Shown here: positions 1-64,000 of the stretch, piece after piece
How the letters are laid out: each line of letters starts with the position of its first letter
Position numbering within the stretch: the stretch's first letter is position 1
Assembly (NCBI GenBank): GCA_963702475.1
Contig: CAVPCT010000009.1
Location: forward strand, 306,008 to 370,007
Reading direction: 5' to 3'
DNA: 64,000 bases
DNA from: an uncultured Thermoleophilia bacterium
Lineage (GTDB): Bacteria > Actinomycetota > Thermoleophilia > UBA2241
Program-made: the position numbers and the translations under genes
The notes under the pieces: generated by a model
What the model was told of the DNA's origin: nothing
The model's database searches: none
Seen by the model: the letters and a program-made list of their open reading frames with translations, nothing else

Positions 1-188
1 CTTCGTACGTGTTGTTCGCGTTCGTGCTGCTGACGTTCATCGCCATGTACTTCGGCTACTGGCGCAACCTCGTCGCAGCTTTGGTCTTCTACGGCCTGTG
101 CTCGCTCTGGTTCGTGCTGCACAGGTACAAGTTCGTGGACCGCACCAAGCTCTACACGATGCCGTGGCCGCGGCCCAAGGGCTACTGA
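1..188 (+). CDS. C-terminal end of a membrane permease (probably APC-family amine permease), 5'-truncated by the window edge
   Basis: Frame from position 3 reads SYVLFAFVLLTFIAMYFGYWRNLVAALVFYGLCSLWFVLHRYKFVDRTKLYTMPWPRPKGY, ending TGA at 186-188. Two hydrophobic helices; followed by a USP like the other permeases in the island. Confidence 0.65.
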   Translation, partial: SYVLFAFVLLTFIAMYFGYWRNLVAALVFYGLCSLWFVLHRYKFVDRTKLYTMPWPRPKGY

Positions 189-201
189 GCGAGGGGAGGA
201 C

Positions 202-648
202 ATGATGTTCGAGACTCTGCTGGTAGCTACCGACGGGTCCATAGCCGCGGAGAAGGCCGTGACCTGGGCCGTCGACTTCGCCAAACGGCACGACTCGAAG
301 CTCGTCGTGCTCAACGTCACACCTGACAAGCGTGTGCGGCTCCAGGACCAGGAGCCCAACGCCCCGCCCGCCGGCGACGTGTCGCCGGCGGACGCCGGGG
401 ATCTCGTCTCGGACGAGGCCCTGGCCCGGGCCGAGAGGCTGGCCAAGGAAGCGGGCGTGACCTACGTGCTCGAGGAGGTCTACGGCCGCAATATCGCCGC
501 CACCATCGCCAAGGAGGCGCTCAACGTCGGCGCCGACCACATCATCATCGGCTCCACCGGGGTGACCGCGCTGGCCACCTGCGTCCTCGGCTCGGTCGCG
601 CAGAACGTGGTGCACTACGCGCACTGTCCCGTGACGGTGGTCAGGTAA
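202..648 (+). CDS. Universal stress protein (USP)
   Basis: LLVATDGS N-terminus, IIIGSTG...VLGSVAQNVVHYAHCPVTVVR C-terminus; GGAGGG RBS. Confidence 0.93.
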   Translation: MMFETLLVATDGSIAAEKAVTWAVDFAKRHDSKLVVLNVTPDKRVRLQDQEPNAPPAGDVSPADAGDLVSDEALARAERLAKEAGVTYVLEEVYGRNIAATIAKEALNVGADHIIIGSTGVTALATCVLGSVAQNVVHYAHCPVTVVR

Positions 649-694
649 TGCGACGCCGAGGCCGCAGCCACGGCGCGGGGGAGGTGAGGACCAC

Positions 695-1363
695 ATGGAC
701 GTCACCCTCATCATCAAGATAGCCGTCATCGTGGCTGCGGCCCTCGGCCTCGGTTACCTGTACGTCACGTACGTCTATCGCGACCGCCACCGGACGCAGC
801 ACATGCTCGACGGCTTCCTGCCAATCCTGGAAGGGCCGACGGTAGGGAGAAGTTCCTGGGGCTACGAGCGCCTCGAGGGCGTCCTGGATGGAGACCGGGT
901 CAAGATCGACCTGCTCCCGGACTCGCTCATCACGCGGACCCTTCCCACGCTCTGGCTCGAGGTGTGCCTGTGCCGTCCTTTCGACGCGTTCCTGTGTGTG
1001 ATCACATTGTGCAACGGCATGGAGTACTTCGCCGACGAGGTCGACGAGGGCACGCTCCTCAACACGCCGAGCACCTGGCCCGAAGGCGTGAGGGTGCGAG
1101 GCAAGAGCTTCGGCAGCGTGGGGCTCCTGCGGCGCGTCGCGGACGTCGACATCGGGGCCTACCCGCACCTCAAGCTGCTGGTCTTCAGCGAGACCGGACT
1201 CAAGGTGGTCATGCGTGCCGCCCGCGGGGACGTCTCCCAATACAGGGTCATGCGGTCGGCAACCTTCGCTGAAGACTCAGTCAAACCCGAACTCGTCGAC
1301 GAGACGGTCCGGCTCGTGCGCCACCTCGAGCGCGTGCTGGTACGTGGAGAGGAGATAGCGTGA
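695..1363 (+). CDS. Conserved hypothetical protein with N-terminal membrane anchor
   Basis: 222-aa ORF, GGAGGTGAGG RBS, typical codon usage, N-terminal hydrophobic helix; its stop overlaps the next start. Confidence 0.8.
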   Translation: MDVTLIIKIAVIVAAALGLGYLYVTYVYRDRHRTQHMLDGFLPILEGPTVGRSSWGYERLEGVLDGDRVKIDLLPDSLITRTLPTLWLEVCLCRPFDAFLCVITLCNGMEYFADEVDEGTLLNTPSTWPEGVRVRGKSFGSVGLLRRVADVDIGAYPHLKLLVFSETGLKVVMRAARGDVSQYRVMRSATFAEDSVKPELVDETVRLVRHLERVLVRGEEIA

Positions 1364-1824
1364 GCAAGGTGCGCCGGGCCCGGCGGCCCCAGAAGCCGGC
1401 CCCCAAAGGCGAACTCAAGAAGCCGCGTCCGGTGTGGTTCGTCACGCTGCTGGCGTTCGTCCTGCCCGGGAGCGGCCAGTGGCTGAACGGCGCCCCCATC
1501 AGAGGCATGGTCATGCAGTTCAGCATGGTGCTGGGCGCGTACCTCACGTACCAGCTCACCACGCCCGAGATCTCGCCGGTCGGCCGCCTTGCCGGAGGCC
1601 TGCTGGTATGGGTCTTCTCGATCGTGGACGCCCATGGGATCGCCACCCGCAGGGTGAAGGCGTGGGCGCGCATAGAGGCGTCGCAGGCCGCCTCGCCGAA
1701 CCCACCGCAGGCGAAGAAGGCCGGCGGCGCGAGCGACGGCAAGCCGTCCGGAGGCGCCCCGCGACGCATGCAGCCGAAAGGCGCCTCCCGGCGGCCGGCG
1801 ACCTCGGGGAGTCACGACACCTGA
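1360..1824 (+). CDS. Hypothetical membrane protein (LAFVLPGSGQWLNG motif)
   Basis: GTGA overlap with the upstream gene; three hydrophobic segments; L-x-x-x-L-P-G-x-G-Q motif of small membrane proteins. Confidence 0.8.
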   Translation: MSKVRRARRPQKPAPKGELKKPRPVWFVTLLAFVLPGSGQWLNGAPIRGMVMQFSMVLGAYLTYQLTTPEISPVGRLAGGLLVWVFSIVDAHGIATRRVKAWARIEASQAASPNPPQAKKAGGASDGKPSGGAPRRMQPKGASRRPATSGSHDT

Positions 1825-1996
1825 GCGGTGCCGAAGGCCCGCAGGTGCAGAGCGGCCCGGGCGACGCCCGGGCCGCTCTGCGTACGCGGCCCTCACACCG
1901 CGCGCCACGTGGGACCAGGTGTGGGAGGCGCCCACCTGCGGAAGAACCGACCCACCGGCGGCAGCGGCCGCCGGCCGCAACTGACCGGGGGTGCCC

Positions 1997-2206
1997 ATGA
2001 GCATCACGCTCTACACGCGACCCGACTGTCGCTACTGTGACGCGGCGCGCCGCTACTTGGACGAGCGCGGCGATGCCTATGAAGAGCGGGACATCAGCGC
2101 CGACGTCGAGGCCGAACGGGAGGTCATCGCCATCACCGGCGGACCCCTGAGCGTGCCGATCACGGTCGAGGACGGCGACGTCAGGGTCGGCTTTCCGTAT
2201 CAATGA
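1997..2206 (+). CDS. Glutaredoxin-family (NrdH-like) protein
   Basis: ITLYTRPDCRYC CxxC motif, SVP cis-Pro, VGF end. Confidence 0.85.
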   Translation: MSITLYTRPDCRYCDAARRYLDERGDAYEERDISADVEAEREVIAITGGPLSVPITVEDGDVRVGFPYQ

Positions 2207-2310
2207 GGAGGGGCGCGAGGGCGTACGCGCTGGATCTTCCAGCACGACCCCGAGCGCCGGCGCGCGTGACGCGCCTGGACCCGCCACACCTGAGCTGACC
2301 GGGCGAGCCC

Positions 2311-2327
2311 TGCTCCATTATGGAGCA
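2311..2327. promoter_or_regulatory. 8-1-8 inverted repeat TGCTCCAT-T-ATGGAGCA, candidate operator
   Basis: Perfect palindrome in the AT-richer intergenic region upstream of the mtbB promoter. Confidence 0.4.
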
Positions 2328-2406
2328 CGTTCTTGATTGACTTGTCCAATCTGGTATTCTGTGCCCGGATTGCAGTCTTTTCGCATGCCCCAGAGCCCCG
2401 AAAGCC

Positions 2407-2435
2407 TTGACGGACACTCCGAGGCTACATACATT
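2407..2435 (+). promoter_or_regulatory. Sigma70-type promoter for the mtbB-corrinoid operon
   Basis: TTGACG (2407-2412), 17-nt spacer, TACATT (2430-2435). Confidence 0.55.
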
Positions 2436-2723
2436 GTGTCGCACACGCGAGGCCGGCTGTGCCCAAACGGCATACGCCTTGTACTGAAGCTATACTTCGT
2501 GGCCTCACGAGGTGACCAGCTATCGACTCCGAACGCTCGACGCGGTACCCCCGCGAACGGCAAAGGGAGGCCCGTCCTGTGTCGACGGACCATGCGATGC
2601 GATCCACCGAGCGTGCCGCGTCACCAGGGGGCTCGTTGCCTTGGATGACCGACGACGCCCCACGCCCACCGCCCGTGCGCGGTCTGTCTCCGCGCTCTCT
2701 CACCACAATGGAGGTGTGACGCA

Positions 2724-4124
2724 GTGAGCAAGATCTGGACCCGAATGGGTGACGGCAACGCCGTCGAACTGACCCCAGACGAACTCCGCCAGGACATCAT
2801 CGCGGCGACTGAAGACGCCGCGGACAAGGGGCACATCCCGCCCCTTGAAGAGAACGAGATCGACCACCTGTATGACCTCTTCGCGGCGCCGTACCGCATC
2901 ATCGGCGTCGAGCCCGGCCATGAAGTGCCGCTGACCAAGGACGAGACGGCGTGCACCCTCGTCTCCTCGCAGCTGTCGAGTGGTTCACACCTGGCGATAA
3001 GCCGCGAAGACGCAGTCGAAGTCTTCGAGCGCGTGTTCGCGTTCGACACCATGGAGCTGGGCTGGATCGACTACTCCTTCAAGCCGGCGAAGCCCATGGT
3101 CTCTCTGGACCAGGTCTCCATCGAGCGCATCATGGCCACCACCGTGTTCCCGGTGCTCTACGGCGCCATGCCGAACATGGGCCTCTACTACACGCCGGAC
3201 GGGCCGTTCACCAACCCGGCCGACCTCCTCGGCATGATGAAGGTCGAAGAGGCGCGTGAGGAGGAGATGAAGGCCGCCGAGCTCTGCATGGAAGACATGA
3301 TCTTCGTGTGCGAGCGCATGAACGAGATCGGCGCCGACGGCATCGACTTCGACACCACGGCCTCCGCGGGTGACGCCGACTTCTGGTCGGTCCTCAAGAC
3401 GGTCGAGCATCTCAAGGCCCACACCGACCTCGGCGTCGAGATGGGCATGTCCGGCGAGTTCATCCTCGGCATGCACGGCGAGGTCGAGTACAACGGCAAG
3501 AGGCTCGCCGGCATGTTCCCGCACCAGCAGCTGAAGTGCGCGGAAGAGGCGGGCGTCGACATCTTCGGCCCCGTGGTCAACACCAAGACCAACAAGTCCT
3601 GTGCCTGGAACGTCGCCCGCGCCGTCACGTTCGTCAAGGAAGTCTGCAAGCAGGCCACCATCCCGATCCACGCGAACGTGGGTATGGGCGTAGGCGGCAC
3701 GCCGATGTTCGAGACACCGCCGATCGACGCTCTCAGCCGCGCGAGCGTAGCCATGGTCGAGATCGCCAAGGTCGACGGGTTGTAGGTCGGCGTCGGCGAT
3801 CCCTACGGCATGTCCATCATGCACTCGATCGCATCTGGAATGGGTGGCATCCGCACCGCTGGAGACCTGGTGGCAAGGATGGAGCTCAATCACCGGATGA
3901 GGCTTCCCGAGGCGAAGAAGTACGTGGCCGACAAGCTCGGCGTCAGCGTGTTCGACCTGTCGGACTCCACCGTCATGCGCAACCTGCGCGAAGAGCTCAA
4001 CATCGGCGTGATCGAGGCGATCCCGGGCCTGGCGAAGGGCTACACCGCCAAGGCGCGCATCGCCGATCTCCTCGACATCAAGATCAACGGCGTCGAGCGC
4101 CAGATGGCGAAGATGCCGGCTTGA
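2724..4124 (+). CDS. mtbB: Pyrrolysine-containing dimethylamine:corrinoid methyltransferase (in-frame TAG at 3783-3785, codon 354)
   Basis: ORFs 2724-3785 and 3810-4124 are in one frame separated only by TAG. Read-through gives 466 aa with [15 protein letters not shown]...[13 protein letters not shown], the MtbB Pyl-site signature. TRMGDG N-terminus; corrinoid gene follows. Confidence 0.95.
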
Positions 4125-4184
4125 TGCGGGAGTCAGCGACTCTCTCGCAGGTTCAGCGAACTCTGACCCACGGAGGTCACGGGA

Positions 4185-4832
4185 ATGGCGAATGAAGACT
4201 TCTATGCGGATGCGAAAGCCGCAATCCGCGCGTGTGACGCCGACAAGTCCGCTCAGGTGGCAACAGACGCCCTCGCGGCCGGCGTAGCGCCCGACGACAT
4301 GCTGAAGCTGGGATTCATCCCGGGCATCAGCGCGATGGGCGATCTCTTCGAGCGCGGCGAGGTGTTCCTCCCCGAGCTCGTCCTCGCGGCGAACGCCATG
4401 ACGGCGGCTGCTGCGGTGTGTAACGCGGCCCTGCCCGAGGGCGAGGCGGAGGCGAAGGCCATCGTCGTCATCGGCACCGTCCAGGGCGACGTGCATGATA
4501 TCGGCAAGACCATCGTCGTCGCGTTCCTCAGGGCCAACGGCTACAACGTGTTCGACCTTGGTCGCGATATCTCGGGCGACAAGTTCATCGCCGCCGCGGA
4601 GGAGAAGGGCGCCGCCGTCATCGGTATGAGTGCCCTGCTCACCACCACCATGCGCGAGCAGACGCGTGTCATCGAGGCTCTCAAGGCCGCGGGTCTGCGC
4701 GACAAGTACAAGGTCATCGTCGGCGGCGGCGCCTGCACCCAGCAGTGGGCCGACAAGATCGGCGCGGACGCGTACGCCGAAGACGCCAACGACGGCATCC
4801 GCAAGATCAACGAGCTCACGGGAAACGCGTGA
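4185..4832 (+). CDS. mtbC: Methyltransferase cognate corrinoid protein (MtbC-like)
   Basis: B12-binding motif GDVHDIGK...SALLTTT...IVGGG, N-terminal cap domain (FLPELV); directly after mtbB. Confidence 0.9.
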   Translation: MANEDFYADAKAAIRACDADKSAQVATDALAAGVAPDDMLKLGFIPGISAMGDLFERGEVFLPELVLAANAMTAAAAVCNAALPEGEAEAKAIVVIGTVQGDVHDIGKTIVVAFLRANGYNVFDLGRDISGDKFIAAAEEKGAAVIGMSALLTTTMREQTRVIEALKAAGLRDKYKVIVGGGACTQQWADKIGADAYAEDANDGIRKINELTGNA

Positions 4833-4855
4833 CCGCACGTTGTTAGGGCGGGATC

Positions 4856-4892
4856 CCGGCGGCGCGGTGGAGCTACTCCGCCGCGCCGCCGG
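4856..4892. terminator. Strong hairpin between convergent genes (likely bidirectional terminator)
   Basis: CCGGCGGCGCGGTGGAG-CTA-CTCCGCCGCGCCGCCGG, 17-bp stem with one G-U pair. Confidence 0.7.
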
Positions 4893-4897
4893 CGCCC

Positions 4898-5779
4898 TCA
4901 GCGTTCACGCACCCATTTCGCGTAGATGTTGGCAGCACGCCGGTCCATCTCCTCGGTCTCGGTCACACCGCTGCGCTCAAGCGCCTCGGCCGCACCCTTC
5001 ACTCGTGCCCGGCGCAGACAGATCAGCGTGACGACAAGCAGGCTGCGCGTGCCCTTGTCGGCCGAGGGCAGCGCCTCCTCGATCGGGGGGATCACCCCTC
5101 CGCCGAGCTCTTCCAGGCCGAGTGCGAGCAGAGGGCCCACGACGGCCTCGCCGTACTCGGACGCCACGGAGATGACGTGCCGCACGCCGGCGTAGCGCAT
5201 CGCCGAGATCTTCGCGCGAGCCTCCGTGCGGCCCGAGTGGACCGTGGAGTACATGCGCATGATCGTGCTCCCTCGGTCCAGCTGCATCCGTGTCAGACTG
5301 GCGCTGATGCGCGAGAGCTGCCGGTCGATCTCCTCGTTGCGGGTCCGCGTCAGTTGCTCGACCTGCTCGCTCATCGCCGCGGCCGGTCCGGCGAGGTCGG
5401 GGCGCGATGCATCCGACGCGACAACGCGCAGCAGCTCGTGGGCGGCGGGCAGGTCACGGTAGCGGGCGTAGAGGTACACGGTGTACAGAGCGCCGCGGCG
5501 GCGCACGTCGTCGTCGGCGTCCAGCTGCCCGGCGACGTCGGTGAACGTCGCTTCGCCGAGCTCGACGAGCACGGCGCCGGCCTTGCGCTGCAGGCTCTCG
5601 TCCCCGAGGCAGGTCAGCAGCGACTCCCGGCCGTTCTGACCGAGGTCGGCGAGAGCCGCGAGGATGGGCCGGCGCACGTCGCGCCTGGTGGCCGCCGCGT
5701 ACAGCTGCGTGAGGCCGGCCACATCACCGGCGTCGTGAAGGCTGGTGATGTCGCTCTGGCTCGGCATCTGGTTGCTCAT
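4898..5779 (-). CDS. Hypothetical alpha-helical (HEAT-repeat-like) protein
   Basis: Real start MSNQMPS at 5779 with GGGAGAG RBS inside the long shadow ORF; DVAGLTQLY / RRPILAALADLG / RRRGALYTV repeats resemble HEAT units. Confidence 0.65.
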   Translation of the reverse strand: MSNQMPSQSDITSLHDAGDVAGLTQLYAAATRRDVRRPILAALADLGQNGRESLLTCLGDESLQRKAGAVLVELGEATFTDVAGQLDADDDVRRRGALYTVYLYARYRDLPAAHELLRVVASDASRPDLAGPAAAMSEQVEQLTRTRNEEIDRQLSRISASLTRMQLDRGSTIMRMYSTVHSGRTEARAKISAMRYAGVRHVISVASEYGEAVVGPLLALGLEELGGGVIPPIEEALPSADKGTRSLLVVTLICLRRARVKGAAEALERSGVTETEEMDRRAANIYAKWVRER

Positions 5780-5909
5780 CGGCTCTCCCCGGGACGTTCG
5801 CTGACATGCCGGCCACACGCCGGCGACGGACAGCGTACCCGCGCCGGTCGCGCAAGGCCAGCGAGGCACCCGGCTGCGGGCGAGCCACGGCCGGGCCCAT
5901 GCAAGGGTA

Positions 5910-5941
5910 TTGACTCCTCGGGTAGACGCAAGGTACCTTGC
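5910..5941 (+). promoter_or_regulatory. Promoter with overlapping 14-bp palindromic operator
   Basis: TTGACT (5910-5915), 18-nt spacer, TACCTT (5934-5939). Perfect palindrome GCAAGGTACCTTGC at 5928-5941 covers the -10. Confidence 0.55.
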
Positions 5942-6190
5942 CTCATCCTTCGGCCCGCCGCGCCCCATCGGGGGAGCGCCGGCGCGACCGACAGAGGTGT
6001 ATCCCTGGTCCTGCGTGCACGGCATCCGGGGGGATCGCCGTCGCACTGGGGAGGTGGTGCCGCAACCTGAGCCGCCGGACGACCACCGGTCTCGCGCCCG
6101 GTGCCGGCCCGTTTCATGCCGGCACGTCACCGGGCCAAAGCCATGGTCCCGGGATCTCTCACACAACGTCAACGAGCAGAGGGGGGAGCA

Positions 6191-7810
6191 ATGATAGTGG
6201 CAGCCGCGATCAGTCCAGTCTGGTACTGGGTCATCGTGCTCGGCTACATGCTCGTGCTGATCGGGATCGGCGCCTGGACGTACCGCTACCAGAAGCAGCA
6301 GAAGTCCGCGACCGACGAGCACGACGACTACTGGATCGCCAAGCGCCGCAACAACGCCCTCGTGGTGGGCTGCGCCATCGCTGCAGGCTGGTTCCTGATG
6401 GGCTTCATCACCTGGGCCATGTACAACACCTACATGTACGGCATCGGCGGCATCTGGGCCATGGTCGTACCGTGGACGGTGCTGCTGTTCTGCATGGTGA
6501 TCCTCGTGCCGTGGGTACGGCGCATGAAGGCCATCTCGCAGCCGCAGATGCTCCAGCAGCGCTTCGGACTGGCTCTGCGCGTGCTCGTGAGCCCGTTCAA
6601 CATGTTCTGCTTCATCATCTGGGCCGCGGCGGAGATCTGGACGGTCTCGCTGTACATGGCGTCGGCATTCGGCGTCCAACCCTGGGTCCTCTACATCGTC
6701 TTCGCCGTGCCCTGCGCCCTCTACATGGCCCTGGGCGGCTTCCACGCCGTCATCAGCGCCAACCTGCTGCAGTTCGCCATGGGCGTCACCTTCGTCACCA
6801 TCATCTTCTTCGTGATGGTCTTTGAGGCGTGGGACGCCCTGCCCAGTGGCCAGAGCATGATCGACTACCTCGGGAGCGTCGTACCGGCGGGCAACTCGGA
6901 AGGCGACAGTGCGCTCACGCTCTTCAGCCTGGGCATACCGTTCGCCATCTTCTCGCTCATCGCACTCCTGCCGGGGTGGGTGATCGAGGAGGACTGGTGG
7001 CTCAAGGCGCAGTCGGCCAAGAGCACGCGTGCCGCACGGCAGGGCATCTGGGCCAACCTGAGCTACAACCTCATCTGGATCCTCGGCCTGCCGAGCCTCA
7101 TCGGCCTCTTCGCCCTCGTGCTTTATCCGCCGGAAGTGCTCGACACCAAGCTGGCCGGGAACGCCTACGAGCTCATGCCGGTGTTCCTGGGTGACTACTT
7201 CCCGCCTTGGCTGCAGATGATCGTGTTCTGCCTCATGGCTGCACACGCCGTAGCCACGGTGGCTACGTTCACCAACGTGTCGGCCCTCAACATCAGCTAC
7301 GACGTCCTGCAGCCGCTCGTATACCGCAAGCGCGGGTGGGGTGACGCCAGGATCGTGCTGGCCAGCCGCATCGCGTCGCTGTTGGTCGTCATCGCCACCC
7401 TGGGCGTGACGTTCCTCATCGACATGCTGCCGCAGGGCCTGTGGGACGCGTACTACCTGTCCAGCGGTGTGCTCTCTGCTGCCGTCGGCGTCTCCGTACT
7501 CTCCATCTTCTGGAAGCGCGCCAACTTCGCCGGTGCTTTCGCTGCGTCGCTCGTCGGTGGCGTCACCACACTCGTGCTGTTCATCGTGGAGAAGTACGTC
7601 TGGGAGTACGACTGGCCGATCCCGATCCCGGATTCCATGGTCGCTACCGGCTACGCCTACGCGGTGGTCGGCGTGATCCTCGCCATCATCACCCTGGTCG
7701 TGGTCACGCTGCTGACGCCCAAGCCGCCGCAGATCAACCTCGACTCCATCTCGGCGCAACCCGTTGACGATCACGCCGAGTTCTTCGCCGGCGTGCGTGA
7801 GACGTACTGA
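6191..7810 (+). CDS. Sodium:solute symporter (SSS) family transporter
   Basis: ATG at 6191 after GAGGGGGGAG; about 13 hydrophobic segments; DYWIAKR, GGFHAVISANLLQ, WKRANFAGAFAA and SLLTP-like SSF motifs. Confidence 0.88.
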   Translation: MIVAAAISPVWYWVIVLGYMLVLIGIGAWTYRYQKQQKSATDEHDDYWIAKRRNNALVVGCAIAAGWFLMGFITWAMYNTYMYGIGGIWAMVVPWTVLLFCMVILVPWVRRMKAISQPQMLQQRFGLALRVLVSPFNMFCFIIWAAAEIWTVSLYMASAFGVQPWVLYIVFAVPCALYMALGGFHAVISANLLQFAMGVTFVTIIFFVMVFEAWDALPSGQSMIDYLGSVVPAGNSEGDSALTLFSLGIPFAIFSLIALLPGWVIEEDWWLKAQSAKSTRAARQGIWANLSYNLIWILGLPSLIGLFALVLYPPEVLDTKLAGNAYELMPVFLGDYFPPWLQMIVFCLMAAHAVATVATFTNVSALNISYDVLQPLVYRKRGWGDARIVLASRIASLLVVIATLGVTFLIDMLPQGLWDAYYLSSGVLSAAVGVSVLSIFWKRANFAGAFAASLVGGVTTLVLFIVEKYVWEYDWPIPIPDSMVATGYAYAVVGVILAIITLVVVTLLTPKPPQINLDSISAQPVDDHAEFFAGVRETY

Positions 7811-7854
7811 GCCGGGTCGGCGAAGGCCACTTCAGGCAAGAGAGGACGGTCAGC

Positions 7855-8310
7855 ATGGCATACACAATCGTGGTGGGGTACGACGGGTCCGAGCCGGCCA
7901 AGAAGGCGCTGGCCGCGGCCATCGAGTTCGCCAAGACCACACCCGACGCCGAGATCGTGGTCGTCTGCGGCCAGGACCGCAGGCCGGGGTACTTCTACTA
8001 TGACGACCAGCCACTGTGGAAAGAGGCCATCAAGCTCGACCAGATGTGGGAGCACATGGAGGCCAAGATCGAGGAGGACCTCCAGGAAGCGGTGAAGGTC
8101 GTCCAGGACGCAGACGTGAAGGCGACCGCTGCCTGCGGTCGCGGACGGCCGTCTTCGATCGTGCTGAACGTGGCGCGAGAGACCGGCGCCCGCCTCATCG
8201 TCGTGGGCACACACGGCTCCGGCAAGGACGAGGAGACCACGGTGATGGGCTCCACGACGACGGAGCTGCTTCACCAGACGCACGTGCCAGTGCTGGTCGT
8301 GCCTCACTGA
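7855..8310 (+). CDS. Universal stress protein (USP)
   Basis: IVVGYDGS...LIVVGTHG...MGSTTTELLHQTHVPVLVVP. Confidence 0.93.
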   Translation: MAYTIVVGYDGSEPAKKALAAAIEFAKTTPDAEIVVVCGQDRRPGYFYYDDQPLWKEAIKLDQMWEHMEAKIEEDLQEAVKVVQDADVKATAACGRGRPSSIVLNVARETGARLIVVGTHGSGKDEETTVMGSTTTELLHQTHVPVLVVPH

Positions 8311-8505
8311 CCACCGTGCGCGCCTGACGCGCACGGAGTGCCCGGCCGCCGGCGAGTCTCTGGCTCGCCGGCGGCCGGTAGTACGGCCCGGCCCGGGCCG
8401 TGGAACATACGGGGAGAGTCGCGACCGGCGGCCGTCCGGGGGCTCGTTCGTCTGAGCCCGGAGGTCCACCGGTCGTGTCCCCTCTTAACATCCTTGGGGG
8501 AGTCG

Positions 8506-9360
8506 GTGACCTTCGACGAATTCGCACTCATGCTCACAGCTGGGCCCAGGGCCAAGCTGCGGGCGGAAGTCTCCCTGGAGGACCGCGAGCGCATCCTGCG
8601 CTCCCTCATGGGCCGCCTTCCCGTCATGGTCTACCGCTGCGCCGACGACGCCCAGTGGACCATGGAGTTCGTGAGCGCCGGAGCAGAGGAGATCACCGGC
8701 TACAAGCCGGAGGAGCTCGTTGGCAACGCCCGGCTGGCGTACACCGACCTGGTGGTGCCGTGGCACTACGAGGGCGTCTGCCGCGACATCCAGCACGCCA
8801 TCGAGAAGCACAACGCGTGGACGACGTCCTACCCCATCATCACCGCGTCAGGCGACCGCAAGTGGGTGTGGGAGCGCGGTGTGGCCGTGCTCGACGACGC
8901 CGGGGAGGTGATAGCGCTTGCAGGGATCATCATCGACATGACCGTGGAGCGCGAGGCCGAGGAGTCACTCGAGCTCGCGCTCGCCGAGTGGCGCCAGGTG
9001 TTCGACGCCATGGACGACGCCGTGATGGTCCTGGACGGCGACGGCGAGGTGCTGCGAGCCAACGCGGCGGCAGCGGCTCTCAGCGGACTCGATCAGGCCG
9101 AGATGGCCGGGCTCAAGTGCTCGGACGCGCTGCAGGAGCTCTGCGGCCAGGCCCAGGGCATGTGTCCTCGCGACAGGGTGCTGCTGTCGGGGCGGACGGA
9201 GATGACCTACGTGGAGCACGAAGGCAGGCTGCTTCGCCTGACGTTCAAGCCGACCCCGGTCATGGACGGACGCGTCAACGGCGGCTTGTACGTCGTGAGC
9301 GACGTCACGGACGCCGTCCGGGCACGGCCGCAGGACGCACCGGGTACGTCCTACGTGTGA
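8506..9360 (+). CDS. Tandem PAS/PAC-domain sensor protein without output domain
   Basis: GTG at 8506 after GGGGGAG; MVYRC..D..WTMEFVS.GAEEITGY.PEEL and KWVWERG PAS/PAC, second PAS (FDAMDDAVMVLD...RAN); ends directly after the second PAS. Confidence 0.85.
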   Translation: MTFDEFALMLTAGPRAKLRAEVSLEDRERILRSLMGRLPVMVYRCADDAQWTMEFVSAGAEEITGYKPEELVGNARLAYTDLVVPWHYEGVCRDIQHAIEKHNAWTTSYPIITASGDRKWVWERGVAVLDDAGEVIALAGIIIDMTVEREAEESLELALAEWRQVFDAMDDAVMVLDGDGEVLRANAAAAALSGLDQAEMAGLKCSDALQELCGQAQGMCPRDRVLLSGRTEMTYVEHEGRLLRLTFKPTPVMDGRVNGGLYVVSDVTDAVRARPQDAPGTSYV

Positions 9361-9399
9361 GACGCGGCGGGCGCCGCCCGCCGCGCGTCTGCACCGGCG

Positions 9400-9741
9400 T
9401 CAGGATGCTGAGCGTCTGAGGAGGTCGGCCGCACTCGCGAAGAGCCATTCGGTGCGGGTGCGACACGTGACTATCGTGGCCAGGTCGAGCTCGCCCGGCA
9501 GCTCTTCGTCGACGAACGCGGCCGCAAGGTCCTTGACGCGGATCGGCTCCTGGCCGCCCCTCTCCATCTCGGCCAGTTCCATCATCACGGCCACGCCCTT
9601 GCCGTCCCACTCATTGGGGACCACTGCGCACGAGAAGACGAAGGGGTGACCGTCGAGCTCGTATTCCTGGATCTCCCGCCGGCGCGCCAAAGAGACGGGA
9701 TCGGTTGCCGGGTCCCCGCTGCGAACCAGCCACTCGCTCAT
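9400..9741 (-). CDS. Hypothetical protein (113 aa)
   Basis: MSEWLVRSG start with GGGAGGA RBS; typical codon usage. Confidence 0.6.
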   Translation of the reverse strand: MSEWLVRSGDPATDPVSLARRREIQEYELDGHPFVFSCAVVPNEWDGKGVAVMMELAEMERGGQEPIRVKDLAAAFVDEELPGELDLATIVTCRTRTEWLFASAADLLRRSAS

Positions 9742-9956
9742 CGTGTCCTCCCGCTCGTTCGCTCGGCGCATCGCCCGCCTCGAGTGCCAGTGTGGAAGTG
9801 CGAGAGCGGAATCTTGTGCCGTTCTGGCGAATTCAGTGCCCTGTGGGGCCTTATGCGGTAGAGTACTGCGCAACAGGGTGCGGGAAGCGGCAAAACAGAT
9901 GTTCACTGTGTCCATCTATAAGCTACGCACTAGGCCATAACAAACAACATTGAGCC

Positions 9957-9986
9957 TTGATGCAGGGGTCGCGTATCTCCTATAGT
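9957..9986 (+). promoter_or_regulatory. Sigma70-type promoter for the mttB-corrinoid operon
   Basis: TTGATG (9957-9962), 18-nt spacer, TATAGT (9981-9986); AGCCTTGA at the -35 is shared with the mtbB promoter. Confidence 0.5.
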
Positions 9987-10254
9987 CGCGCTCACCACCG
10001 TCCATAACGGCGACACATCGAGAAGGCTCTGTGTACTGTCTGGGTGCACGGCCTTTCTCATCGCACGTTGTCACACTCCGGGCTTCGGCCCACGCGTCGA
10101 CCATGACGGGCCACGTTCCCACCGTCGACTGGATCGTGGCGCGAACCGCGCTCAAGGGAGGAGGCGGGATGACGAGATGAGGGCGAGCCCACGAGGCCCT
10201 GCGGCCGGGTTCGCCCAGAACCGCTATCTGCAAAGTGCGTAAGAAGGAGGCGGA

Positions 10255-11730
10255 ATGATTCGAAGTCAAAGGTCAGGCATCAACCACCAGGGCGGCATCG
10301 GCATCGATGTCTTCAGCGAGGATGAGAGGCAGGCCATCCACTGGGGCACCGTCGAGGTGCTCGAGACGGCCGGCATCTGGGTGGAGGACGACGAGGCCCT
10401 CGACCTGTTCGCCGACGGCGGCTGCAAGGTCGACCGCTCGACGCGCAAGGTGCGGATCCCGCAGCACGTGCTCGAGGAGTGCATCAGTTGGGCGCCCTCC
10501 ACGGTCACCCTCTGCGGCCGCGACCCCGCCAAGGACCTCGTCATGGAGGGCCGGCGGGTCGCGTTCACCAACTTCGCCGAGGGAGTGAAGGCCGTCGACC
10601 TGTACGACGGCAAGCTTCGCCCGACCACCAAGAAGGACGTCGGCGACCTCGCCCGTCTCGTCGACGCGCTCTCCGACATCGAGGTCTACACGATCGCGGT
10701 GACGGCCACCGACGTGCCCCCGGAGGTCGCCGAGGCGCACCTCATCGAGCAGTCGTTGCTGAACACGACGAAGCCCATCTGCAGCCTGGCCCTCGCCCAT
10801 CACGGCGCCCGCCTCCACATCGACGCCGCGGCCGCCGTGGTCGGCGGCCACGACAAGCTGGCCGACCGGCCGATGCTGCTCTTCCTCAGCTGCCCGGTCA
10901 GCCCGCTCAAGCTCATGGGCGAGTTCAGCGGGTGCATCATCGAGGCGGCCCGCGCCCATCAGGTCGCGATGCCGCTATCGATGGCCATGTCAGGCGGCTC
11001 CGCCCCGGTCACCCTGGCCGGCACCATGGTCACGCACAACGCCGAGGTGCTCGCCGGCATCGTCCTGGCGCAGCTCGCCGAGAAGGGCGCCAAGTGCGTC
11101 TACGGCACCTCCACCACCGCCTTCGACCTGCAGCGCGCGGCCGCGACCGTGGGCACCCCGGAGCTCGGCCTCATCAGCGCGGCCGTGGCCGAGATGGGCC
11201 GCTACTATGGCCTGCCGACCTACGGCGCCGGGTTGTAGAGCGATTCCAAGCTCGGCGGCGACGCCCAGGTCGCGCACGAGAAGACCGTCACCGGCCTCCT
11301 GCCAGCGTTGGGAGGGCTCAACCTGATCTATGGAGCCGGGATGATCGAGTCGGGCGTCACCATCGACTACGGCACGCTCGTCATGGACAACGACATCGCC
11401 CGTATCTGCAAGTACGTCCTGCGTGGCATCCCCACGAACGACGCGACGCTGATGGTTGATGAGATCATCGAGGTGGGGTCCGAGGAGGACTTCCTCTCGA
11501 GGATGAGCACCCTGAAGCTGATGCGTGAACACCAGTCCAAGGCCGGCAACATCGACCGCCGCGTGCGCGAGGAGTGGGAGATGGACGGCGGCAAGGACAT
11601 GTACAGCCGCTGCAACGAGATGGCCAAGGAGCTCGTCGAGAGCCACACGGTTCCCGAGCTGCCGAGCGACGTCAAGGACCAGATCAGGGCCATCGTCGTC
11701 AAGGCCGAGAAGGACGCTGGAGTCGCCTGA
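10255..11730 (+). CDS. mttB: Pyrrolysine-containing trimethylamine:corrinoid methyltransferase (in-frame TAG at 11236-11238, codon 328)
   Basis: ORFs 10255-11238 and 11308-11730 share a frame. Read-through gives 491 aa with YYGLPTYGAGL-O-SDSKLGGDAQVAHEK...NLIYGAGMIESG, matching the Pyl site of MttB. Also SMAMSGGSAPVTLAGT and HNAEVL motifs; AAGAAGGAGG RBS. Confidence 0.95.
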
Positions 11731-11779
11731 GAGCTCAGCGCTCCGCAACGAACGCACGACGTGGAGGACATAGGATCCT

Positions 11780-12406
11780 ATGGCAGACTTTGACTCTCTC
11801 AAGCAGATGATCGTCGACGGCAACGACGCCGCCACGGCCGCCACCCAGGCGCTCGTGGACGGCGGCGCCTCCGCCCGCGATATCCTCGACAGCGCCCTGC
11901 TTCCCGGCATGGACATCGTCGGCGCGCAGATGAAGAGCGGCGACAAGTTCATCCCCGAGGTGCTGCTCAGCGCCCGCACCATGCAGGGCTGCCTCGACAT
12001 CATCAAGCCGCTTCTTGGTGAGGGCGGCGGCTCCCTCGGCACGGTCGTCATCGCCACCGTCGAGGGCGACATGCACGACATCGGCAAGAACCTCGTCGCC
12101 ATGCTGCTCAGCGGCGCCGGCTTCGAGGTCGTCAACCTCGGCAAGGGCATCACCTGCGCCGACATGGTCGCCGCCTGCAAAGAGCACGACGCCGACATCC
12201 TCGGCATGAGCGGCCTGCTGACCACCACCATCCCCAAGATGCCCGAGACCATCCAGGCCCTCAAGGACGCCGGCCTGCGCGACAAGGTCAAGGTCATCGT
12301 CGGCGGCGCCCCGGTCAGTGCCGAGTGGGCCGCCGAGGTGGGCGCCGACGCCTACGGTGCCAACGCGTCCCTCGGCGTCGAGAAGTGCAAGGAGCTCATG
12401 GGCTGA
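11780..12406 (+). CDS. mttC: Methyltransferase cognate corrinoid protein (MttC-like)
   Basis: GDMHDIGKNLV, SGLLTTT, IVGGAP motifs; directly after mttB. Confidence 0.9.
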   Translation: MADFDSLKQMIVDGNDAATAATQALVDGGASARDILDSALLPGMDIVGAQMKSGDKFIPEVLLSARTMQGCLDIIKPLLGEGGGSLGTVVIATVEGDMHDIGKNLVAMLLSGAGFEVVNLGKGITCADMVAACKEHDADILGMSGLLTTTIPKMPETIQALKDAGLRDKVKVIVGGAPVSAEWAAEVGADAYGANASLGVEKCKELMG

Positions 12407-12455
12407 GTCCCAGCCCGTGAGGGCGGCCTCGCCGCCCTGGATGAGCTGCGTGACG

Positions 12456-12500
12456 GGGAGCGCCCCCGCCGCCTACCCGGCGGCGGGGGCGCTCCCTTGT
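12456..12500 (+). terminator. Intrinsic terminator after mttB-mttC
   Basis: GGGAGCGCCCCCGCCGCC-TACCC-GGCGGCGGGGGCGCTCCC perfect 18-bp stem, then TTGT. Confidence 0.75.
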
Positions 12501-12531
12501 CGTCCGCCTCCCCCGAAGCCACGAAACCCTG

Positions 12532-12559
12532 TTGACGCGCGCCGAGACCGACGTATGGT
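12532..12559 (+). promoter_or_regulatory. Putative promoter of the APC permease
   Basis: TTGACG (12532-12537), 16-nt spacer, TATGGT (12554-12559). Confidence 0.5.
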
Positions 12560-12752
12560 TCGTTGTACAAAGGGCAGGGGCCCACGCCGGGCCATGGACA
12601 CAAGGAGGATGCGACAGCCGAAGCAGACAAGGGACCCGGCCCCGCACGGTCTCGGCGACATGTCAAGGGCCCGGATGGGCACCGACGCCCTCAGCGCCAC
12701 CAAGGGCCAGGCGCCAGAGTGAACGTCAGGCAGCGTACGCACGGGGGAGAGC

Positions 12753-14363
12753 ATGGCACAGAACGACTACCTTGAAGGGTACTCAGAGGAGTACAAGGCA
12801 TCCCGGATGAACACGAACATGCGCCGCGACCTGAGCTGGGTCGGCGCTTTCTTCGTCGCCGCCGGAGTGCCCGCGCTGGTCCTCTTCCAGATGGGCGGCG
12901 TCTCCGGCATGACCGGGGCGGTTGCAGCGCTCGTCTGGACGATCTCGGTCCTCATCGGCTTCGTCGACGCGTTCACCTACGCGGAGATCGCCGGGCTGCA
13001 CCCCAAGAAGTCAGGCGGCACGGCCGTCCACGGCGCCACCGCCTGGATCCGCTACATCCGCCCGACGGCGGCCATCTCGCTGTGGTGCAACTGGCTGGCG
13101 TGGACACCGGTGCTCGCCATCGGCGCCGGCCTCGGGGCCTCGTATCTTCTGTCCATCTTCTACGCACCCGACTCCACGATCATGACGTGGCAGTGGACCA
13201 TTGCCGACCTGGGCTTCCTCAAGGACGGCCTCACGCTGCGTATCAACGCCGTGTTCATCGTCGGCGCCGTCATCATCCTGGCCGTCTGGAACATCCAGCA
13301 CTACGGCATCCTGCGCACCGCGCGCGTACAGACGATCCTCACCATCGGCGCCGTCACGCCGCTGCTGGTGCTCTCGATCGTGCCGCTGGTCACCGGCGAC
13401 GTCGTGATGAGCAACTTCTCGCCCTTCACGCCCGTCAACGGCGCCTGGGACATCACCGGCTGGGAGTTCTTCCTCGGGGCCCTCTTCATCTGCGCCTGGA
13501 CGACCTACGCCTTCGAGACCGCCGTCTGCTACATGAGTGAGTTCAAGAACCCGGCGAAGGACATGTCGAAGGCGATCATCATCTCCGGCCTGTTCTGCAT
13601 CCTGTGCTTCACGCTCATCCCGTTCGTGTTCCAGGGTGTGCTCGGCACCGAGTACATGCTGCAGGCCGACGTGATCTCCGGTGCGGCGGTGCCCCAGGCC
13701 TGGGCCGACGTCGTGAGCGCCGGCAGCTTCCTGACCAACGTCATCATCGTGCTCCTGTTCTTCACGGTGGTCGTCGCGATCATGACGGCCATGTCCGGCT
13801 CGTCGCGCACGCTGTTCCAAGGCGGGCAGGACGGCTGGCTGCCCAAGTACCTGTCGCACCTGAACAACCACAAGGTGCCCACGTACGCCATGTGGACCGA
13901 CCTCGGCGTCAACCTCGTGCTGCTGCTCATGTCGGACTACCTGTTCGTGCTGGCGGTGTCCAACTGCAACTACATGATCTTCAACTTCCTGAACCTGAAC
14001 GCAGGCTGGATCCACCGCATCGACAACGCCAAAGTGCCGCGGCCGTACAAGGCGCCGCTGCCCCTGTTCGTGCTCGGCGCCTGCTTCGCCTACTTGAACG
14101 CGTTCCTCCTCGGTGCCGGCGCGAACGCGTGGGGCTCGGGGACGCTCCTCATGGGCTGGATCACGGCGCTCATAGCACTGCCGTTCTTCTACTATCGCCA
14201 CTACGTGACGGACAAGGGCCAGTTCCCCAAGCACATGTGGGACGACCTGCTGCTCGAGGGCGAGACGGAGCTCGGGCCGACGAAGGCCGGCATCAAGCCG
14301 TACATCGCGGTGGCCGGCGGCCTGGCGTCCATGGCGCTCGGCTACGTCATCTTCTGGGTCTGA
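12753..14363 (+). CDS. APC-family permease, probable methylated-amine transporter
   Basis: 12+ TM segments; GVPALVL, YAEIAGL.P.KSGG, FETAVCY.SEFKNP, SSRTLFQ and RPYKAP motifs; lies next to mttBC. Confidence 0.88.
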   Translation: MAQNDYLEGYSEEYKASRMNTNMRRDLSWVGAFFVAAGVPALVLFQMGGVSGMTGAVAALVWTISVLIGFVDAFTYAEIAGLHPKKSGGTAVHGATAWIRYIRPTAAISLWCNWLAWTPVLAIGAGLGASYLLSIFYAPDSTIMTWQWTIADLGFLKDGLTLRINAVFIVGAVIILAVWNIQHYGILRTARVQTILTIGAVTPLLVLSIVPLVTGDVVMSNFSPFTPVNGAWDITGWEFFLGALFICAWTTYAFETAVCYMSEFKNPAKDMSKAIIISGLFCILCFTLIPFVFQGVLGTEYMLQADVISGAAVPQAWADVVSAGSFLTNVIIVLLFFTVVVAIMTAMSGSSRTLFQGGQDGWLPKYLSHLNNHKVPTYAMWTDLGVNLVLLLMSDYLFVLAVSNCNYMIFNFLNLNAGWIHRIDNAKVPRPYKAPLPLFVLGACFAYLNAFLLGAGANAWGSGTLLMGWITALIALPFFYYRHYVTDKGQFPKHMWDDLLLEGETELGPTKAGIKPYIAVAGGLASMALGYVIFWV

Positions 14364-14378
14364 GGCGAGGTGGCAGTG

Positions 14379-14819
14379 ATGGCATACAGCATCGTGGTGG
14401 GCTACGACGGTTCCGAGCACTCGGTGAGGGCGCTCGACGCGGCCATCGAGTGGGCGAAGCTCCGTGGTGACGCCGAGATCATGGTCGCCTGCGCGCAGCA
14501 CCGTTCGGCGCCGGGCGTGGGGTTCCGCGGCCTCGACTTCGGCGTGGAAGAGATGTGGGACAAGATGCAGGTCCGCATCGAGGCGGAGCTCGATGAGGCC
14601 GCGGCCCGTGTGAAGGCGGCCGGCATCGCGGTCGCCACGGCCTGCACCCCGGACCGCGCCGACGAGAGCATCATCAAGATCGCCCGCGACACGGGCGCGC
14701 AGCTCATCGTGCTCGGCGTCAAGGGCGCGGGTTCTGTGGAGAAGCAGCGCACTGCCGTGGGCTCGACCACGACGCGCGTGCTCCAGGAAGCGGGCGGCAT
14801 ACCCGTGCTGGTCGTCTAA
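14379..14819 (+). CDS. Universal stress protein (USP), paralog of 7855-8310
   Basis: MAYSIVVGYDGS...LIVLGVKG...VGSTTTRVLQ...PVLVV. Confidence 0.93.
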   Translation: MAYSIVVGYDGSEHSVRALDAAIEWAKLRGDAEIMVACAQHRSAPGVGFRGLDFGVEEMWDKMQVRIEAELDEAAARVKAAGIAVATACTPDRADESIIKIARDTGAQLIVLGVKGAGSVEKQRTAVGSTTTRVLQEAGGIPVLVV

Positions 14820-14848
14820 GGGCGCGACACCCCGCGCCCGCAGCGTTC

Positions 14849-14893
14849 GAGGCCGCGGCGAAGCCCAGCTCTACCGGGCTTCGCCGCGGCCTC
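14849..14893. terminator. 18-bp perfect inverted repeat between convergent genes
   Basis: GAGGCCGCGGCGAAGCCC-N9-GGGCTTCGCCGCGGCCTC. Confidence 0.7.
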
Positions 14894-15440
14894 CGGCGTC
14901 GCGGTCGCCGTTCTCCACGGACTCTTCGTCGTCGAGATCGTCGTCCTCGTCGTCCAGCAGCCCCCGCGCGTCAAGCCACTCCACCACGTCGCGCGCCCGC
15001 TGGGCGACGTCCTCGTGAGGGTCTTCTGCGAGCCACCTCAGGCCGTCGCCTGCCGGAGCGCCGATGCGCTGCAGACACTCGAACGCGAGGATCTGGAACA
15101 GGACCCTGACCCGCTCGTCCCCGTACTCGTCAAAGGCTCGCACCGCCGCCACGAGCGGGTCGACGGCCGGCTCGCCGAGCTTGACGAGGACGACGACGCA
15201 CTGATCCAGCATCTTGATGCTACGCTGCGGCAGCATCTTGCGGCGGCCGACGGCGTGATCCTGAGCCCAGACGGCGGTCTCGTAAAGGTACTCCACGAGG
15301 GCCGGCACGTCTTTGCGTAGCGACGCCAGAGCCGCGCGACCGACCTTGGGCTCCTTGGTGTACAAGGCCCAGTCCACCAGGCGCGGAAAATCGCCCTTGC
15401 GCCTCATCTGCTCGAAGTCCGGGCCGTCGAAGATGCCCAC
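14871..15440 (-). CDS. Hypothetical HEAT-repeat-like protein with acidic tail
   Basis: GTG at 15440 after GGAGG; MGIFDGPDFEQMRRKGDFPRLVDWAL, LVKLGEPAVDPLV, LQRIGAPA. Confidence 0.65.
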   Translation of the reverse strand: MGIFDGPDFEQMRRKGDFPRLVDWALYTKEPKVGRAALASLRKDVPALVEYLYETAVWAQDHAVGRRKMLPQRSIKMLDQCVVVLVKLGEPAVDPLVAAVRAFDEYGDERVRVLFQILAFECLQRIGAPAGDGLRWLAEDPHEDVAQRARDVVEWLDARGLLDDEDDDLDDEESVENGDRDAGGRGEAR

Positions 15441-15609
15441 ATCCACCTCCACGGCGATCCCCTGAGGTCCGTCGCCGCGCTCGCAGTGTACCGGCGCCCT
15501 GACCGGCACGCCAGTGAGGTATACACCCTCAGCGCCGGCCGGCGGGGCGGCAGTGGCGACGTCCCGGGCGTACCATGGATGCGAGAGAGGCGGAGACCGC
15601 GAGCCGCGT

Positions 15610-15638
15610 TTGACGCCAAATACCCCCATAGGTATGTT
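15610..15638 (+). promoter_or_regulatory. Promoter with CsoR/RcnR-type operator
   Basis: TTGACG-17-TATGTT with ATACC-CCCATA-GGTAT (15620-15635) spanning the spacer and -10, resembling the CsoR-family ATACC-N6-GGTAT operator. Confidence 0.55.
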
Positions 15639-15679
15639 GTCCCACAACCGCACGAGCGCTACCGAAGAGAGGAGAGGGC

Positions 15680-16024
15680 ATGCAAGGCCGCGTGGACATC
15701 GAGGCCGGGATCTGCCTCCACAAGACCTCGGCCGTGGCTTCCACGGACGACATGCGCATGGTGACCTTCAGCATGGAGACGACCTGCGCCAACATCGAGC
15801 GCCTCATGGAGATCGTGGCCAACGGCGAGGCGTTCGACGCGTACCACGAGATCGACACGCGCGTGGAGAGCGACATCGTCGCGGCGGGGAAGACGGCGCG
15901 CGTCTGCACCGACTGCGTCGTCCCCGTCTCGCTGCTCAAGGCCATGCGCATCGCCGCGGGACTGGCGATGGTCAAGGACGTACATGTCTCCGTGGTGGAG
16001 GGCGACCAGCCGGCTCAGAGCTGA
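15680..16024 (+). CDS. Small Cys-rich hypothetical protein (DUF6951-like)
   Basis: GIC.H.T, TTC.NI, CTDCVVP cysteine pattern; GAGGAGAGG RBS. Family assignment is from memory. Confidence 0.7.
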   Translation: MQGRVDIEAGICLHKTSAVASTDDMRMVTFSMETTCANIERLMEIVANGEAFDAYHEIDTRVESDIVAAGKTARVCTDCVVPVSLLKAMRIAAGLAMVKDVHVSVVEGDQPAQS

Positions 16025-16194
16025 CGCCCGCGCCGGTCTGTACGGCGGAGGGGGCGCCCGCGCTCCTTCCTGGCCTTGCCAGCGCTTGCCGGGCGGCCCA
16101 CAATACGCTGAAGCGCGAGCCACAGGGATCGGGTACCTGAGGCGCTCCGTCCCTGAGGCTCGCGCTCGTTCGTCCCCGGCCAGGAGGAGTGAGG

Positions 16195-17004
16195 ATGACG
16201 CCCGACGTCACAGCCGATGCCGCAGCCATGAAGGAGGCTTGGCGCGCCGCCGCCGCCGAGCACGGGTTCGAGCTCTTCGGAGCTGTCTCAGCCGAGGTGT
16301 TGGCCGAGGTGCCGTTTCCGCCCAACCGCTGCCTGGACGTGCCGGAGGGCTTCCTGCCGGGCGCGCGCAGCGTGCTCGTCCTCGGCATGCACATCTGGGA
16401 CCCCATGCAGAACGCCGTGGTCACCTCGGTGCTGCCCGATGGCGCCATACCCTTCGACGACGTGCCCGGCTCGCAGTACTACAACATGTACTACGAGCTT
16501 ACCGAGGCGCGTGCGCACCGCTTCTCCGAGACCGTGCGTGAGGCGGGCTACCGCACGGCCGTCACGCACTTCGTCCACGCCAAGGCAGCCGCCACGCTCG
16601 CGGGCCTCGGCTGGGTCGGCAGGCAGACGCTCGTGCTCACGCCCGAGCTCGGCCCGCACGTACGCTGGGCCTGCGTCGTGACCGACGCCGTGCTGCCATA
16701 CGACGAGCCCTTCACGGATGATCTGTGCGAGGGGTGCCCCGACCTGTGCATCAAGGCCTGCCCGACACAGGCCATCGCCCCTGGGCCGTCCAAGGGGGTC
16801 GAGCCCGGCAAGAAGGTCGACTTCTGGAAGTGCATCGTGCCGCAGGAGATGCTGGCCGAGCCCAACAAAGCCTGGGAGAAGTGGGCCGGCCACTACTCGG
16901 AACGCGGCAGCCACGAGTGCCTCATCTGCCTGGACGCCTGCCCTGTGGGCAGGGAAGAGCACGAGCGACGCGTGGCCGCGTACCGCACGAAACCGACGGC
17001 CTGA
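16195..17004 (+). CDS. Epoxyqueuosine-reductase (QueG)-like 4Fe-4S double-cluster protein
   Basis: LPGARSVLVLG, HAKAAATLAGLGWVGR..LVLTPELGP.VR, CEGCPDLCIKACP and CLICLDACP clusters. Confidence 0.8.
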   Translation: MTPDVTADAAAMKEAWRAAAAEHGFELFGAVSAEVLAEVPFPPNRCLDVPEGFLPGARSVLVLGMHIWDPMQNAVVTSVLPDGAIPFDDVPGSQYYNMYYELTEARAHRFSETVREAGYRTAVTHFVHAKAAATLAGLGWVGRQTLVLTPELGPHVRWACVVTDAVLPYDEPFTDDLCEGCPDLCIKACPTQAIAPGPSKGVEPGKKVDFWKCIVPQEMLAEPNKAWEKWAGHYSERGSHECLICLDACPVGREEHERRVAAYRTKPTA

Positions 17005-17014
17005 GCGGCCCGTC

Positions 17015-17055
17015 GGGGCGGCGCCGGAGGTCGTCAGGACCTCCGGCGCCGCCCC
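17015..17055 (+). terminator. Hairpin after the QueG-like gene
   Basis: GGGGCGGCGCCGGAGGTC-GTCAG-GACCTCCGGCGCCGCCCC. Confidence 0.65.
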
Positions 17056-17100
17056 CGATGAGCCAATGTGACATCGTCAAAGCCTGCGCTTTGCAGCGAA

Positions 17101-17130
17101 TTGACTTTGTGAGCGTGCATCACCTACTAT
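17101..17130 (+). promoter_or_regulatory. Strong sigma70 promoter of the ncRNA
   Basis: TTGACT (17101-17106), 18-nt spacer, TACTAT (17125-17130). Confidence 0.65.
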
Positions 17131-17136
17131 CCTCGT

Positions 17137-17368
17137 GCGCGTCGCGTGCGCGTGCTTTGTGTCTTACATTCTCGCTCTTGCATAGCGATACGAGCGGTGC
17201 TCAGGCGCCGATTGGCTGAAACCACCGAGACAGGGGTCAATTTGGGAGCTTTGGGAGGTTGCACTACCTGATCCATCCGTCCCGACCCCTGGACGTCGAC
17301 AGCTGAGACCTATCTATCGTGTGCACGAGTGAGTGCGGCACTGGCCGGGCGCGTCGCCCGGCCTTTTT
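17137..17368 (+). ncRNA. Rod-shaped structured RNA, probable 6S(-like) RNA
   Basis: Nested pairings CTCGCTC(17171)/GAGTGAG(17327), GCATAGCGATA/TATCGTGTGC, GGTGCTCAG/CTGAGACC and CAGGGGTC(17231)/GACCCCTG(17284) with an internal bubble. Own promoter and terminator; immediately upstream of rny. Confidence 0.6.
17343..17368 (+). terminator. Intrinsic terminator of the ncRNA
   Basis: GGCCGGGCG-CGT-CGCCCGGCC followed by TTTTT. Confidence 0.8.
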
Positions 17369-17398
17369 CGTGCCGCGTGACCTGCGAAGAGATAGGAC

Positions 17399-18934
17399 GT
17401 GATGATGATTGCCGTGTACATCGTGGTGGGCCTGGCGGTCGGCTTCGCGGTCGGCTACCTGGTCCGCCGCAACCTCGCCTCCAGCAAGCTGGCGGGGGCA
17501 GAGCGAGAAGCGGAGCGAACGCTACGCGAGGCCAGACGTGAGGCGGACACCCTTCTGAAGGAGGCGCGCCTCGAGGCCAAGGAAGAGGTGCACAAGGTAC
17601 GCAGCGAGGTCGAGGCAGAGCTGCGTGACCGGCGGGACGAGATCGCGAAGACCGAAGCACGCGTCCTGCAGCGCGAGGAGCAGCTTGACGCCCGCGCCGC
17701 CGAACAGGACCGTCGCGAGCAGTCCCTGCGCGACCGCGAGGCGAACTCGCAGCGCCTCGCCGACGAGCTGCAACTCGCCCACGACGAGGCCATGATCCAG
17801 CTCGAGCGCATCTCAGGCCTGAGTGCCGCGCAGGCCAAGGACATGCTCCTCAAACAGACCGAGGACGAGGCCCGCCACGAGATGGCCAAGCTCATCCGCC
17901 AGGTCGAGGAGGAGGCGCGCCGCGAGGCCGACCGGCGCGCCCGCAACGTCCTTTCGCTGAGCATCCAGCGCACGGCCGCCAACCACGTGGCCGAGACCAC
18001 CGTCTCCGTCGTCAACCTGCCGTCGGACGACATGAAGGGGCGCATCATCGGCCGCGAGGGTCGCAACATCCGCACCCTCGAGAACATCACCGGCATCGAC
18101 TTCATCATCGACGACACGCCCGAGGCCGTCGTGCTCTCCGGCTTCGACGGCGTGCGCCGCGAGACCGCCCGGCTCACCCTCAGCAAACTCATCACCGACG
18201 GGCGCATCCACCCGGCGCGCATCGAGGAGACCTACAACCAGGCCAAGGCCGAGGTGGAGGCCGCCATGGAAGAGGCCGGTGAACAGGCCTGCTTCGACAC
18301 CAACGTGCACGGCGTGGCGCCCGAGCTCGTCAAGGTCCTCGGGCGCCTCAAGTACCGCACCAGTTACGGCCAGAACGTGCTCAACCACTCCATCGAGGTC
18401 GCGCACCTCGCCGGCATCATGGCCGCGGAGCTCGGCGCCAACGTCAAGATCGCCAAACGCGCCGGCCTGCTGCACGACATCGGCAAGGCGGTCGACCACG
18501 AGGTCGACGGATCGCACGCCGACATCTCCAATCAGCTCTGCAAGAAGTACCGCGAGTCGCAGAGCGTGTGCCACGCCATCCAGGCGCACCACCAGGACAT
18601 CGAGCCGCAGACGGTCGAGGCCGTGATCGTCCAGGCCGCGGACGCCATCTCGGCGGCCCGCCCGGGGGCGCGCCGCGAGTCGCTGGAGAACTACATCCAG
18701 CGCCTGGAGGCCCTGGAGCACATCGCGGAGAGCAAGAAGGGCGTGGAGAAGTGCTTCGCCATGCAGGCGGGGCGCGAGGTGCGCGTGATGGTCAAGCCCG
18801 CCGAGATCGACGACGACACCACGGTGCTGCTGGCTCGCGAGATCGCTCGCGACATCGAGGACCAGCTCGACTACCCGGGGCAGATCCGCGTCACCGTCAT
18901 CCGCGAGAGCCGGGCCGTCGACATCGCGAAGTAA
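17399..18934 (+). CDS. rny: Ribonuclease Y
   Basis: N-terminal TM, coiled coil, KH domain ([13 protein letters not shown]), HD domain (LLHDIGK), [12 protein letters not shown]. Confidence 0.97.
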
Positions 18935-18970
18935 GGCGCGCCGTCGGCGCGCCCATCGCGAGAGGCCACG

Positions 18971-20290
18971 ATGAGCGGCACGTACTACCTGCGCTCGTTC
19001 GGGTGCCAGATGAACGAGCACGACGCCGAGCGCATCCGCGCGCTCCTCGAGGGGCGCGGCCTCGAGCAGACGGCCGCGCCCGACGACGCCGATGTGCTCG
19101 TGTTCAACACGTGCACGGTGCGCAAGAGCGCGGACGACCGCCTGGCCGGACACCTGGGCACCGCGGCCCGGCTCAAGCGGGAGCGCCCGGGCCGCATCGT
19201 GCTCGTGACCGGCTGCCTGCCGCAGGCGGAGCAGGCAGGCTTCTTCGCGCGCTTCCCGTTCGTGGACGGAGCCCTGGGGCCGCAGAACCTGCACCGCCTG
19301 CCCGAGCTTCTGGATGTGGCCGTGGAGCCCGCCGGCCGGCCGGTCGGGTTCTTCGACGACGGACCGGCGATGAGCGGCGACCTGGCCGCGCGGCGCGAGC
19401 GCCCGTACCAGGCCTGGGTGCAGATCATGAGCGGCTGCACCAACTACTGCTCGTACTGCATCGTGCCCTACGTGCGCGGGCCCGAGCGCAGCCGCGAGCC
19501 GGAGAGGGTGGTGGCCGAGGTGCGCGACCTCGTGGCCGACGGTGTGCGCGAGGTCACCCTCCTCGGCCAGAACGTCAACTCCTACGGGCTTGACCTGCCG
19601 GCGGCGGGGAGTGGGGAGGCGCCGGACTTCCCGGCTCTGCTCCGCGCCCTCGACGAGATCCCCGGCCTCGGCCGCGTGCGTTTCATGACGTCACACCCCA
19701 AAGACCTCTCCGACGGTCTGGTGCGCGCCATCGCCGAGCTGCCGAGCGTGTGCGAGCACGTGCATCTGCCGGCGCAGTCGGGAGACGATCGCATCCTGGC
19801 CGCCATGAACAGGGGCTACAGCGCCGCCGAGTACCTGGGCCGCGTGCGCGCGCTGCGCGAGGCCGCCCCCGACCTCTCGCTGACCACCGATCTCATCGCC
19901 GGCTTCCCCGGCGAGACCGAGGTGGAGTTCGAGCGCACGCTGCAGCTGGTCCGCGAAGCCGCCTTCGACGCCGCGTTCACCTTCGTGTTCTCGCCCCGGG
20001 ACGGCACGGCCGCTGCGACCTTGCCCCATCAGGTGCCGGATGACGTCAAGCGCGACCGCGTGGAGCGCCTCATCGCGCTCACCCAGAAGCTGGCTCTGGC
20101 CTCGCGCACGCGCTGGGTCGGACGCCGCGCCGAGATCCTCATCGAGGGTGCCAGCCGGGACGGCCGGCTGCTGCGTGGGCGCACCCGCCAGAACGTCACT
20201 GTGAACGTCGACGGTGCTGCGGAGCCCGGTGCTATAGTGGAGACACGCATCACCGCGGCGACCTCGACCACGCTGCGCGGCACGATCTGA
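18971..20290 (+). CDS. miaB: tRNA-2-methylthio-N6-dimethylallyladenosine synthase
   Basis: FGCQMN.HD.E, NTCTVR, GCTNYCSYC radical-SAM motif, LLGQNVNSYG, C-terminal TRAM domain. Confidence 0.95.
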   Translation: MSGTYYLRSFGCQMNEHDAERIRALLEGRGLEQTAAPDDADVLVFNTCTVRKSADDRLAGHLGTAARLKRERPGRIVLVTGCLPQAEQAGFFARFPFVDGALGPQNLHRLPELLDVAVEPAGRPVGFFDDGPAMSGDLAARRERPYQAWVQIMSGCTNYCSYCIVPYVRGPERSREPERVVAEVRDLVADGVREVTLLGQNVNSYGLDLPAAGSGEAPDFPALLRALDEIPGLGRVRFMTSHPKDLSDGLVRAIAELPSVCEHVHLPAQSGDDRILAAMNRGYSAAEYLGRVRALREAAPDLSLTTDLIAGFPGETEVEFERTLQLVREAAFDAAFTFVFSPRDGTAAATLPHQVPDDVKRDRVERLIALTQKLALASRTRWVGRRAEILIEGASRDGRLLRGRTRQNVTVNVDGAAEPGAIVETRITAATSTTLRGTI

Positions 20291-20314
20291 CGGCGGACGC
20301 AGGAGGTGCCCACC

Positions 20315-21109
20315 ATGCAGGGCTGCATCTGTCCCCACCCTCCGTTGCTCATTCCCGAGGTCGGCGGCTCTTCCATCCGCAGGGTCGCAGCCACGAAACA
20401 GGCCCTGGAGCGACTCGCCGAGCTCGTCGGGGAGCCCGAGACCGCGGTCGTCATCTCGCCGCACACCGACGGGTACGGCGACGCCCACGTGGTGCGCACG
20501 GCGCCCAGGCTGCACGGTGACTTCGGGCGCTTCCGCCGTCCGGAGGCCGCCTTCAGCTACGACAACGACCTCCCTTTCGCGGAGTTGCTCCTGGCCCTCG
20601 CCGGTGACTCGAAGAAACTCCGCGTCGTGCCCGACGACGGCGACGTGCTCGACTGGGGCGTGCTCGTGCCGCTCAGCTTCCTGCGGGTGCAGCGCGTCGT
20701 CTCTCTCTCCATCGTCAGCTCCTACAGCGAGCACCGCGCTCTGGGCCAGCTCGTGCGCAGGTGCGCGGAGGAATTGGGACGCGACACGCTGTTCCTCGCT
20801 TCGGGCGACCTCTCGCACGCCCTCACGCACGACGCGCCGGCGCCGTACGACCCGCGCGGCAAGCTGTTCGACGACGAGGTCGTGAGACTGATGCGCAGCG
20901 GCGACTTCGTCGGCCTGAGCATGATGGACCCCATCCTGCTCGAAGGCGCAGCCGAGTGCGGCCTGCGCAGCTTCATCACCCTGGGAGGCTTTCTCGGCGA
21001 CGACGCCACAGCCGACCCCAAGGTCCTGAGCTACGAAGGACCGTTCGGCGTGGGGTACCTCGTGGCCCACTTCGGCAAGCCGCCGGTCACGGCCGAGCCG
21101 GCTCCGTGA
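20315..21109 (+). CDS. AmmeMemoRadiSam system protein B-type (LigB/MEMO-like dioxygenase fold)
   Basis: CPHPPLLIPEVG, ISPH, LDWGVLVPL, ASGDLSH, ECGLRS, YEGPFGVGY. Confidence 0.85.
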   Translation: MQGCICPHPPLLIPEVGGSSIRRVAATKQALERLAELVGEPETAVVISPHTDGYGDAHVVRTAPRLHGDFGRFRRPEAAFSYDNDLPFAELLLALAGDSKKLRVVPDDGDVLDWGVLVPLSFLRVQRVVSLSIVSSYSEHRALGQLVRRCAEELGRDTLFLASGDLSHALTHDAPAPYDPRGKLFDDEVVRLMRSGDFVGLSMMDPILLEGAAECGLRSFITLGGFLGDDATADPKVLSYEGPFGVGYLVAHFGKPPVTAEPAP

Positions 21110-21693
21110 ACAGGCACGCCGGCGAGGGAGAAGCCCACGGCGGATCCCTCGGCGACGAGCGCGTCGAGGGCCCGGCCGACTACGCGCGAGCCTGCGTGGC
21201 CGCGCACGTCACCGGCAGACGCGTGCCGGAGCCGCCGGACCACCCGCTGTACGGGCGTCCGGCGGCCTGCTTCGTCTCGCTGAAGGAGCACGGTGACCTG
21301 CGCGGATGTATCGGGACGCTGGAACCGGCCGAGGCGTCGCTCGGCCGGGAGATCGTGCGCAACGCCTACTCGGCGGCACTGTGCGACCCGCGCTTCTTCC
21401 GCGTGCGACCGGAGGAGCTCACGCTGCTCACCTTCTCGGTGGACGTGCTCAGCCCCAGCGAGCCGTGCGCGCAGGCCGACCTCGACCCGAGAGCCTACGG
21501 CGTCATCGTGCGCTGCGGGAGCCGGCGCGGCGTGCTGCTGCCGGACCTCGAGGGCATCGACGCCGTCGAGCAGCAGGTCGCGATCGCCCTGCAGAAAGCC
21601 GGCATCCTGCCCACTGAGCCGTACGACATCGAGCGGTTCACCGTCGCACGCTACCGGGAGGGCGACCCGCCGCGGGCGGACGACGCGGCGTGA
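21106..21693 (+). CDS. AmmeMemoRadiSam system protein A (AMMECR1 domain)
   Basis: ACFVSLK..GDLRGCIGT, NAYSAALCDPRF, SVDVLS, GVLLPDLEG; GTG overlaps the upstream TGA. Confidence 0.88.
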   Translation: MNRHAGEGEAHGGSLGDERVEGPADYARACVAAHVTGRRVPEPPDHPLYGRPAACFVSLKEHGDLRGCIGTLEPAEASLGREIVRNAYSAALCDPRFFRVRPEELTLLTFSVDVLSPSEPCAQADLDPRAYGVIVRCGSRRGVLLPDLEGIDAVEQQVAIALQKAGILPTEPYDIERFTVARYREGDPPRADDAA

Positions 21694-22652
21694 CCCGGCC
21701 CGGCGCCGGCGAGAGCCCTGTGGTCGAGGCGCCACCCGTCCTCGCACTGTTCGGGGCCACGGCGCTCGGCAAGTCGGCCGTCGCCGACTGTCTCGCCGCG
21801 CACCTCGACGCAGCTATCGTCGTGGCCGACTCCATGCAGGTCTACCGAGGCCTCGCCATCGTCACCAACCAGCCTGCTCCTGACGCCCTGCCGCAACGAC
21901 ATCTCGTGGGCTTCGTGGCGCCGCAGGCCGAGTGCGCGGTTGCGGACTACGCGCGGAAGGCGCACCGGGTCATAGACGCTCTCCGAGCCGAAGGCAGGGC
22001 AGTCATCGTCGAGGGTGGCTCCGGTCTCTACGTGCGTGCGGCACTCGGCGACCTCGCCTTCTCCGAGGCGCCGGAACCGGCCCTGCGGCGCGCGCTGGAG
22101 GAGCGCTGGAAGAGCGATCCCGGCAGCGTGCTCGACGAGCTCAGGCTCCGCGACCCGCGGACGTATGCGCGCGTGGACGTCGCGAACCCGCGGCGCGTGG
22201 TCCGCGCCCTCGAGTCCGTGCTGCTGCGCGGCGGCCCGCTGCCGTGGGACGCCGGCACGCACCTGTGGAGGGCGGGGGAGCGCTACCCGCACGTGCTCGC
22301 CGCGCTGGTCCCGGACCAGGATCGCGCGGCGCTGCGCGAGCGCATCGACAGGCGCGTCGAGGAGATGCTGCGCCGCGGCGCCCTGGAGGAGGTCCGCGCC
22401 GCTCGCGAGGCGGGGCCGTTCTCGCGGACCGTCGAACAGGCCATCGGCGTCCGCGAGCTCTGCGCCGTCCTCGACGGCGAGCTCTCCCTTGAGGACGCGG
22501 CGGCGCGCATGAAGACCAGGACCCGGGCCCTGGCGCGCCGTCAGCTCACCTGGATGCGCAAGCTGCCGGAGGCCGCCCTCGTGCCTGCGGCGGAGCGGCC
22601 TCCCGAGCAGGTGGCCGCCGCGGTACTCGCTCTGCTGCCACGCGGTGCGTGA
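21690..22652 (+). CDS. miaA: tRNA dimethylallyltransferase
   Basis: GATALGKS, ADSMQVYRGL.IVT, GGSGLYV, QAIG, ARRQLTW. Confidence 0.95.
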   Translation: MTRPGAGESPVVEAPPVLALFGATALGKSAVADCLAAHLDAAIVVADSMQVYRGLAIVTNQPAPDALPQRHLVGFVAPQAECAVADYARKAHRVIDALRAEGRAVIVEGGSGLYVRAALGDLAFSEAPEPALRRALEERWKSDPGSVLDELRLRDPRTYARVDVANPRRVVRALESVLLRGGPLPWDAGTHLWRAGERYPHVLAALVPDQDRAALRERIDRRVEEMLRRGALEEVRAAREAGPFSRTVEQAIGVRELCAVLDGELSLEDAAARMKTRTRALARRQLTWMRKLPEAALVPAAERPPEQVAAAVLALLPRGA

Positions 22653-22724
22653 TAAGATTCGCGCTCCGGCGCGCCGCGACCGCGGCGGCCTCTTCGCACA
22701 GGGGGTCGGGCGAGTGACGCCAGC

Positions 22725-23580
22725 ATGGCAGGGCCTGGGCAAGGTCCAGTTCTCCAAGTGGCAGGGCCTCGGCAACAACTACATCGTGATGCACGAGGAG
22801 CAGCTCCCGTTCGAGCTCACGCCCCAGCGCGTCCGTTTGCTGTGCGACCGCAACGTGGGTATCGGCTCCGACGGCATCATGCTCATCGGGGAGCAGACCG
22901 GAGAGGCGCGCTGGAAGGTCCGCATCTTCAACCCCGACGGCAGCGAGGCGGAGATGTGCGGTAACGGCGTGCGCATGGTCGCGCGCAAGTTGCAGATGGA
23001 AGGGTCCATCGTCGACACCGTCGTCCTCGAGACGGCTGCGGGTGAGATCGTCCCGAGACTGGGAGACGGCTTCCAGGTCACCGTCGACATGGGCGTGGCC
23101 CGCTTCGGTGGCGAGAAGCTCAACGGGTTCGAGGGCGACTGCGTGGAGCAGTCGCTGCATGCTGCGGGCCGCAACTTCACCTTCACCTTCGTGGACGTAG
23201 GCAACCCGCACGCGGTCATACAGTCGCCGTGGCCGCTGGAGCTCGTCCCGCTGCACGAGATAGGCCCCATGATCGAGGAGCACAAGTACTTTCCGCGCAA
23301 GGCCAACGTGGAGTTCGTCAAGGTCGTGAGCCGGCACGAGGCCAAGGTGCGCGTCTGGGAGCGGGGCGTGGGGGAGACCAGGGCGTGCGGGACAGGCGCC
23401 ACGGCGACCGCCGTCGCCCTGGTACGTACCGGCCAGTGCGACACGCCCGTCACGGTCGAGCTGCCCGGCGGCAAGCTGGTCGTTGACGTGGCCGACGACT
23501 GTCGCGTGCACATGACCGGGCCCGCAGAAGAGATCTACCACGGCGACCTCTCCCGGGAGTTCCTTGCCCACCTGGAGTAG
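22725..23580 (+). CDS. dapF: Diaminopimelate epimerase (start probably ATG 22725 with one surplus G at about 22731)
   Basis: FSKWQGLGNNY, GIGSDG, NPDGSEAEMCGNG, VGNPH, ERGVGETRACGTGA. Removing one G from ATGGCAGGG yields MAGLGKVQFSK. Stop is TAG. Confidence 0.93.
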
Positions 23581-23583
23581 CGG

Positions 23584-24747
23584 ATGAAGTTCTCACAGCG
23601 AGTCGAAGGCCTGCCGCCGTACCTGTTCGCCGGCATCGAGCGACAGATCGCGGAGCGCCGAGCCCGCGGCCTCGACGTCATCAGCCTGGGCATCGGCGAT
23701 CCCGACCTGCCCACGCCGCCTCACGTCGTCGAGGCGCTCGCCGAGGCCGCACGAGATCCGGCCGTGCACCAGTACCCCAGCAACCAGGGGGAGCAGGGCT
23801 TTCGCGAGGCGGTCGCTTCCTTCTACGGCTCGCGCTTCGGCGTCGAGGTGCACCCGGCCACAGAGATCGTCCCGCTGCTGGGCGCCAAAGAGGGGATAGC
23901 CCACATCGGCCTCGCCCTGCTCGATGTGGGCGACGTGGCCCTCGCCGCCGACCCCGGCTACCCCGTGTACGTCACAGGTCCCCTGCTGGCCGACGGCGTC
24001 GCCGTGCCGGTGCCGCTCATCCCCGAACTGGGCTTCCAGCCCGACCTGGGGACGATCCCCGCCGAGACGGCGGAGAAGGCCAAGCTCATCTTCGTGAGCT
24101 ATCCCAACAATCCCACCGGAGCGGTGATCGAGGACGACTTCTTCTCCCGCCTCGTCGGCTGGGCCAAGGCCCATGACGTCGTGGTGGTCCACGACAACGC
24201 CTACGCAGACATCACCTACGACGGCTACGTGGCGCCGAGCTTTCTCGCGACGCCTGGGGCCTTGGAGGTCGGTGTCGAGATGTTCAGCCTGTCGAAGAGC
24301 TACAACATGACCGGCTGGCGGTCGGGCGCCATCGTGGGCAACGCCGAGATCGTCGACGCGTTCTGGCGGCTGAAGACGAACATGGATTCGGGCATGTTCG
24401 GCGCCGTGCAGCGGGCCAGCGCCGTGGCTCTGTCGAGCTCGCAGGACTGCGTGCGCGAGATGTGCCGCGTGTACGCGAGGCGGCGCGACCTGCTGGTCGA
24501 GGCCCTGCGGTCGCTCGGCATGCACGTGGACCCGCCCAAGGGGACCATCTACCTGTGGGCGCCGGTGCCGGACGGGTATACGTCGGCGAGCTTCACCGAG
24601 ACGGTGCTCGAGCAGGCCGACGTGGTGGTCACGCCGGGGGCCGCCTACGGCGCCGCCGGCGAGGGCTACGTGCGCCTGTCGCTGACGATCGCCGACGAGC
24701 GCCTCGAAGAGGCCGTCCGCCGCATCGAGGAGCGGGTACGACTCTAG
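23584..24747 (+). CDS. dapL: LL-diaminopimelate aminotransferase
   Basis: LPPYLFA, SLGIGDPD, GAKEGIAH, YPNNPTG, HDNAY, SLSKSYNMTGWR; next to dapF. Confidence 0.85.
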   Translation: MKFSQRVEGLPPYLFAGIERQIAERRARGLDVISLGIGDPDLPTPPHVVEALAEAARDPAVHQYPSNQGEQGFREAVASFYGSRFGVEVHPATEIVPLLGAKEGIAHIGLALLDVGDVALAADPGYPVYVTGPLLADGVAVPVPLIPELGFQPDLGTIPAETAEKAKLIFVSYPNNPTGAVIEDDFFSRLVGWAKAHDVVVVHDNAYADITYDGYVAPSFLATPGALEVGVEMFSLSKSYNMTGWRSGAIVGNAEIVDAFWRLKTNMDSGMFGAVQRASAVALSSSQDCVREMCRVYARRRDLLVEALRSLGMHVDPPKGTIYLWAPVPDGYTSASFTETVLEQADVVVTPGAAYGAAGEGYVRLSLTIADERLEEAVRRIEERVRL

Positions 24748-24784
24748 ACGAGCCTCCACAGGACGGCGCCTCCCGCAGGCCCGC

Positions 24785-26116
24785 ATGAGCGACGGCACCC
24801 ACATCACTGAGACCGGCGCCACCGAGACGCGACCCCGCGCCGTGGTCTTCGCCGTGGTGCCGGGCGGCGCCGGCGAGCCCGGAGAGGCCGAGCCGCTCAA
24901 CGAGATCAAGGAGCTGCTGAGTTCGGCGGACATGGACTGGGTGGCCGACGTGATCCAGCACAAGGAGCGGCCACACCCGCACTCGTACCTCGGCAAGGGC
25001 AAGCTGGACGACCTCAAGCGGGCGGTCGAGGAGACCGGCGCCACCGTGGCCGTGTGCGAGGACGACCTGAGCCCCGGGCAGGTGGCGGCGGTGCTCGACG
25101 CGATCGACGCCGACGTGCTCGACCGTACCGAGCTCATCCTCACGGTGTTCAGCAAGCACGCCCACTCGCTGGAGGGCACCCTGCAGGTGCACCTGGCGCA
25201 ACTCGAGTACGAGCTCACGCGAATGCGCGGCAAGGGCATGATCCTGTCGCGCCTGGGCGCCGGTGTGGACATGCGCGGTCCCGGCGAGACCAAGCTGGAG
25301 GTCGACCGTCGCGTGGTGCGCAAGCGCATCCAGACGCTGCGTGCGCGCATCGACCACATGGCCCGCACCCGCCGTACCCAACGGGCGCGACGTCTGCGCG
25401 CGGCGGTCCCGCTCATCGCGCTCGCCGGGTACACGAACGCCGGCAAGTCCACTCTGCTCAACGCCCTGACAGACGCGAGCGTGCCCGTGCGGGACCGCCT
25501 CTTCGAGACGCTCGACCCGACGTCGCGGTCCTATCGTTACCGCGACCGCGACTACGTGCTCACCGACACCGTCGGCTTCATCAGGAAGCTCCCTCACCAA
25601 CTGGTCGACGCGTTCGCCAGCACGCTCGAGGAGACCACCCTCGCCGACGTGGTCCTCGTGGTGGCCGACGCGCACCTGGAGGCCTCGGAGGTCGCGGTGC
25701 GGCAGCAGACGGTGGCCGAGGTGCTCGACGAGCTGGGGGCGACGGCGCCGCGATTGCTCGTCTTCAACAAGACCGACCTGGCCGACGAAGGCAAGCTCGC
25801 GCGCCTGCGGGCGCTCTACCCGGAAGCAGAGTTCATCGCCGCGGCCAGTGGCGAGGGCCTGGAGCGCCTCCAGGAGCGGCTGACGGCCTTCTTCGACCGC
25901 GCCCTGCGACCCGTACGGCTCCTGTTCCCGTATGCAGACGCCGCCGAGATGCATCGCCTGCGCGGCGTGGCCAGCAATGTACGCGAGGAGCACACACCCG
26001 AGGGCGTCGTGTTCACGGCCCGCCTCCCGGTAGCGGAGGCGGCGCGGTACGCGCGCTACGCGGTCGACCGCGCGCCCGGCGACGACAACGACGACACGCA
26101 CGAGTACTCCCCGTGA
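24785..26116 (+). CDS. hflX: GTPase HflX
   Basis: GKGKL, DRTELIL, GPGETKLE.DRR, GYTNAGKSTL, DTVGFI, NKTD. Confidence 0.96.
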   Translation: MSDGTHITETGATETRPRAVVFAVVPGGAGEPGEAEPLNEIKELLSSADMDWVADVIQHKERPHPHSYLGKGKLDDLKRAVEETGATVAVCEDDLSPGQVAAVLDAIDADVLDRTELILTVFSKHAHSLEGTLQVHLAQLEYELTRMRGKGMILSRLGAGVDMRGPGETKLEVDRRVVRKRIQTLRARIDHMARTRRTQRARRLRAAVPLIALAGYTNAGKSTLLNALTDASVPVRDRLFETLDPTSRSYRYRDRDYVLTDTVGFIRKLPHQLVDAFASTLEETTLADVVLVVADAHLEASEVAVRQQTVAEVLDELGATAPRLLVFNKTDLADEGKLARLRALYPEAEFIAAASGEGLERLQERLTAFFDRALRPVRLLFPYADAAEMHRLRGVASNVREEHTPEGVVFTARLPVAEAARYARYAVDRAPGDDNDDTHEYSP

Positions 26117-26589
26117 GCAGCGACCCGCGCTCCGGTGAGCTCGGCGGCCCCAGCGCCGCGGTGGTCCCGGTCAGGCTGCTCTCGCCCGAAGCCTCGCTAC
26201 CCACGCGCGCCTACGAGCACGACGCCGCCTACGACCTCTGCGCGGCCGAGGAGCTCGTGATCGAGCCGCTCGGCCGCGCGGTGGTCGGCACCGGCGTCGC
26301 CCTCGGCCTGCCGCCCCACCTCGCCGCCCTCACGTTGCCGCGCTCCGGGCTGGCGGCCCGTCACGGCATCTCGATCGTCAACGCTCCCGGCCTCATAGAC
26401 CCCGGGTACCGCGGTGAGCTCCGTATCGTCCTCCTCAACACCGATCGAAACGAGGCCTTTCCTGTGCGGCTCGGCGACCGCATCGCCCAGTTGCTGTTCT
26501 TGAGCCTCACGGACGTCACCTTGGCCACTGCAGATGATCTCGAGGACACGCGCCGGGGGGCTCGCGGCTTCGGCTCCAGCGGTCGCTGA
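26113..26589 (+). CDS. dut: dUTP diphosphatase
   Basis: AAYDL, PRSGLA, NAPGLIDPGYRGE, GDRIAQL, RGARGFGSSG. Confidence 0.95.
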   Translation: MSSDPRSGELGGPSAAVVPVRLLSPEASLPTRAYEHDAAYDLCAAEELVIEPLGRAVVGTGVALGLPPHLAALTLPRSGLAARHGISIVNAPGLIDPGYRGELRIVLLNTDRNEAFPVRLGDRIAQLLFLSLTDVTLATADDLEDTRRGARGFGSSGR

Positions 26590-26692
26590 CGGCCGGGAGG
26601 TACGCTCGGCTCGTTGACTGCGCATCGCCTCGCCAGTAGTCTGTCGGTTCATCGGGCTGCGCTCGGCAGTCTTGGGGGGTAGGGGGAAGAAC

Positions 26693-27199
26693 ATGACGCA
26701 GCAGGAAGCGGAGCGTCCTGAGTCTGCTCGAGATCCGGCGCCCGACGTGACGGCGTCGCCAGACAAGCCTACTATACGTGTAGCAGGCCTCTTGGTGCAC
26801 GACGGCCGCATCCTGATGGTCGAGCAGGGCAGGGAGGGGGAGAGGTACTGGCTCCTCCCCGGCGGCGGCGTGCGCTTTGGCGAGACCCTCTCCGACGCCC
26901 TTCGCCGCGAGTTCATCGAGGAGCTCGGCATCCGCGTCGGCGTCTCCAAGCTGCTCGCCATCGTCGAGTCCGTCTCACCCGATCCGAGTTACCTCAAGCA
27001 CGTCGTGCACCTTGTCTTCGAGGTGTCCGCACCGTTCGACTCCGACCCTGAGCCGCACGACCCGAAGGTGCTCTCGGCAGCGTTCCTCGACGAGCTCCAG
27101 CTTCAGCGCATAGACGTGCGCCCGCCGATCACCGAGTTCCTCAGCGGCTGTGTCCGCGAGTTGCCGTCCTCGCCCCAGTATCTCGGGCGCCGCTGGTAG
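26693..27199 (+). CDS. NUDIX hydrolase
   Basis: WLLPGGGVRFGETLSDALRREFIEELG Nudix box. Confidence 0.9.
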   Translation: MTQQEAERPESARDPAPDVTASPDKPTIRVAGLLVHDGRILMVEQGREGERYWLLPGGGVRFGETLSDALRREFIEELGIRVGVSKLLAIVESVSPDPSYLKHVVHLVFEVSAPFDSDPEPHDPKVLSAAFLDELQLQRIDVRPPITEFLSGCVRELPSSPQYLGRRW

Positions 27200-27579
27200 C
27201 GTCCACGGCTCGGCGCCCGAGAGGGTACCCGCCGCAGCCTGGGCTCCACGCGACACCACCCCTGCGCCGCCTGACGATGCGGGCCGCTGCGGCCGTCGTG
27301 CGTGGGATAACGCACGATAATCATCGTTATGTAAAGTAGCACCTCCGACGCCGGGGATCTCGGCCCGCCGGGGTTTCACGGCCAGGCACCGCCCCCCTCC
27401 CTCGGTCGGCGACGACTCTCTCGGGTGGCGTCCCCCGCGGCGCCGTGCATCGTCTGCGCTCAGGGACGCACTGCGCCCTTACGGACACGGCGCGCGCCGT
27501 CGCACGTCGCCGGCCGAGCCCCGCTCCGGCGTCGAGCCCCGCCAGGAGGCGTCAACCCGGTCCGCCGGCTGCCCGGCTA

Positions 27580-28192
27580 CCCGTCACCGGCAGACCGTTC
27601 GTCGACCTGCTGGCCGGGCTCCTCCTCGAGCCTCTGGGGATGGACTACAGCGATCCCGCCGTCACCCTGGAGTCCCGGACGACGGTGGCGCTGCCGCACC
27701 AGCGCATCTACGACGACCGTCCGACGCATCCCGGTCACCCGTGGATGGTCAGCCCGTGGTACGAGACGGCGACGGCGGACGGCAGCATCGTCTCCACGGC
27801 GGCCGACATGTGCGCCTATGCGCGACTCCTGCTCGGCCGTGGTGCGACACCGGCGGGACGGTTGTTCTCCCGGAAGAGCTGGGCGTTGCTCGTCCAGCGC
27901 GCCGTCGAAGACCCCGGTGAACCAGGCTCCTGGTGTGGGCCACTACCGTTCCTGGAACGTCTGGCTGCCCGACGTCCGCGTCTTCGCGCGCAAGGGCGCC
28001 CTCGTCCTCTCCAGCCCCTGTCTGGAGGCCCCGGCCGGCGAACTGGAGCTCGTAGAGCTGGGTCCCGGCCTCTTTCGTGTGGGCCTCGAGGACTGGCGCC
28101 TCGACCGTCTCCAGTTCGATGCCGCGATCGACGGGCAGGCCACGCGTGTGCGCTACAACCAGGCCGCCCTGTACCGGGCCTTCACGCCGTGA
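27580..28192 (+). pseudogene. Fragment of a serine hydrolase (beta-lactamase/AmpC-like family)
   Basis: VTGRPFVDLL...LEPLGM and ADGSIVSTAADMCAYARLLL motifs without the N-terminal SxxK region; frame switches near 27930 to a C-terminal domain (GHYRSWNVWLP...LYRAFTP). Confidence 0.7.
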
Positions 28193-28261
28193 CGCGACCG
28201 TCGAGGCGTGACTTCCCTGAGCTCCCAAGTCGGCCGCAGGCACGTCGCACGACAGTGCTAC

Positions 28262-28275
28262 CGAACACGTGTTCG
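28262..28275. promoter_or_regulatory. LexA (SOS) box, Gram-positive type
   Basis: Perfect palindrome CGAACACGTGTTCG matches CGAAC-N4-GTTCG. Confidence 0.55.
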
Positions 28276-28516
28276 TGCGGTCTTCCCCGCAGCCTTCGTC
28301 GTCGACCTCGGCCGGGGCAGCCGAGGTGTACCTGGGAGGCATCATCGATGCCGTAGGAGCCGCAGCCGTCCTCAAAGGCGATGGCGATGGTGCTTGTTGA
28401 TGGCGGTGAGCGTCGGCGTGGTGCAGCCGTCCTTGGAAAGCACGGTCAGCACGTGGACGTAGTCCGCCGGCACGGCGCCGCCAGAAGGAGCGCCGCCCTC
28501 GCGGGCGGCCCGGCGC

Positions 28517-29044
28517 TCAGTACGTGATCAGGCTGAAGACGTCGTAGCCTTCGAGCTTCCTGCGTCCGCCCAGGGCGCCGAGCTCGATGATGAAGGCGAC
28601 GCCGACGACCTTGCCGCCGAGCTTCTCGACCAGCTCGATCTTGGCCTTGGCCGTGCCACCAGTCGCCAGCAGGTCGTCGTGCACGAGGACGTTCTGACCC
28701 GGCTTGATGGCGTCGGCGTGCACCTCGAGCTTGTCGGTGCCGTACTCGAGGGCGTACTCGGCCGAGACGGTGTCGTGCGGCAACTTGCCCGGCTTGCGTG
28801 CACACACGAATCCGGCGCCGAGGCCGTAGGCCACCGCGGCGCCGAGGATGAACCCGCGCGCCTCGGCCCCCATCACCACGTCCACATGCCTGCCGACACC
28901 GTATTCCACCAGCCGGTCGACCGCCTCGTGGAGCGCCTTGGGCTCCTGCAGAAGCGGCATGATGTCGCGGAACAGGATGCCCTCCTTCGGGAAGTCGGGG
29001 ATGTCGCGCACGTGGGAGCTGAGGTCGAAGCCGAGGTCGGTCAT
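28517..29044 (-). CDS. apt: Adenine phosphoribosyltransferase
   Basis: IPDFPKEGILFRDI, EARGFI, RKPGKLP, YALEYG, HDDLLATGGT. Confidence 0.96.
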   Translation of the reverse strand: MTDLGFDLSSHVRDIPDFPKEGILFRDIMPLLQEPKALHEAVDRLVEYGVGRHVDVVMGAEARGFILGAAVAYGLGAGFVCARKPGKLPHDTVSAEYALEYGTDKLEVHADAIKPGQNVLVHDDLLATGGTAKAKIELVEKLGGKVVGVAFIIELGALGGRRKLEGYDVFSLITY

Positions 29045-29063
29045 GGAGTCTCCTTGAGGTGTG

Positions 29064-29795
29064 TCAGCGGCCGGAACGGCCCCCGCTGAGCCGCCGCACA
29101 CCGCGAGCGAGCAGCAGCTGGCGGAGCTGAGTCGTGGCCTGGACGATGTCGTCGAGCTGCTCCAGGCCTTCGCGCCGGCGGTCCTGCCGGGTGGAGCCGA
29201 GCGCCGGGAGCAGGACCTGCTCGATGAGACCGATCTCGCGATCGACCGCGCTCTTGACCACGCGCAGGTTCTTGGGGCGCAGCCCCAGCTGCGCGAGCTG
29301 CGCCGCGGCGCCGACGATGCCGGCGTCGGTCTCGGTGTAGCGGCGCACGCCGCTCACCTGGCGGGCGTGCACCAGCTCGAACTCCTCGAGCTCGGAGAGG
29401 AGTGCCGCGTCGGCGCCGGTCATGGCGTGGATCTCTTCGGCCGTGAACTCGCGCTCCTCCCCGCCGACCAGCAGGTCGACCTTGCGCAGGCTGGGCCGCG
29501 CGGACGGCAGCGGGTTGGCGGGGTTGCGCTCGAGCTCGCGGCGGATGACCTTGAGCGGCAGGTACTCGTCGCGCTGCATGGTGAGCACGCGCACCAGTCG
29601 CGTGAAGTCGTCTTGCGAGTACAGGCGATACCCTGCCTTGGTGCGGCGCGGCGTGACCAGTCCCTGCTCCTCGAGGTACCTGAGCTTGCTGACGCTGATG
29701 TCGGGGAACTCCCCGCGCAGGCGCTCGACGACCGAGCCGATGGTGAGGAGCTTCTCCTCCCCGACGTCGAACAGGAGCTCGGCCGGGTCGCTCAC
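29064..29795 (-). CDS. MerR-family transcriptional regulator (actinobacterial FtsR-like)
   Basis: LTIGSVVERLRGEFPDISVSKLRYLEEQGLVTPRRT..GYRLYS, QRDEYLPLKVIR. Confidence 0.9.
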   Translation of the reverse strand: MSDPAELLFDVGEEKLLTIGSVVERLRGEFPDISVSKLRYLEEQGLVTPRRTKAGYRLYSQDDFTRLVRVLTMQRDEYLPLKVIRRELERNPANPLPSARPSLRKVDLLVGGEEREFTAEEIHAMTGADAALLSELEEFELVHARQVSGVRRYTETDAGIVGAAAQLAQLGLRPKNLRVVKSAVDREIGLIEQVLLPALGSTRQDRRREGLEQLDDIVQATTQLRQLLLARGVRRLSGGRSGR

Positions 29796-30250
29796 GTGGG
29801 CACGATGAAGGTGAGCTTGTACTTGCCGATCTGGATCTCGTCGCCGTCGGCCAGCACCGTGCGGTCGCCGCGGCGGCGGTTCACGTACGTGCCGTTGAGG
29901 CTGCCCTCGTCGACGATGACCCACGACTCCCCCTCGCGCACGACGACGGCGTGGTTGCGGGACACCGTGACATCGTCGAGGAAGATGGCGGCGTCGGGGT
30001 GACGGCCGATGGCCACGCGGTCGGCGCGCAGCGCGTATGTCTCGCCGGCGCGGCCGCCGCCGCTGCGGATGACCAGGCAGGCGTCGTCGCCGGCCACGCA
30101 GGCGAGGGGATTGGCCTCGCCGTCCTCCTCCCCAGGCACGAAGCTCAGGGTGGTGGCGGACTCGGGCTGGTCGGCGATGAGGCTGACGCCGCAGCGGACG
30201 CAGAAACTGGCTCCCTCCGAGTTGCGGATGCCGCACTCCGGACAGAACAC
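29792..30250 (-). CDS. Zinc-ribbon + FHA domain protein (GarA/OdhI-like)
   Basis: CPECG...FCVRCG; IGRHPD..IFLDDVTVSRNHA, GSLNGTYVN, GDEIQIGKYKL. Confidence 0.92.
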   Translation of the reverse strand: MFCPECGIRNSEGASFCVRCGVSLIADQPESATTLSFVPGEEDGEANPLACVAGDDACLVIRSGGGRAGETYALRADRVAIGRHPDAAIFLDDVTVSRNHAVVVREGESWVIVDEGSLNGTYVNRRRGDRTVLADGDEIQIGKYKLTFIVPT

Positions 30251-30251
30251 G

Positions 30252-30524
30252 TCACACGTCTCCCGGGTCCTCCGGGTCGGCAGGGCCCGGGCCCTGGCCG
30301 GCCAGGATACGCGACAGACGCTCGACGTCCACCTCGGTGATGATCGGCGCTCCTTCGTTGTGCTTGCGCTGCAGACGGAGCACCAGCTCCGCGCGCAGGA
30401 TGTCGAGCTTGCCGTGCAGGATGCGGCGGCGGCGAGAGATCTCGCGCTCCTCCGTCTCGAGCTCGGCAACCAGGGCGCGCAACTCCTCGTCGGAACGCGA
30501 GACAAGGTCGACGATGTCGTCCAT
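30252..30524 (-). CDS. rsiG: Single-motif RsiG-like c-di-GMP-binding anti-sigma factor
   Basis: EEREISRRRRILHGKLDILRAEL fits E(x)3S(x)2R(x)3[Q/H](x)3D, present once in a 90-aa protein. Confidence 0.75.
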   Translation of the reverse strand: MDDIVDLVSRSDEELRALVAELETEEREISRRRRILHGKLDILRAELVLRLQRKHNEGAPIITEVDVERLSRILAGQGPGPADPEDPGDV

Positions 30525-30580
30525 GGAGCTTCTCCTCGTGATGCGTGGAGGGCTGAACGCCGATGCTACCTGACCGACCC

Positions 30581-31171
30581 TCAACGTTCAAGCTCAGGTT
30601 GAGGCAACGGCGGCGAGGTCTCGTCCTCGGCGGCTACTTCGACGCGCACGACGCCGCGTTCCTCGAGTGCGGCGATGGCCTCAAGGGCGTCGTATTCGTC
30701 CGCGTGCGCGCCCAGCAGCAGTCCGTGGACCACATCGCCGAGCCGGCGCGCGCCGGGGCCCAGGTAGCCGAGGACGCGCGCCTCGAGCGGGTCGCGCGGC
30801 GCGCCGGTGACCAGTCGGATCCTGGACGGCGCCGGCAGGCGCTTGCGCAGCCGTCTGGTCTCGTCCAGCCGGCGCATGCCCTCCATGAGCAGCGTCTCAA
30901 CGGCCAGACTGGCACCCTCGGCCTCGTCGAGGGACGGGTCTTTCTCGAAGCAGAAGGACCCGTCACGCTGCGCCAGCAGGGCGTAGAACGACTTTTCGGG
31001 CGAGAGCGACCCGCAGCGGGCGCCCACGATGCTCCCCCTGCGGAACTGGAGCTCGCCCTTCTCGTCTCCCTGCTCCGTGTACACGGTCAGGCGGCCCGTC
31101 TTTCGCCCCACGGACGTCATCTGCACGAGGTCCGAGAACGGAAGCTCATCGAGACCTCCGGTCAAGCCCAC
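30581..31171 (-). CDS. DUF4388 (PatA_N-like) domain protein
   Basis: GLTGGLDELPFSDLVQM....KTGRL, GELQFRRGSIVGA, GSFCF, LLMEGMRRLDE. Confidence 0.85.
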   Translation of the reverse strand: MGLTGGLDELPFSDLVQMTSVGRKTGRLTVYTEQGDEKGELQFRRGSIVGARCGSLSPEKSFYALLAQRDGSFCFEKDPSLDEAEGASLAVETLLMEGMRRLDETRRLRKRLPAPSRIRLVTGAPRDPLEARVLGYLGPGARRLGDVVHGLLLGAHADEYDALEAIAALEERGVVRVEVAAEDETSPPLPQPELER

Positions 31172-31363
31172 GTCTCCGTCTCCCTTGCTCGCCGCCGTGC
31201 GCAGAAGGCGGACACGGCTTCGCTTCTCCATCCTGCCTCTCGTCATCGGCCACTCATGCCGAGAGCATGAGACGACGATACAGGGGCCACGACGGCGAGG
31301 TATATACTTCGCTCGCCGTGGGCCGCAATGGCCCGTGGGTCGGGGGGACGGGAGGAGCGCAGG

Positions 31364-31849
31364 GTGGCGCGACGCAAGGGACTGGTCATCAACGACAGGC
31401 AGCTCGACCGCTGCGACGACCTTCTCGCAAAGCTGAAGGAGGTGTCCGGATCGAGCTTCCTCGCGCTCATCAGCACCTCGGGCCAGCCCATCACCACGGC
31501 GTCGGACGCGTACCACCCGGAGACCCTCTCTCTCGCCTCGCTCGCCGCGAGCTCGTTCGCCGCCACACAACAGCTCGCCAAGATCCTCGACGAGAACGAG
31601 TTCACGCTGCTGTTCCACGAGGGCAAAGGCCTGAACCTGCACGTCTCGCAGGTCACGGACCAGGTGCTCCTCATCGTCACCTTCGGACGCGACACGCAGG
31701 TGGGCAAGGTCCGCCTGTACACTCAGCGCGCCATCGAGTCCCTCCGCCAGATCTTCGAGGGGCCGGACGAGGAATCGACGCAGGTCATGGACGCGGACTT
31801 CGAGACGGCCGCCGGCGACGCGATGGACGACCTCTTCAAGGACCTGTGA
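31364..31849 (+). CDS. mglB: Roadblock/LC7 protein, MglB-type GAP
   Basis: LISTSGQPI, SLASLAASSFAATQQLAKIL.E.EF.LLFHEG, TQVGKVRL; directly upstream of mglA. Confidence 0.85.
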   Translation: MARRKGLVINDRQLDRCDDLLAKLKEVSGSSFLALISTSGQPITTASDAYHPETLSLASLAASSFAATQQLAKILDENEFTLLFHEGKGLNLHVSQVTDQVLLIVTFGRDTQVGKVRLYTQRAIESLRQIFEGPDEESTQVMDADFETAAGDAMDDLFKDL

Positions 31850-31859
31850 GGATTCACCG

Positions 31860-32438
31860 ATGCCGCTGATCAACTTCGCCGCACGCGAGATCAACTACAA
31901 GATCGTGTACTACGGCTGCGGACTGTGCGGGAAGACCACCAACCTCCAGTACATCCACCGCAAGATCAACCCGGATGCCCGCGGCAAGCTCGTCAGCATC
32001 GCCACCGAAGAGGAGCGCACGCTGTACTTCGACTTCATGCCGCTGACGCTCGGGACTGTGAAGGGCATGCAGACGAGGTTCCACCTCTACACGGTGCCGG
32101 GACAGAGCTACTACAACGCCAGCCGCAAGCTGGTGCTCCAGGGCGTGGACGGCGTGATCTTCGTGGCCGACTCCCAGATCACGCGCCTCGACGAGAACGT
32201 GGAGAGCTACCTGAACCTCTGGGACAACCTGCTCAGCCAGGGCGACGACCTCACCAAGCTCGGCTTCGTCATCCAGATGAACAAGCGCGACCTCACCGAC
32301 ATCTTCTCGGTGAGCGACCTCAACGAGCTGCTCAACCACACCCAGTCGCCGGTGATCGAGAGCAGCGCCGTATCGGGCGGCGGCGTGTTCGAGACGCTCA
32401 AGACCGTCTGCAAGCAGGTCATCGCCAAGACGGGGTGA
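31860..32438 (+). CDS. mglA: MglA-family small GTPase
   Basis: KIVYYGCGLCGKTTNLQYI, ERTLYFDF, LYTVPGQ, DGVIFVADS, NKRDL. Confidence 0.92.
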   Translation: MPLINFAAREINYKIVYYGCGLCGKTTNLQYIHRKINPDARGKLVSIATEEERTLYFDFMPLTLGTVKGMQTRFHLYTVPGQSYYNASRKLVLQGVDGVIFVADSQITRLDENVESYLNLWDNLLSQGDDLTKLGFVIQMNKRDLTDIFSVSDLNELLNHTQSPVIESSAVSGGGVFETLKTVCKQVIAKTG

Positions 32439-32450
32439 GCCGGCGGCGGC

Positions 32451-34319
32451 TCAGGTCCCGACGCGTTTGACCCAGTCGAGCGGTTCGTAGCGCGAGACGA
32501 AGGTGTCCTTGAACAGGACCTTGCCGGCCGTGTCGCGCACGGTGCGCACGACGCGCACGCTTCGTCCGTCGATGCCCTGCTCCCAGCGGACGACCCCGGG
32601 ACCAAGGTCGGAATCGTAGATGAGGCGCGGGTGGCTCTTGCCGTACGACGGCTTGCGCACGTCGTAGAACCCGCTGGTCTCGAAGCTGGCCTCCCTCCCC
32701 GTCTTGCCGACGATGGCCACGGTGAGGTGGTCACCCTCCACCCAGCTGCGGATCATGAGCGGCTTGCCCGTGTCGTTGCGGAACTTGAGGTCGGCGCTGC
32801 CCCAGGACACGGTGGCGTCGCGGCCGATCGGGTAGTGCGAGATGTACAGGGAGTGCGCCTCGCGCTCCACGATGGGCAGGCCCGCGACCAAGGCCGCGTT
32901 GAACAGCGTGGTCGCGTACTGGCAGATGCCCCCGCCGACGCCCTGGCGCAGGACCATGTCGGAGGCGATGACGGGGGCGTAGTCGAAACCGCGGTTGGTG
33001 GTGCGCGGCCCCATCGTCCCGTTGAGGGAGAAGACGTCTCCGGGCTGGATCACAGTGCCGTCGACGAGCTTGGCGGCGCGCCCTATGTTGGTGGCGCGCG
33101 CCGTGTTGCGAGGGTCGAAGTACGTCACGAATTGCGACCCGAGCGACGCCAGGCCCATGGTCTGCACGTCCTCCGTGCTCAGCTTGGGCCAGGCGCTCGT
33201 GAGCGCGACGAACACCGTGCGCAGACCGCCGCTCGTGGCCGCGTCGTCGAGGTCCTCGAGCAGCACGTCCATGTCCAGGACCATGCCCTCGCGGCTGGGC
33301 TCCACAGTGATCCAGCCCTCGTCGTGCACGACGATGCGGGCGTCGCGCGCCGGCGTCTCCGCGAAGCTGAACAAGCGGTGGAGCACGGCCCTGGCCTCGG
33401 CGTTGCGGAAGGTGAGCGGGTACTCGTCGGCGGAGGACCCCTTGTTGACGCTGAGCATCCCGGCCATGAGCGCCGGCGTGAGGACGACCTCCCGGTCGCG
33501 GTAGCGCAAGGTGATGGGCCGCGACAGGTACAGGTCCGCGGCCCCTGCCCGGGAGCGCGCTTCGGCCGTGCTCACCTGCGGCGCCACGGCCTTCATCGGC
33601 ACGGCTCCGGCGTACGCCTTGCCGGCGGAGACTGCCGCGGTGACGGCGCGGGCCAGGGCGGAGACGTCGACGCCGGAGCCGTCTCTGGAAGGCGCGACGC
33701 CCACCGTGCCGCCGCCGATCTTGAGGCGCGCGTCGCGCGGCGGCACGTCGACCTCCGCGGCGACACCTTCGAGCCCCTGCGTGAAGCCCGCCGCGTCGAC
33801 GCGCACGACGGGTGCCACGTCTCCCCCGCTCCCGGGCAGCCAGACGTCGCCGACGAGCGGGACGTCGTGCCGCCCGGAGGCCAGCGCAGCGTCTGCGGTC
33901 GCCGCGAGGTCGACGCTCACGCCCAGCTGCGACAGCGGCAAGAAGAAGCGCTCGCCCGACGGCGCGATGAGCGTGACGGTCTGCACGCGGGGGACGACCT
34001 CGCGCGCGAGCACGGAGTGCACCTGCGCGCGCGTGAGCCCCTGTACTGGCACACCGGCGACGGTGACGCCGTCGCCGGCGCGGCCGGCCACGGCGAGTTG
34101 CATGATGAGGAAGCCGGCGGCGAGGACGAGGAGGACGGCGACCGACGTCGCCGCCCACACGTGTCGCCGGTACCACGCCCCGAAGGCGCGCAGGCGACCG
34201 CCGCGCAGAGCCCCGGCGCAGCTCTCCCGCGCCCCGAGGACCGCGGCCGTACCCGACGGCGGCTCCGTTTCGACGGCCGCCGTCACGTTCGAGCGCTGAC
34301 TCATCATGCCGTCACCCAT
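32451..34319 (-). CDS. VanW-family protein with peptidoglycan-binding domain
   Basis: N-terminal TM; R.TNI..AA..VDGTVI.PG.VFSLN, GGGICQ..TTLFNA, HSLYISHYP.GRDATV, DLKFRNDT. Confidence 0.9.
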   Translation of the reverse strand: MGDGMMSQRSNVTAAVETEPPSGTAAVLGARESCAGALRGGRLRAFGAWYRRHVWAATSVAVLLVLAAGFLIMQLAVAGRAGDGVTVAGVPVQGLTRAQVHSVLAREVVPRVQTVTLIAPSGERFFLPLSQLGVSVDLAATADAALASGRHDVPLVGDVWLPGSGGDVAPVVRVDAAGFTQGLEGVAAEVDVPPRDARLKIGGGTVGVAPSRDGSGVDVSALARAVTAAVSAGKAYAGAVPMKAVAPQVSTAEARSRAGAADLYLSRPITLRYRDREVVLTPALMAGMLSVNKGSSADEYPLTFRNAEARAVLHRLFSFAETPARDARIVVHDEGWITVEPSREGMVLDMDVLLEDLDDAATSGGLRTVFVALTSAWPKLSTEDVQTMGLASLGSQFVTYFDPRNTARATNIGRAAKLVDGTVIQPGDVFSLNGTMGPRTTNRGFDYAPVIASDMVLRQGVGGGICQYATTLFNAALVAGLPIVEREAHSLYISHYPIGRDATVSWGSADLKFRNDTGKPLMIRSWVEGDHLTVAIVGKTGREASFETSGFYDVRKPSYGKSHPRLIYDSDLGPGVVRWEQGIDGRSVRVVRTVRDTAGKVLFKDTFVSRYEPLDWVKRVGT

Positions 34320-34425
34320 ACGAGCATTGTACGGCAGGGGTTCGCGGCGCTCTTCCCGCGTCCTGCGCGGCAACGCCGGCCGACCCGGCGCAGGCGGCGT
34401 CGCCGTCGGGGTCGCGGCGGTCGCG

Positions 34426-36948
34426 CTACCCGTTCTCGCGGATCACGCCGCGCACGATCTCGAGCAGCTGCTCAGCCAGACGCTCGGACGCCATGCGGTT
34501 GCGGCCCTCAGCGTACACGTGGAACACGGGCTCGTCGGCGTCGGGCAGCAGCTGCACCCAGCCGCCCTCGCTGTGCACCTGGATGCCGTCCACGAGGCTG
34601 ATCTCGTCGCCGTCCGCGGCCGTGCGCTGCAGGTGCTCGGTGGCGGTGCGCATGACCGTGCCCTTGAGGGTCCACGGGCACGCCACCGTCTTGTGCACGA
34701 GCGTGCTGGCCGGGATCTGCGCCAGCTGCTCGCTGAGCGGGAGCGCCTGTGGGGCGAGCAGCTCGAGGAGCTTGCCGAGGCTCATGACGGCGTCGTACGC
34801 CGGCACCATCTCGGGGAAGATGTACCCCCCTCCCAGGGTGCCGGCGAACACGACGCCGTCGGCCAGCGAGGCCTTGGCCAGCTCCGGCAACGACACCTTG
34901 GTGCGGTCGATCTCCACATCGAACTCGCCGGCCAGGCTCTCGGCGAGACGCGTCACGGTGAGCGGCAGCACGATCCTGTCGCCACGTCCGGCGTTCTGTG
35001 CGACGAGCTTGACCAGGAGCAGCAGGGCCTTCTCGAGCGGGACCTCGTGCCCCTGGTCGTCGACCAGGAAGATGCGCTCGGCGCCGGGGCCGATGACCAC
35101 GCCCAGGTCGGCCTCCATCGTGGTGACCAGACGCTGGACCTCCTGGATGTTGCGGCCCAGCTCTTCGGCGCTGATACTGGCGTGCCGCTTGTCGCTGAAG
35201 GCGCGCATGCTGAGCACCTCGGCCTCCAGGTCGCCGAGGATGCTGGGCAGCGCCAGGGACGCCGGTGAGTACGAGTAGTCGATCACCAGCCGGTACGCGC
35301 GGCTGCGGATGCGCTCGATGTCCCAGGCGGTGTGCAGGGCCCGCACGTAGGTCTCCATGGCCCTGTCGGGGAACTCGAGCTCGCCGAACTCGCTGTAGAA
35401 CGCCCGCCGGAAGTCGCGACGGCCGTAGTACTTCTCGATGTCCTTCTGGCGCTTCTCGCTCAGGCTGATGCCCGGCGGCTCGAACACCTGGATCTGGATC
35501 ATCTCGGGGTCCCAGCTGGAGATGCGCACGTGCATCCCGCCCTGGGACGCCCCGCTCTTGACCTCGAAGCGATTCACCGCGCTGCTGGCGACGCGCAGGT
35601 CGCGGACCACGACGCCGGTGGAGCTGAGGCCGCAGATGAGAGCGCGCTTGATGACCCGCGACGCCGGATGGGCGTCGCGGCTCGTGGTCACTCGCGCGCC
35701 CTTCTTGAGCACGGTGCCGTACGCCATGGCCACGTTGAGGGCCAGCTCCGCCGTGATGTCGACGTTGATGAGGCCGACGATGCCGTCGCGCCCGAACAGC
35801 TGCGCGCTCCCGCGCGACTCCCAGATGATGCTGGAGTGGACCTGGGCGCCCGCCTCGACCGTCTTGTACGGGTAGATCTTGACGTCCGGGGCCACGTAGG
35901 CCTGCTCGCCGATGACACTCTCGTCGCCGATCGCCACGCCCTCGCTGAACGTGGCGCCGGCCTTGACGTCGCAGTTGCGGCCGAGGATCGTCCCGTAGAC
36001 CTTGGCCGAGGAGCCGATGTAGGTGTTGGACCCGACGACGCTGTTGCGCACGTCCGCATGGTCCTTGACCACCACGTTGTTGCCCAGGACCGTGTAGCGC
36101 CCGATGTTGGCCGTCGGCGCGATCTTGGCGTAGTTGCCGATATAGGCCGGGCCCGTGATGTTCTCGAGCGAGTCGAGGTTGATGCTCTCGCCGACGAAGA
36201 TGCGGTCGTGCAACTCGATGCCGGGGATCTCGGCAGTGAGCTTGCCGTCGAGCAGGTCGCGATTGGCGGCCAGATACTGCGGCAGGCTGCCGATGTCCTG
36301 CCAGTACCCATCGGCGACGTACCCGTAGAGGGGCGCGCCCATGGCGAACAGTTTGGGGAACAGGTCCTGGCTGAAGTCGAACGGGCCGTCGGCGGGGATG
36401 TGGTCGAAGACCTCCGGCTCGAGGATGTAGATGCCGGTGTTGACGGTGTCGCTGAAGACCTGGCCCCAGGTGGGCTTCTCGAGGAAGCGCTCGATCCCGC
36501 CTTCTTCGTTGACGACGACGACACCGAACTCGAGGGGGTTCTCCACGCGTTTGAGAGCGATGGTGACCATGGCGCCGCGCTGCCTGTGGAACGCCAGGAT
36601 CCCGCCGAGGTCGAAGTCGGTGAGGGCGTCGCCGCTGATGACGATGAAGGTGTCGTCGCGCAGGGCGTCCTCGGCCAGCTTGACGCTCCCGGCGGTGCCG
36701 GCCGGGGACTGCTCCACCGAGTACTGCATGCCCATGCCGAGGGCCGAACCGTCACCGAAGTAGTCGCGGATGGCCTTGGGCAGGAACATCAGAGTGACGA
36801 CGGTCTCGTCGATACCGTGGCGGCGCAGCAGCTCGAGGATGTACTCCATGCACGGCTTGCCGCAGAGCGAGACCATAGGCTTGGGCTGGTTGCTGGTCAG
36901 CGGCCGCAGGCGGGTGCCCTCGCCGCCGGCCATGACGACTGCACGCAC
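34426..36948 (-). CDS. Mannose-1-phosphate guanylyltransferase / phosphomannomutase-like fusion
   Basis: [16 protein letters not shown]...PKPM NTP-transferase, hexapeptide repeats, LFGRDG phosphohexomutase domain. Confidence 0.92.
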
Positions 36949-37006
36949 GTGCCTCACCTGTTCTTTCGCCCCAGGGGATCGGTGGGTTGCTGCTGCCGGA
37001 ATCCTA

Positions 37007-37570
37007 TCAGAGGGCCCGCGGCCGGGCCCGGCCGCGGGCGCTCATGACCCAGACGATCGCCCGATACCCATAGAGCAGGCCGGCGGCCACGTACAGGGTG
37101 GCGCCGACGGCCCAGAAAGCCCAGCCGACCGCGCGTACGTCGATGATGAACCACTGGATGGCACAGATGAGGATGAAGTTGCTGGCCTTGCCCCAACGGC
37201 TGATCTGCGGACCCTGGTCGGTGTAGCGCCGCATCGGCACCGCGAGCGCCAGGATGACGCCGTCGCGGATCAGGAGCGGCAGCACGGCCCACCAGGGGAG
37301 CGTGTCGAAGTACCACAGCATGGCGACGAGCGCGAAAAAGAAGACGCGGTCGACGATGGGGTCGACCCAGCGGCCGAACTCACTCTGCACGTCATACCGG
37401 CGGGCGATGAGGCCGTCGGCCACGTCGCTCAGCGCCGCGAACAGGACGATCCATGCCGTCGTCCAGGCGGCGTGCTCATGATAGAGCGCGTAGGTCCAGA
37501 CGACGAAGGGCAGGGACGCGGCGCGGGCCACCGTGAGGATGTTGGGCAGGTGGCGGACGACGCGGGACAT
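37007..37570 (-). CDS. CDP-alcohol phosphatidyltransferase (PgsA-like)
   Basis: [17 protein letters not shown]...[13 protein letters not shown]. Confidence 0.92.
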
Positions 37571-37731
37571 GCGTCGGAGTGTACCAGCCGGTCGGCCTCG
37601 CTTCGCGCCGGTGCGCGCTGACGTCCATCACGCCCCCATTCAGGCCTATACTTGCGATTGCCGGACCTGGTCGCGCACCAGCCCACATCCCGGCACACTT
37701 GGGTGCCGGGGCCGACTGAGGGGGGCGTCAC

Positions 37732-39576
37732 ATGGAGCAGTCACGGACCCGACCTTCGACCCACGGCGCACACTGGCCCATCCTTCTCCTGCTGCTCGCA
37801 ACGGTCGTGCTGCTGGCCGCCAGCGTAGCGGTCGCGGCCGGCGGCGCGAGCGCGCCCGCCGTGTCGGCGTCGCCGCACAGCACCCAGACTCCCGTACCCC
37901 GCGGTTCGGCGATCAAGCTCTGGGACATCATGAACGTGTACGCCGTCGACAACGGCGGCGTGTCACCGACGGTCCAACTGAACGACGACTACTTCATCAC
38001 CGAGATCTGGACCTACCACTGGAACTACGGGCACGGGGCCCAACCGGGCACCATCTCGCTGAGGACGCTCTACGGCTACGACTTCGGACCGTGGGACGCC
38101 ACGACCACCCCGGGGCAGGGAGGCGTTCGCAACGCCAACTGGGTCGTGAAGCCGATGCAGGTCATCCCGGCCGGTGCGTACTACGTCATCGACTCGGACC
38201 CGTCGACCTGGTCGCAGAACTCCGCCACCGGCCACCAGGGCATGACCTGGGCCTACGGTACCCTGGCCACGTCCAGCCCGAGCCCGTCGCCCACGACGTC
38301 CCCGAGCCCGACGCCGACCCCCACCCCGACACACTCCCCCTCCCCCACTCCGACACCTACGCAGACGCCGACCCCCACCCCGACACCGACGACCAGTCCA
38401 TCGCCGGTCGACCCCACGACGGGCTGGACCACGCAGCCGTCGGGGACGACCTCGACACTGCACGGCACCGCCGCCACGGACACGTCGCATAGCTGGGCAG
38501 TGGGCGATGGAGGCACCATCGTCACGACGAGCAACGGCGGGCAGACATGGGCCGACCAGGACTCGGGGACGACTGCCAGCCTGCGCGACGTCTTCTTCCT
38601 CGGCGGCGGCTCGGCACAGGCCAAGGGCATCTCCGCGAGCCGCGGCTGGGCGGTCGGCGACGGCGGCACGATCCTGGCGACCCAGAACGGCGGGGCGAGC
38701 TGGGCCAAGCAGCAGTCCGGCACCACATCCGACCTCCTCGGAGTGACCTTCACCGACGCCCAGCGGGGCTATGCGGTCGGCACCAACGGAGCCATCCTCG
38801 TGACCATGAACGGTGGCACCAGCTGGACCACACGCCCGAGCCCCGGTGCCGTGACGCTGACCGACGTCACGTTCGCCGATGCCATGCGCGGCTGGGCGGT
38901 CGGTTCCGGCGGGACGATCCTCTCCACGCCGAACGCCGGCGCCACGTGGACGCAGCAGACTTCGGGCAGCGGCGTCCAGCTCACCTCCGTCAGCTTCGCG
39001 AACGGCACCAACGGCTGGGCGGCGGGTGCCGGCGGCACTATCCTCTCCACGACGAACGGCGGTACCACCTGGCTGCCGCAGGCCGTGGGCGCCGGTGGCA
39101 TCGACCTCAACGCGATCGCCTTCGTCGACGCGCAGCGCGGCTTTGCCGTCGGGGCCGGCGGCAACGTCCTGACGACCCAGAACGGCGGCATCACCTGGGC
39201 CGTGAAGAAGCTGCTCGCCGACCGGGCGCTCCTCGGCCTCGTCTTCCCCTCCCTCATGAAGGGGTGGGTGGTCGGTCAGCGCGGCACCATCCTCTTCACC
39301 GACACCGGGGGGATGCCGCCAAGGCCGATCGTCTCATCACTGAAGCCGGCGTCCGGCAAGCGCAAGGCGGTGGTGACCGTCAACGGGGCCAACTTCGGAG
39401 CAGCGCGCGGTACGAGCTACGTACGCTTCGGGTCGGCGAAGTGCTCGTCGTACCTCATCTGGACGCAGACCAAGATCATCTGCAAGGTGCCTGCGAAGGC
39501 GAAGAAGGGCAAGGTGCAGGTCGCCGTGACGACGGTCCTGGGCCGCAGCAACGCCAAGTCGTTCAAGGTGAAGTGA
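37732..39576 (+). CDS. Secreted protein: unknown N-terminal domain, Pro/Thr linker, YCF48/BNR-like beta-propeller, C-terminal IPT/TIG domain
   Basis: Signal peptide; repeated GWAVG..GTI..T.NGG..W; PIVSSLKPASG...VTVNGANFG Ig-like end. Confidence 0.88.
   Translation: MEQSRTRPSTHGAHWPILLLLLATVVLLAASVAVAAGGASAPAVSASPHSTQTPVPRGSAIKLWDIMNVYAVDNGGVSPTVQLNDDYFITEIWTYHWNYGHGAQPGTISLRTLYGYDFGPWDATTTPGQGGVRNANWVVKPMQVIPAGAYYVIDSDPSTWSQNSATGHQGMTWAYGTLATSSPSPSPTTSPSPTPTPTPTHSPSPTPTPTQTPTPTPTPTTSPSPVDPTTGWTTQPSGTTSTLHGTAATDTSHSWAVGDGGTIVTTSNGGQTWADQDSGTTASLRDVFFLGGGSAQAKGISASRGWAVGDGGTILATQNGGASWAKQQSGTTSDLLGVTFTDAQRGYAVGTNGAILVTMNGGTSWTTRPSPGAVTLTDVTFADAMRGWAVGSGGTILSTPNAGATWTQQTSGSGVQLTSVSFANGTNGWAAGAGGTILSTTNGGTTWLPQAVGAGGIDLNAIAFVDAQRGFAVGAGGNVLTTQNGGITWAVKKLLADRALLGLVFPSLMKGWVVGQRGTILFTDTGGMPPRPIVSSLKPASGKRKAVVTVNGANFGAARGTSYVRFGSAKCSSYLIWTQTKIICKVPAKAKKGKVQVAVTTVLGRSNAKSFKVK
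38268..38410 (+). repeat. Pro/Thr/Ser low-complexity linker repeat
   Basis: SPSPSPTTSPSPTPTPTPTHSPSPTPTPTQTPTPTPTPTTSPSP. Confidence 0.85.
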
Positions 39577-39602
39577 CGAGGACTGGACGACAGAACCGAC
39601 CC

Positions 39603-40481
39603 ATGCAACACCCGCGGATCATCCGCGTCTGGTGCTTCGGCGACAGCACCTCCGACAACGGCGCCGCACACCGCCTGACGACCGCGCTGGTCCGGAGGCT
39701 TGGGGCGTCGCCTGAGGCTACGGTCCTGGCGGCGCCGCCTGCGTACCCCAGCGGCCGCTTCACCAACGGCCCCACTGCTGTGGAAGTGCTGGCCGCGGAA
39801 CTCGGCGCCGCCCTGCACGACTTCGCCGTGGGCGGCGCCCTGAGCGGCTACGGCAACTACTACGCCTGGATCGACCACTTCGAACAGACCGGCCTCCTCG
39901 CCCAGGTGGACGCCTTCACGGCCCGGCTCGCGGGAGCAACCGCGGATCCACACGCGCTCTACGTCGTCCAGCTCGCCGGCAACGACTACGCCGCCTGGGC
40001 CGACGGCGTGCTCGCCGGACCGGCGACTGTGGACGATGTGGCGCGGGCGATGGCCGCCAACGAGTGCGAAGCCGTGCGCCGGCTGACCCTGGCGGGGGCC
40101 CGGCGCCTCCTGGTGATCGGCCCGAAGCTCGTCTCCATCTGCCCGTGGGAGGTGACCGCCGGCCGCACTGGCCTCGCCGGCGGCTTCACGTACGCCCTCA
40201 ACGGACTCCTCCCTGCCGAGCTGGACAGGCTGCACTCCCAGCTCGGGGTGGAGGTCGTCTACTTCGACCTCGTGTCTGCCTGGCGCCGGCTTCGCGTCGC
40301 GGCCAGCTCGTACGGGCTCACCGAGCTGGACCGCCCGTTCATCCGCACCTACCCGGAGTACGTTCCGGGCGTGGGCGACCCCGACACCTACTTCTTCTGG
40401 GACGAGTCCCACGCGACGGCCGCCGTGCACCGCGTGCTCGGCGAGCACCTGGCGGCGAGCCTGCCGCGGGACTGGCGGTAG
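39603..40481 (+). CDS. SGNH/GDSL-family hydrolase
   Basis: FGDSTSDNG, GRFTNGP, DFAVGGA, GNDY, FFWDESHAT. Confidence 0.9.
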   Translation: MQHPRIIRVWCFGDSTSDNGAAHRLTTALVRRLGASPEATVLAAPPAYPSGRFTNGPTAVEVLAAELGAALHDFAVGGALSGYGNYYAWIDHFEQTGLLAQVDAFTARLAGATADPHALYVVQLAGNDYAAWADGVLAGPATVDDVARAMAANECEAVRRLTLAGARRLLVIGPKLVSICPWEVTAGRTGLAGGFTYALNGLLPAELDRLHSQLGVEVVYFDLVSAWRRLRVAASSYGLTELDRPFIRTYPEYVPGVGDPDTYFFWDESHATAAVHRVLGEHLAASLPRDWR

Positions 40482-40603
40482 CGCCGCGGCCAATGCGCCG
40501 CCCGCAGCGGCGCTTCTGCCGCCCGCGCCGTGCGGCGCTTCGGCCGCATCCCGCCGGCACGGCGAGCCGGCCGCCGGCCCTGTGGTAGAATGCCCGCTAC
40601 GGT

Positions 40604-40681
40604 CGGCGTGTGGCGCAGCCTGGTTAGCGCACTAGTCTGGGGGACTAGGGGTCGCCAGTTCAAATCTGGCCACGCCGACCA
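40604..40681 (+). tRNA. tRNA-Pro(GGG)
   Basis: CGGCGTG acceptor stem, anticodon arm CTAGT-CTGGGGG-ACTAG, TTCAAAT T-loop, encoded CCA; extended -10 TGGTAGAAT upstream. Confidence 0.95.
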
Positions 40682-41067
40682 TTACCTTTTCCCTGCACAC
40701 GGCCGCTTGCCGCTTGGTCGGTTCGGCCGTCGTCGGCCCCGTCACAGGCCCGAATGCTCCGGTTTCCGCCGCCGCTCTGCCGCCAGGCCATTCCCTGCCG
40801 CCGCGCGCCTGCTCGCGTGCAGTAGGGCAAGGTGCAGTATCGACGCGATCGACGCATGCACCACCAGAAGGACCGGCGGCGCGAGCCCCCGCTGCGCGCC
40901 GCCGGTCATAGGTGGACCCAGTGTGAGTGCGTCCGTGCTGCCTGTATCGGAGCGGACGGCGCGCGCCACATGGAACAACCGTCTATGCCGTCGATGGTTC
41001 CACCCGGACGATCCGAGGGCTTGCGACCGCGCTGGACGGGGCGCCTCTCCCCCACGTCGCGCCCGGA

Positions 41068-41385
41068 TCAGGCGTTCCTGCGGGCGCTGACTGCGTAGCT
41101 GTGCGCTTCTTGACCGGGGCGCCGTCGCGGCGCTTGTCGAGCAGCGGCGCCACGTGCTGCCCGGCCGCCCACAGCGGCAGGAGCACCGCCTCGCGAAGCC
41201 GCCGGGCCCGCGGCCTGCCGTCCAGGAACCGCCGCGTGCGGTAGTTGAACTGAGAACTGCGGTCGTGCAGTACCCGCCGAGCGGTGCGACCGACGGCACC
41301 TCGAAGCCGACCTTGCCGAGCAGGTACCGCAGGCCGAACGGCGTGTGACGGAAGTAGCCCGTCGGTCCCGGGGCCGCCCGTGCAC
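41068..41385 (-). pseudogene. Frameshifted C-terminal fragment of a class I SAM-dependent methyltransferase
   Basis: Switching frames gives YFRHTPFGLRYLLGKVGFEV.SVAPLGG...FNY...LLPLWAAGQHVAPLLDK; no N-terminal SAM-binding part. Confidence 0.5.
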
Positions 41386-41386
41386 C

Positions 41387-41620
41387 TCAGCAGCTGAAGA
41401 TCCAACTCACCAGGAGCACCGCGAGCACGGCGACCACGGCCCAGGAGAAGCAACCCAGACAGCCGTCGAAGAGGGTGTGGGCCCGCCCGCGCTCAGCGGG
41501 AGGCTGCTGCAGCTGGATGGTGGCGTGCTGCTCGGGCGGCTGCCCCAACCGGTGCCCGCAGGCGCCGCAGTACCTGGCGTTCGGCGGCGCCGGGACTCCA
41601 CACCTCTCACAGGCGGCCAC
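41387..41620 (-). CDS. Small zinc-ribbon membrane protein
   Basis: CERCG...ARYCGACG plus C-terminal TM; AGGGAGG RBS. Confidence 0.7.
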   Translation of the reverse strand: MAACERCGVPAPPNARYCGACGHRLGQPPEQHATIQLQQPPAERGRAHTLFDGCLGCFSWAVVAVLAVLLVSWIFSC

Positions 41621-41779
41621 TGCGCCCTCCCTTGGCTCCCTCGTCTCACGTCGAGAGTAGCCCGGGGGGAGGACGGAAACGCGGTGTGACGCGCATCGTG
41701 ACCGGCAGGCGTCGAGAGACGCGGCCACGGCGCTCGACAGCTGGCCGGTGGCGGTGGCACCGGCCGGGAGACTACGAGG

Positions 41780-42178
41780 TCAGAAGCCGACGGCCGCGGG
41801 CCGCCGCACCACACTCATGTCGTGCAGGCGCTTGAGCGACTCACCGAGGTCGTCGGGTACAGGCTGATCGCGGAGCAGGATGCCGTACAGCTGGTCGGCC
41901 AGCGCCGGATCCCCGTCGAGCACCTCGGCCACCTGACGCAGGCGGTACTCCACGAAGAAGTCCGGCTCGACCAGCAGGGCCTCGGCGATGACCTCGATCA
42001 CGGGGTCGGACGGCACCGGACGCGTCCCCTTGGTCAGATGGTTCAGATACCCCGCCGACAGCTTCGTCTTGTACGCCAGCTGTCTGTAGCTGAGGTGACG
42101 TTCCTCCATCAGGCCCTTCAACGCGTCCGGAAAGCGCTCCTGCGAGAACCGGTTCCTGGCTATGGGTGTCATGTACAT
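41780..42178 (-). CDS. XRE-family helix-turn-helix regulator
   Basis: FPDALKGLMEERHLSYRQLAYKTKLSAGYLNHLTKG.RPVPS. Confidence 0.85.
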   Translation of the reverse strand: MYMTPIARNRFSQERFPDALKGLMEERHLSYRQLAYKTKLSAGYLNHLTKGTRPVPSDPVIEVIAEALLVEPDFFVEYRLRQVAEVLDGDPALADQLYGILLRDQPVPDDLGESLKRLHDMSVVRRPAAVGF

Positions 42179-42447
42179 GGCACACATGTCCTCTTTGGTA
42201 TCGCCGTTAGCCGCTGATACTTGAGGGGCAAGTGTGCCCTCGTTGTCCGGGAAGCTTACAGGTATGACGCAGGGCGTAGCCTGACGGTGCCGGGGACCTT
42301 TCTCCCTCGGCGACGACACCCGGACGGAACGCCTGCGGGCCTACGACGGCCCGGCGCCGGAACACGAGGCGTGCGCTGGTGAGTCCGGGGATGTGCTCTC
42401 CGTGCGTCGTCCGCCGACTCGTGTGCCGCCTCGCCCCCGCGACGCGT

Positions 42448-44202
42448 TCAGGTACAGCAGAGAAGCTCGCGCAACGCCGCGACGATGTCGGCCACGGCTA
42501 CGTCGCGGCGCTCGCCGCTCGCCCGGTCCTTGACCTCCACGATGCCCTCCGGCGCGCGCTTGCCCACCACGACCTGCACCGGGCAGCCCAGCAGGTCGGC
42601 GTCCTTGAACTTGATGCCGGGGCTCATGTCGCGATCGTCGTAAAGGACGTCGAGTCCGGCCGCCGGCAGCTCGGCGTACAGGCTGTCGGCGAGGCCGCGC
42701 TGCACGTGGTCGGAGGCGCGCACGAGCACGAGATGGACGTCGAACGGCGTGATGGCCGGCGGCCAGATGATGCCGTTGTCGTCGTGGTGCTGCTCGATGG
42801 CGGCGGCGGCGATACGGGCCAGGCCGATGCCGTAGCTGCCCATGACGATGGGCCGCTCCTTGCCCTCCTCGTCCAGGAACTGCGCGTGCATGTGCTCCGA
42901 GTACTTGGTGCCGAGCTGGAAGATGTTGCCGACCTCGATGACGCGGGCCCCCTCGAGGTCGCCGGCGCAGCGCGGGCACGGGTCGCCGGCGCGCGCCATG
43001 CGCAGATCGGCGAACGTGGCCTGTGGGAAGAGCGCCGAGCTCACCCCGGTGCGGTGGTGGTCCTTCTTGTTGGCGCCGGCCACGTAGTAGCCTGTCTGGA
43101 GGACCTCGTCGGCAAAGACGGGCAGCGGCGTTGGCTCGGGGCCGACGTAGCCGGCCTCGACGCCCTGCGCCTCGAGGACCTCCTCGGCCGTCGCAAGGCG
43201 GAACTCGGCGCCCAGCGCCTTGCGGAGCTTGAGGTCACCGAGCTCGTGGTCGCCACGCAGCAGCACGAGCACCTGCGTGCCGGCCTTGGGACCGCTCTCG
43301 ACGGTGACGACCAGCGACTTGAGGAAGGCGCGCGCGGGCAGGCCGAGGAAGGCGGTGACCTGCTCGATAGTGCGCGTACCGGGAGTGTGCTTCACCTCGT
43401 CGACCAGCAGGTTGACCACGCCGGTGGGCGATGCGGCGGAGTCGGTGCCCGGCTCCAGCTCACTGTGCGGCGGCTCGCGGTCGGCGCCGGCGAGAGCCGT
43501 CTCCACGTTGGACGCGTAGCCGCACTCGCGGCAGAAGACGATCTCGTCCTCGCCGGCGTCGGCGAAGGCCATGTACTCGTGGCTGACGGCGCCGCCCATC
43601 ATGCCGGAATCGCCCTCGACCATCATGGCGTCGACGCCGCAGCGGCCGTAGATGCGGTCGTAGGCGACGATGTGCTTGCGGTAGCTCTCCTGCAGGGCGT
43701 CGTAGCTCACGTCGAGGCTGTAGGAGTCCTTCATGATGAACTCGCGGGTGCGCAGCACGCCGCTCTTGGGGCGAGCCTCGTCGCGCTCCTTGGTCTGGAT
43801 GTGGTACCAGAGCTGGGGGAGCTGCTTGTAGCTGTGGATCTCGCGCGCGGCCAGCCAGGTGATGACCTCCTCGTGGGTCATCGCGAGGGCCATGTCGGCG
43901 CCCTTGCGGTCTTTGAAGCGGAAGAGCTCGTCGCCGATGGCGTCCCAGCGGCCGGACTCCTGCCAGATGTCCGCCGGGTTGATGACCGGCATGAGCATCT
44001 CCTGGCAGCCGATGGCGTCCATCTCCTCGCGGATGATGGCAGCGATCCTCTGCATGACGCGCCAGCCGGCCGGCAGGTACACGTAGATGCCCGCCGAGAG
44101 CTGGCGCACGAGGCCGGCGCGGACCATCAGCTTGTGGCTGACGGCCTCCGCGCCGGCCGGATCCTCTTTGACGGTCGGCAACAGCAGCTGACTGGCGCGC
44201 AT
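42448..44202 (-). CDS. proS: Proline--tRNA ligase
   Basis: SHKLMVRAG, THEEV, DEARPKSG.LRTREFIMKDSYS, EVGNIFQLGTKYS, MGSYGIG. Confidence 0.97.
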   Translation of the reverse strand: MRASQLLLPTVKEDPAGAEAVSHKLMVRAGLVRQLSAGIYVYLPAGWRVMQRIAAIIREEMDAIGCQEMLMPVINPADIWQESGRWDAIGDELFRFKDRKGADMALAMTHEEVITWLAAREIHSYKQLPQLWYHIQTKERDEARPKSGVLRTREFIMKDSYSLDVSYDALQESYRKHIVAYDRIYGRCGVDAMMVEGDSGMMGGAVSHEYMAFADAGEDEIVFCRECGYASNVETALAGADREPPHSELEPGTDSAASPTGVVNLLVDEVKHTPGTRTIEQVTAFLGLPARAFLKSLVVTVESGPKAGTQVLVLLRGDHELGDLKLRKALGAEFRLATAEEVLEAQGVEAGYVGPEPTPLPVFADEVLQTGYYVAGANKKDHHRTGVSSALFPQATFADLRMARAGDPCPRCAGDLEGARVIEVGNIFQLGTKYSEHMHAQFLDEEGKERPIVMGSYGIGLARIAAAAIEQHHDDNGIIWPPAITPFDVHLVLVRASDHVQRGLADSLYAELPAAGLDVLYDDRDMSPGIKFKDADLLGCPVQVVVGKRAPEGIVEVKDRASGERRDVAVADIVAALRELLCCT

Positions 44203-44321
44203 GGGACCTCGCGATGATGGCCGGTGGACGGGACCGCCGCAGCGGGCCTCTATGCTACCAAACGGCGGACGGCCGCCGGAGCCCGCAGGGGCGGCGGCAC
44301 GGCGGGTCCGCCGCCTCTCCC

Positions 44322-45491
44322 CTACTCCCGGTGGTTGCGGACCGGGAACCCCTCCGCCGTGAGGTAGTCGTCGCGGCGCGCCTGCACGAGGTCCTCAGCG
44401 AGCATCTCGCGCACGAGCCCGGGGAAGGTCACGGCGGCCCGCCAGCCCAGCCGCTCGAAGGCCTTGGTGGGATCCCCGAGAAGGGTGCTCACTTCCGTCG
44501 GACGGTAGTACCGCGGGTCGACCCTGACGACGACCGACCCCGGCAGCACCGGCCCCTCGCCGTCCGCAGGGGCCCGTCCATCGCCGTGGCCGTGGCGGGC
44601 GGCGGTCAGCCGGCGCAGGTCAACGGTGTCGGCGACGCCGGCCTCCTCCTCCCCGCTCCCCTCCCAGCGAATGCGCACTCCGACCTCGGCGAACGCAAGC
44701 TCGGCGAACTCGCGCACGCTGTGCTGCTCACCGGTGGCGATGACGTAGTCGTCCGGCACGTCCTGCTGCAGCATGAGGTGCATCGCACATACGTAGTCGC
44801 GGGCGTGACCCCAGTCACGCAGCGAGTCGAGGTTGCCGAGCCAGAGCTGCTGCTCGAGACCGAGGGCGATACGGGCCACTGCCCGCGTGATCTTGCGCGT
44901 CACGAACGTCTCGCCACGGACGGGGCTCTCGTGATTGAACAGGATGCCGTTGCTGGCGTGCATTCCATAGGCTTCGCGGTAGTTCACGGTGATCCAGTAC
45001 CCGTAGACCTTGGCGGCGCCGTAGGGGCTGCGCGGGTAGAAGGGCGTGGTCTCCCGCTGCGGGACCTCCTGCACCAGCCCGAACATCTCGCTGGTGGAGG
45101 CCTGGTAGAACCGGACCTTCTTCGCCAGATCGAGGATGCGGATGGCCTCGAGCAGGCGCAGCGTACCCAGGGCATCGCTGTTGGCCGTGTACTCGGGCGT
45201 CTCGAAGCTCACCTGCACGTGACTCTGGGCGGCGAGGTTGTAGATCTCGTCGGGCTGCGTCTCCTGGATGATGCGGATGAGGTTGGTGGCGTCGGTCATG
45301 TCGCCGTAGTGCATGAAGAAGCGGCCACCGGGCACGTGCGGGTCCTGGTACAGGTGGTCCACACGGTCGGTGTTGAACGAGCTGGCCCGGCGCTTGATGC
45401 CGTGCACCAGGTAGTCCCGGTCGAGCAGGTACTCGGCCAGGTAGGCGCCGTCCTGGCCGGTGACGCCGGTGATGAGTGCCGTCTTCGTCAT
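44322..45491 (-). CDS. gmd: GDP-mannose 4,6-dehydratase
   Basis: [53 protein letters not shown]. Confidence 0.96.
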
Positions 45492-45536
45492 GTCCCCCCC
45501 AGGGCGCGGCCGGCGCCTGTTGTCAGTGCCCGCCTG

Positions 45537-45791
45537 TCACAGCTCGCCGTCGACCAGCTCGGGATGCCGGCTCAGCCAGTCCAGCACGGCGTCGCGCACG
45601 CGCAGGATGTCGGCGGTGCGATGGGCGCAGATGTCGTAGAGCTCGGCGGTCGTGACCTCGTCGACGTCACGTGGATCAGCCTGGAACGCGTCGAGGCTCT
45701 GGAGCGGAAGCCCGTCGAGACCGCGGACCAGGTCTGTGACGAGAGCCGACTTGTGGAGCACGATGGCCGCGCGGACCTTGGCAGGGCTCAT
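45537..45791 (-). pseudogene. HepT-like (DUF86/HEPN) toxin with internal deletion of the catalytic region
   Basis: N-terminus (MSPAKVR...LPLQSLDAFQADPRD) joins directly to the C-terminus (DEVTTAELYDICAH); no R-x4-H motif; only 84 aa; coupled to the MNT gene. Confidence 0.65.
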
Positions 45792-46216
45792 AGCTCCGTC
45801 CCGACCTTGTCGCGCCATTGCTCGCGGAGGAAGGGCACCAGGTCTGCCGCTCTGCGCACGTAGTACAACTGGACCTCTGCTTCGGCGTCGAGGTCGGTGG
45901 CCAGGAGCAGCTCGCCGCGCACGACGTCGGCGGCGAGGAACGCCTCTGCCTCCGGCAGGATGACGAGGTCCACGCGGTCGACCCCGAGCAGATCCTCGAG
46001 GCGCTGCATGATACGCACGCGGTCCCGGGCGGAGAGCACGTGGCCGCGCTGGGGCTCGACGCCGACGTCTACATCGGAGTACGGGTGGGCGGCCGGCGCA
46101 GGGTCGCCGCCCAGGCGCGCAGCGATCTCCTTGCCCCGGCTCCCGAACGCATAGACGGCCAGGAGCCCGTACTCGCCGACGAGCTCCTGGAGGCCGCTCT
46201 GGAGTCTCTCGTCCAT
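45788..46216 (-). CDS. Minimal nucleotidyltransferase antitoxin (MntA-like)
   Basis: VYAFGSR...SDVDVGV...VDLVIL. Confidence 0.88.
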   Translation of the reverse strand: MDERLQSGLQELVGEYGLLAVYAFGSRGKEIAARLGGDPAPAAHPYSDVDVGVEPQRGHVLSARDRVRIMQRLEDLLGVDRVDLVILPEAEAFLAADVVRGELLLATDLDAEAEVQLYYVRRAADLVPFLREQWRDKVGTEL

Positions 46217-46340
46217 GGGCCCATTATGGCACTCGTGCCTCCCTGCGGGCACGGTGCATCGGCCTGCAGGAACGAGGGCGGGTCAACGTACACGTCGTCG
46301 TGCATCGTTCACGCTGTGAGCTCGAGCCGGAGATGAGAGC

Positions 46341-46562
46341 ATGAGCGACGTTGTGGCGATGAGATTCCCCGCAGAGACCATCGCCGAGCTGGACGCGGTG
46401 GCGCGTGCCCGCAGGCGCACGCGCGCCGAGATCGTGCGTGAGGCGGTCGACGTCTGCTTGGCGCGGTGGGCCGACTACGCGATAGCGCTGGACCGCCTGC
46501 GCGACCCCACCGACGAGGTCGTGGACTCCGACGCCTTCTGGCGAGAGGTCGAGGGTGAGTGA
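46341..46562 (+). CDS. Ribbon-helix-helix antitoxin (RelB/CopG-like)
   Basis: VAMRFPAETIAELDAVA....RTRAEIVREAV; overlaps the toxin start. Confidence 0.82.
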   Translation: MSDVVAMRFPAETIAELDAVARARRRTRAEIVREAVDVCLARWADYAIALDRLRDPTDEVVDSDAFWREVEGE

Positions 46563-46842
46563 GCGCCGGTACGCGGTCCGCTTCAAGCGATCGGTGGCGC
46601 ACGACCTGAGGCGCCTTGACACGGCCGCGCGGCGCCTCGTGCGCGCTGCTATCCACGAGCGCCTGGCCGTCGACCCCCGTTGCGGCAGGCGGCTCTCCGG
46701 TCTCCGCGAGAGCGGCACCAATCGACCGTTGTGGAGCCTGCGGGTCAACGACTACCGGGTCGTCTCTGTGTTCAGCGACGAAGAGGTGTGGATGCTCGGC
46801 GTGCGCGTCGGCCATCGCCGCGGCGCGTGCGACCGACTCTGA
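46555..46842 (+). CDS. RelE/ParE-family toxin
   Basis: YAVRF...V.HDLRRL, GRRLSG, WSLRVNDYRVV, VRVGHRR. Confidence 0.85.
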   Translation: MSERRYAVRFKRSVAHDLRRLDTAARRLVRAAIHERLAVDPRCGRRLSGLRESGTNRPLWSLRVNDYRVVSVFSDEEVWMLGVRVGHRRGACDRL

Positions 46843-46870
46843 AGCGCGGCGGGCACGCAGGGCGTGCGCG

Positions 46871-47860
46871 TCAGGCCTTGTTCTCGAGGTACCAGTCGTA
46901 GGCCAGGCGGATGCCGTCTTCGAGCCCTACCCTGGGCTTCCAGCCCAGGCCGCGCAAGCGGCTCACGTCCATGAGCTTGCGCGGCGTGCCGTCAGGTTTG
47001 GCAGCGTCCCACTCCACCGGGCCGTCGTAGCCGACCACCTGTTGTACGAGAACGGCGAGGTCGCGGATGGCGAGATCCTCACCGCAGCCCACATTGAGCA
47101 TGCCGTCGGGCACGTCGGCGGCGTGCACGCGCTCCAGGCAGAACACCACGGCGCGGCCGACGTCGTCCACGTAGAGGAACTCGCGCAGCGGCGCGCCGGT
47201 GCCCCACAGCCGCACCGGGACGGCGCCGTCGGCGCGCGCTGCATCCGCGCCGCGGCCGCCGGACAGGGCGACCTTGCCCTCATGGAACCTGCGGATGAGG
47301 GCCGGCAGCACGTGGCTGGTGGTGAGGTCGTAGTTGTCGCTCGGCCCGTACAGGTTGGTGGGCATCAGCGAGAGGTAGTCGCGCCCGTACTCCCGGTTCA
47401 GGCTCCGGCACAGCTCGATGCCGGCGATCTTGGCTACGGCATAGGCGCGATTGGTCTCCTCCAGAGAGCCCGTGAGCAGGTACTCCTCACGCAGCGGCTG
47501 CGGCGCCTCGCGCGGGTAGATGCACGAGCTGCCGAGGAAGATGAGCTTCTGCACGCCGGCGGCGTGGGCCTCGCCGATGACGTTGGTCTCGATCTGGAGG
47601 TTCTGGTAGATGAACTCCCAGGGCTGCTCCCAGTTGGCGAGGATGCCACCGACCTTGGCCGCGGCGATGATGACGACCTCCGGGCGCTCTTCATGGAAGA
47701 AGCGGCGCGTGGCGCGCTGGTCGGTGAGGTCGAGCTCGTGGAGCTCACGGCACACGAGCTGCTCGTACCCGGCCTCGTGCAGGGCGCGGAGGATCGCGCT
47801 GCCCACGAGGCCGGTGTGGCCTGCCAGGTAGATGCGGGCTCGCCGGGAGGGCGCGTTCAT
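46871..47860 (-). CDS. fcl: GDP-L-fucose synthase
   Basis: IYLAGHTGLVGSA, AAAKVGGI.AN, FLGSSCIYP, YAVAKIAG, MPTNLYGP.DN, WGTG.PLREFL, KPDGTPRK. Confidence 0.96.
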   Translation of the reverse strand: MNAPSRRARIYLAGHTGLVGSAILRALHEAGYEQLVCRELHELDLTDQRATRRFFHEERPEVVIIAAAKVGGILANWEQPWEFIYQNLQIETNVIGEAHAAGVQKLIFLGSSCIYPREAPQPLREEYLLTGSLEETNRAYAVAKIAGIELCRSLNREYGRDYLSLMPTNLYGPSDNYDLTTSHVLPALIRRFHEGKVALSGGRGADAARADGAVPVRLWGTGAPLREFLYVDDVGRAVVFCLERVHAADVPDGMLNVGCGEDLAIRDLAVLVQQVVGYDGPVEWDAAKPDGTPRKLMDVSRLRGLGWKPRVGLEDGIRLAYDWYLENKA

Positions 47861-48058
47861 GTCGCCGAGTGTATCAGGCGCGTGGGGGGCCGCAGGGCCC
47901 AGGCTTTGACTGCGGCAGGAGGCCGAGCGCCAGCAGGTGCAGCGAACAGCCTGCAACCGTACTGGTAGCAGCGGGCCGCCCACCCCCAGGACAGCCACGC
48001 GGCGCGCGAAGTGCCCCCGCGCAGGCTGGGGCCGGCGCCCGCCCTGCCGGAGCGGCGG

Positions 48059-48220
48059 TCAGCCTCCCAGGCCCGCGGCCGGGAGGGTCACGAGGAAGAC
48101 GAGCAGCACAGCGAATCCCACCACGAGCGCCGACCCCAGAGCGAACAGCAGGGCCAGCACGCTCATGTCACGGGTTGCGGCTTCGACTTGGACCTTCGGC
48201 GGATGATGCAGTGCGTTCAT
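48059..48220 (-). CDS. Small membrane peptide (tentative)
   Basis: ATG after AGGAGA RBS; single hydrophobic helix. Confidence 0.35.
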   Translation of the reverse strand: MNALHHPPKVQVEAATRDMSVLALLFALGSALVVGFAVLLVFLVTLPAAGLGG

Positions 48221-48556
48221 CGTTCGTCTCCTGTTCCCCGTCGTCGGCGTCGACCCGGACGCCGTTCCTCCTGTACGAACCTGCATCGGTCCCGGGCGCG
48301 CGGGAGACATGGGGTGAAGTACCTATCTGCAGCGGGAACGTGGGCCGCCGGCAGCCTGAGGCACCGGGCATCTAGACAAACGTTCCGGGCGCCCCACTCC
48401 GGGAAGCGCCGCGGCTGCCTCCAAAGAGCCGGGATACGGCGGCAGACCAGGCCGAGGCGAACAGACGGTCGCTACATCCCGGCGAAGTGAGCAACGAACC
48501 ACGCGGAAGGCTCGCCGTGCGTGCGCTATGGCGCGCCAGGCTCCTGGATCGTTCGG

Positions 48557-50518
48557 CTAGACCCGGCGGTCGCCCTGCGCCGGTGCGACGGTCGAGGCGG
48601 GAGCGCCTGACGGAGCATGAGCTCCAGGTGGCCCGGCAGGCTCCCCCAACGGAGCCGCGAGGTTCTCCCGCCGATGTTCCGCACTCGTGAGCTCCCTATC
48701 GTGCCCTGGAGATACCGGAGAACTCCCCCCCGAGGACGGGGCGGCCGGCCTTGGGGCCCTCGCCACGACAGGCTGTGCGGACGGCAGCAACGCCTCAGGC
48801 ACGGCCTGGCGATGCCGCAGGCCCTTGCCGTTGTCCGACTGGTAGTAGCCGTAGCGGTACGACGACCGGTAGTAGTGTCCACCGCCGTGAGCGACGCGCA
48901 CGACTGTCCCGAGGATGCGCACCGGCAGACGCGCCAGCTGTTCGGCCGCCATCGCGAGTTGCGGCCTCTTCACGACGTGCATGTCCGCCAGGAAGACGAG
49001 GCCATCCACCTTCGGCGCGATTGCCGACGTGTCCCCGACCGGCAGCATTGCGGGCGTGTCCACGAGGACCATATCGGCCTCTGCCGCAAGCAGGTCGACG
49101 ATCTCGCTGAGGCGCTGCGAACCCACGATCTCGCCGGGATTAGGCGGGATAGGTCCACTCGGCAGCACGTACAGGCGCGAGCGTGCGTCTACGCCGCTGA
49201 GATAGGCGGAGGTGGGCGGCTGTCCCGCCTTGGCTTGGCTGTCGAAGACCAGCACGGGGACCAGCGCCTCGCGCAACGAAGTCTGATTGGTCGCCACGGT
49301 GCTGAGGCCGCGCTCGTTGGCGATGCCGAAGTACTGGTGCTGACGTGGGCGCCTGAGGTCCGCGTCGACGATGACGACGCGCCTGCCTGCCATGGCCATC
49401 GCCACAGCGAGGTTGGCCACGGTCACACTCTTTCCTTCACCCTGGATGCAACTCGTGACAAGGATGGACCGGATCTCCGAATCCACAGCCATGAAATCCA
49501 GATTGGTGCGTATCATGCGGAACGCCTCGGCTACCTGGCCATCGGGATGAGCGAACGTGACCACTCCTCCCTCAGAGAGCAGCTTGTGGGAGATCCGCGG
49601 GATGCGACCCAGGATGGGCTGACGCAGGATCCTGGAGACGTCCTCGGGCGAGCGGACCCGGGTGTCGAACTGCTCGAGCAAAAAGGCGAGACCGATCGCG
49701 GCGATGAGTCCCACCCCGAACCCGAGCAAGGCATCGCGCGTGGGCTGGGGAGCCACGGGCGACTCCGGCACAGTGGCGGGGACGAGCACACGGAAGTTGC
49801 CCGTCGCGGTGGACCTGAGCAGCTGCAGATCGCGCAGGCGTTGCTGCAGGACGAGGTAGTCTGCGGACTCCTTGGCGGCGTCGGGATACGTTTCCAGCTT
49901 GCTGTTGATGGCGTTGATGGCACGCTGGATCTGTTCCTTGACGATCTCCTTGCGATAGTCGACGAACGCCAGGGCGTAGGCGTTGGCGGCGGCGGCGGCC
50001 ATGCCTGGCTGCCCGCTGGTGGCGGTGATGCGCACCACGCTCGTGAGCGAGGCGGAGGTCCCCGCCGAGGTGTCGATCACGGGCGCGGAGGAGATGTCGA
50101 AGTCGCTGTCGACGTCCCCCTCCGTGAGCAGGAAGGACCTGGCCCGCTGCTGCATGTCGGGGCTGGCGATGATGTTGGCGACGCTGGTGAGCTGCGCCGA
50201 TCGCTCATTGGGGTCAGTGTAGCTCTGCCCGGTGAGCGGATTGCTCAGGTCGAGCTGCTTCTCGTAGATCAGGTCGGCACTGGCTTCGTAGACCTTGTCT
50301 TGGCGCGACGAGAAGAAGTACGCGGAGCCAGTGGCGACCACGACGACCAGAAGGATGACCCACTTGCGCCGCCAGAGGACGCCCAGGTAGTCACGCAGCG
50401 TGAGACCGTCCGCCCCCGGCTCGGGGCCGAACGCGGCACCCGACTGCGCGGCGAAGTCCCCGCCGTTCGACCACGCTCGGGGGCGACCGTTGACGTGGTC
50501 TCCCCCGCCGTCTCTCAT
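48557..50518 (-). CDS. Polysaccharide chain-length regulator / tyrosine autokinase (Wzc-like)
   Basis: LRDYL.VLWRRKW, PESPVAPQP, EAFRMIRTNL, TSCIQGEGKS Walker A, VDADLRRP, DTP, Tyr-rich tail YYRSSYRYGYY. Confidence 0.93.
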   Translation of the reverse strand: MRDGGGDHVNGRPRAWSNGGDFAAQSGAAFGPEPGADGLTLRDYLGVLWRRKWVILLVVVVATGSAYFFSSRQDKVYEASADLIYEKQLDLSNPLTGQSYTDPNERSAQLTSVANIIASPDMQQRARSFLLTEGDVDSDFDISSAPVIDTSAGTSASLTSVVRITATSGQPGMAAAAANAYALAFVDYRKEIVKEQIQRAINAINSKLETYPDAAKESADYLVLQQRLRDLQLLRSTATGNFRVLVPATVPESPVAPQPTRDALLGFGVGLIAAIGLAFLLEQFDTRVRSPEDVSRILRQPILGRIPRISHKLLSEGGVVTFAHPDGQVAEAFRMIRTNLDFMAVDSEIRSILVTSCIQGEGKSVTVANLAVAMAMAGRRVVIVDADLRRPRQHQYFGIANERGLSTVATNQTSLREALVPVLVFDSQAKAGQPPTSAYLSGVDARSRLYVLPSGPIPPNPGEIVGSQRLSEIVDLLAAEADMVLVDTPAMLPVGDTSAIAPKVDGLVFLADMHVVKRPQLAMAAEQLARLPVRILGTVVRVAHGGGHYYRSSYRYGYYQSDNGKGLRHRQAVPEALLPSAQPVVARAPRPAAPSSGGSSPVSPGHDRELTSAEHRRENLAAPLGEPAGPPGAHAPSGAPASTVAPAQGDRRV

Positions 50519-50595
50519 CCTGGCCCCTCGATCATTGGGTCAGGATACCAACAAGCCGCATGCGGTGCAGTCGGGGTGCGAGTGGTCCGCTACAG

Positions 50596-52757
50596 CTAGC
50601 GTCTGATGGTGAGACCGCCGACGCTTCTTGCGGTCGCGGTCTTCGTGGTGCCCGACCAGTGCTCGACGACGATGTGGTAGCCCGTGCCCGCCGGAACGCC
50701 GACCTTCCACGTGTACGCGTACGCCCTCTTGGTGCCGACTGCCGCGACGGGCTTGGCAGCACTGGTGACGCGGTAGCGGGCGCCCTTCGAGCTCACCGCC
50801 CACAGGCGGAAGGCACCTGTCCCCAGCGGCTCCGAGACTCTCCAACCGATCTTGTGCCTGGTATCTCGGCGCCAGATTACCGCACCCTGCGGGGCGGTCA
50901 CGCTGAGGCGCACCAAGGTCACCACCTGGACCCTGCCCGCACTGCTCGCCTCGCTCTGGATCGCGCCGTCGACTGACTCGTAGCGCACCACGATCTGGTA
51001 CGTGTGGGCGGGCGGCAGTGCGACCCGGTAGCCCCACTGGTAGGTGGTGCTGCCCGGCACGACCGCGACGGGAGCTCCGGCAGGCGTGAGTCGTGTGAGC
51101 TCCCCACTCAGCGAAGACGCCCAGACCGTGAAGCGGCCCGAGTTCACGGCTTCGCTGAGGGTCCAGCGGATGGCCTGCGCGCTTCCGCTGCGCCACGTCT
51201 CGCCACCGGCCGGTCTCGTGAGGGTCACGGTCGGACCCGCGTCTACCGCAAAACTCGCAGCGATCGTGTGATCGGCTTGTACGTTGTCGAACTCGTACGA
51301 TGCTCGCGCGCCGACGCTGGCGCCGTCAACGAGCACGTCGTCGACGTGGTAGCCGGCGTCGGCGGTGATGGTGAACAGCACGCTGCCTCCGGCGCCTACG
51401 CTCCGCGGCCCCGACGGCGTGATCCGGCCGTGGGCGCCGGCAGAGGAGGTGATGGTGTACGTGGAGGCAGTGTCCTGAGCGAAACTCGCGGTGATCGTGT
51501 GGTTCGCCTGCACGTTGGTGAACTCGAACGCGGTCCGCGCGCCGACACTCGCGCCGTCGACGACGACATCGGCGACGTGGTAGCCGGCGTCGGCACTGAT
51601 CGCGAAGACGATACTGCCCCCCGCCGCCATGCTCTGAGCCGTCGACGGGTCGATGCTGCCGTGCGCGCCCGCGGTCGGGACGATCGTGAACGTGCCGGCA
51701 GTGTCCTTCGCGAAGCTCGCGCTGATCGTGTGGTCGGCCTGCACATCGGCGAACCGGAAGGATCGCGACGGCGCCGACGCTTGCGCCGTCGACGAGGACA
51801 TCGGCGATGTGGTAGCCAGCGTCGGCGGCGATCGTAAACGTGATACTTGCTCCGGCCGCCACGGTCTGCGGTGTCGATGGGCTGATGCTGCCGTGAGCGC
51901 CGGCCGTCGGGGTGATGGTGAAAGGCCCCGGAACGTTCTCGGCGAACGTGGCGCTGATCGTGTGATCGGCCTGGACGTTCTTGAACTCGTACGAGGTGCG
52001 GGCACCGACGCTCACGCCGTCGACGAGGACGTCGGCCACGTGGAACCCATCAACCGACGGAGATGGTGAAGACGATGTTCCGCCCTGTGGGTACGGTCTG
52101 AGGCACGGGCGGGCCGATCCATCCGTGGGACCCGGCTGAGGGGTGATGGTGAACTTGCGCTCGCTGTCGGCGGCGAAGGTGGCACTGATCGTATGATCGG
52201 CCCGTACGTCGGTGAACTGGTAGAGAGTCACGGCCCGACGCTGACACCATCCACGAGAACTCCGCCAACGTGGTAGCCCGAAAACGCGGCTATGGTGAAG
52301 ATGACGCTTCCGCCTGCCGCGACGCTCTGTGGAGTCGGGGGTCCAATCCAGCCATTGGGTCCGACCGACGGGGTGATGAAGAACGGCCCCTCGCCGTCCA
52401 TGGCGATGATGACGTCGATCGTGTGGTCAGCGTGCACGTTGGTGAACTCGTACGAGCTTCTCACCCCGACGCTGACGCCGTCGACGAGGACGTCGGCGAT
52501 GTGATAGCCAACATCGGCGCCCATGGTGAAGCGGACACTTCCACCCGCAGACACGGCCTGTTCCGTCCACGGGTCTATCCAGCCATGGTCGCCAGCTGCC
52601 GGAATGATCGTGTGGACCTCAGGTGCCGCCGCATGTGGCCGACGCTCCAGCCGACTTGCCGGCAAACGCCGTGGCGGGCAGCCAGGGGCGACGGCGAGAA
52701 GGATCACGACGCAAACCGCGACCTGAAATCAAGGCAAGACAATCGAAACGCTTTCAC
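50596..52757 (-). CDS. Secreted surface protein with about six InlB-B/Flg_new-like repeats and two C-terminal Ig-like domains (several frameshifts)
   Basis: Repeats FTI.P.AG.HG.I.P...Q.V.AGGS..FTI....GYH.ADVLVDG.SVG....Y.F.NV.ADHTI.A.F spread over ORF fragments 52228-52707, 52050-52268, 51326-52231 and 50596-52005. Start is approximate. Confidence 0.8.
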
Positions 52758-52903
52758 GTTGAACCCCCAGAGATCAGCCTGCCGGCATGATGGCACAGGG
52801 CCCACGAACTGTCGACGCCGCCCGCCGTTGGGTGCTCCCACCTGCAGCGCTCGGCAAGGCTCGCCATGCTTGCTGTCTCCTGGTAACGGTCTAATCCGGT
52901 CAA

Positions 52904-54432
52904 ATGTCGGCTATAGTGGCTCCGGGCAGCCAGAATACGCGAAGGGGAGACGCATTGCCCGTCCAGGAGGTCGCCTGCGGCAGGGACGTGAGGGCGCCGC
53001 GGCTGCTGCCGTCTTCGGCGCAGCTGCTCAGCAAGTACGGCCTGCGACGCGTCGTCAGCGTCGGTACGTTGCTGACCATCGATGCGGGTTCGTTCGTCCT
53101 GGCCCTCGCTCTTGTAACGCGTGCAACCGGTATGGGCTGGACCCTGCTGTGGCCGGGCCTGAAGTGGTGGAGCATCCCTGTCGCCATCACCTCGATCATG
53201 GTGGTCGCAGCCACGAAGGGCCTCTATGGCAGACAGTACACTCGCCACGATGTGCGCAGGGTCGTTTCGGCCTGGACGATAGCCTTCATGGCAGCCCTGG
53301 GAATCGTGCTGGTTGTCAATCCGCTCGGCATCGGGGCACGCTTTGTAGTGGTGTGGTTACTGGGCGGCGCTTTGTCGCTCGGCAGCAGGTTCGCATACGA
53401 TCTCGCACTCTCATCGGTCTACGGCCCCGACGGCGACGCACCTCCGGCGCTGTTGCTCGGCAGCCTCGATGCCTGCACGACCGCCCTCGCGACGCTGGCG
53501 GCGCTTCCCCACACCAGTCGCGTCAGCGTGATAGGCCTCGTGGTGCCACAGCGTGAGTCTGATGCGGCAGGCGGCGTCGTGCGGGCTCCTCAAGTCGTGG
53601 CGGACGACACGCATCTAGAGCAGGCCCTGAGGGACAGCGGTGCGGTCCAGGTCATCCTCGCGGACCCCGCTTCCTTGAACGGCCGGCTCCGCGATATCAT
53701 GGACACCTGTCATGACAGCGCAGTCAGCCTGAAGGTGGTCTCGCCCCAGCTCCAGTTGGACAGCCGCCCCGTGACCTACATCGGAGGCTTGGACTGCCCG
53801 CTCTTCGTCGTGCGTCCTCGCCCGGCCAGCGCAGCCAGCTACTTTGTGAAGCGCGTGGGCGACCGCGTCGGGTCCGCGTTCCTGCTCGTGACACTGAGCC
53901 CGCTGCTCCTCGTGATCGCCTGCTCATCAAGGCCACCTCCCCCGGGCCGGTGCTCTTCGTCGACAGCCGTATGGGTGTAGGACAGCGCCCCTTCGACTGC
54001 TACAAGTTCCGCACGATGGCCGCCGATGCCAGTGCGTGCCAGGGCGCGCTCGAGGAGCGCAACGAAGCCGATGGTGTGCTGTTCAAGCTGCGAGACGATC
54101 CGCGAGTGACTCCGGTCGGCCGAGCCCTGCGGCATCTGAGCCTCGACGAGCTGCCTCAGCTGCTCAACGTCCTCAAGGGCGACATGAGCCTCGTCGGCCC
54201 GCGCCCCCTGCCTTTGCGCGACTGCGGGCTCATGGAAGAATGGCATCGCCAGCGGCACGTCATGCTCCCCGGCATCACGGGCTTGTGGCAAGTGAGCGGA
54301 CGCAGTGACTTGTCCTTTGACGACATGGTGCGCCTCGACCTGCAGTACATGGAGACGTGGTCGCTGAAGACCGACCTCTACATCATGTGGCGTTCGGTCG
54401 GCGCCGTCCTGCGTTCGCGCGGCGCCTACTGA
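52904..54432 (+). CDS. Priming polyprenyl-phosphate glycosylphosphotransferase (WcaJ/WbaP-like), frameshift at about 53920
   Basis: KR..D, YKFRTM, DPRVTPVG, SLDELPQLLNVLKGDMSLVGPRP, PGITGLWQVSGR. Adding one C at GCC(C)TG joins the two ORFs. Confidence 0.9.
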
Positions 54433-54441
54433 GAGGGCGGT

Positions 54442-55395
<954 letters not shown>

Positions 55396-55481
55396 GTAGG
55401 CCAAGGCCGCTCGGTCGATTTGCCCGCGGTGCGAAGCTATCCGGCCTGCGACCCGGCGTCTGGGAGCCAAGAGGTGATGCA

Positions 55482-56891
55482 GTGACGGGTGTCGTGCTCA
55501 CGAGATGGTATCGCGCTGCCGGCGCAACGGCCCTTGCGACTCTGGGTGTGGCAGCCGTACTTGCGGTTGTACCGCCTGGGTACGCGCTAGCCGGAGCGCT
55601 GCTGACTGCCGGCACCGTCGCCACCTACCGCCTTCCTGTCATCAGCCTGTCGCTGCTCCTCGTGGTTGGCATAGGACCGGCGGTCCTGTCGCAGGCTGAC
55701 CTCCCGTGGCTGGCTACGATCACGAGCCTCGGGAAGCTCTCTCTAGCGGACGCCGTTCTGAGCGCCATGCTCCTCGCGGTGGCGATTCGGGTCACAGTAT
55801 GGCTCGCGGGACCCCTCGCGCGGTCAAGGGGCCTTGCTATCGCCCTGGCTGTGAGCGTAGCGACGCTGTTCGCCTGGATTGCCGTATCCATTGCGCGCAA
55901 TCTGAACGTCTACGGAATCCACACCACGGGCCAGTTCCGCTACTCCTACCTCATCGTCGTAGCGGCGGTATACGCTGCGGTCTTTCTCCGCTCGGCAGCG
56001 CAGCGTCGCCGCATGTGCGTGGTTCTGATTGCCATGTCCGTCGTCGTGACTCTGGCGGCTGTACCGGTGATTGGCTCCTTCAAGGGATGGAGTAGCGGAC
56101 CGGCCAGCAGGTTCTTCCCCGCATCGGTCTCGCTTGGCCTGCTCTACGGCTGGGCGGCGTTGTTCCTGGCAGGCGAGCGCGGTCAGCTAGGCGTGTCGAA
56201 ATGGCTGGCGAGAGGCCTGGCCTTTCCCGTGGTCGGCTTGCTGCTCGTAGACAGTCACCGCTCCGTGTGGCTGGCGGCATTGGTGCTGCTCGCCTGCCTC
56301 TTCCTATCCGGCAGGATTCGGGCCGGCGCGTCGGTCAAAGTGAGCGTCTTCGCGGGAATGGTCATCGCACTGATCCTTGGATTCGCCAGCCTCATTCGCC
56401 CGGGCACATTGGGCGGCATTCTGCAACGAGCCGGTGCGATTCTCGCTCCTGCCAGTGACCAGACATCCTCCTGGCGGCTGGGACTCTGGGCCGCCAACCT
56501 CTCCCGCTGGTGGCAACATCCCATGGCCGGAGATGGGTTCGGAAGCTACTACGCGGGCAATGCCGCTCAGGGCGTGACGCTAACGCTCACACCGCATAGC
56601 GTCTACGTCGAGACGCTCGTCGCCATGGGCGCCGTTGGATTGGCTCTGTTCCTTGCGTGCATCGCGACGGCCACTGCGATTCTCTGGACGAGCGCGGAGT
56701 GGCAACGCCGTCGTCGTATTGAATCGCTCGATGCCACATTGGTTGAGTTCGGGCTCGGAGTCTTGTTCAGCGCGCTGGCCTACATCGCCGTGTACCCATT
56801 CGAGTACTACTCTGGGCTCTGGGTGGGCCTCGCGCTGGCAGCTGCGCTCCAAGCGCCGGCAGTCGGCCGCACCATCGATTCTCAGATGTAG
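55482..56891 (+). CDS. O-antigen ligase / Wzy-type polymerase family membrane protein
   Basis: Many TM segments; SHRSVWLA, SWRLGLW, HPMAGDGFG, PHSVYVETL..MGAVG. Confidence 0.85.
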   Translation: MTGVVLTRWYRAAGATALATLGVAAVLAVVPPGYALAGALLTAGTVATYRLPVISLSLLLVVGIGPAVLSQADLPWLATITSLGKLSLADAVLSAMLLAVAIRVTVWLAGPLARSRGLAIALAVSVATLFAWIAVSIARNLNVYGIHTTGQFRYSYLIVVAAVYAAVFLRSAAQRRRMCVVLIAMSVVVTLAAVPVIGSFKGWSSGPASRFFPASVSLGLLYGWAALFLAGERGQLGVSKWLARGLAFPVVGLLLVDSHRSVWLAALVLLACLFLSGRIRAGASVKVSVFAGMVIALILGFASLIRPGTLGGILQRAGAILAPASDQTSSWRLGLWAANLSRWWQHPMAGDGFGSYYAGNAAQGVTLTLTPHSVYVETLVAMGAVGLALFLACIATATAILWTSAEWQRRRRIESLDATLVEFGLGVLFSALAYIAVYPFEYYSGLWVGLALAAALQAPAVGRTIDSQM

Positions 56892-58321
56892 TGACCCCCC
56901 ACTCCCCTGAGCATGATTCCTCTCGACCGCCGGAGAAGGTAGGACCCTGGCGGCACTGCCTTCGAGTCGAGAGAGGTGCGACGCCGGACGCCTCCAGCCG
57001 ATCGAGGGAGCGCTATCGACGCGCCGGTCTTTCCGGAGTGGCCGCAATCGCGGCCAGGGGTATCCAGATCCTCACTTCTCTGGTGACGGTCCCACTTACG
57101 CTGCACTACTTGGGTGCCGAGAGGTATGGCATGTGGATGGCCATGAGTTCTCTCGTAGCGATGTTGGGGTTCGCGGATCTTGGCATCGGCAACGGGCTGC
57201 TCAACGCCATCTCTGATGCGCACGGGCGTGATGATCGGGGCGACGCCGCGCGCTACGTGTCCAGCGCGTTCTACTCGCTCGTTGCCATCGCGCTCGTGGC
57301 CTTCGTGACTTTCGCGCTTGTGTACTCTTTCGTGCCTTGGGCCAGAGTCTTCAACGTGACGACACCTCTCGCAGTGTCCGAGTCCGGCCCGGCGGTGGCC
57401 GTTCTCATGCTCGGCTTCGTGCTGGGCATGCCTCTTGGCGTGGTCTCGCGTGTGCGTGCCGGCTACCAGGAGGCATTCATCGACAGCGCTTGGATCGCCG
57501 GCGGCAACCTGCTCGGACTCGCGCTGGTCCTGCTCGGCGTTGCCGCGCGCGCGGGTCTGCCGTGGCTGGTGTTCGCAATGTCCGCAGGTCCCCTCGTGGC
57601 CATTGCACTGAACGGCGCCGTGCTGTTCTGGCGGCGGTTCCCCTGGCTGCGACCGCGATGGTCGGCGGCCTCACGCGCCGCCGCGTACGCGGTCTTGGGC
57701 ACTGGGGTCTACTTCTTCATTCTGCAGGTCGCCGGCGCCGTCGCCTACCAGTCGGACAGCCTCGTTATCGCCCAGATCGTCGGCCCAGCAGCGGTGGCCG
57801 AATACGCGATCCCGATGAAGCTCTTCATGCTATCGCCGACCGTGCTCGGTTTCCTCCTCGCCCCACTCTGGCCAGCGTACGCAGAAGCCGTGTCTCGCGG
57901 CGACGCCACGTGGGCGCGGGTCGCGTTTCGCAGGTCGGTACGCGCAACGCTGATAGTCGGGGCGACGACATCCCTCGTGCTGCTGCTGATCGGGAAGCCG
58001 CTGATCCAACGCGTGGGTCGGTTCCAGTGTTCAGCCAACCACATTACTTCTCACTGCGGCGGCGGTCTGGGCAGTACTGACATGCGTCAGCGCAGCCTAT
58101 GCGGTGTTCCTCAACGGCGTCGGGGTCCTGCGGCTCCAGGTGGTAGTGGCCGTGCTCATGATGACCGCCAATCTCGGCCTCTCTATCGTCTTCACGAAGC
58201 GTATAGGCATATCCGGCGTCATCTGGGGATCGGTGGTGGCCCAGGCCTTTCTGTAATCCTGCCCCTGACGGTGTATCTCGCGCGTTGGTTCCCGCGCCTC
58301 GAGCCGGGGCAGGGCGACTGA
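56891..58321 (+). CDS. Wzx-type polysaccharide flippase (compensating +1/-1 indels at about 58008 and 58250)
   Basis: VPLTLHYLGAERYGMW, ADLGIGNGL, D.LVIAQIVGP.AVAEY. The hydrophobic C-terminus is restored in the alternative frame between the two indels. Confidence 0.88.
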   Translation: MTPHSPEHDSSRPPEKVGPWRHCLRVERGATPDASSRSRERYRRAGLSGVAAIAARGIQILTSLVTVPLTLHYLGAERYGMWMAMSSLVAMLGFADLGIGNGLLNAISDAHGRDDRGDAARYVSSAFYSLVAIALVAFVTFALVYSFVPWARVFNVTTPLAVSESGPAVAVLMLGFVLGMPLGVVSRVRAGYQEAFIDSAWIAGGNLLGLALVLLGVAARAGLPWLVFAMSAGPLVAIALNGAVLFWRRFPWLRPRWSAASRAAAYAVLGTGVYFFILQVAGAVAYQSDSLVIAQIVGPAAVAEYAIPMKLFMLSPTVLGFLLAPLWPAYAEAVSRGDATWARVAFRRSVRATLIVGATTSLVLLLIGKPLIQRVGRFQCSANHITSHCGGGLGSTDMRQRSLCGVPQRRRGPAAPGGSGRAHDDRQSRPLYRLHEAYRHIRRHLGIGGGPGLSVILPLTVYLARWFPRLEPGQGD

Positions 58322-59269
58322 GGCGCGAGCGTCGGTGCGCAGCCTCCCCTTCTGTCACGTCCGCGAACAAGTCGCGCTGCGCCGACGAGAACACCGCGAC
58401 ATCCATGTAGCGATGGGCGTAGCCTCCGGCAAAGTAGTCGTGCAGGTGCGCCAGCAGCGCCGGTTCAGATGTGTTCGTCGAGAGCAGATAGTCACCGAGA
58501 TTGTCCCAGACCACGACGCCCTCGTATCCGAGTTCGCGCAGGAACGAAAAGACCGACGACCCCTCAACGCCGCCGACGTCCATGAGCCGGGGGTCGTACT
58601 CGAAGAACACGACCGGAGACTGTGCCTTCAAGAAATCGGAGTTCTCCATGAGGATGAGGGCGTCGAGTCCATCCGTGTCGATCTTCAACAGACTCACGTC
58701 ACCGAAGCGCGGGTGCTCGCGCGTGAGCGTCTGCAGCGTGCGGAGCGACACGCGCGTCCCCCCGCGGACGTTCAGATCCAGACGGGCGGTGCCATCCTCG
58801 GAGACGACCGATGCCATCCGTTCGCGTCCTCTCCACCGACGTAGTACGGGGCGATTTCCACATCGCCGCAGTGTGCGGTGTTCGGCGTGAGGTAGCGCAG
58901 AAAGCGCGGGTCGCCTTCGACGCACAGCACGGGGATATGGGACTTGGTCCGAACTACGATCGCACTGTCGCCGACGTTCGCCCCCACATCGATCATCGCT
59001 GAACCCTGGCGCATACGCTCGCATGCCGCCGCGACACGCGCGAGATTCTGGGAGTAGTCGTCGTAGACACTCCACGTGCCCGGAAGTTCGTGGGAGAACG
59101 GCAGCCTCAGAGTCACACCTCGCCACGTATACCGCACCTCAGGGTCGAGGCGCAGCCTCGCCTACGCGCCGGTCACCCGCAGGATCAGCCTGTCCCGCGG
59201 CTTGCCCCGAGCGGCCCCCGGATACGCCCAGACGCGTCGCTCGAAGAGGCGCTGCGTCAGGGATTCCAC
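58320..59269 (-). CDS. FkbM-family methyltransferase (frameshift at about 58830; in-frame TAG at 59162-59164; 3' end approximate)
   Basis: MIDVGANVGD, LCVEG, LLKIDTDGLD, VFFEY across ORFs 58772-59137 and 58044-59126. Confidence 0.78.
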
Positions 59270-59301
59270 GCCGGGACTTCAGGGCGCTCAGTGCCCACTC
59301 C

Positions 59302-60290
59302 TCATGTACGGGTCTCCAGTCGAGCCACTTCGGCGTCGACCATCATCCGGACGAGTTCGTCAAACGACACAAGGGGCTCCCAGCCAAGCTCACGCCGGGC
59401 CTTGGAAGCGTCGCCACACGTCTCGGTAATGTCGATGGGCCTGAGCAGCGTAGGGTCTGGCGTACGTGGCGCGCGTAGTCGAGCCCGACGTGCGCGAAGG
59501 CGCGTTCGCAGAATTCGCGCACCGAGTGACTCTCGCCGGTGGCAACGATGTAGTCGTCCGGGGCGTCGGCCTGCAGCATGAGATACATGGCGCGCACATA
59601 GTCGCCGGCGAAGCCCCAGTCGCGCCGCGCATCGAGATTGCCGAGCGAGACCTCCGTCTCAAGACCGTTGGCGATGGCCGCCGCCGCACGCGCGACCTTC
59701 CGCGTGAGGTAGCCGCGGCCTCGAAACGGGCTCTCATGGTTGAAGAGAATGCCATTGCAGGCGTGCAGACCATAGGCGCGCCGATAGGCGCCGACGACGG
59801 AGTACGCGTACAGCTTGGCGGCGGCGTACGGGTTCACAGGACGGAATGGCGTGCGCTCCGTCTGAGGGCTCTCCTCCGGCTCCCCGAAGACCTCCGACGT
59901 GGACGCCTGGTAGTACCGTATGTGTCCGCCGGCGCGGCGGATGGCCTCGAGTAGACGCAAAGTGCCAAGCGCGGTCGTCTCTCCAGTGTACTCGGGCAGG
60001 GCAAAGCTGACCGGGATGTGACTCTGCCCGGCAAGATGGTAGACCTCGTCCGGACTGCTCTCGTCCAGCACGATGGCGAGACTGGAGGAATCCGTGAGTT
60101 CGGCGAGATGAAGGTGCACGCGTTCCGCGTACTCGGGTCGCGCGCCACACACCTGGTCGAGGTAGGTTCCCTCCACGACCGAGGTCGCGCGCAGCATGCC
60201 GTGGACAACGTAGCCCTCGCCGAGCAAGAGCTCGGCCAAATACCCGCCGTCCTGGCCAGTGATCCCGGTAATAAGCGCCGACTTGGTCAT
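59302..60290 (-). CDS. gmd: Second GDP-mannose 4,6-dehydratase-like SDR (C-terminal frameshifts)
   Basis: ALITGITGQDG.YL, YQASTSE, PYAAAK, FNHESP.RG, LGNLDARRDWG; C-terminal ...MMVDAEV in a shifted frame. Confidence 0.82.
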
Positions 60291-61490
60291 GCCCGCCTCG
60301 CAAGCTCTCGATAGACGCGAAGGGTCTCGCGCGCGGTCCTGTTCCACGAGAAGCCGCCCGCGCGCTCGCGACCCCGACGCACACGATCGGAGCCGCGCCC
60401 GTCCGTGACCACCGTCGCCAGCGCATGCATCATATCCTCGGGGTCACCGGGCTCAAAGAGTACCGCGCAGTCGCCGGCGACTTCGAGGGAGGTCGGGATG
60501 CGGGCGGCGACAACGGGACAACCGCAGGCCATCGCCTCGAGCAACGGGATCCCGAAACCCTCATAGAGTGAGGGGTAAACGAGGGCCGTGGCCTGATTGT
60601 AGAGGCGACAGAGCGCCTCATCGTCGACGCCGGTCAAGGGCGAACCCGCGCAGTCATGCCAAGCTCCCGGAGAAGTGCTGTTTCTGCCTTCGTCAGCGGG
60701 GCGCCGACGGTGACGACCCCCAGGTCGGCGCGCCCGCTCCAAGCGGCGAAGACACGCATGAAGCGCTGGAAGTCCTTGTAGGCGTGACGCCCGCCGACCC
60801 ACAGCAGGTACGGTGTCGCCATGGCCGAGTCGAGCTCGCTGGCGCATCTTGGTCCGCGCCACCGTCAAGCACGCGAAACACATCGCTGCTGGCGAGCGGG
60901 ATCGTCACGACGGCATCCGGATCCAGTGCCGTAGCGCTCAATTACGTCGACCCGCGTGGATTCGGATATCGAGATCACGCATCGGCGGCGTGGACCGCCT
61001 GCGCCTTCTGACGCTGCGCCTGCGCCGCACCGCGTCCCCCGAACAGCTGTGGAAACCTCTCGTGGATCATGTCGTACACAGTAACCAGCCTTGGCCCGCG
61101 CCAGAGCAACGGAAGGGTGAAGTACGTCGAGTGCCAGATGCGACTGGGATCACCACTCGCTGCCAGGCCGGACCAGGCCCTCCTCGCCCAGTGGGCAGGA
61201 CGGCGCCAGAAGCGGTACGGCCGTAGCCAAGACTCGACGGGAAGCGGGGCAGCGCGGCGGATCGAGGGATGCACCGGCAAGGGCCTCCGCAACGGCTCCT
61301 GGGCGAGCACCTCCAGAGTCAGTTCGGTGTCGGCTTGGCACATGCGCGGGAGTATCTCCGCGTAGACGCGGGTAACACCGCCATCCGGAAACCAGCAGAA
61401 GGTACCCGCCTCGACGACCACGTCCAGAGCCGTCACCGGCGTGGGGCGGCGGGCCGTCTGCCCGACGAAGATCGCGTCCACCTGCATCAC
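60287..61490 (-). CDS. Glycosyltransferase family 4 (multiple frameshifts)
   Basis: WHSTYF, VTVYDMIHE, LLWVGGR..YK, YPSLYEGFGIPLLEAMACG. Confidence 0.85.
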
Positions 61491-62165
61491 GTGACCCGTG
61501 GCGGGTCCGTCAGCCCCTCGCTGAGTGGCACGAGAGAGAAGCCCAAACCGTCAAGCAGATCGACCATGTCGAGAAAAAGGGGTTGACCCTGGTAAAGGGG
61601 GACGATCGACAGCTCGCACTCCACGAGACGTACCTCGGGCAGAATACCCTCGGCGCCGGTGAGCGCCGCCGCCTCGTAGCCCTGTAGGTCGAGTTTGAGC
61701 GCCAGGCTCGTGCCAGACGGGACCATCGTCGGGCACGACGCTGTCCAGTCGCACCACGCGTACCGCTTCGGTCCGCACGTAGGCCGACTCCGGCACAGCG
61801 CTCGCGTGTGCCGGCTCCATCGGCAGCAGCGAACTGCTGACGGAGTTGCCGGCGACGTGCATTTGCGCCCCCGTTCGGCGTCTCCAAGCGCCGCCTGGAC
61901 GCAGCGCCACAACGGATCGCCGGCCGCGGTGGCGCGCAGCGCCGCGAATGCATCGGCGAGCGGCTCAAACGAGATGATGAGACCCCGATAGCCGTTGGCG
62001 CGAACTCCAGCGCCCAATGGCCCGCGTTGGCGCCGCCGTCGATACGACACCAACACGGTGCTCGCGCAAGAAACGCGAGCGACGCACGTCGACGTCGAGC
62101 GCGGGCCGATAGCGGTGGATATCGAGCCCGAGTCGCCGGGCGGCAAGACGCGCCCGGCGGCTCAT
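61487..62165 (-). CDS. FkbM-family methyltransferase (multiple frameshifts)
   Basis: IDGGANAG, IISFEP, VAGNSVSSSLL, LKLDLQGYE, ELSIVPLYQGQ in alternating frames. Confidence 0.82.
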
Positions 62166-62450
62166 GGGAAGACCGCGGCTCCTCATCCGCACGGCGCCAG
62201 AGTCCTGATTCTCGCGACATCGACATGCTCGACGGCGACAGGCGCCAGCCGCGGTCCGGAACACATCAGGCTAGCCCGGGCACCAAGCCTGAGCCATCAC
62301 GCAGTCTATCTTTGACCATCGCGGCACAGTTCAGCAACCGCGCGCGAAGTCCTCGTCCGTTCAATTCGCAACACACGGCAATCGCGACTTCCTTGTGCCC
62401 TCAATGAACCTCAGCGTCGTGGTTCTAGTCGCCCATAGGCTCGGAGGGGC

Positions 62451-63775
62451 TCACCAACAATGCGGTCTGGCCCGATCTGCCGTTGCGCGGTAGGCGTTCA
62501 GCGTCCTTTGCGCGATCACGGCTGGGGCGAGGGTCCGTATCGTCCATTCCCTACCCGAGCGAGACAACTCCGCGAGCCGCGCACCGTCGTTGATGGTGGC
62601 TTCAATCTCAGCTGCAGCTTGCGCGGGATCATTGGGCAGGATCAGGCCGAGATCTTCTTCAGCTAGGCAATCAGAGATGGCGCAGCCGCGGGTGACTGCA
62701 ACCGGCACACCCAGCCGCATCGCCTCAACAATGGACATGCCGAAGCCCTCGTCCCGCGACAAATGAACGTACAGGCTGGCCGAAAGAAGCGCGGAACTCT
62801 TCTTGTCGCCGTAGACCGGCTCCAGGAAGCGCACGTTGTCAGGCAGTCCTCTTCCAAGCAGCGCTCGGAAGCCCGGGCTTTCTGAGCCAGACGCACGTCC
62901 GTGGGCACGCACTTCAACATCTGGCAGAAGCCGGGCAACATCGACCAGACGGTCAAGCCCCTTCTTGGCAACGTCGAAACGCCCTAGGTAGACAAGCCTA
63001 TGATGCTGCGGTCGCCGCCAGTAGGTGCCAGACCGGCTTGCATGGGAGTCTTCCGACGACGGCTTAGACGCCCCACACGGAACTCGCAATCGTGGCGCTA
63101 GACCGGCCCTAGTCGCTGGCACCCGCGAGATTGCCGAACAAGTGCGATGAGAGAGAGGGAGCGCGTTGGGCAGTTCGACAGCACCTTCTGCCGTCGCGTC
63201 CGAGCCAACCCTCGAGCACCGTTCGTTCTCGAGTTGTCAGGACGAAGATCGTGTCGGCTCGACGCAGATAACGGCTTCTCAACCAGGGCGCCGTAGACCG
63301 CCTTCTTCAACTGACCGCGCCAGAGGTTGAGTCCGCCATGAGGTGACACGACGTAGGGAATCCATGGCGGCGCAGCTGGGCTGCTAGGAGCGGCGTGCGC
63401 CGGTATGAATACCGAGTGTAGGTGAACCACGTCCGGCTGCACCGCCGTCAGCATAGCCAGAACCTGGCGGAAGGCAAAGTGCCGCCGACCAGTGGGGACG
63501 ACTGCAAGCCCGAGTACCGGCTTCGCCGCCGCGATGTCATGCACACGCTCCTCGACTGGGTCTCCCACCAACAGCGTCACCTTGGCACCCTCTGCCGCCT
63601 GCGCTGTGAGCAGGGGCCAGACTGCCACATCGATGCCGTTGGCGACGTCGTCCATGGCGGGCCGAGGACCGACATGAAGCACTCTCAAGTTCGTTGCATC
63701 CGCCACCTGCATCGCCTCACTACTCCGCCGTGAAGGGGCAAGGGAGACAAGCAGGGCAAGGAGACCGCGGCTCAC
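62451..63775 (-). CDS. Glycosyltransferase family 4 (frameshifted)
   Basis: PDVVHLHSVF, PYVVSPHG; YLGRFDVAKKGLD, SRDEGFGMSIVEAM.LGVPV. Confidence 0.82.
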
Positions 63776-64000
63776 AGCGCGCTACGCGTCACCAACGCTT
63801 CAAGAGCCTCAATGACCTGAATATGCTCAGTCATCGCGAAGGCCAAGAGGCGCCGGCCCGCAGCGGCACCCCTGGCGGCTCTCATATCGGTTGCGGCAGC
63901 GCGTCGACAGAAAGCAGTCGCAATGCCTTGACGCGTCTCCGTCGGCGCGGTCGCTGGACCCTTGGCTCCGGCTCTATCGGGTGGCAGCGTCATGCAGCGA

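Follow-up and report, generated by a model that had tools for sequence, protein, structure and literature searches.

A chromosomal island for methylamine use with predicted pyrrolysine-type methyltransferases in an uncultured Thermoleophilia-like actinobacterium

The genome of an uncultured, high-GC, Thermoleophilia-like member of Actinomycetota harbors an island which very probably serves the use of mono-, di-, and trimethylamine, with UAG standing for pyrrolysine (Pyl) in a limited number of genes. The island is a 26.9 kb chromosomal insert extending from recX to rny, where the modules mtmB–mtmC, mtbB–mtbC, and mttB–mttC are arranged in a row. It was studied in the window, i.e., the whole stretch of DNA analyzed (64,000 nt; unprefixed positions are counted from its first letter), and in the rest of the source genome, a metagenome-assembled genome (MAG) 93.8% complete with 6.5% contamination. 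In the numbering of the source contig, the island spans C9:296.5–323.4 kb, i.e., from −9.5 kb to 17.0 kb of the window. The preliminary description, limited to positions 1..14819, clipped it on both sides: it missed ca. 9.5 kb upstream of the window, where mtmB is found along with two further permeases, the third corrinoid protein, and a two-component regulator, and it stopped before the right end at ca. 17004.

Methyltransferases and their corrinoid partners

Translated with TAG read through, mtbB (2724..4124, plus strand) yields a dimethylamine:corrinoid methyltransferase of 466 aa with a predicted Pyl at codon 354, and mttB (10255..11730, plus strand) yields a trimethylamine:corrinoid methyltransferase of 491 aa with a predicted Pyl at codon 328; each gene contains one TAG. 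The former matches PF09505 with 656 bits and, over its full length, the NCBIfam equivalog TIGR02368 with a score of 544.4 (curated cut-off 369.1); the latter matches PF06253 with 300 bits and, likewise over its full length, the equivalog TIGR02369 with 619.2 (curated cut-off 525). The monomethylamine methyltransferase gene mtmB, also with one TAG, is located in the same island 3.2 kb upstream of the window (C9:301399-302769) and displays a full-length match to PF05369 (661 bits).

The TAG of mttB (11236..11238, plus strand) aligns with the residue X of chain 7xcl_A, a solved MttB from Methanosarcina, which is pyrrolysine on our reading of the entry, and with K in 7xcm. The TAG of mtmB aligns with residue 202 of the solved MtmB chain 1tv2_A, printed there as K and taken by us to be pyrrolysine. 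A solved relative of mtbB was not found, and the position of its TAG (3783..3785, plus strand) rests on a family alignment column common to the TAG of eight other MtbB loci in the genome. Altogether, the genome contains 25 Pyl-type loci (9 MtbB, 15 MttB, and 1 MtmB), with TAG falling in one alignment column per family. Judging from the sequences, the island enzymes are predicted to be pyrrolysine-type methyltransferases for mono-, di-, and trimethylamine.

Each enzyme has a corrinoid protein of its own. The mtbC-like protein (215 aa, 4185..4832, plus strand), the mttC-like protein (208 aa, 11780..12406, plus strand), and mtmC all possess both Pfam domains, B12-binding and B12-binding_2. Against the TIGR02370 cut-off of 215.3, mtmC scores over (227.6), mtbC just under (212.3), and mttC under it (169.2). 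The mtbC-like and mttC-like proteins contain a D-x-H-x-x-G stretch, presumably the His-on cobalamin-binding motif. The earlier report of MtbB and MttB genes, each with a single TAG at the Pyl position and with a corrinoid protein, is confirmed; a permease comes after each of the two pairs.

Gene content, borders, and synteny of the island

Of the four permeases in the island, three belong to the APC family and one to the SSF family, and a gene of universal stress protein (Usp) follows three of the four. The three permeases of the preliminary description correspond to two complete genes in the window and to the last 62 codons of a third. The latter (1..188, plus strand) is an APC-family permease of 473 aa (AA_permease, AA_permease_2) starting at C9:304774; its closest model is the ethanolamine permease TIGR00908, with a score under the cut-off, and Usp1 (202..648, plus strand; PF00582, E 2.6e-29) lies directly 3′ of it. 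The sodium:solute symporter (SSF) permease (569 aa, 6101..7810, plus strand) matches PF00474 and, under the cut-off, TIGR00813, and is followed by Usp2 (7855..8310, plus strand; PF00582). The APC-family permease at 12753..14363 (plus strand; PF13520), followed by Usp3 (14370..14819, plus strand; PF00582), scores 753.3 against a cut-off of 690 with NF053774, the model called ‘trimethylamine N-oxide permease’.

The island also encodes a LuxR-type response regulator with a GAF histidine kinase and, at 8338..9360 (plus strand; PAS_4, PAS_9, PAS_3), a protein that carries two PAS domains, lacks an output domain, and is possibly a sensor. At 1991..2206 (plus strand), there is a small glutaredoxin-like protein of the Uxx-star family in its non-selenium form (NF041212, 75.3 against a cut-off of 66; PF00462); a selenoprotein reading was ruled out, since TGA read-through does not meet a stop two codons on. 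Several further ORFs are recognizable by their coding pattern and, for the most part, by conservation in the relatives. A 222-aa ORF (695..1363, plus strand), with a coding GC pattern and same-site copies of 41–59% identity in the relatives G201, G134, and G216, is without a match in family profile searches. The adjacent 154-aa ORF (1360..1824, plus strand), supported by its coding GC pattern and by the synteny of the relatives, has no assigned family. A conserved minus-strand ORF at 4898..5800 (start approximate), seen from its codon-position GC and a 41% identical same-site homologue in G134, gave no family match above threshold, and a 171-aa minus-strand ORF with a coding pattern (9400..9915) gave none in profile searches.

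Three genes close the island on the right: a conserved 260-aa ORF (14871..15653, minus strand) with a coding pattern, 55–58% identical in G134 and G216; a DUF6951 protein (15680..16024, plus strand; PF22263); and a conserved 271-aa ORF (16189..17004, plus strand), 81–86% identical beside rny in the same two genomes. The gene rny, encoding RNase Y (17399..18934, plus strand), belongs to the conserved chromosomal backbone outside the island. The flanking genes reported earlier (RNase Y, RsiG-like, FHA, MerR, and ProS) are all there.

The island is syntenic in G134 and G216, which represent two other species of the genus, with identities of 88% for mtmB, 82–85% for mtbB, 85–92% for mttB, and 89–91% for rny. 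In both, it adjoins rny and miaB, which refutes a chimeric contig. The empty site was documented in the genomes G002, G014, G008, and G110, possessing recA-recX-rny-miaB without the island, so that recX directly adjoins rny; the three right-hand ORFs had no match in these four genomes. The codon usage of the island, noted earlier to resemble that of the flanking housekeeping genes, is native: 12 of the 13 island segments tested fall between the 16th and 87th percentile of RSCU distance to the genome set (mtbC is at the 98th), and their GC3 of 0.86–0.95 is in the range of rny, miaB, and hflX. No integrase or transposase was found among the ORFs scanned, and no convincing flanking repeats (the best being 16 nt at 94%, E 0.07).

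Pyrrolysine machinery and fate of the methyl group

The genes pylB, pylC, pylD, pylSn, and pylSc, together with tRNA-Pyl(CUA), are all present in the genome, on a contig other than that of the island. All the proteins score above the curated cut-offs: PylSc, 314.6 against 178.15; PylSn, 126.2 against 51.15; PylB, 438.1 against 348.2; PylD, 209.1 against 150.05; and PylC, 323.8 as summed across two matched pieces, against 248.3. The tRNA is 73 nt long with a 6-bp anticodon stem. The pylSc gene lies on the opposite strand ca. 15 kb from pylSn/pylBCD/pylT, and a transporter, dehydrogenases, and an mtbB copy are situated in between; in the named relatives, the gap is ca. 2 kb. As a stop codon, TAG ends 433 of 2927 crude ORFs (14.8%), on which ground a genome-wide reassignment of UAG to Pyl was rejected. 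Certain archaea are reported to have undergone such a reassignment (Kivenson et al. 2025, as cited in PMC13695967). In the bacterium studied here, UAG is predicted to be decoded as pyrrolysine in a limited gene set. As it is not reassigned genome-wide, Pyl insertion would compete with termination, as it does in other Pyl-using bacteria.

In the proposed pathway, the amines would be imported by the permeases, and each Pyl enzyme would methylate its own corrinoid protein in the Co(I) state. A pterin-binding methyltransferase would then carry the methyl group to tetrahydrofolate (THF), and the resulting methyl-THF would either be oxidized or joined with CO by CODH/ACS to yield acetyl-CoA; the freed ammonium would serve as a nitrogen source. 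Corrinoid oxidized along the way would be re-reduced by an activator of the RACo type.

Candidates for these steps are encoded elsewhere in the genome. There is no gene of methyltransferase 2 inside the island, and MtrH was not found in the genome; a pterin-binding protein (C3:503718-504611) clustering with a non-Pyl MttB homologue scores 290.8 against a cut-off of 259 with NF005719, the model of ‘methyltetrahydrofolate:corrinoid/iron-sulfur protein methyltransferase’. Tetrahydrofolate is the likely methyl acceptor, via this candidate enzyme. Eleven URO-D-family matches, some of them beside corrinoid proteins, represent alternative methyl-transfer partners. Three loci encode ASKHA activators of the RACo/RamA type (RACo_C_ter, Raco_middle, RACo_linker, and Fer2), all outside the island, and a CODH/ACS operon, acsA-acsB-acsD-acsC-RACo-acsE, is located at C5:442.8-453.2 kb. 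Every component that the preliminary description had proposed to look for in the genome turned up: mtmB, the pyl genes with pylT, a RACo/RamA-type activator, a candidate methyl-THF methyltransferase, and Wood–Ljungdahl genes.

The ‘anaerobic’ label given to the organism at that stage is doubtful. The 1.14 Mb contig of the pyl genes also carries a gene of haem-copper oxidase subunit I, and a gene of cytochrome bd subunit II adjoins another mtbB cluster (C2); with both present, the organism may be capable of oxygen respiration. The latter sits uneasily beside the acetyl-CoA pathway and the chemistry of Co(I) corrinoids, which is sensitive to oxygen, unless the conditions under which they are used differ. 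The acetyl-CoA route is not shared by the whole family, for ACS was found in only 37 of the 60 relatives sampled.

Spread of the trait and alternative readings

The lineage proposed earlier, Thermoleophilia- or Rubrobacteria-like, is borne out as Thermoleophilia-like: 19 of 25 named PylSc loci bear the label of Thermoleophilia, the named relatives being ‘Thermoleophilia bacterium’ MAGs, and the amidase-pylSc neighborhood is common to 23 of the 25. PylS was detected in 73 of the 79 genomes sampled from the host’s family and in 9 of the 61 from a second family of the class; it was found in none of 260 genomes from the ten remaining families of the class and in none of 369 genomes sampled elsewhere in the phylum. 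MtbB is present in 56 of 60 sampled members of the host’s family, and TAG occurs in every full-length match among the matches listed.

These data bear on the nature of the TAG codons and on the origin of the island. It is hardly credible that the TAGs act as genuine stop codons in truncated or decaying methyltransferase genes, which would leave the island without function. TAG is indeed an ordinary stop for ca. 15% of ORFs, and some paralogues are broken across frames (mtbB at C7 and C5:362 kb; mttB at C5:364 kb and C5:932 kb), but the single TAG column in the MtbB, MttB, and MtmB loci of this genome, its recurrence in all the full-length MtbB matches listed for the 56 relatives, and the complete Pyl machinery speak against this reading. 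So do the gene parts located 3′ of TAG, which retain coding GC3 (0.88–0.91) and native codon usage and match the family models up to their ends. Very unlikely, too, is a recent import of the island from distant Pyl users such as Firmicutes, Deltaproteobacteria, or methanogens, as might be suspected from its presence or absence at one chromosomal site within one genus and from a G+C content a little under that of the flank (0.64–0.69 vs. 0.68–0.72 in 2 kb windows). The native codon usage, the lack of an integrase or transposase among the ORFs scanned, and that of convincing flanking repeats do not fit such an import; the MttB of Methanosarcina matches with 374 bits (a bit score only), and the same-genus orthologues are 85–92% identical. 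Moreover, nearly all members of the family possess PylS as well as several copies of Pyl-type MtbB; therefore, donors exist within the lineage.

A different view of physiology deserves more weight, unlikely as it still is: under oxic or micro-oxic conditions, the system could chiefly be used to scavenge nitrogen and to oxidize C1 compounds, with terminal oxidases receiving the electrons, rather than for an acetogen-like anaerobic energy metabolism. The CODH/ACS operon, complete and equipped with a RACo and a methyltransferase of its own, and the tRNA-Sec found in the genome, both typical of anaerobes, argue against it, as does the oxygen sensitivity of the Co(I) chemistry. In its favor are the haem-copper oxidase, encoded here and in 31 of the 60 family members sampled, the cytochrome bd gene by the C2 mtbB cluster, and the 23 of 60 sampled relatives where ACS was not found, mostly still possessing MtbB; in Ellenbogen et al. 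2023 (PMC10805028), bacterial mtxB expression is reported also from drier, more oxygenated palsa.

The methylamine island interpreted here as Pyl-dependent shares its three enzyme families with the system of Methanosarcina barkeri (MtmB/MtmC, MtbB/MtbC, MttB/MttC, RamA, and pylTSBCD), with the solved structures 1l2q, 1nth, and 1tv2 (MtmB) and 7xcl, 7xcm, and 7xcn (MttB) serving for comparison. Common to both are the single UAG at the aligned position, a cobalamin-binding partner for each enzyme, an ASKHA-type reductive activator, pylB, pylC, pylD, and tRNA-Pyl. Unlike in M. barkeri, the host is a bacterium, PylS is encoded by separate pylSn and pylSc, MtrH was not found, the likely acceptor is tetrahydrofolate and not coenzyme M, the activator is of the RACo type, with a 2Fe-2S domain at its N-terminus, and one island houses all three modules along with Usp genes, a two-component system, and four permeases. 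Pyl users among the bacteria include Desulfitobacterium hafniense, Acetohalobium arabaticum, Bilophila, and the deltaproteobacterial symbiont of Olavius. The bacterium studied here resembles them in the split pylSn/pylSc, in UAG remaining a stop for other genes, and, as far as can be inferred, in the methyl transfer to THF and the Wood–Ljungdahl link; it differs in its phylum, in the distance of pylSc from the rest of the pyl genes, and in the many more Pyl-type paralogues.

Prior use of Pyl in the clade, which the preliminary description would have counted against its view, is on record, if faintly. Guo et al. 2022 (PMC9630628) list, in their supplement, PylRS of a ‘Thermoleophilia bacterium’ and of ‘Actinobacteria bacterium ADurb.BinA094’, and the PylSc found here is clearly similar, by eye, to both printed sequences. 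According to Ellenbogen et al. 2023 (PMC10805028), some Actinobacteriota MAGs from Stordalen Mire express Pyl-encoding mttB and mtbB, and a genus of the Thermoleophilia order UBA2241 is among the most active methylotrophs. In the passages of the two papers considered here, there is no account of the recX-rny island and its within-genus presence or absence, of the way the pyl genes are clustered, of the family-wide distribution, or of the paralogue number; the trait has appeared there only briefly. Overall, the island represents not a new kind of system but a new example in a lineage where the Pyl trait was already briefly reported; the trait is inherited within the host’s family, and the island itself is species-variable within the genus.

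Methyltransferase Genes and the recX–rny Island

Two methyltransferase genes with a single in-frame TAG each are found on the plus strand of the window: mtbB (2724–4124), encoding 466 aa when its TAG (codon 354) is read through, and mttB (10255–11730), encoding 491 aa with the TAG (codon 328) treated likewise. The mtbB product matched Dimeth_Pyl (PF09505) with 656 bits and exceeded the NCBIfam equivalog cut-off for dimethylamine (DMA):corrinoid methyltransferase (544.4 vs. 369.1); the mttB product matched MTTB (PF06253) with 300 bits and exceeded the cut-off of the trimethylamine (TMA):corrinoid methyltransferase equivalog (619.2 vs. 525). The TAG of mttB aligned to residue X of the solved Methanosarcina MttB chain 7xcl (K in 7xcm). 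No solved structural relative of MtbB was found; the TAG column of mtbB is shared by eight other MtbB loci of the source genome and by all full-length relatives' sequences among the matches listed. As judged from codon-position G+C, a single coding frame continues through the TAG in both genes. Each is followed on the same strand by a gene for a corrinoid protein (4185–4832 and 11780–12406) with both B12 domains and the D-x-H-x-x-G stretch. The model matches and alignments agree with the preliminary description, which had recognized mtbB and mttB, each with one TAG at the pyrrolysine (Pyl) position and a corrinoid protein. Its view that the codon usage resembles that of the flanking housekeeping genes holds as well: 12 of 13 island segments lie within the normal range of the genome (16th–87th percentile), with mtbC at the 98th.

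The upstream neighbor of the island is recX (C9:295773–296468, C9 being the contig of the window, which spans C9:306008–370007), followed by a minus-strand APC permease, a LuxR-type response regulator, a GAF histidine kinase, and mtmB (C9:301399–302769). The latter has one TAG, aligned to residue 202 of the solved MtmB, which is presumably its pyrrolysine. Next come a third corrinoid protein, small membrane ORFs, and an APC permease, the last 62 codons of which lie inside the window. The window part of the island also harbors an SSF permease (6101–7810), an APC permease (12753–14363) that exceeds the cut-off of NCBIfam's "trimethylamine N-oxide permease" model, a glutaredoxin-like protein, a protein with two PAS domains, three universal stress proteins, and several conserved ORFs without family assignment. 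At its right end, a 271-aa ORF stops at 17004, and rny begins at 17399. Since the recX–rny span holds all of these genes, the three methylamine modules and four permeases constitute one block of 26.9 kb.

A universal stress protein gene directly follows three of the four island permeases (window 1–648, 6101–8310, and 12753–14819), a pairing kept in relatives, and these may represent transporter–regulator pairs. The kinase/regulator pair, the PAS protein, and these permease-adjacent Usp genes may participate in the control of the island. A selenoprotein reading of the glutaredoxin-like gene (1991–2206), which matches the "Uxx-star" (seleno)protein family, was rejected: its TGA, if read through, is not followed by a stop two codons later. 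Elsewhere in the window (29067–31894), MerR, FHA, RsiG-like, and DUF4388 genes are clustered, adjoining Roadblock/LC7 and small-GTPase-like genes; this cluster was already pointed out in the preliminary description.

Pyl Machinery and TAG-Bearing Paralogues

In the source genome (4.31 Mb, 9 contigs, ~70% G+C, 93.8% complete, 6.5% contamination), contig C3 carries pylB, pylC, and pylD (C3:637885–640975), a 73-nt tRNA-Pyl with a CUA anticodon and a 6-bp anticodon stem (C3:641046–641118), pylSn (C3:642228–642485), and, on the strand opposite to pylSn, pylSc (C3:657647–658372), the pylBCD, pylSn, and pylSc genes all exceeding curated cut-offs. The preliminary description had named pylT, pylSn, pylSc, pylBCD, mtmB, a RamA/RACE activator, a methyl-tetrahydrofolate (methyl-THF) methyltransferase, and Wood-Ljungdahl genes as genes to be sought; the pyl set was recovered on C3, mtmB (with its one TAG) in the island, and matches for the remaining three (CODH/ACS for the last) elsewhere in the source genome.

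The two halves of pylS (C3:642189–658501, loci L047 and L004) lie on opposite strands ~15 kb apart, whereas they are ~2 kb apart in the named relatives (17 with a locus reaching far enough). The gap is occupied by genes for a corrinoid protein, dehydrogenases of the saccharopine and aldehyde types, an ABC transporter of the branched-chain type, and a TetR regulator of the BetI type, and by another mtbB with a TAG. An apparent Pyl codon in an aldehyde dehydrogenase gene close to the pyl cluster was dismissed as a start-choice artefact, its TAG being codon 2 of an over-extended ORF. TAG terminates 433 of the 2927 crude ORFs (14.8%) and is, therefore, still a stop. Because a tRNA-Sec gene is present (C3:167171–167268), recoding in this organism probably extends to UGA (selenocysteine) in addition to UAG (pyrrolysine).

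A TAG occupies the pyrrolysine column at 25 loci of the genome (9 MtbB, 15 MttB, and 1 MtmB), a few of them split over frames, and about 25 corrinoid-protein loci were matched; in the relatives, there are up to 11 MtbB matches per genome. Approximately 45 further MttB-superfamily and 4 further MtmB-family matches display an ordinary residue or a gap in that column. The neighbors of the paralogues vary and include amino-acid, peptide, and MFS transporters, choline/ethanolamine kinase, decarboxylases, aminotransferases, and TetR, DeoR, GntR, and MerR regulators. Divergence of substrates was not borne out by model scores: all paralogues scored (5/5 MtbB and 12/12 Pyl-MttB) passed the DMA or TMA equivalog cut-off, with no sign of new specificities, at which the gene neighborhoods alone hint. 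Standard gene callers will break all these Pyl genes at the TAG.

Several of the loci deserve separate mention. Two MttB paralogues (C4:42548–43981 and C4:59964–61364), 44–45% identical to the window MttB, have Leu replacing the TAG and are natural Pyl-to-Leu replacements; the second passes the TMA methyltransferase cut-off with 610 bits. The frame-split mtbB/mttB copies (C7:37206–38562, C5:362174–365021, and C5:931603–933068) are either assembly frameshifts or decaying genes. Locus L070 (C2:33001–48000) comprises a TAG-bearing mtbB, choline/ethanolamine kinase, two corrinoid proteins, an APC permease, a DeoR regulator, and non-Pyl homologues of MtmB and MttB. The cluster resembles a set for the stepwise demethylation of a compound akin to choline or ethanolamine, and the gene for subunit II of cytochrome bd adjoins it.

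Distribution of the Island and of the Trait

Two congeneric species (G134 and G216) carry this block in an identical gene order, adjoining rny and miaB (identities: mtmB 88%, mtbB 82–85%, mttB 85–92%, rny 89–91%), and part of the island is present in another genus (G201). Four more congeners (G002, G014, G008, and G110) have recA-recX-rny-miaB contiguous, with none of the island genes. The syntenic block in the former two species, together with the empty site in the latter four, indicates that the contig is not chimeric, a doubt raised in advance. No integrase was found among the ORFs scanned, and no convincing direct repeat links the left and right borders (the best being 16 nt at 94%, E 0.07). 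Within the lineage, the whole block is thus acquired or lost together. One site with or without a three-substrate island inside one genus offers a natural comparison for the island's contribution. G002 and G014 (1.7–1.8 Mb, 98% complete) gave no match for PylS, MtbB, COX1, or ACS and appear to be streamlined relatives without the whole trait.

PylSc has 25 relatives in named genomes, 64–73% identical, one of them UBA2241; they are labeled "Thermoleophilia bacterium" (19), Actinomycetota (3), Actinomycetes (1), Deltaproteobacteria (1), and Zixibacteria (1). The amidase–pylSc neighborhood is common to 23 of the 25, the amidase being 65–77% identical to that of the source genome. In a sample of 400 further genomes of the class, PylS was matched in 73/79 members of the same family (probably GTDB UBA2241), in 9/61 of a second family, and in none of the 260 sampled from the other ten; outside the class, a phylum-wide sample of 369 genomes yielded none. 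Of 60 family members sampled, 56 yielded a TAG-bearing MtbB. All these counts refer to samples, in which "not found" does not equal absent.

None of the sequencing runs listed contained half or more of the words sampled from the stretch. Four runs were compared to the stretch at 90% likeness, namely RNA libraries X15 to X17 and DNA run X1; short contigs of all four cover parts of mtbB, mtbC, mttB, and mttC. Most pieces are 90–95% alike and, hence, derived from relatives. The X15 contigs at window 3603–3937 and 10929–11364 span the TAG sites of mtbB and mttB, respectively, in rows that do not display whether the TAG is kept. As contigs cannot show transcription, those of the RNA libraries give no more than a hint of expression, and regions lacking RNA cover carry no information.

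The trait has been touched upon in print. Guo et al. 2022 (PMC9630628) assign two of 81 bacterial genomes with PylRS to the Actinobacteria; the entries in their supplement are "Thermoleophilia bacterium" and "Actinobacteria bacterium ADurb.BinA094". Ellenbogen et al. 2023 (PMC10805028) report expression of Pyl-encoding mttB and mtbB by some Actinobacteriota MAGs, and Bog-752, tabled under the Thermoleophilia order UBA2241, is among their most active methylotrophs. In McDaniel et al. 2020 (PMC7438021), UBA2241 figures as a novel order, its MAGs being poorly described and originating from lake hypolimnia and thawing permafrost. Literature searches on pyrrolysine or mttB in Thermoleophilia, or on pyrrolysine in Coriobacteriia, Actinomycetota, or Actinobacteriota, returned nothing more of relevance, and none joined Thermoleophilia, methylamine, and corrinoid. 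The observation made in the preliminary description stands and its reading largely does, in a lineage for which the trait is already on record. Apparently unpublished are the family-wide distribution, the three-module island with its presence/absence at a single site, the scattering of the pylS halves in the source genome, and the 25 TAG-bearing paralogues.

Methyl Transfer and Biological Meaning

The source genome encodes three RACo/RamA-type activators, an acsA-acsB-acsD-acsC-RACo-acsE operon, a pterin-binding protein apart from these that scores above the cut-off for methyl-THF:corrinoid methyltransferase, and eleven URO-D-family matches. MtrH, considered as the methyl-transfer partner, was not found in this 93.8% complete genome and was set aside. 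A haem-copper oxidase subunit I gene is located on the contig of the pyl genes (C3), and subunit II of cytochrome bd is encoded as well; among the 60 sampled family members, the oxidase gene was found in 31 and ACS in 37.

By what is established for these families, the parts list encoded here would operate as follows. The amines would be imported through the island permeases, and a Pyl enzyme would move the methyl group from each amine to a Co(I) corrinoid protein. A pterin-binding methyltransferase would hand it on to tetrahydrofolate, after which the methyl could be oxidised or built into acetyl-CoA via CODH/ACS; oxidised corrinoid would be repaired by a RACo-type activator.

A tentative reading, on balance doubtful, is that of a vertically Pyl-decoding Thermoleophilia family of soil, peat, and sediment that can also respire O2, with Pyl methyltransferases multiplied far beyond any described organism. 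Some paralogues, located beside peptide/amino-acid transporters, decarboxylases, aminotransferases, choline/ethanolamine kinase, and aldehyde/saccharopine dehydrogenases, could then act on secondary or tertiary amines besides DMA and TMA, demethylating them. Since ~15% of the genes end in TAG, read-through at ordinary UAG stops would need to be limited, possibly by regulation or sequence context.

For genetic-code biology, the genome is a case of a high-GC actinobacterial host in which UAG is a stop for hundreds of genes and pyrrolysine in ~25; its split and scattered pylS is of interest in the same respect. Methylotrophic methanogens use methylamines directly as substrates. A widespread soil, peat, and sediment family using Pyl enzymes on methylamines would compete for this methane precursor or divert it to CO2 or acetate.

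What the first reader, a model, noticed from the sequence alone, without database searches (positions are those of the whole stretch)
2724..4124. mtbB read through an amber codon (DGL-O-VGVGDP)
The ORF caller splits the gene into 353 and 104 aa. The 24 nt between TAG and the second ORF's ATG encode conserved MtbB residues (VGVGDPYG), so the TAG is sense and gives 466 aa. Bacterial dimethylamine-specific MtbB is less commonly reported than MttB.
Basis: partly seen in the sequence, partly recalled or inferred. Interest (0 to 1): 0.8.

Follow-up and report, generated by a model that had tools for sequence, protein, structure and literature searches.

The report
Pyrrolysine-coding dimethylamine methyltransferase gene, Thermoleophilia
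This is one intact gene for a dimethylamine methyltransferase whose internal TAG "stop" codon is read as the rare amino acid pyrrolysine, in an uncultured high-GC actinobacterium; it is a real but already documented kind of gene that gene callers routinely cut in two.

Summary
ORFs 2724-3785 (353 aa) and 3810-4124 (104 aa) are one frame interrupted only by TAG 3783-3785. Read through, it gives 466 aa that match the MtbB family end to end (PF09505 E 2.6e-197; TIGR02368 equivalog 544 bits, cut-off 369).

The TAG sits on the pyrrolysine column:
- It aligns to the UAG at positions 1-3 of Rfam PYLIS_2.
- It shares a column with the TAG of 6 other mtbB copies in this genome.
- The same holds for 79 of 79 related loci, two of them from Methanomassiliicoccaceae.

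dN/dS after the TAG (0.14-0.19) equals that before it (0.13-0.20).

The genome encodes pylB, pylC, pylD, tRNA-Pyl(CUA), pylSn and pylSc. It keeps RF1, and TAG ends 248 of 1699 confident ORFs, so this is local recoding, not reassignment. A corrinoid protein gene follows at 4185-4832.

The organism is a Thermoleophilia-type actinobacterium. 53 of 55 sampled genomes of its family carry mtbB.

Pyrrolysine-type mtbB is in print for Deltaproteobacteria (2007, 2021) and Actinobacteriota (2023). This scan has also noted it before on other DNA (25 notes, at least 19 genomes). Verdict: new member of a known kind, low to moderate interest.

A covarying hairpin at 3856-3873, part of Rfam PYLIS_2, is the most testable extra.

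The parts
2710..2714 (+). Shine-Dalgarno-like GGAGG, 9 nt before the GTG start of mtbB
   Evidence: Sequence read directly.
2724..4124 (+). mtbB, dimethylamine:corrinoid protein Co-methyltransferase. 466 aa with TAG read as pyrrolysine; GTG start; TGA stop at 4122-4124.
   Evidence: PF09505 E 2.6e-197 in one stretch, residues 6-459. TIGR02368 equivalog 544.4 bits against a cut-off of 369.1. AlphaFold2 model with mean pLDDT 93.2, a TIM barrel.
3783..3785 (+). In-frame TAG, the pyrrolysine codon (residue 354) in the motif D-G-L-O-V-G-V-G-D
   Evidence: Aligned to the UAG at positions 1-3 of Rfam RF02509. Same column in 7 of 7 full-length copies in this genome, in 79 of 79 related loci, and invariant in 50 of 50 aligned sequences.
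3783..3882 (+). Match to Rfam PYLIS_2 (RF02509), 100 nt starting at the TAG
   Evidence: 78.1 bits against a gathering score of 36. The 100 nt fold no better than shuffles (z +0.63; 140 of 200 shuffles fold at least as well), and helix 1 is weak (71% of cells paired). The score is therefore mostly conserved coding sequence plus hairpin 2.
3856..3873 (+). Conserved 7-bp hairpin with a 4-nt loop (AGAY), 73-90 nt after the first base of the TAG, inside the codons for A-G-D-L-V-A
   Evidence: on 83 distinct sequences. Pair 75:90 is CG 32, GC 13, UG 12, AU 10, UA 9, unpaired 7. Pair 78:87 is CG 50, UG 18, GC 9, UA 4, AU 1, unpaired 1. Both pairs join third codon positions. The other 5 pairs are invariant or nearly so. 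This hairpin also appears in the minimum-energy fold.
4185..4832 (+). Cognate corrinoid protein (MtbC-like), 215 aa, with GGAGG upstream
   Evidence: PF02607 cap domain plus PF02310 B12-binding domain. TIGR02370 212.3 bits (cut-off 215.3) and MtbC equivalog NF041607 208.7 bits (cut-off 350), both below cut-off. It is a family-level corrinoid partner, named MtbC from its position.
10255..11730 (+). Second pyrrolysine gene of the island: mttB (trimethylamine methyltransferase), with TAG at 11236-11238
   Evidence: TIGR02369 equivalog 619.2 bits against a cut-off of 525. PF06253. Rfam PYLIS_3 at 11236-11338. The TAG lies in the motif A-G-L-O-S-D-S-K, shared with 12 other full-length copies in the genome.
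11780..12406 (+). Corrinoid protein next to mttB
   Evidence: PF02607 plus PF02310. No NCBIfam corrinoid-protein model reached its cut-off.
12723..14363 (+). Permease downstream of mttB/mttC, matching the trimethylamine N-oxide permease equivalog
   Evidence: NF053774 753.2 bits against a cut-off of 690. PF13520.
6101..7810 (+). Sodium:solute symporter family transporter between the mtbB and mttB pairs. Substrate unknown.
   Evidence: PF00474. TIGR00813 superfamily, below cut-off.

Best explanation
Positions 2724-4124 are one gene, mtbB, for a corrinoid-dependent dimethylamine methyltransferase. Its UAG at codon 354 is translated as pyrrolysine.

Shown here:
- The frame is continuous and under selection on both sides of the UAG.
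- The UAG is on the family's pyrrolysine column.
- The genome encodes the biosynthesis genes pylB, pylC and pylD, an amber-suppressor tRNA-Pyl(CUA) and the split bacterial synthetase PylSn + PylSc.
- A corrinoid protein gene follows mtbB.
- Elsewhere the genome has RamA-type corrinoid activases, UroD-family methyltransferases (one of them 1 kb from an activase) and acetyl-CoA synthase.

Inferred:
- Pyl-tRNA(Pyl) reads this UAG in competition with RF1. RF1 is present and still serves the roughly 15% of genes that end in TAG.
- Pyrrolysine 354 sits on a barrel strand (residues 352-355 of the model). There it binds and activates dimethylamine so that one methyl group passes to Co(I) of the neighbouring corrinoid protein. 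This chemistry is the established model for pyrrolysine methyltransferases and is recalled, not tested.
- A second methyltransferase passes the methyl group on, probably to tetrahydrofolate, into the Wood-Ljungdahl pathway.
- The monomethylamine left over is used by the pyrrolysine-type MtmB encoded 4.6 kb upstream of the window.
For: - Family: PF09505 E 2.6e-197 and TIGR02368 equivalog above cut-off, each as one stretch across the TAG.
- Column: Rfam RF02509 positions 1-3 (UAG) align to 3783-3785. The TAG is in the same column in 7 of 7 full-length copies in this genome, which are 45-59% identical. It is in the motif D-G-[LI]-O-[VIA]-G-x-G-D in 79 of 79 related loci, including 2 Methanomassiliicoccaceae at 51% identity.
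- Selection: in 4 orthologs of 82-86% identity, dN/dS is 0.14-0.19 after the TAG and 0.13-0.20 before it.
- Machinery: PylB 435.6 bits against a cut-off of 348.2, PylC 323.8 against 248.3, PylD 209.6 against 150.05, PylSc 314.3 against 178.15, and PylSn 126.2 against 51.15. tRNA-Pyl has anticodon CUA, a 6-bp anticodon stem and a 3-nt variable loop, and lies just after pylD. pylSc lies beside another mtbB copy.
- Same organism: pylS is present in 5 of 5 related actinobacterial genomes that carry mtbB. One of them is a single 4.6-Mb contig with pylS and two mtbB copies within 30 kb.
- Lineage: 53 of 55 sampled genomes of the same family and 34 of 36 of the same genus have mtbB. All 150 listed matches have exactly one TAG.
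- Partners: corrinoid protein at 4185-4832; RamA-like genes at 3 loci; UroD-family genes, one at C8:50583-51587 beside the RamA-like gene at C8:52485-53276; AcsB.
- Not reassignment: TAG ends 248 of 1699 confident ORFs, and RF1 scores 477 bits against a cut-off of 423.
- Reads: contigs of two runs bridge the TAG with 31 or more letters on both sides (a DNA run of another study, record 29, and an RNA library, record 12). None of the 40 listed differences falls on 3783-3785.
- In print: Actinobacteriota MAGs expressing pyrrolysine-encoding mttB and mtbB (PMC10805028, passages).
Against: - No protein evidence: pyrrolysine at residue 354 has not been seen by mass spectrometry, and no bacterial MtbB was assayed here.
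- Dimethylamine specificity is inferred from an equivalog profile and 51% identity to archaeal loci that are themselves uncharacterised.
- The neighbouring corrinoid protein scores below the MtbC equivalog cut-off (208.7 against 350) and just below TIGR02370 (212.3 against 215.3).
- The read check used assembled contigs only, of near relatives (mostly 90-99% alike), and 97 difference rows were not shown. It cannot exclude a variant at the TAG in the source sample.
- The genome is a bin with 6.49% estimated contamination, and the pyl genes lie on another contig (C3) than the window (C9).
- Two full-length database relatives carry Q (P0031) or L (P0033) at this column, either from another gene-calling code or as real pyrrolysine-free forms.
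- How the cell spares its 248 TAG-ended ORFs from read-through is unknown.
Confidence: 0.88

Rival explanations
1. The enzyme is a genuine pyrrolysine protein, but its physiological substrate is not free dimethylamine. It could be another secondary or tertiary amine, or one of several substrates divided among the seven paralogs.
For: The genome holds 7 full-length pyrrolysine-type MtbB copies that are only 45-59% identical, beside 13 pyrrolysine-type and dozens of pyrrolysine-free MttB members. That pattern suggests substrate diversification. The adjacent corrinoid protein misses the MtbC equivalog cut-off. No bacterial MtbB assay was found in the passages read.
Against: Of the seven copies, this one scores highest against the family profile (652.9 bits) and is above the equivalog cut-off. 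It lies between a pyrrolysine-type mtmB and a pyrrolysine-type mttB, which is the arrangement expected for stepwise demethylation of trimethylamine.
Confidence: 0.1
2. The TAG is a true stop. The locus would then be a pseudogene, a gene split into two products, or a sequencing or assembly error.
For: TAG is an ordinary stop in this genome (248 of 1699 ORF ends), and RF1 is present. An ATG at 3810 could start a 104-aa product.
Against: The TAG is conserved in 79 of 79 independent assemblies and 7 of 7 paralogs. The 8 codons between the TAG and the ATG encode invariant family residues (G356, G358, D359). dN/dS after the TAG equals that before it. The full pyl machinery is present.
Confidence: 0.01
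3. TAG is reassigned genome-wide to pyrrolysine, as reported for some archaea. It would then not be a special recoding event in a few genes.
For: The genome has at least 21 full-length genes with an in-frame TAG at a pyrrolysine column. A genome-wide UAG-to-pyrrolysine code in archaea is cited by a paper of which passages were read (PMC13695967 citing Kivenson et al. 2025).
Against: TAG ends 14.6% of confident ORFs (248 of 1699). That count includes the amino-terminal pieces of pyrrolysine genes, about 20. RF1 is present above cut-off. Window genes such as the diaminopimelate epimerase and the aminotransferase end in TAG at the expected family ends.
Confidence: 0.01

Closest known systems
MtbB, dimethylamine:corrinoid protein Co-methyltransferase of methylotrophic methanogens (Pfam PF09505 Dimeth_Pyl; NCBIfam TIGR02368). 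Founding members are Methanosarcina barkeri MtbB1-3 (Paul, Ferguson and Krzycki 2000; seen only as a reference in other papers, not held).
   Same: Length is 466 aa. There is a single in-frame UAG at the same column, followed by 112 further codons. The fold is a TIM barrel, and a corrinoid protein gene follows. The window protein is 51% identical to the Methanomassiliicoccaceae loci L085 and L088.
   Different: The host is a high-GC actinobacterium, not a methanogen. The synthetase is the split bacterial PylSn + PylSc form. The methyl acceptor downstream is probably tetrahydrofolate and the Wood-Ljungdahl pathway rather than coenzyme M (inferred). No sequence named Methanosarcina was available for direct alignment.
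Pyrrolysine-type MtbB of Deltaproteobacteria: the Olavius delta1 symbiont (PMC1976440, passages read) and marine Desulfobacterales (PMC8318568, passages read)
   Same: These are bacterial hosts with pylT, pylSn, pylSc and pylBCD. They carry several mtbB and mttB copies with an in-frame UAG, and selenocysteine and pyrrolysine occur in one genome (tRNA-Sec is also found here). Desulfobacterales loci are 51-57% identical and have the same TAG column.
   Different: The phylum differs. The copy number here is higher: 7 MtbB + 13 MttB + 1 MtmB full-length TAG genes, against 8 in the delta1 symbiont.
Pyrrolysine-encoding mttB and mtbB expressed by Actinobacteriota MAGs of a thawing permafrost mire (PMC10805028, passages read; genera Bog-752 and RBG-16-64-13 are named there)
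   Same: Same phylum and the same genes. Two loci from mire MAGs (L037 fen_672, L045 bog_752) are 60-62% identical to the window protein and carry the TAG.
   Different: In the passages read, that paper gives one sentence and a truncation-based call. It gives no alignment of the column, no pyl machinery, no family-wide survey and no selection test. The window's nearest relatives (82-86% identity) are other MAGs labelled Thermoleophilia.
Rfam RF02509 PYLIS_2 ('pyrrolysine insertion sequence mtbB'), from the prediction study PMC3639795 (passages read)
   Same: The window matches the whole model at 78.1 bits. The second hairpin is present and covaries.
   Different: In the window, helix 1 has 4 non-standard pairs. 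Across 83 sequences it is paired in only 71% of cells. Columns 78:87 pair and covary but are not paired in the model's consensus structure line. A role in pyrrolysine insertion has not been tested for mtbB, as far as the passages read say.

Membership tests
MtbB (PF09505 / TIGR02368 equivalog) | Full-length match to the family profile above the curated cut-off | tested here: met
   PF09505 656.4 bits (cut-off 25), protein 6-459 on profile 5-459 of 463. TIGR02368 544.4 bits (cut-off 369.1).
MtbB (PF09505 / TIGR02368 equivalog) | A single in-frame UAG at the conserved pyrrolysine column | tested here: met
   Rfam model positions 1-3. 7 of 7 paralogs. 79 of 79 loci, including 2 archaeal methanogen-lineage loci. 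Invariant in 50 of 50 sequences.
MtbB (PF09505 / TIGR02368 equivalog) | The host encodes pylT, pylS and pylBCD | tested here: met
   All are above the curated cut-offs. They lie on contig C3, while the window is on C9. Co-occurrence in 5 of 5 related genomes.
MtbB (PF09505 / TIGR02368 equivalog) | An adjacent cognate corrinoid protein with cap and B12-binding domains | tested here: met
   PF02607 + PF02310 at 4185-4832, 60 nt after the mtbB stop.
MtbB (PF09505 / TIGR02368 equivalog) | The corrinoid partner is an MtbC equivalog | tested here: inconclusive
   NF041607 208.7 bits against a cut-off of 350. TIGR02370 212.3 bits against 215.3.
MtbB (PF09505 / TIGR02368 equivalog) | TIM-barrel catalytic fold of the corrinoid methyltransferase type | tested here: met
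   Model pLDDT 93.2, with residue 354 on strand 352-355. Best matches are the methionine synthase N-terminal half (Z 18.3, rmsd 3.6, 263 aligned) and the M. mazei methyltransferase 4ay7 (Z 18.1, rmsd 3.6, 251 aligned). No solved MtbB was found by sequence.
MtbB (PF09505 / TIGR02368 equivalog) | Dimethylamine-dependent methylation of the Co(I) corrinoid protein | not testable with these tools
   This needs purified protein made with pyrrolysine.
MtbB (PF09505 / TIGR02368 equivalog) | Pyrrolysine physically present at residue 354 | not testable with these tools
   This needs mass spectrometry of the peptide spanning residue 354.
Rfam PYLIS_2 (RF02509) | Score above the gathering threshold, starting at the UAG | tested here: met
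   78.1 bits against 36, model positions 1-100.
Rfam PYLIS_2 (RF02509) | Helix 1 (columns 7-19 with 25-38) supported | tested here: inconclusive
   4 non-standard pairs in the window. 71.4% of cells paired across 83 sequences, and pairs 11:34, 12:33 and 17:27 are mostly unpaired. The whole 100 nt fold no better than shuffles.
Rfam PYLIS_2 (RF02509) | Hairpin 2 (columns 74-91) supported by compensatory change | tested here: met
   Helix 2 as tested (columns 73-92, 8 pairs) has 91.6% of cells paired. Pairs 75:90 and 78:87 each show 5 standard pair types at third codon positions. For both helices together, double-sided changes occur in 62 cells against 29.2 +/- 4.5 in shuffles (0 of 500 reach it). 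Slid controls pair at most 41.7% of cells.
Rfam PYLIS_2 (RF02509) | Acts in UAG decoding | not testable with these tools
   This needs a read-through reporter with synonymous hairpin mutants.

The most novel reading that the evidence does not exclude
This Thermoleophilia family may be a pyrrolysine-dependent methylamine specialist. This genome has at least 21 full-length UAG-pyrrolysine genes, yet it keeps RF1 and ends about 15% of its genes in TAG. It would therefore need a way to tell pyrrolysine UAGs from stop UAGs. The 7-bp hairpin at 3856-3873, kept by compensatory changes at synonymous sites from actinobacteria to Desulfobacterales, Bacillota and archaea, could be part of that signal, for example by pausing or by recruiting a factor. 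That would go against the common view that pyrrolysine insertion needs no mRNA element.
Probability: 0.15. Interest if true: 0.75.

Novelty: new member of a known kind. Interest (0 to 1): 0.3.

Why it matters
For annotation: standard gene callers cut this gene at the TAG. Of the 120 best database relatives listed, 118 cover at most 76% of the query, that is, no further than the TAG. Methylamine use by soil, sediment and peat actinobacteria is therefore systematically under-called.

For ecology: bacteria that demethylate tri-, di- and monomethylamine compete with methylotrophic methanogens for methane precursors. A family in which 53 of 55 sampled genomes carry mtbB is a candidate sink for those precursors.

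For the genetic code: a bacterium with about 21 pyrrolysine genes, RF1 and many TAG stops is a natural test case for how ambiguous UAG decoding is managed. The covarying hairpin gives a concrete element to mutate.

None of this changes the verdict on the finding itself, which is a well-supported example of a known recoding event.

Tried and rejected
- Methanosarcina alignment: no sequence named Methanosarcina could be fetched. I used two loci titled Methanomassiliicoccaceae and the Rfam model instead.
- Solved structures: the sequence search found nothing meaningful (best E 0.054, a light-harvesting protein). Foldseek gave only generic TIM barrels with TM 0.23-0.39 on the query.
- PYLIS as a stable structure: the 100 nt after the TAG fold at -33.8 kcal/mol against a shuffle mean of -36.0 (z +0.63). 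Helix 1 is poorly supported. I do not claim a whole-element structure.
- Raw reads: all four runs laid were assembled contigs, so neither depth, strand nor transcript ends can be read. An RNA-library contig over the TAG does not prove transcription, because DNA can be present in such libraries.
- L077 (85% identity) has a frame break upstream of the TAG, probably a long-read indel. It was dropped from the dN/dS test. L043, L065, L068 and L093 are cut by contig ends or frame breaks and were left out of alignment A2, though they were counted in the 79 of 79.
- Regions 1363-2650 and 4847-6070 on the + strand showed no convincing gene. The latter region holds a 293-aa minus-strand gene (4898-5779) with no family match. 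mtbB and its corrinoid gene therefore form a two-gene unit followed by a convergent gene.
- Literature: 'pyrrolysine' with 'Thermoleophilia' gave 1 paper, an unrelated soil survey (listing only). With 'Actinomycetota' it gave 8 papers and with 'Actinobacteriota' 5. Only PMC10805028 bears on this finding.
Full report
**1. Observation**

The ORF list gives 2724..3785 (+, 353 aa, GTG start) and 3810..4124 (+, 104 aa, ATG start) in the same frame. The sequence shows TAG at 3783-3785. It is followed by GTC GGC GTC GGC GAT CCC TAC GGC (V-G-V-G-D-P-Y-G) and then the ATG. With TAG read as a residue, the frame gives 466 aa ending at TGA 4122-4124, with the recoded residue at position 354. GGAGG lies 9 nt before the GTG start.

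**2. What the protein is**

The read-through product matches Pfam PF09505 (Dimeth_Pyl) at E 2.6e-197. The match is one stretch, residues 6-459 on profile positions 5-459 of 463, so it runs straight across the TAG. It also passes the NCBIfam equivalog TIGR02368 for dimethylamine:corrinoid protein Co-methyltransferase, at 544.4 bits against a cut-off of 369.1.

No solved structure of the family exists by sequence search. An AlphaFold2 model built from a 50-sequence alignment is confident (mean pLDDT 93.2, pTM 0.93). It is a TIM barrel, with residue 354 on strand 352-355. Foldseek finds only generic barrels. A wider structural search puts it nearest to other methyl-transfer barrels: the N-terminal half of methionine synthase (Z 18.3, rmsd 3.6, 263 aligned) and a Methanosarcina mazei methyltransferase, 4ay7 (Z 18.1, rmsd 3.6, 251 aligned).

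**3. Is the TAG on the pyrrolysine column?**

Four tests agree.
- *Rfam model.* RF02509 (PYLIS_2, 'pyrrolysine insertion sequence mtbB') matches 3783-3882 at 78.1 bits against a gathering score of 36. The model's positions 1-3 are UAG and align to the window's TAG.
- *Paralogs.* The genome holds 16 matches to PF09505. Seven are full-length, and each has exactly one in-frame TAG. Aligned, the seven are 45-59% identical to the window copy, and all TAGs share one column.
Of these, 548 encode relatives, and 79 distinct loci were kept. All 79 have TAG in the motif D-G-[LI]-O-[VIA]-G-x-G-D. Two of them are titled Methanomassiliicoccaceae archaeon and are 51% identical to the window protein. In all 79 the frame continues for 110-120 codons after the TAG.
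- *Alignment.* In a 50-sequence alignment the column is invariant.

**4. Is the part after the TAG translated?**

In four orthologs of 82-86% identity (L017-L020), dN/dS is 0.13-0.20 before the TAG and 0.14-0.19 after it. The 112 downstream codons carry 38-42 synonymous and 26-35 non-synonymous differences. A fifth ortholog, L077, has a frame break and was dropped. A dead 3' tail would drift towards dN/dS of 1.

**5. Can the organism make and insert pyrrolysine?**

- On contig C3 lie pylB (435.6 bits against a cut-off of 348.2), pylC (323.8 against 248.3) and pylD (209.6 against 150.05) in a row.
- A tRNA with anticodon CUA follows directly at C3:641046-641118. Its cloverleaf has a 6-bp anticodon stem, a 3-nt variable loop and a short D arm. 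I recall these as the hallmarks of tRNA-Pyl.
- pylSn lies 1.1 kb further on (126.2 bits against 51.15).
- pylSc is at C3:657644-658501 (314.3 bits against 178.15), beside another TAG-containing mtbB copy.

The split synthetase is the bacterial arrangement. That the window (C9) and these genes (C3) belong to one organism is supported by relatives. pylS is present in 5 of 5 related actinobacterial genomes that carry mtbB. One of these is a single 4.6-Mb contig with pylS at 103 kb and mtbB copies at 88-96 and 110-118 kb.

**6. Recoding, not reassignment**

Among 1699 long ORFs with the codon-position GC pattern of real genes, 1400 end in TGA, 248 in TAG (14.6%) and 51 in TAA. The TAG count includes the amino-terminal pieces of pyrrolysine genes. 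RF1 is present above its cut-off (477.2 bits against 423.25). Ordinary window genes end in TAG. UAG is therefore ambiguous in this cell. How stops are protected is not known. Regulated expression of the pyl genes is the explanation proposed for other bacteria; this is recalled and not tested.

**7. Context and pathway**

Sixty nucleotides after mtbB comes a 215-aa corrinoid protein with cap and B12-binding domains. It scores just under the TIGR02370 cut-off and well under the MtbC equivalog cut-off. I therefore call it MtbC-like by position only. A convergent 293-aa gene of no known family ends the unit.

The wider island holds the following:
- a sodium:solute symporter;
- three universal stress proteins and a PAS protein;
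- a pyrrolysine-type mttB (TIGR02369 619.2 bits against a cut-off of 525, TAG at 11236-11238);
- the corrinoid protein of that mttB;
- a permease above the cut-off of the trimethylamine N-oxide permease equivalog (753.2 bits against 690).

A pyrrolysine-type mtmB lies 4.6 kb before the window.

Elsewhere the genome has RamA-type corrinoid activases at three loci and UroD-family methyltransferases, one of them 1 kb from an activase. It also has acetyl-CoA synthase. The likely flow is as follows. Dimethylamine gives a methyl group to Co(I) of the corrinoid protein, catalysed by MtbB with pyrrolysine holding the amine. A second methyltransferase moves the methyl group on, probably to tetrahydrofolate. 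It then enters the Wood-Ljungdahl pathway. These steps are inferred from gene content and from the established biochemistry of the archaeal system.

**8. Who is it, and how common is this?**

The window is 64-72% GC. Its RNase Y is 89-91% identical to that of two MAGs titled 'uncultured Thermoleophilia bacterium' whose mtbB is 82-85% identical. In one of them the two genes lie 13.5 kb apart, against 14.7 kb here.

In a sample of 301 genomes of the class, 63 have mtbB. In the window's own family the figure is 53 of 55, and in its genus 34 of 36. All 150 listed matches have exactly one TAG; 118 more matches were not listed.

Beyond mtbB, this genome has 13 full-length MttB copies with TAG in one shared motif, 2 partial ones, 1 MtmB with TAG, and dozens of MttB-family copies without TAG.

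In the protein database, 3100 relatives reach E 1e-10 among the 8000 candidates scored. Of the 120 best listed, 118 cover at most 76% of the query, so they reach no further than the TAG. Two are full-length, with Q or L at the column.

**9. Reads**

Only assembled contigs of public runs were available. Contigs from three DNA-type runs of three studies and one metatranscriptome library lie on the gene at 90-100% likeness. Two contigs bridge the TAG with at least 31 letters on each side: X5 record 29 and RNA-library X11 record 12. None of the 40 listed differences is at 3783-3785, but 97 rows were not shown. This is weak support. The 79 independent assemblies are the stronger argument against a sequencing error.

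**10. The RNA element**

The 100 nt after the TAG are not unusually stable (z +0.63; 140 of 200 shuffles fold at least as well). Helix 1 of the Rfam model is weak: it has 4 non-standard pairs in the window, and 71.4% of cells are paired over 83 distinct sequences.

The second hairpin is different. Alignment columns 74-91 (window 3856-3873) form 7 base pairs around an AGAY loop. The two pairs that join third codon positions vary in step.
- Pair 75:90 is CG 32, GC 13, UG 12, AU 10, UA 9, unpaired 7.
- Pair 78:87 is CG 50, UG 18, GC 9, UA 4, AU 1, unpaired 1.

Over both helices together, double-sided changes occur in 62 cells against 29.2 +/- 4.5 in shuffles (0 of 500 shuffles reach it). Slid controls pair at most 41.7% of cells, against 79.9% observed.

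The element is catalogued as Rfam PYLIS_2, and a canonical mtbB structure was proposed in 2013 (PMC3639795, passages). In the passages read, its function is untested.

**11. Comparison with what is known**

Pyrrolysine-type MtbB in bacteria was reported in 2007 for a deltaproteobacterial worm symbiont with 6 MtbB and 2 MttB (PMC1976440, passages). It was reported in 2021 for marine Deltaproteobacteria (PMC8318568, passages). [quoted passage not shown] Two loci from MAGs whose isolate names are of the fen/bog type used in that study are among my hits.

A search for 'pyrrolysine' with 'Thermoleophilia' found one unrelated paper (listing only).

Earlier notes of this scan describe the same thing in other genomes (25 notes in at least 19 genomes). 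They also describe the hairpin, and one first-reader note covers this window's island. My tests agree with them.

**12. Verdict**

This is a new member of a known kind. It is ordinary within its lineage, under-annotated in databases and thinly covered in print. Interest is 0.3. The more novel possibilities remain open: the hairpin may act as a decoding signal, and the seven paralogs may have diverged in substrate.

Noticed in passing
window 3856-3873: A 7-bp hairpin with an AGAY loop lies inside the codons for A-G-D-L-V-A, 73-90 nt after the TAG. Compensatory changes occur at two pairs that join synonymous third codon positions, across actinobacteria, Desulfobacterales, Bacillota and others (83 sequences). 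It is part of Rfam PYLIS_2. Columns 78:87 pair but are unpaired in the model's structure line.
   Followed up: partly
window 10255-14363: A second pyrrolysine gene, mttB (TAG at 11236-11238, above the equivalog cut-off), is followed by a corrinoid protein. Next comes a permease above the cut-off of the trimethylamine N-oxide permease equivalog NF053774. This suggests uptake of TMAO or a related amine next to the trimethylamine methyltransferase.
   Followed up: partly
G000 whole genome (C2-C9); for example C9:301399-302748, 4.6 kb before the window: The genome has at least 21 full-length genes with TAG at a pyrrolysine column: 7 MtbB, 13 MttB and 1 MtmB. It also has 2 partial MttB copies, several mtbB fragments, and dozens of MttB-family and 4 MtmB-family copies without TAG. 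This is a very large set for a bacterium; the 2007 record holder had 8.
   Followed up: partly
loci L017-L095: In 25 of 79 related mtbB genes, the first in-frame stop after the pyrrolysine codon is itself TAG. The same mRNA would then need one UAG read through and another UAG obeyed. I did not look at what follows these terminal TAGs.
   Followed up: no
window 23578-23586: The diaminopimelate epimerase gene ends in TAG. The aminotransferase gene starts in the same frame two codons later (TAG CGG ATG). Read-through of this TAG would fuse the two proteins.
   Followed up: no
G000 C3:167171-167268 and C3:641046-641118: tRNA-Sec (UCA) and tRNA-Pyl (CUA) are both present, so the organism appears to use both the 21st and the 22nd amino acid.
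   Followed up: no
window 4898-5779 (-): A 293-aa gene convergent on mtbB and its corrinoid gene has strong codon-position GC bias but no Pfam or NCBIfam match. On the + strand the same stretch shows only spurious ORFs.
   Followed up: partly
proteins P0031 and P0033: Two full-length database relatives carry Q or L where the others have the TAG. These are either gene calls made under another code or real pyrrolysine-free MtbB forms.
   Followed up: no

What the first reader, a model, noticed from the sequence alone, without database searches (positions are those of the whole stretch)
10255..11730. mttB read through an amber codon (GAGL-O-SDSK): a true TMA-type, not a non-Pyl MtgB-type enzyme
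Most bacterial MttB-superfamily members lack Pyl and act on quaternary amines such as glycine betaine. This copy has TAG at the Pyl position, which predicts trimethylamine demethylation. Together with mtbB it suggests stepwise TMA to DMA to MMA demethylation.
Basis: partly seen in the sequence, partly recalled or inferred. Interest (0 to 1): 0.78.

Follow-up and report, generated by a model that had tools for sequence, protein, structure and literature searches.

The report
Pyrrolysine-type trimethylamine methyltransferase gene, confirmed
This gene in an uncultured soil and wetland actinobacterium really is a trimethylamine methyltransferase that needs the rare 22nd amino acid pyrrolysine, a known kind of enzyme whose presence in this bacterial group has already been noted.

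Summary
ORF 10255..11730 (+) has 491 codons and one in-frame TAG (11236-11238, YGAGL-TAG-SDSK). The TAG aligns exactly with Pyl334 of the solved Methanosarcina barkeri MttB.

- The gene scores 374 bits to MttB and 199 bits to the non-Pyl MtgB. It passes NCBIfam TIGR02369.
- It sits inside a well-supported Pyl clade in two trees.
- All 7 orthologues (84-92% identical) keep the TAG, as do 43 of 47 related loci.
- The genome carries pylB, pylC, pylD, tRNA-Pyl, pylSn and pylSc.
- The gene is followed by its corrinoid protein and by a permease that meets the curated TMAO-permease model. It belongs to an island with TAG-bearing mtbB and, just upstream of the window, TAG-bearing mtmB.

Qualifications:
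- The substrate was not tested.
- TIGR02369 also accepts relatives that have lost Pyl.
- The "100% conserved" Gly110 is Ala here.
- The genome has 13 TAG-bearing mttB paralogues among 52, so not all need use TMA.

Pyl-mttB in Actinobacteriota is already in print (PMC10805028). Verdict: a new member of a known kind, of moderate-to-low interest.

The parts
10255..11730 (+). mttB: Pyl-type trimethylamine:corrinoid methyltransferase, 491 codons including one TAG
   Evidence: Pfam MTTB 300 bits. TIGR02369 619 bits, cut-off 525. M. barkeri MttB 374 bits against MtgB 199 bits. Inside the Pyl clade in both trees.
10245..10250 (+). Shine-Dalgarno-like AGGAGG, 4 nt before the ATG
   Evidence: Read directly from the sequence.
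11236..11238 (+). In-frame TAG, proposed pyrrolysine codon (residue 328)
   Evidence: Aligns with X = Pyl334 of 7xcl. TAG at the same column in 43 of 47 related loci and in 13 of 52 paralogues of this genome.
11236..11338 (+). Match to Rfam PYLIS_3 (pyrrolysine insertion sequence, mttB)
   Evidence: 52.8 bits, gathering 38, E 1.5e-8. The single-sequence fold is not exceptional (z -1.22), so the match may reflect conserved coding sequence.
11780..12406 (+). mttC: cognate corrinoid protein (B12-binding_2 cap plus B12-binding domain, DxHxxG motif as D-M-H-D-I-G)
   Evidence: Pfam. Translation. Adjacent to mttB in 7 of 7 orthologous loci.
12753..14363 (+). APC-family permease meeting the curated TMAO-permease model
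   Evidence: NF053774, 753 bits, cut-off 690. Within 3 kb of mttB in 6 of 7 orthologous loci; the seventh contig is too short.
14370..14819 (+). Universal stress protein
   Evidence: Pfam Usp, 61 bits.
2724..4124 (+). mtbB: Pyl-type dimethylamine methyltransferase, TAG at 3783-3785
   Evidence: Dimeth_Pyl 656 bits. TIGR02368 544 bits, cut-off 369. TAG read directly. PYLIS_2 78 bits at 3783-3882.
4185..4832 (+). mtbC-like corrinoid protein
   Evidence: B12-binding and B12-binding_2. TIGR02370 212 bits, just under the 215.3 cut-off.
6101..7810 (+). Sodium:solute symporter family transporter
   Evidence: Pfam SSF, 71 bits.
7855..8310 (+). Universal stress protein
   Evidence: Pfam Usp, 83 bits.
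8338..9360 (+). PAS-domain sensor protein between the mtbBC and mttBC modules
   Evidence: PAS_4, PAS_9 and PAS_3.

Best explanation
The ORF encodes a pyrrolysine-dependent trimethylamine:corrinoid methyltransferase (MttB) of an uncultured Thermoleophilia bacterium.

Decoding. The UAG at codon 328 is read as pyrrolysine. The genome's own system does this: pylBCD make Pyl from lysine, and the split synthetase PylSn plus PylSc charges tRNA-Pyl(CUA).

Chemistry. The pyrroline imine of Pyl328 adds TMA, helped by the conserved Tyr359 (the equivalent of Tyr364). This creates a quaternary-like adduct. One methyl group passes from it to Co(I) of the corrinoid protein MttC, which is encoded 50 nt downstream. 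Dimethylamine is released.

Rest of the pathway:
- DMA is demethylated by the neighbouring Pyl-MtbB/MtbC.
- MMA is demethylated by Pyl-MtmB/MtmC just upstream of the window.
- The adjacent TMAO-permease-like transporter supplies TMA, or TMAO that is reduced to TMA.
- Methyl-corrinoid is unloaded by a methyltransferase encoded elsewhere in the genome, and the corrinoid is reactivated by RamA-like proteins.

Shown: the gene, the TAG position, family and clade placement, conservation, the Pyl machinery and the gene neighbourhood.
Inferred: Pyl insertion in vivo, TMA as substrate, and the methyl acceptor.
For: TAG position and active site.
- The TAG aligns to Pyl334 of the solved MttB, and the score is 374 bits to MttB against 199 to MtgB.
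- The Tyr364 equivalent (Y359) is kept in 53 of 53 TAG-bearing rows. The Met249 equivalent (M243) is also kept in the query. The role of these residues comes from passages of PMC9842639.
- Only 7 positions separate the orthogroup from the >=85% consensus of 45 other Pyl MttBs, and most changes are conservative.

Family and clade.
- TIGR02369 equivalog 619 bits, cut-off 525.
- Pyl clade supported at 99 in both trees. The orthogroup is all TAG, with support 100.

Pyl machinery.
- tRNA-Pyl(cta) at C3:641046-641118.
- pylB 438 bits, pylC 324 bits, pylD 209 bits, pylSc 315 bits and pylSn 126 bits, all over their cut-offs.

Context.
- mttC carries DxHxxG.
- The permease meets NF053774.
- mtbB/mtbC are in the window. 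mtmB with TAG and mtmC lie at C9:301399-303459.
- The synteny is conserved in orthologous loci.
- Of 13 TAG-bearing paralogues, only this one has its own mttC, this permease and mtbBC within 7 kb.

Auxiliary genes. RamA-like genes lie at C8:52485, C4:217369 and C5:450617. A URO-D-family methyltransferase lies at C8:50583, and pterin-binding proteins at C5:452332 and C3:503817.

Transcription hint. RNA-library contigs from 4 runs of 3 studies lie on 10250-12400 and none on 9900-10160. One contig (X9, 436 nt) bridges the TAG with more than 31 nt on each side.
Against: - No biochemical evidence exists. The substrate is inferred from homology and context only.
- TIGR02369 is not substrate-discriminating. 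Clade members with Leu, Trp, Val, Ser or Gln at the Pyl site pass it too, at 569-771 bits.
- Gly110 is stated to be 100% conserved in 66 Pyl MttBs, and its carbonyl holds the water bound to the Pyl imine (PMC9842639 passages). It is Ala108 here and in all 8 orthogroup members.
- The orthogroup sits on a long stem (0.46-0.54 changes per site). It has a one-residue insertion just after the Pyl motif (SDSKLGG against SDSKV-P).
- The genome has 13 TAG-bearing mttB paralogues, which is hard to explain by one substrate.
- Paralogues with higher scores to TIGR02369 (up to 734 bits) and to M. barkeri MttB (411-415 bits) exist.
- TAG also ends about 16% of 2,195 long ORFs in this genome, so read-through must compete with termination.
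- The contigs in RNA libraries cannot show strand, level or translation.
- No biochemically characterised sequence was a leaf in my trees.
Confidence: 0.78

Rival explanations
1. It is a Pyl-dependent MttB-clade methyltransferase, but its substrate is a tertiary or methylated amine other than TMA. Examples are a tertiary-amine product of quaternary-amine demethylation, or a TMAO-related compound. The 13 TAG-bearing paralogues would have divided substrates among themselves.
For: - 13 TAG-bearing paralogues sit beside 39 non-Pyl ones.
- The active-site Gly110 equivalent varies among TAG-bearing rows: G 31, A 10, S 9, D 3 of 53. It is Ala here.
- The orthogroup has a long stem and an insertion next to the Pyl motif.
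- In a draw of 18 same-genus genomes, only three listed matches share this gene's 1,410-nt match length at 613-628 bits (G006, G011, G018). The higher-scoring types occur in nearly all. Orthology of those three was not checked.
- The neighbouring permease meets a TMAO, not TMA, permease model.
Against: - This is the paralogue embedded with the genome's only Pyl-mtmB and best-scoring Pyl-mtbB. That arrangement fits TMA to DMA to MMA.
- Tyr364 and Met249 equivalents are kept, and only 7 deviations from strongly conserved positions were found.
- Ala in place of Gly keeps the main-chain carbonyl that the structure paper says is used.
- No Pyl-MttB with a non-TMA substrate came up in the papers I read or listed.
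Confidence: 0.15
2. The TAG is an ordinary stop. The locus is a truncated or decaying gene giving a 327-residue product, and the downstream frame is not translated.
For: - TAG terminates about 16% of long ORFs in this genome.
- Gene callers report 327-aa products for the relatives.
Against: - TAG is kept at the same column in 43 of 47 loci from Actinomycetota, Bacillota, Thermodesulfobacteriota and archaea.
- The 163 codons after it are open in 6 of 6 orthologues, with a third-position bias of differences.
- The catalytic Tyr lies after the TAG and is kept in 53 of 53 rows.
- A complete pyl gene set is present.
Confidence: 0.03
3. It is functionally a non-Pyl, MtgB-like quaternary-amine methyltransferase, and the TAG is incidental.
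For: - Most members of the superfamily, including 39 of 52 in this genome, lack Pyl.
- Pyl has been lost repeatedly inside the clade: at least 7 changes of state are forced by starred branches.
Against: - 199 bits to MtgB against 374 to MttB.
- It lies outside all distant non-Pyl groups in both trees.
- The site is TAG, not a sense codon, in every orthologue whose site could be read.
Confidence: 0.02

Closest known systems
Methanosarcina barkeri MttB (PDB 7XCL/7XCM/7XCN; PMC9842639)
   Same: - Full-length sequence match: residues 7-486, 374 bits.
- TAG at the Pyl334 position.
- Tyr364 and Met249 equivalents kept.
- Adjacent corrinoid protein with the His-ligand motif.
- Neighbouring mtbB and a permease.
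   Different: - Bacterial (Thermoleophilia) host.
- Gly110 is Ala and Thr111 is Glu.
- One-residue insertion after the SDSK motif.
- Split PylS (pylSn plus pylSc).
- The methyl acceptor cannot be coenzyme M by the archaeal route and is unidentified.
Desulfitobacterium hafniense MtgB, glycine betaine methyltransferase (PDB 2QNE/9YCE)
   Same: Same superfamily (PF06253), the same length, and alignable end to end.
   Different: - Only 199 bits.
- No Pyl.
- The query falls in a different, well-supported clade from the MtgB-like non-Pyl paralogues of its own genome. MtgB itself was not a leaf in my trees.
Pyl-encoding mttB/mtbB expressed by Actinobacteriota MAGs in Stordalen Mire (PMC10805028, passages read)
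   Same: The same phylum and the same kind of gene, recognised there by truncation at the amber codon. One of my related loci (L031, a fen Actinomycetota MAG) carries TAG at the site.
   Different: - That paper does not, in the passages I read, describe this orthogroup, the Ala108 variant, the TMAO-permease linkage or the paralogue number.
- L031 belongs to another paralogue group.
Multi-copy Pyl-MttB in Sec- and Pyl-using Deltaproteobacteria (Olavius symbiont PMC1976440; PMC8318568; search listings and abstracts only)
   Same: Many TAG-bearing mttB copies and both tRNA-SeC and tRNA-Pyl in one bacterial genome.
   Different: A different phylum. The Desulfobacterota loci in my tree group with other paralogues of this genome, not with the query.

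Membership tests
MttB superfamily (Pfam PF06253) | Full-length match to the family model above the gathering score | tested here: met
   300 bits against 25, residues 17-486.
Pyl-type trimethylamine methyltransferase MttB (NCBIfam TIGR02369) | Score over the curated equivalog cut-off | tested here: met
   619 bits against 525. The cut-off is also passed by clade members without Pyl, so this alone does not show the substrate.
Pyl-type trimethylamine methyltransferase MttB | In-frame UAG at the position of Pyl334 of M. barkeri MttB | tested here: met
   The TAG at 11236-11238 aligns to X334 of 7xcl. The same column is TAG in 43 of 47 related loci.
Pyl-type trimethylamine methyltransferase MttB | Tyr364 equivalent (proton relay to the Pyl imine; Y364F cuts Vmax about 28-fold per PMC9842639) | tested here: met
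   Y359. Kept in 53 of 53 TAG-bearing rows.
Pyl-type trimethylamine methyltransferase MttB | Gly110 equivalent (said to be 100% conserved in 66 UniProt Pyl MttBs, PMC9842639) | tested here: not met
   Ala108 in the query and all 8 orthogroup members. Among 53 TAG-bearing rows: G 31, A 10, S 9, D 3. The paper's alignment (Supplementary Fig. 4) could not be seen.
Pyl-type trimethylamine methyltransferase MttB | Placement in the clade that holds the Pyl-bearing members, apart from quaternary-amine-type members | tested here: met
   Support 99 in both FastTree (110 rows) and IQ-TREE quick (65 rows). No biochemically characterised protein was a leaf.
Pyl-type trimethylamine methyltransferase MttB | Cognate corrinoid protein with a His-on ligand motif encoded next to it | tested here: met
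   mttC at 11780-12406 with D-M-H-D-I-G. It scores below the curated cut-offs of the named MtbC/MtgC models.
Pyl-type trimethylamine methyltransferase MttB | Host encodes Pyl synthesis and decoding (pylB, pylC, pylD, pylS, tRNA-Pyl) | tested here: met
   All are over their cut-offs on contig C3.
Pyl-type trimethylamine methyltransferase MttB | TMA-dependent methylation of Co(I)-MttC; Pyl present in the protein | not testable with these tools
   Needs an enzyme assay and mass spectrometry.
Non-Pyl MttB (MtgB-type quaternary amine methyltransferases) | Sense codon at the Pyl position and closer similarity to MtgB-like members | tested here: not met
   The site is TAG. 199 bits to MtgB against 374 to MttB.

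The most novel reading that the evidence does not exclude
This Thermoleophilia genus may have turned the pyrrolysine-dependent MttB into a multi-substrate enzyme family. The 13 TAG-bearing paralogues differ at the active-site Gly110 position (Gly, Ala, Ser or Asp across the lineage). They could demethylate different tertiary amines, possibly including the tertiary-amine products left by the roughly 37 non-Pyl quaternary-amine paralogues. The query's orthogroup is marked by Ala108, a one-residue insertion after the Pyl motif, and tight linkage to a TMAO-permease-type transporter. It would then be a specialised member rather than a plain TMA enzyme. If so, Pyl chemistry would reach beyond the three classical methylamines.
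Probability: 0.13. Interest if true: 0.72.

Novelty: new member of a known kind. Interest (0 to 1): 0.35.

Why it matters
- It documents a complete, syntenic TMA/DMA/MMA demethylation island with full pyrrolysine machinery in uncultured Thermoleophilia of soils, wetlands and sediments.
- These bacteria would compete with methylotrophic methanogens for methylamines, so they bear on methane budgets.
- Annotation pipelines cut such genes at the TAG: the database relatives are listed as 327-aa proteins.
- The same pipelines would label Pyl-less clade members as TMA methyltransferases.
- The variation at the supposedly invariant Gly110, and the 13 Pyl paralogues in one genome, give a concrete starting point for asking whether Pyl enzymes use more substrates than the three known methylamines.

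Tried and rejected
- PYLIS structure. A single-sequence fold of the 110 nt after the TAG gave z = -1.22, with 24 of 200 shuffles folding as well. The Rfam PYLIS_3 match is therefore not taken as evidence of a functional hairpin.
- Mutational footprint of Pyl loss. I asked whether the Leu codon of the two Pyl-less clade paralogues in this genome is TTG, one step from TAG. It is CTC in both, so there is no footprint.
- Other in-frame TAGs in the window. Those I checked (DAP epimerase/aminotransferase, nucleotidyl transferase-PGM, GDP-mannose dehydratase, epimerase, Wzz-like) fall at or after the ends of the Pfam matches. They look like ordinary stops or lie outside genes. They are not further Pyl candidates.
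- Earlier findings of this scan: nothing returned.
- RNA-library contigs. They show presence only. Lack of cover at 9900-10160 and the very high depth at 11988-12161 (the conserved B12-binding region, shared with other organisms) are not interpreted.
- Not run, as unlikely to change the verdict: structure prediction, complex prediction, and the 1.84-billion-protein search. The match to a solved MttB is already full-length at E about 1e-110.
- Literature. "Thermoleophilia" with "pyrrolysine" gave 1 unrelated paper. "MttB superfamily" with "Thermoleophilia" gave none. "RBG-16-64-13" with "trimethylamine" gave only PMC10805028.
- A TMAO reductase was not searched for.

Full report
**1. The observation**

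Under table 11 the + frame starting at ATG 10255 stops at TAG after 327 codons. Read through, it continues to TGA at 11728-11730. That gives 491 codons with one internal stop.

An AGGAGG lies 4 nt before the ATG.

Four results show the reading frame is real on both sides of the TAG:
- The Pfam MTTB match covers residues 17-486 (300 bits).
- The alignment to the solved M. barkeri MttB covers residues 7-486 (372-374 bits). It has no gap at the site and puts the TAG on the X that stands for Pyl334 in 7xcl.
- In six orthologues the 163 codons after the TAG are open. Most differences fall at third codon positions.
- Rfam's PYLIS_3 model matches 11236-11338, starting at the TAG (52.8 bits against a gathering score of 38). 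The fold of this stretch alone is unremarkable (z -1.22), so I treat this match as a second sequence classifier, not as proof of a structure.

**2. Organism and Pyl machinery**

The window is G000:C9:306008-370007 of a 4.3-Mb, 9-contig, 70% G+C genome bin. Completeness is 93.8% and contamination 6.5%. The closest loci elsewhere (84-92% identical protein) are titled uncultured Thermoleophilia MAGs.

The genome holds a full bacterial-type pyl set:

| Gene | Place | Score |
|---|---|---|
| pylB | C3:637885-638913 | 438 bits |
| pylC | C3:638955-640109 | 324 bits |
| pylD | C3:640193-640975 | 209 bits |
| tRNA-Pyl(cta) | C3:641046-641118 | ARAGORN |
| pylSn | C3:642228-642485 | 126 bits |
| pylSc | C3:657647-658372, minus strand, beside an mtbB | 315 bits |

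All protein scores are over the curated cut-offs.

TAG is not reassigned genome-wide. It ends about 16% of 2,195 long, codon-biased ORFs (TGA 82%, TAA 3%). The other in-frame TAGs that I checked in the window are ordinary stops.

**3. Family and clade**

The genome has 75 PF06253 matches. Of these, 52 are near full length, and 13 of the 52 have TAG at the Pyl column. Two more are close relatives with Leu there, and 37 are distant non-Pyl members.

Related loci in other genomes. Among 47 loci, 43 have TAG at the column. The four others are:
- one frameshifted in my straight translation (L021);
- two distant non-Pyl loci at 27-30% identity (L058, L059);
- one cut before the site (L060).

FastTree. 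It used 110 rows. I left out L021, L022, L039, L057 and L060 as frameshifted or short. All TAG-bearing rows fall in one clade of 71 rows (53 TAG, 18 not) with support 99.

IQ-TREE quick, LG+C20. It used 65 of those 110 rows:
- all 13 TAG paralogues and the 2 Leu paralogues;
- 28 loci;
- 14 of the 16 full-length database proteins;
- 8 of the 37 distant paralogues.

This tree gives the same clade (57 rows, SH-aLRT 99). The query sits in an all-TAG orthogroup (support 100) inside a mostly actinobacterial subclade (21 rows, 19 TAG, support 97).

The clade includes the Methanomassiliicoccales loci. No biochemically characterised protein was a leaf. The link to the characterised enzyme is the PDB comparison.

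**4. Limits of the family label**

All 13 TAG-bearing paralogues pass TIGR02369, at 549-734 bits. The query scores 619.

So do clade members with Leu, Trp, Val, Ser or Gln at the Pyl site, at 569-771 bits. The equivalog marks the clade, not the chemistry.

Inside the clade the Pyl state changes at least 7 times on starred branches.

Against M. barkeri MttB the query (374 bits) lies between other paralogues (411, 415 and 322 bits).

**5. Active site**

From passages of PMC9842639:
- Pyl334 points into the cavity.
- A water on its imine is held by Tyr364 and by the carbonyl of Gly110, which sits in a cis Gly110-Thr111 bond.
- Y364F lowers Vmax from 48 to 1.7 turnovers per minute.
- Met249 moves on MttC binding.
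- Gly110 and Tyr364 are said to be 100% conserved in 66 Pyl MttBs.

In the query:
- The Tyr equivalent (Y359) is kept, as in 53 of 53 TAG rows.
- The Met equivalent (M243) is kept, as in 46 of 53.
- The Gly110 equivalent is Ala108, in all 8 orthogroup members. Across the 53 TAG rows it is G 31, A 10, S 9, D 3.
- There is a one-residue insertion just after the Pyl motif.
- Only 7 positions set the orthogroup apart from the >=85% consensus of the other 45 TAG rows, and most changes are conservative.

I read this as a conserved catalytic core with a modest local variation. The paper's supplementary alignment could not be seen.

**6. Neighbourhood**

Downstream lies mttC (11780-12406), with B12 cap and B12-binding domains and a D-M-H-D-I-G ligand motif. 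After it comes an APC permease that meets the curated TMAO-permease equivalog NF053774 (753 bits against a cut-off of 690). A Usp gene follows.

Upstream lie, in order:
- mtbB with TAG at 3783-3785;
- mtbC;
- an SSF transporter;
- a Usp gene;
- a PAS protein.

Just outside the window lie:
- the genome's only TAG-bearing mtmB (1 of 5 MtmB-family matches; C9:301399-302748, 659-661 bits);
- its corrinoid protein;
- another amino-acid-type permease;
- a two-component system.

In orthologous loci mttB-mttC is kept in 7 of 7. The permease lies within 3 kb in 6 of 7, and mtbB-mtbC is present in 5. Among the 13 TAG paralogues only this one has all of these within 7 kb.

Corrinoid activators (RACo/RamA-like) and candidate methyl-corrinoid methyltransferases (URO-D family, pterin-binding) are encoded elsewhere.

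**7. Expression hint**

Contigs from four metatranscriptome-labelled runs of three studies lie on 10250-12400 at 90-99% likeness. None lies on 9900-10160. One 436-nt contig bridges the TAG. Contigs cannot show strand, level or translation.

**8. Mechanism**

The most likely mechanism is a Pyl-dependent TMA:MttC methyl transfer as in M. barkeri. It would feed DMA and MMA to the neighbouring Pyl enzymes, with TMA or TMAO uptake by the adjacent permease.

- Shown: gene, codon position, clade, conservation, pyl genes and synteny.
- Inferred: Pyl insertion, TMA specificity and the methyl acceptor.

Odds:

| Reading | Odds |
|---|---|
| Pyl-dependent TMA enzyme | 0.78 |
| Pyl enzyme with another amine | 0.15 |
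| Ordinary stop | 0.03 |
| MtgB-like function | 0.02 |

**9. Novelty**

Bacterial Pyl-MttB is established. Expression of Pyl-encoding mttB and mtbB by Actinobacteriota MAGs in a peatland is in print (PMC10805028, passages read).

My searches of the held library found nothing on Pyl in Thermoleophilia specifically.

The trait is genus-wide in the sample searched. All 18 of 18 same-genus genomes have matches over the cut-off, against 1 of 12 genomes from other genera of the class.

This gene is a new member of a known kind. The paralogue expansion and the Gly110 variation are the parts worth following.

Noticed in passing
Whole genome G000 (e.g. C4:37631-63000, C3:301159-302625, C6:373666-375132): Very large MttB family. 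There are 52 near-full-length paralogues in a 4.3-Mb genome. 13 have TAG at the Pyl column and many are clustered on contig C4. In addition there are at least 7 full-length TAG-bearing mtbB.
   Followed up: partly
G000:C4:42500-43966 and C4:59949-61412 (L087, L088); proteins P0021, P0024, P0028, P0029, P0032: Members nested inside the Pyl clade carry Leu, Trp, Ser or Val at the Pyl position. They still pass the TIGR02369 'trimethylamine methyltransferase' cut-off. One of them also has Phe for the catalytic Tyr. Their substrate is unknown, and pipelines would mislabel them.
   Followed up: partly
Alignment column of query Ala108 (window 10576-10578): The Gly110 equivalent is reported as invariant in Pyl MttBs. 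Among 53 TAG-bearing sequences it is G 31, A 10, S 9, D 3. Seventeen of the 19 Ala or Ser rows and all 3 Asp rows are from Actinomycetota; the other two Ser rows (L036, L037) are from Eubacteriales (Bacillota) MAGs.
   Followed up: partly
G000:C3:167171-167268 and C3:641046-641118: The genome encodes both tRNA-SeC and tRNA-Pyl, so it has a doubly expanded genetic code.
   Followed up: no
G000:C5:571067-572416, C4:65316-66659, C9:248475-249818, C2:42577-43938: Four MtmB-family homologues have no in-frame TAG (221-308 bits). They sit beside the single TAG-bearing mtmB.
   Followed up: no
G000:C6:375207-375830 and C3:1127496-1127954 (approximate, offsets): Two other TAG-bearing mttB paralogues are followed by corrinoid-protein genes 94% and 90% identical to the window's mttC. 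The mttB genes themselves are only 46% identical. This suggests recent copying or conversion of mttC.
   Followed up: no
window 16189-17004: An Fe-S protein has weak QueG/reductive-dehalogenase-like matches. It stays next to the mttB module in 4 orthologous loci at 81-84% identity. Its role is unknown.
   Followed up: no
window 3783-3882: Rfam PYLIS_2 (mtbB) matches at 78 bits, starting at the TAG of mtbB.
   Followed up: no
window 9361-10254: About 890 nt upstream of mttB have no convincing gene. There is no Pfam match on the long minus-strand ORF, no Rfam match and no RNA-contig cover at 9900-10160. One promoter-like site lies at 9957-9986.
   Followed up: partly
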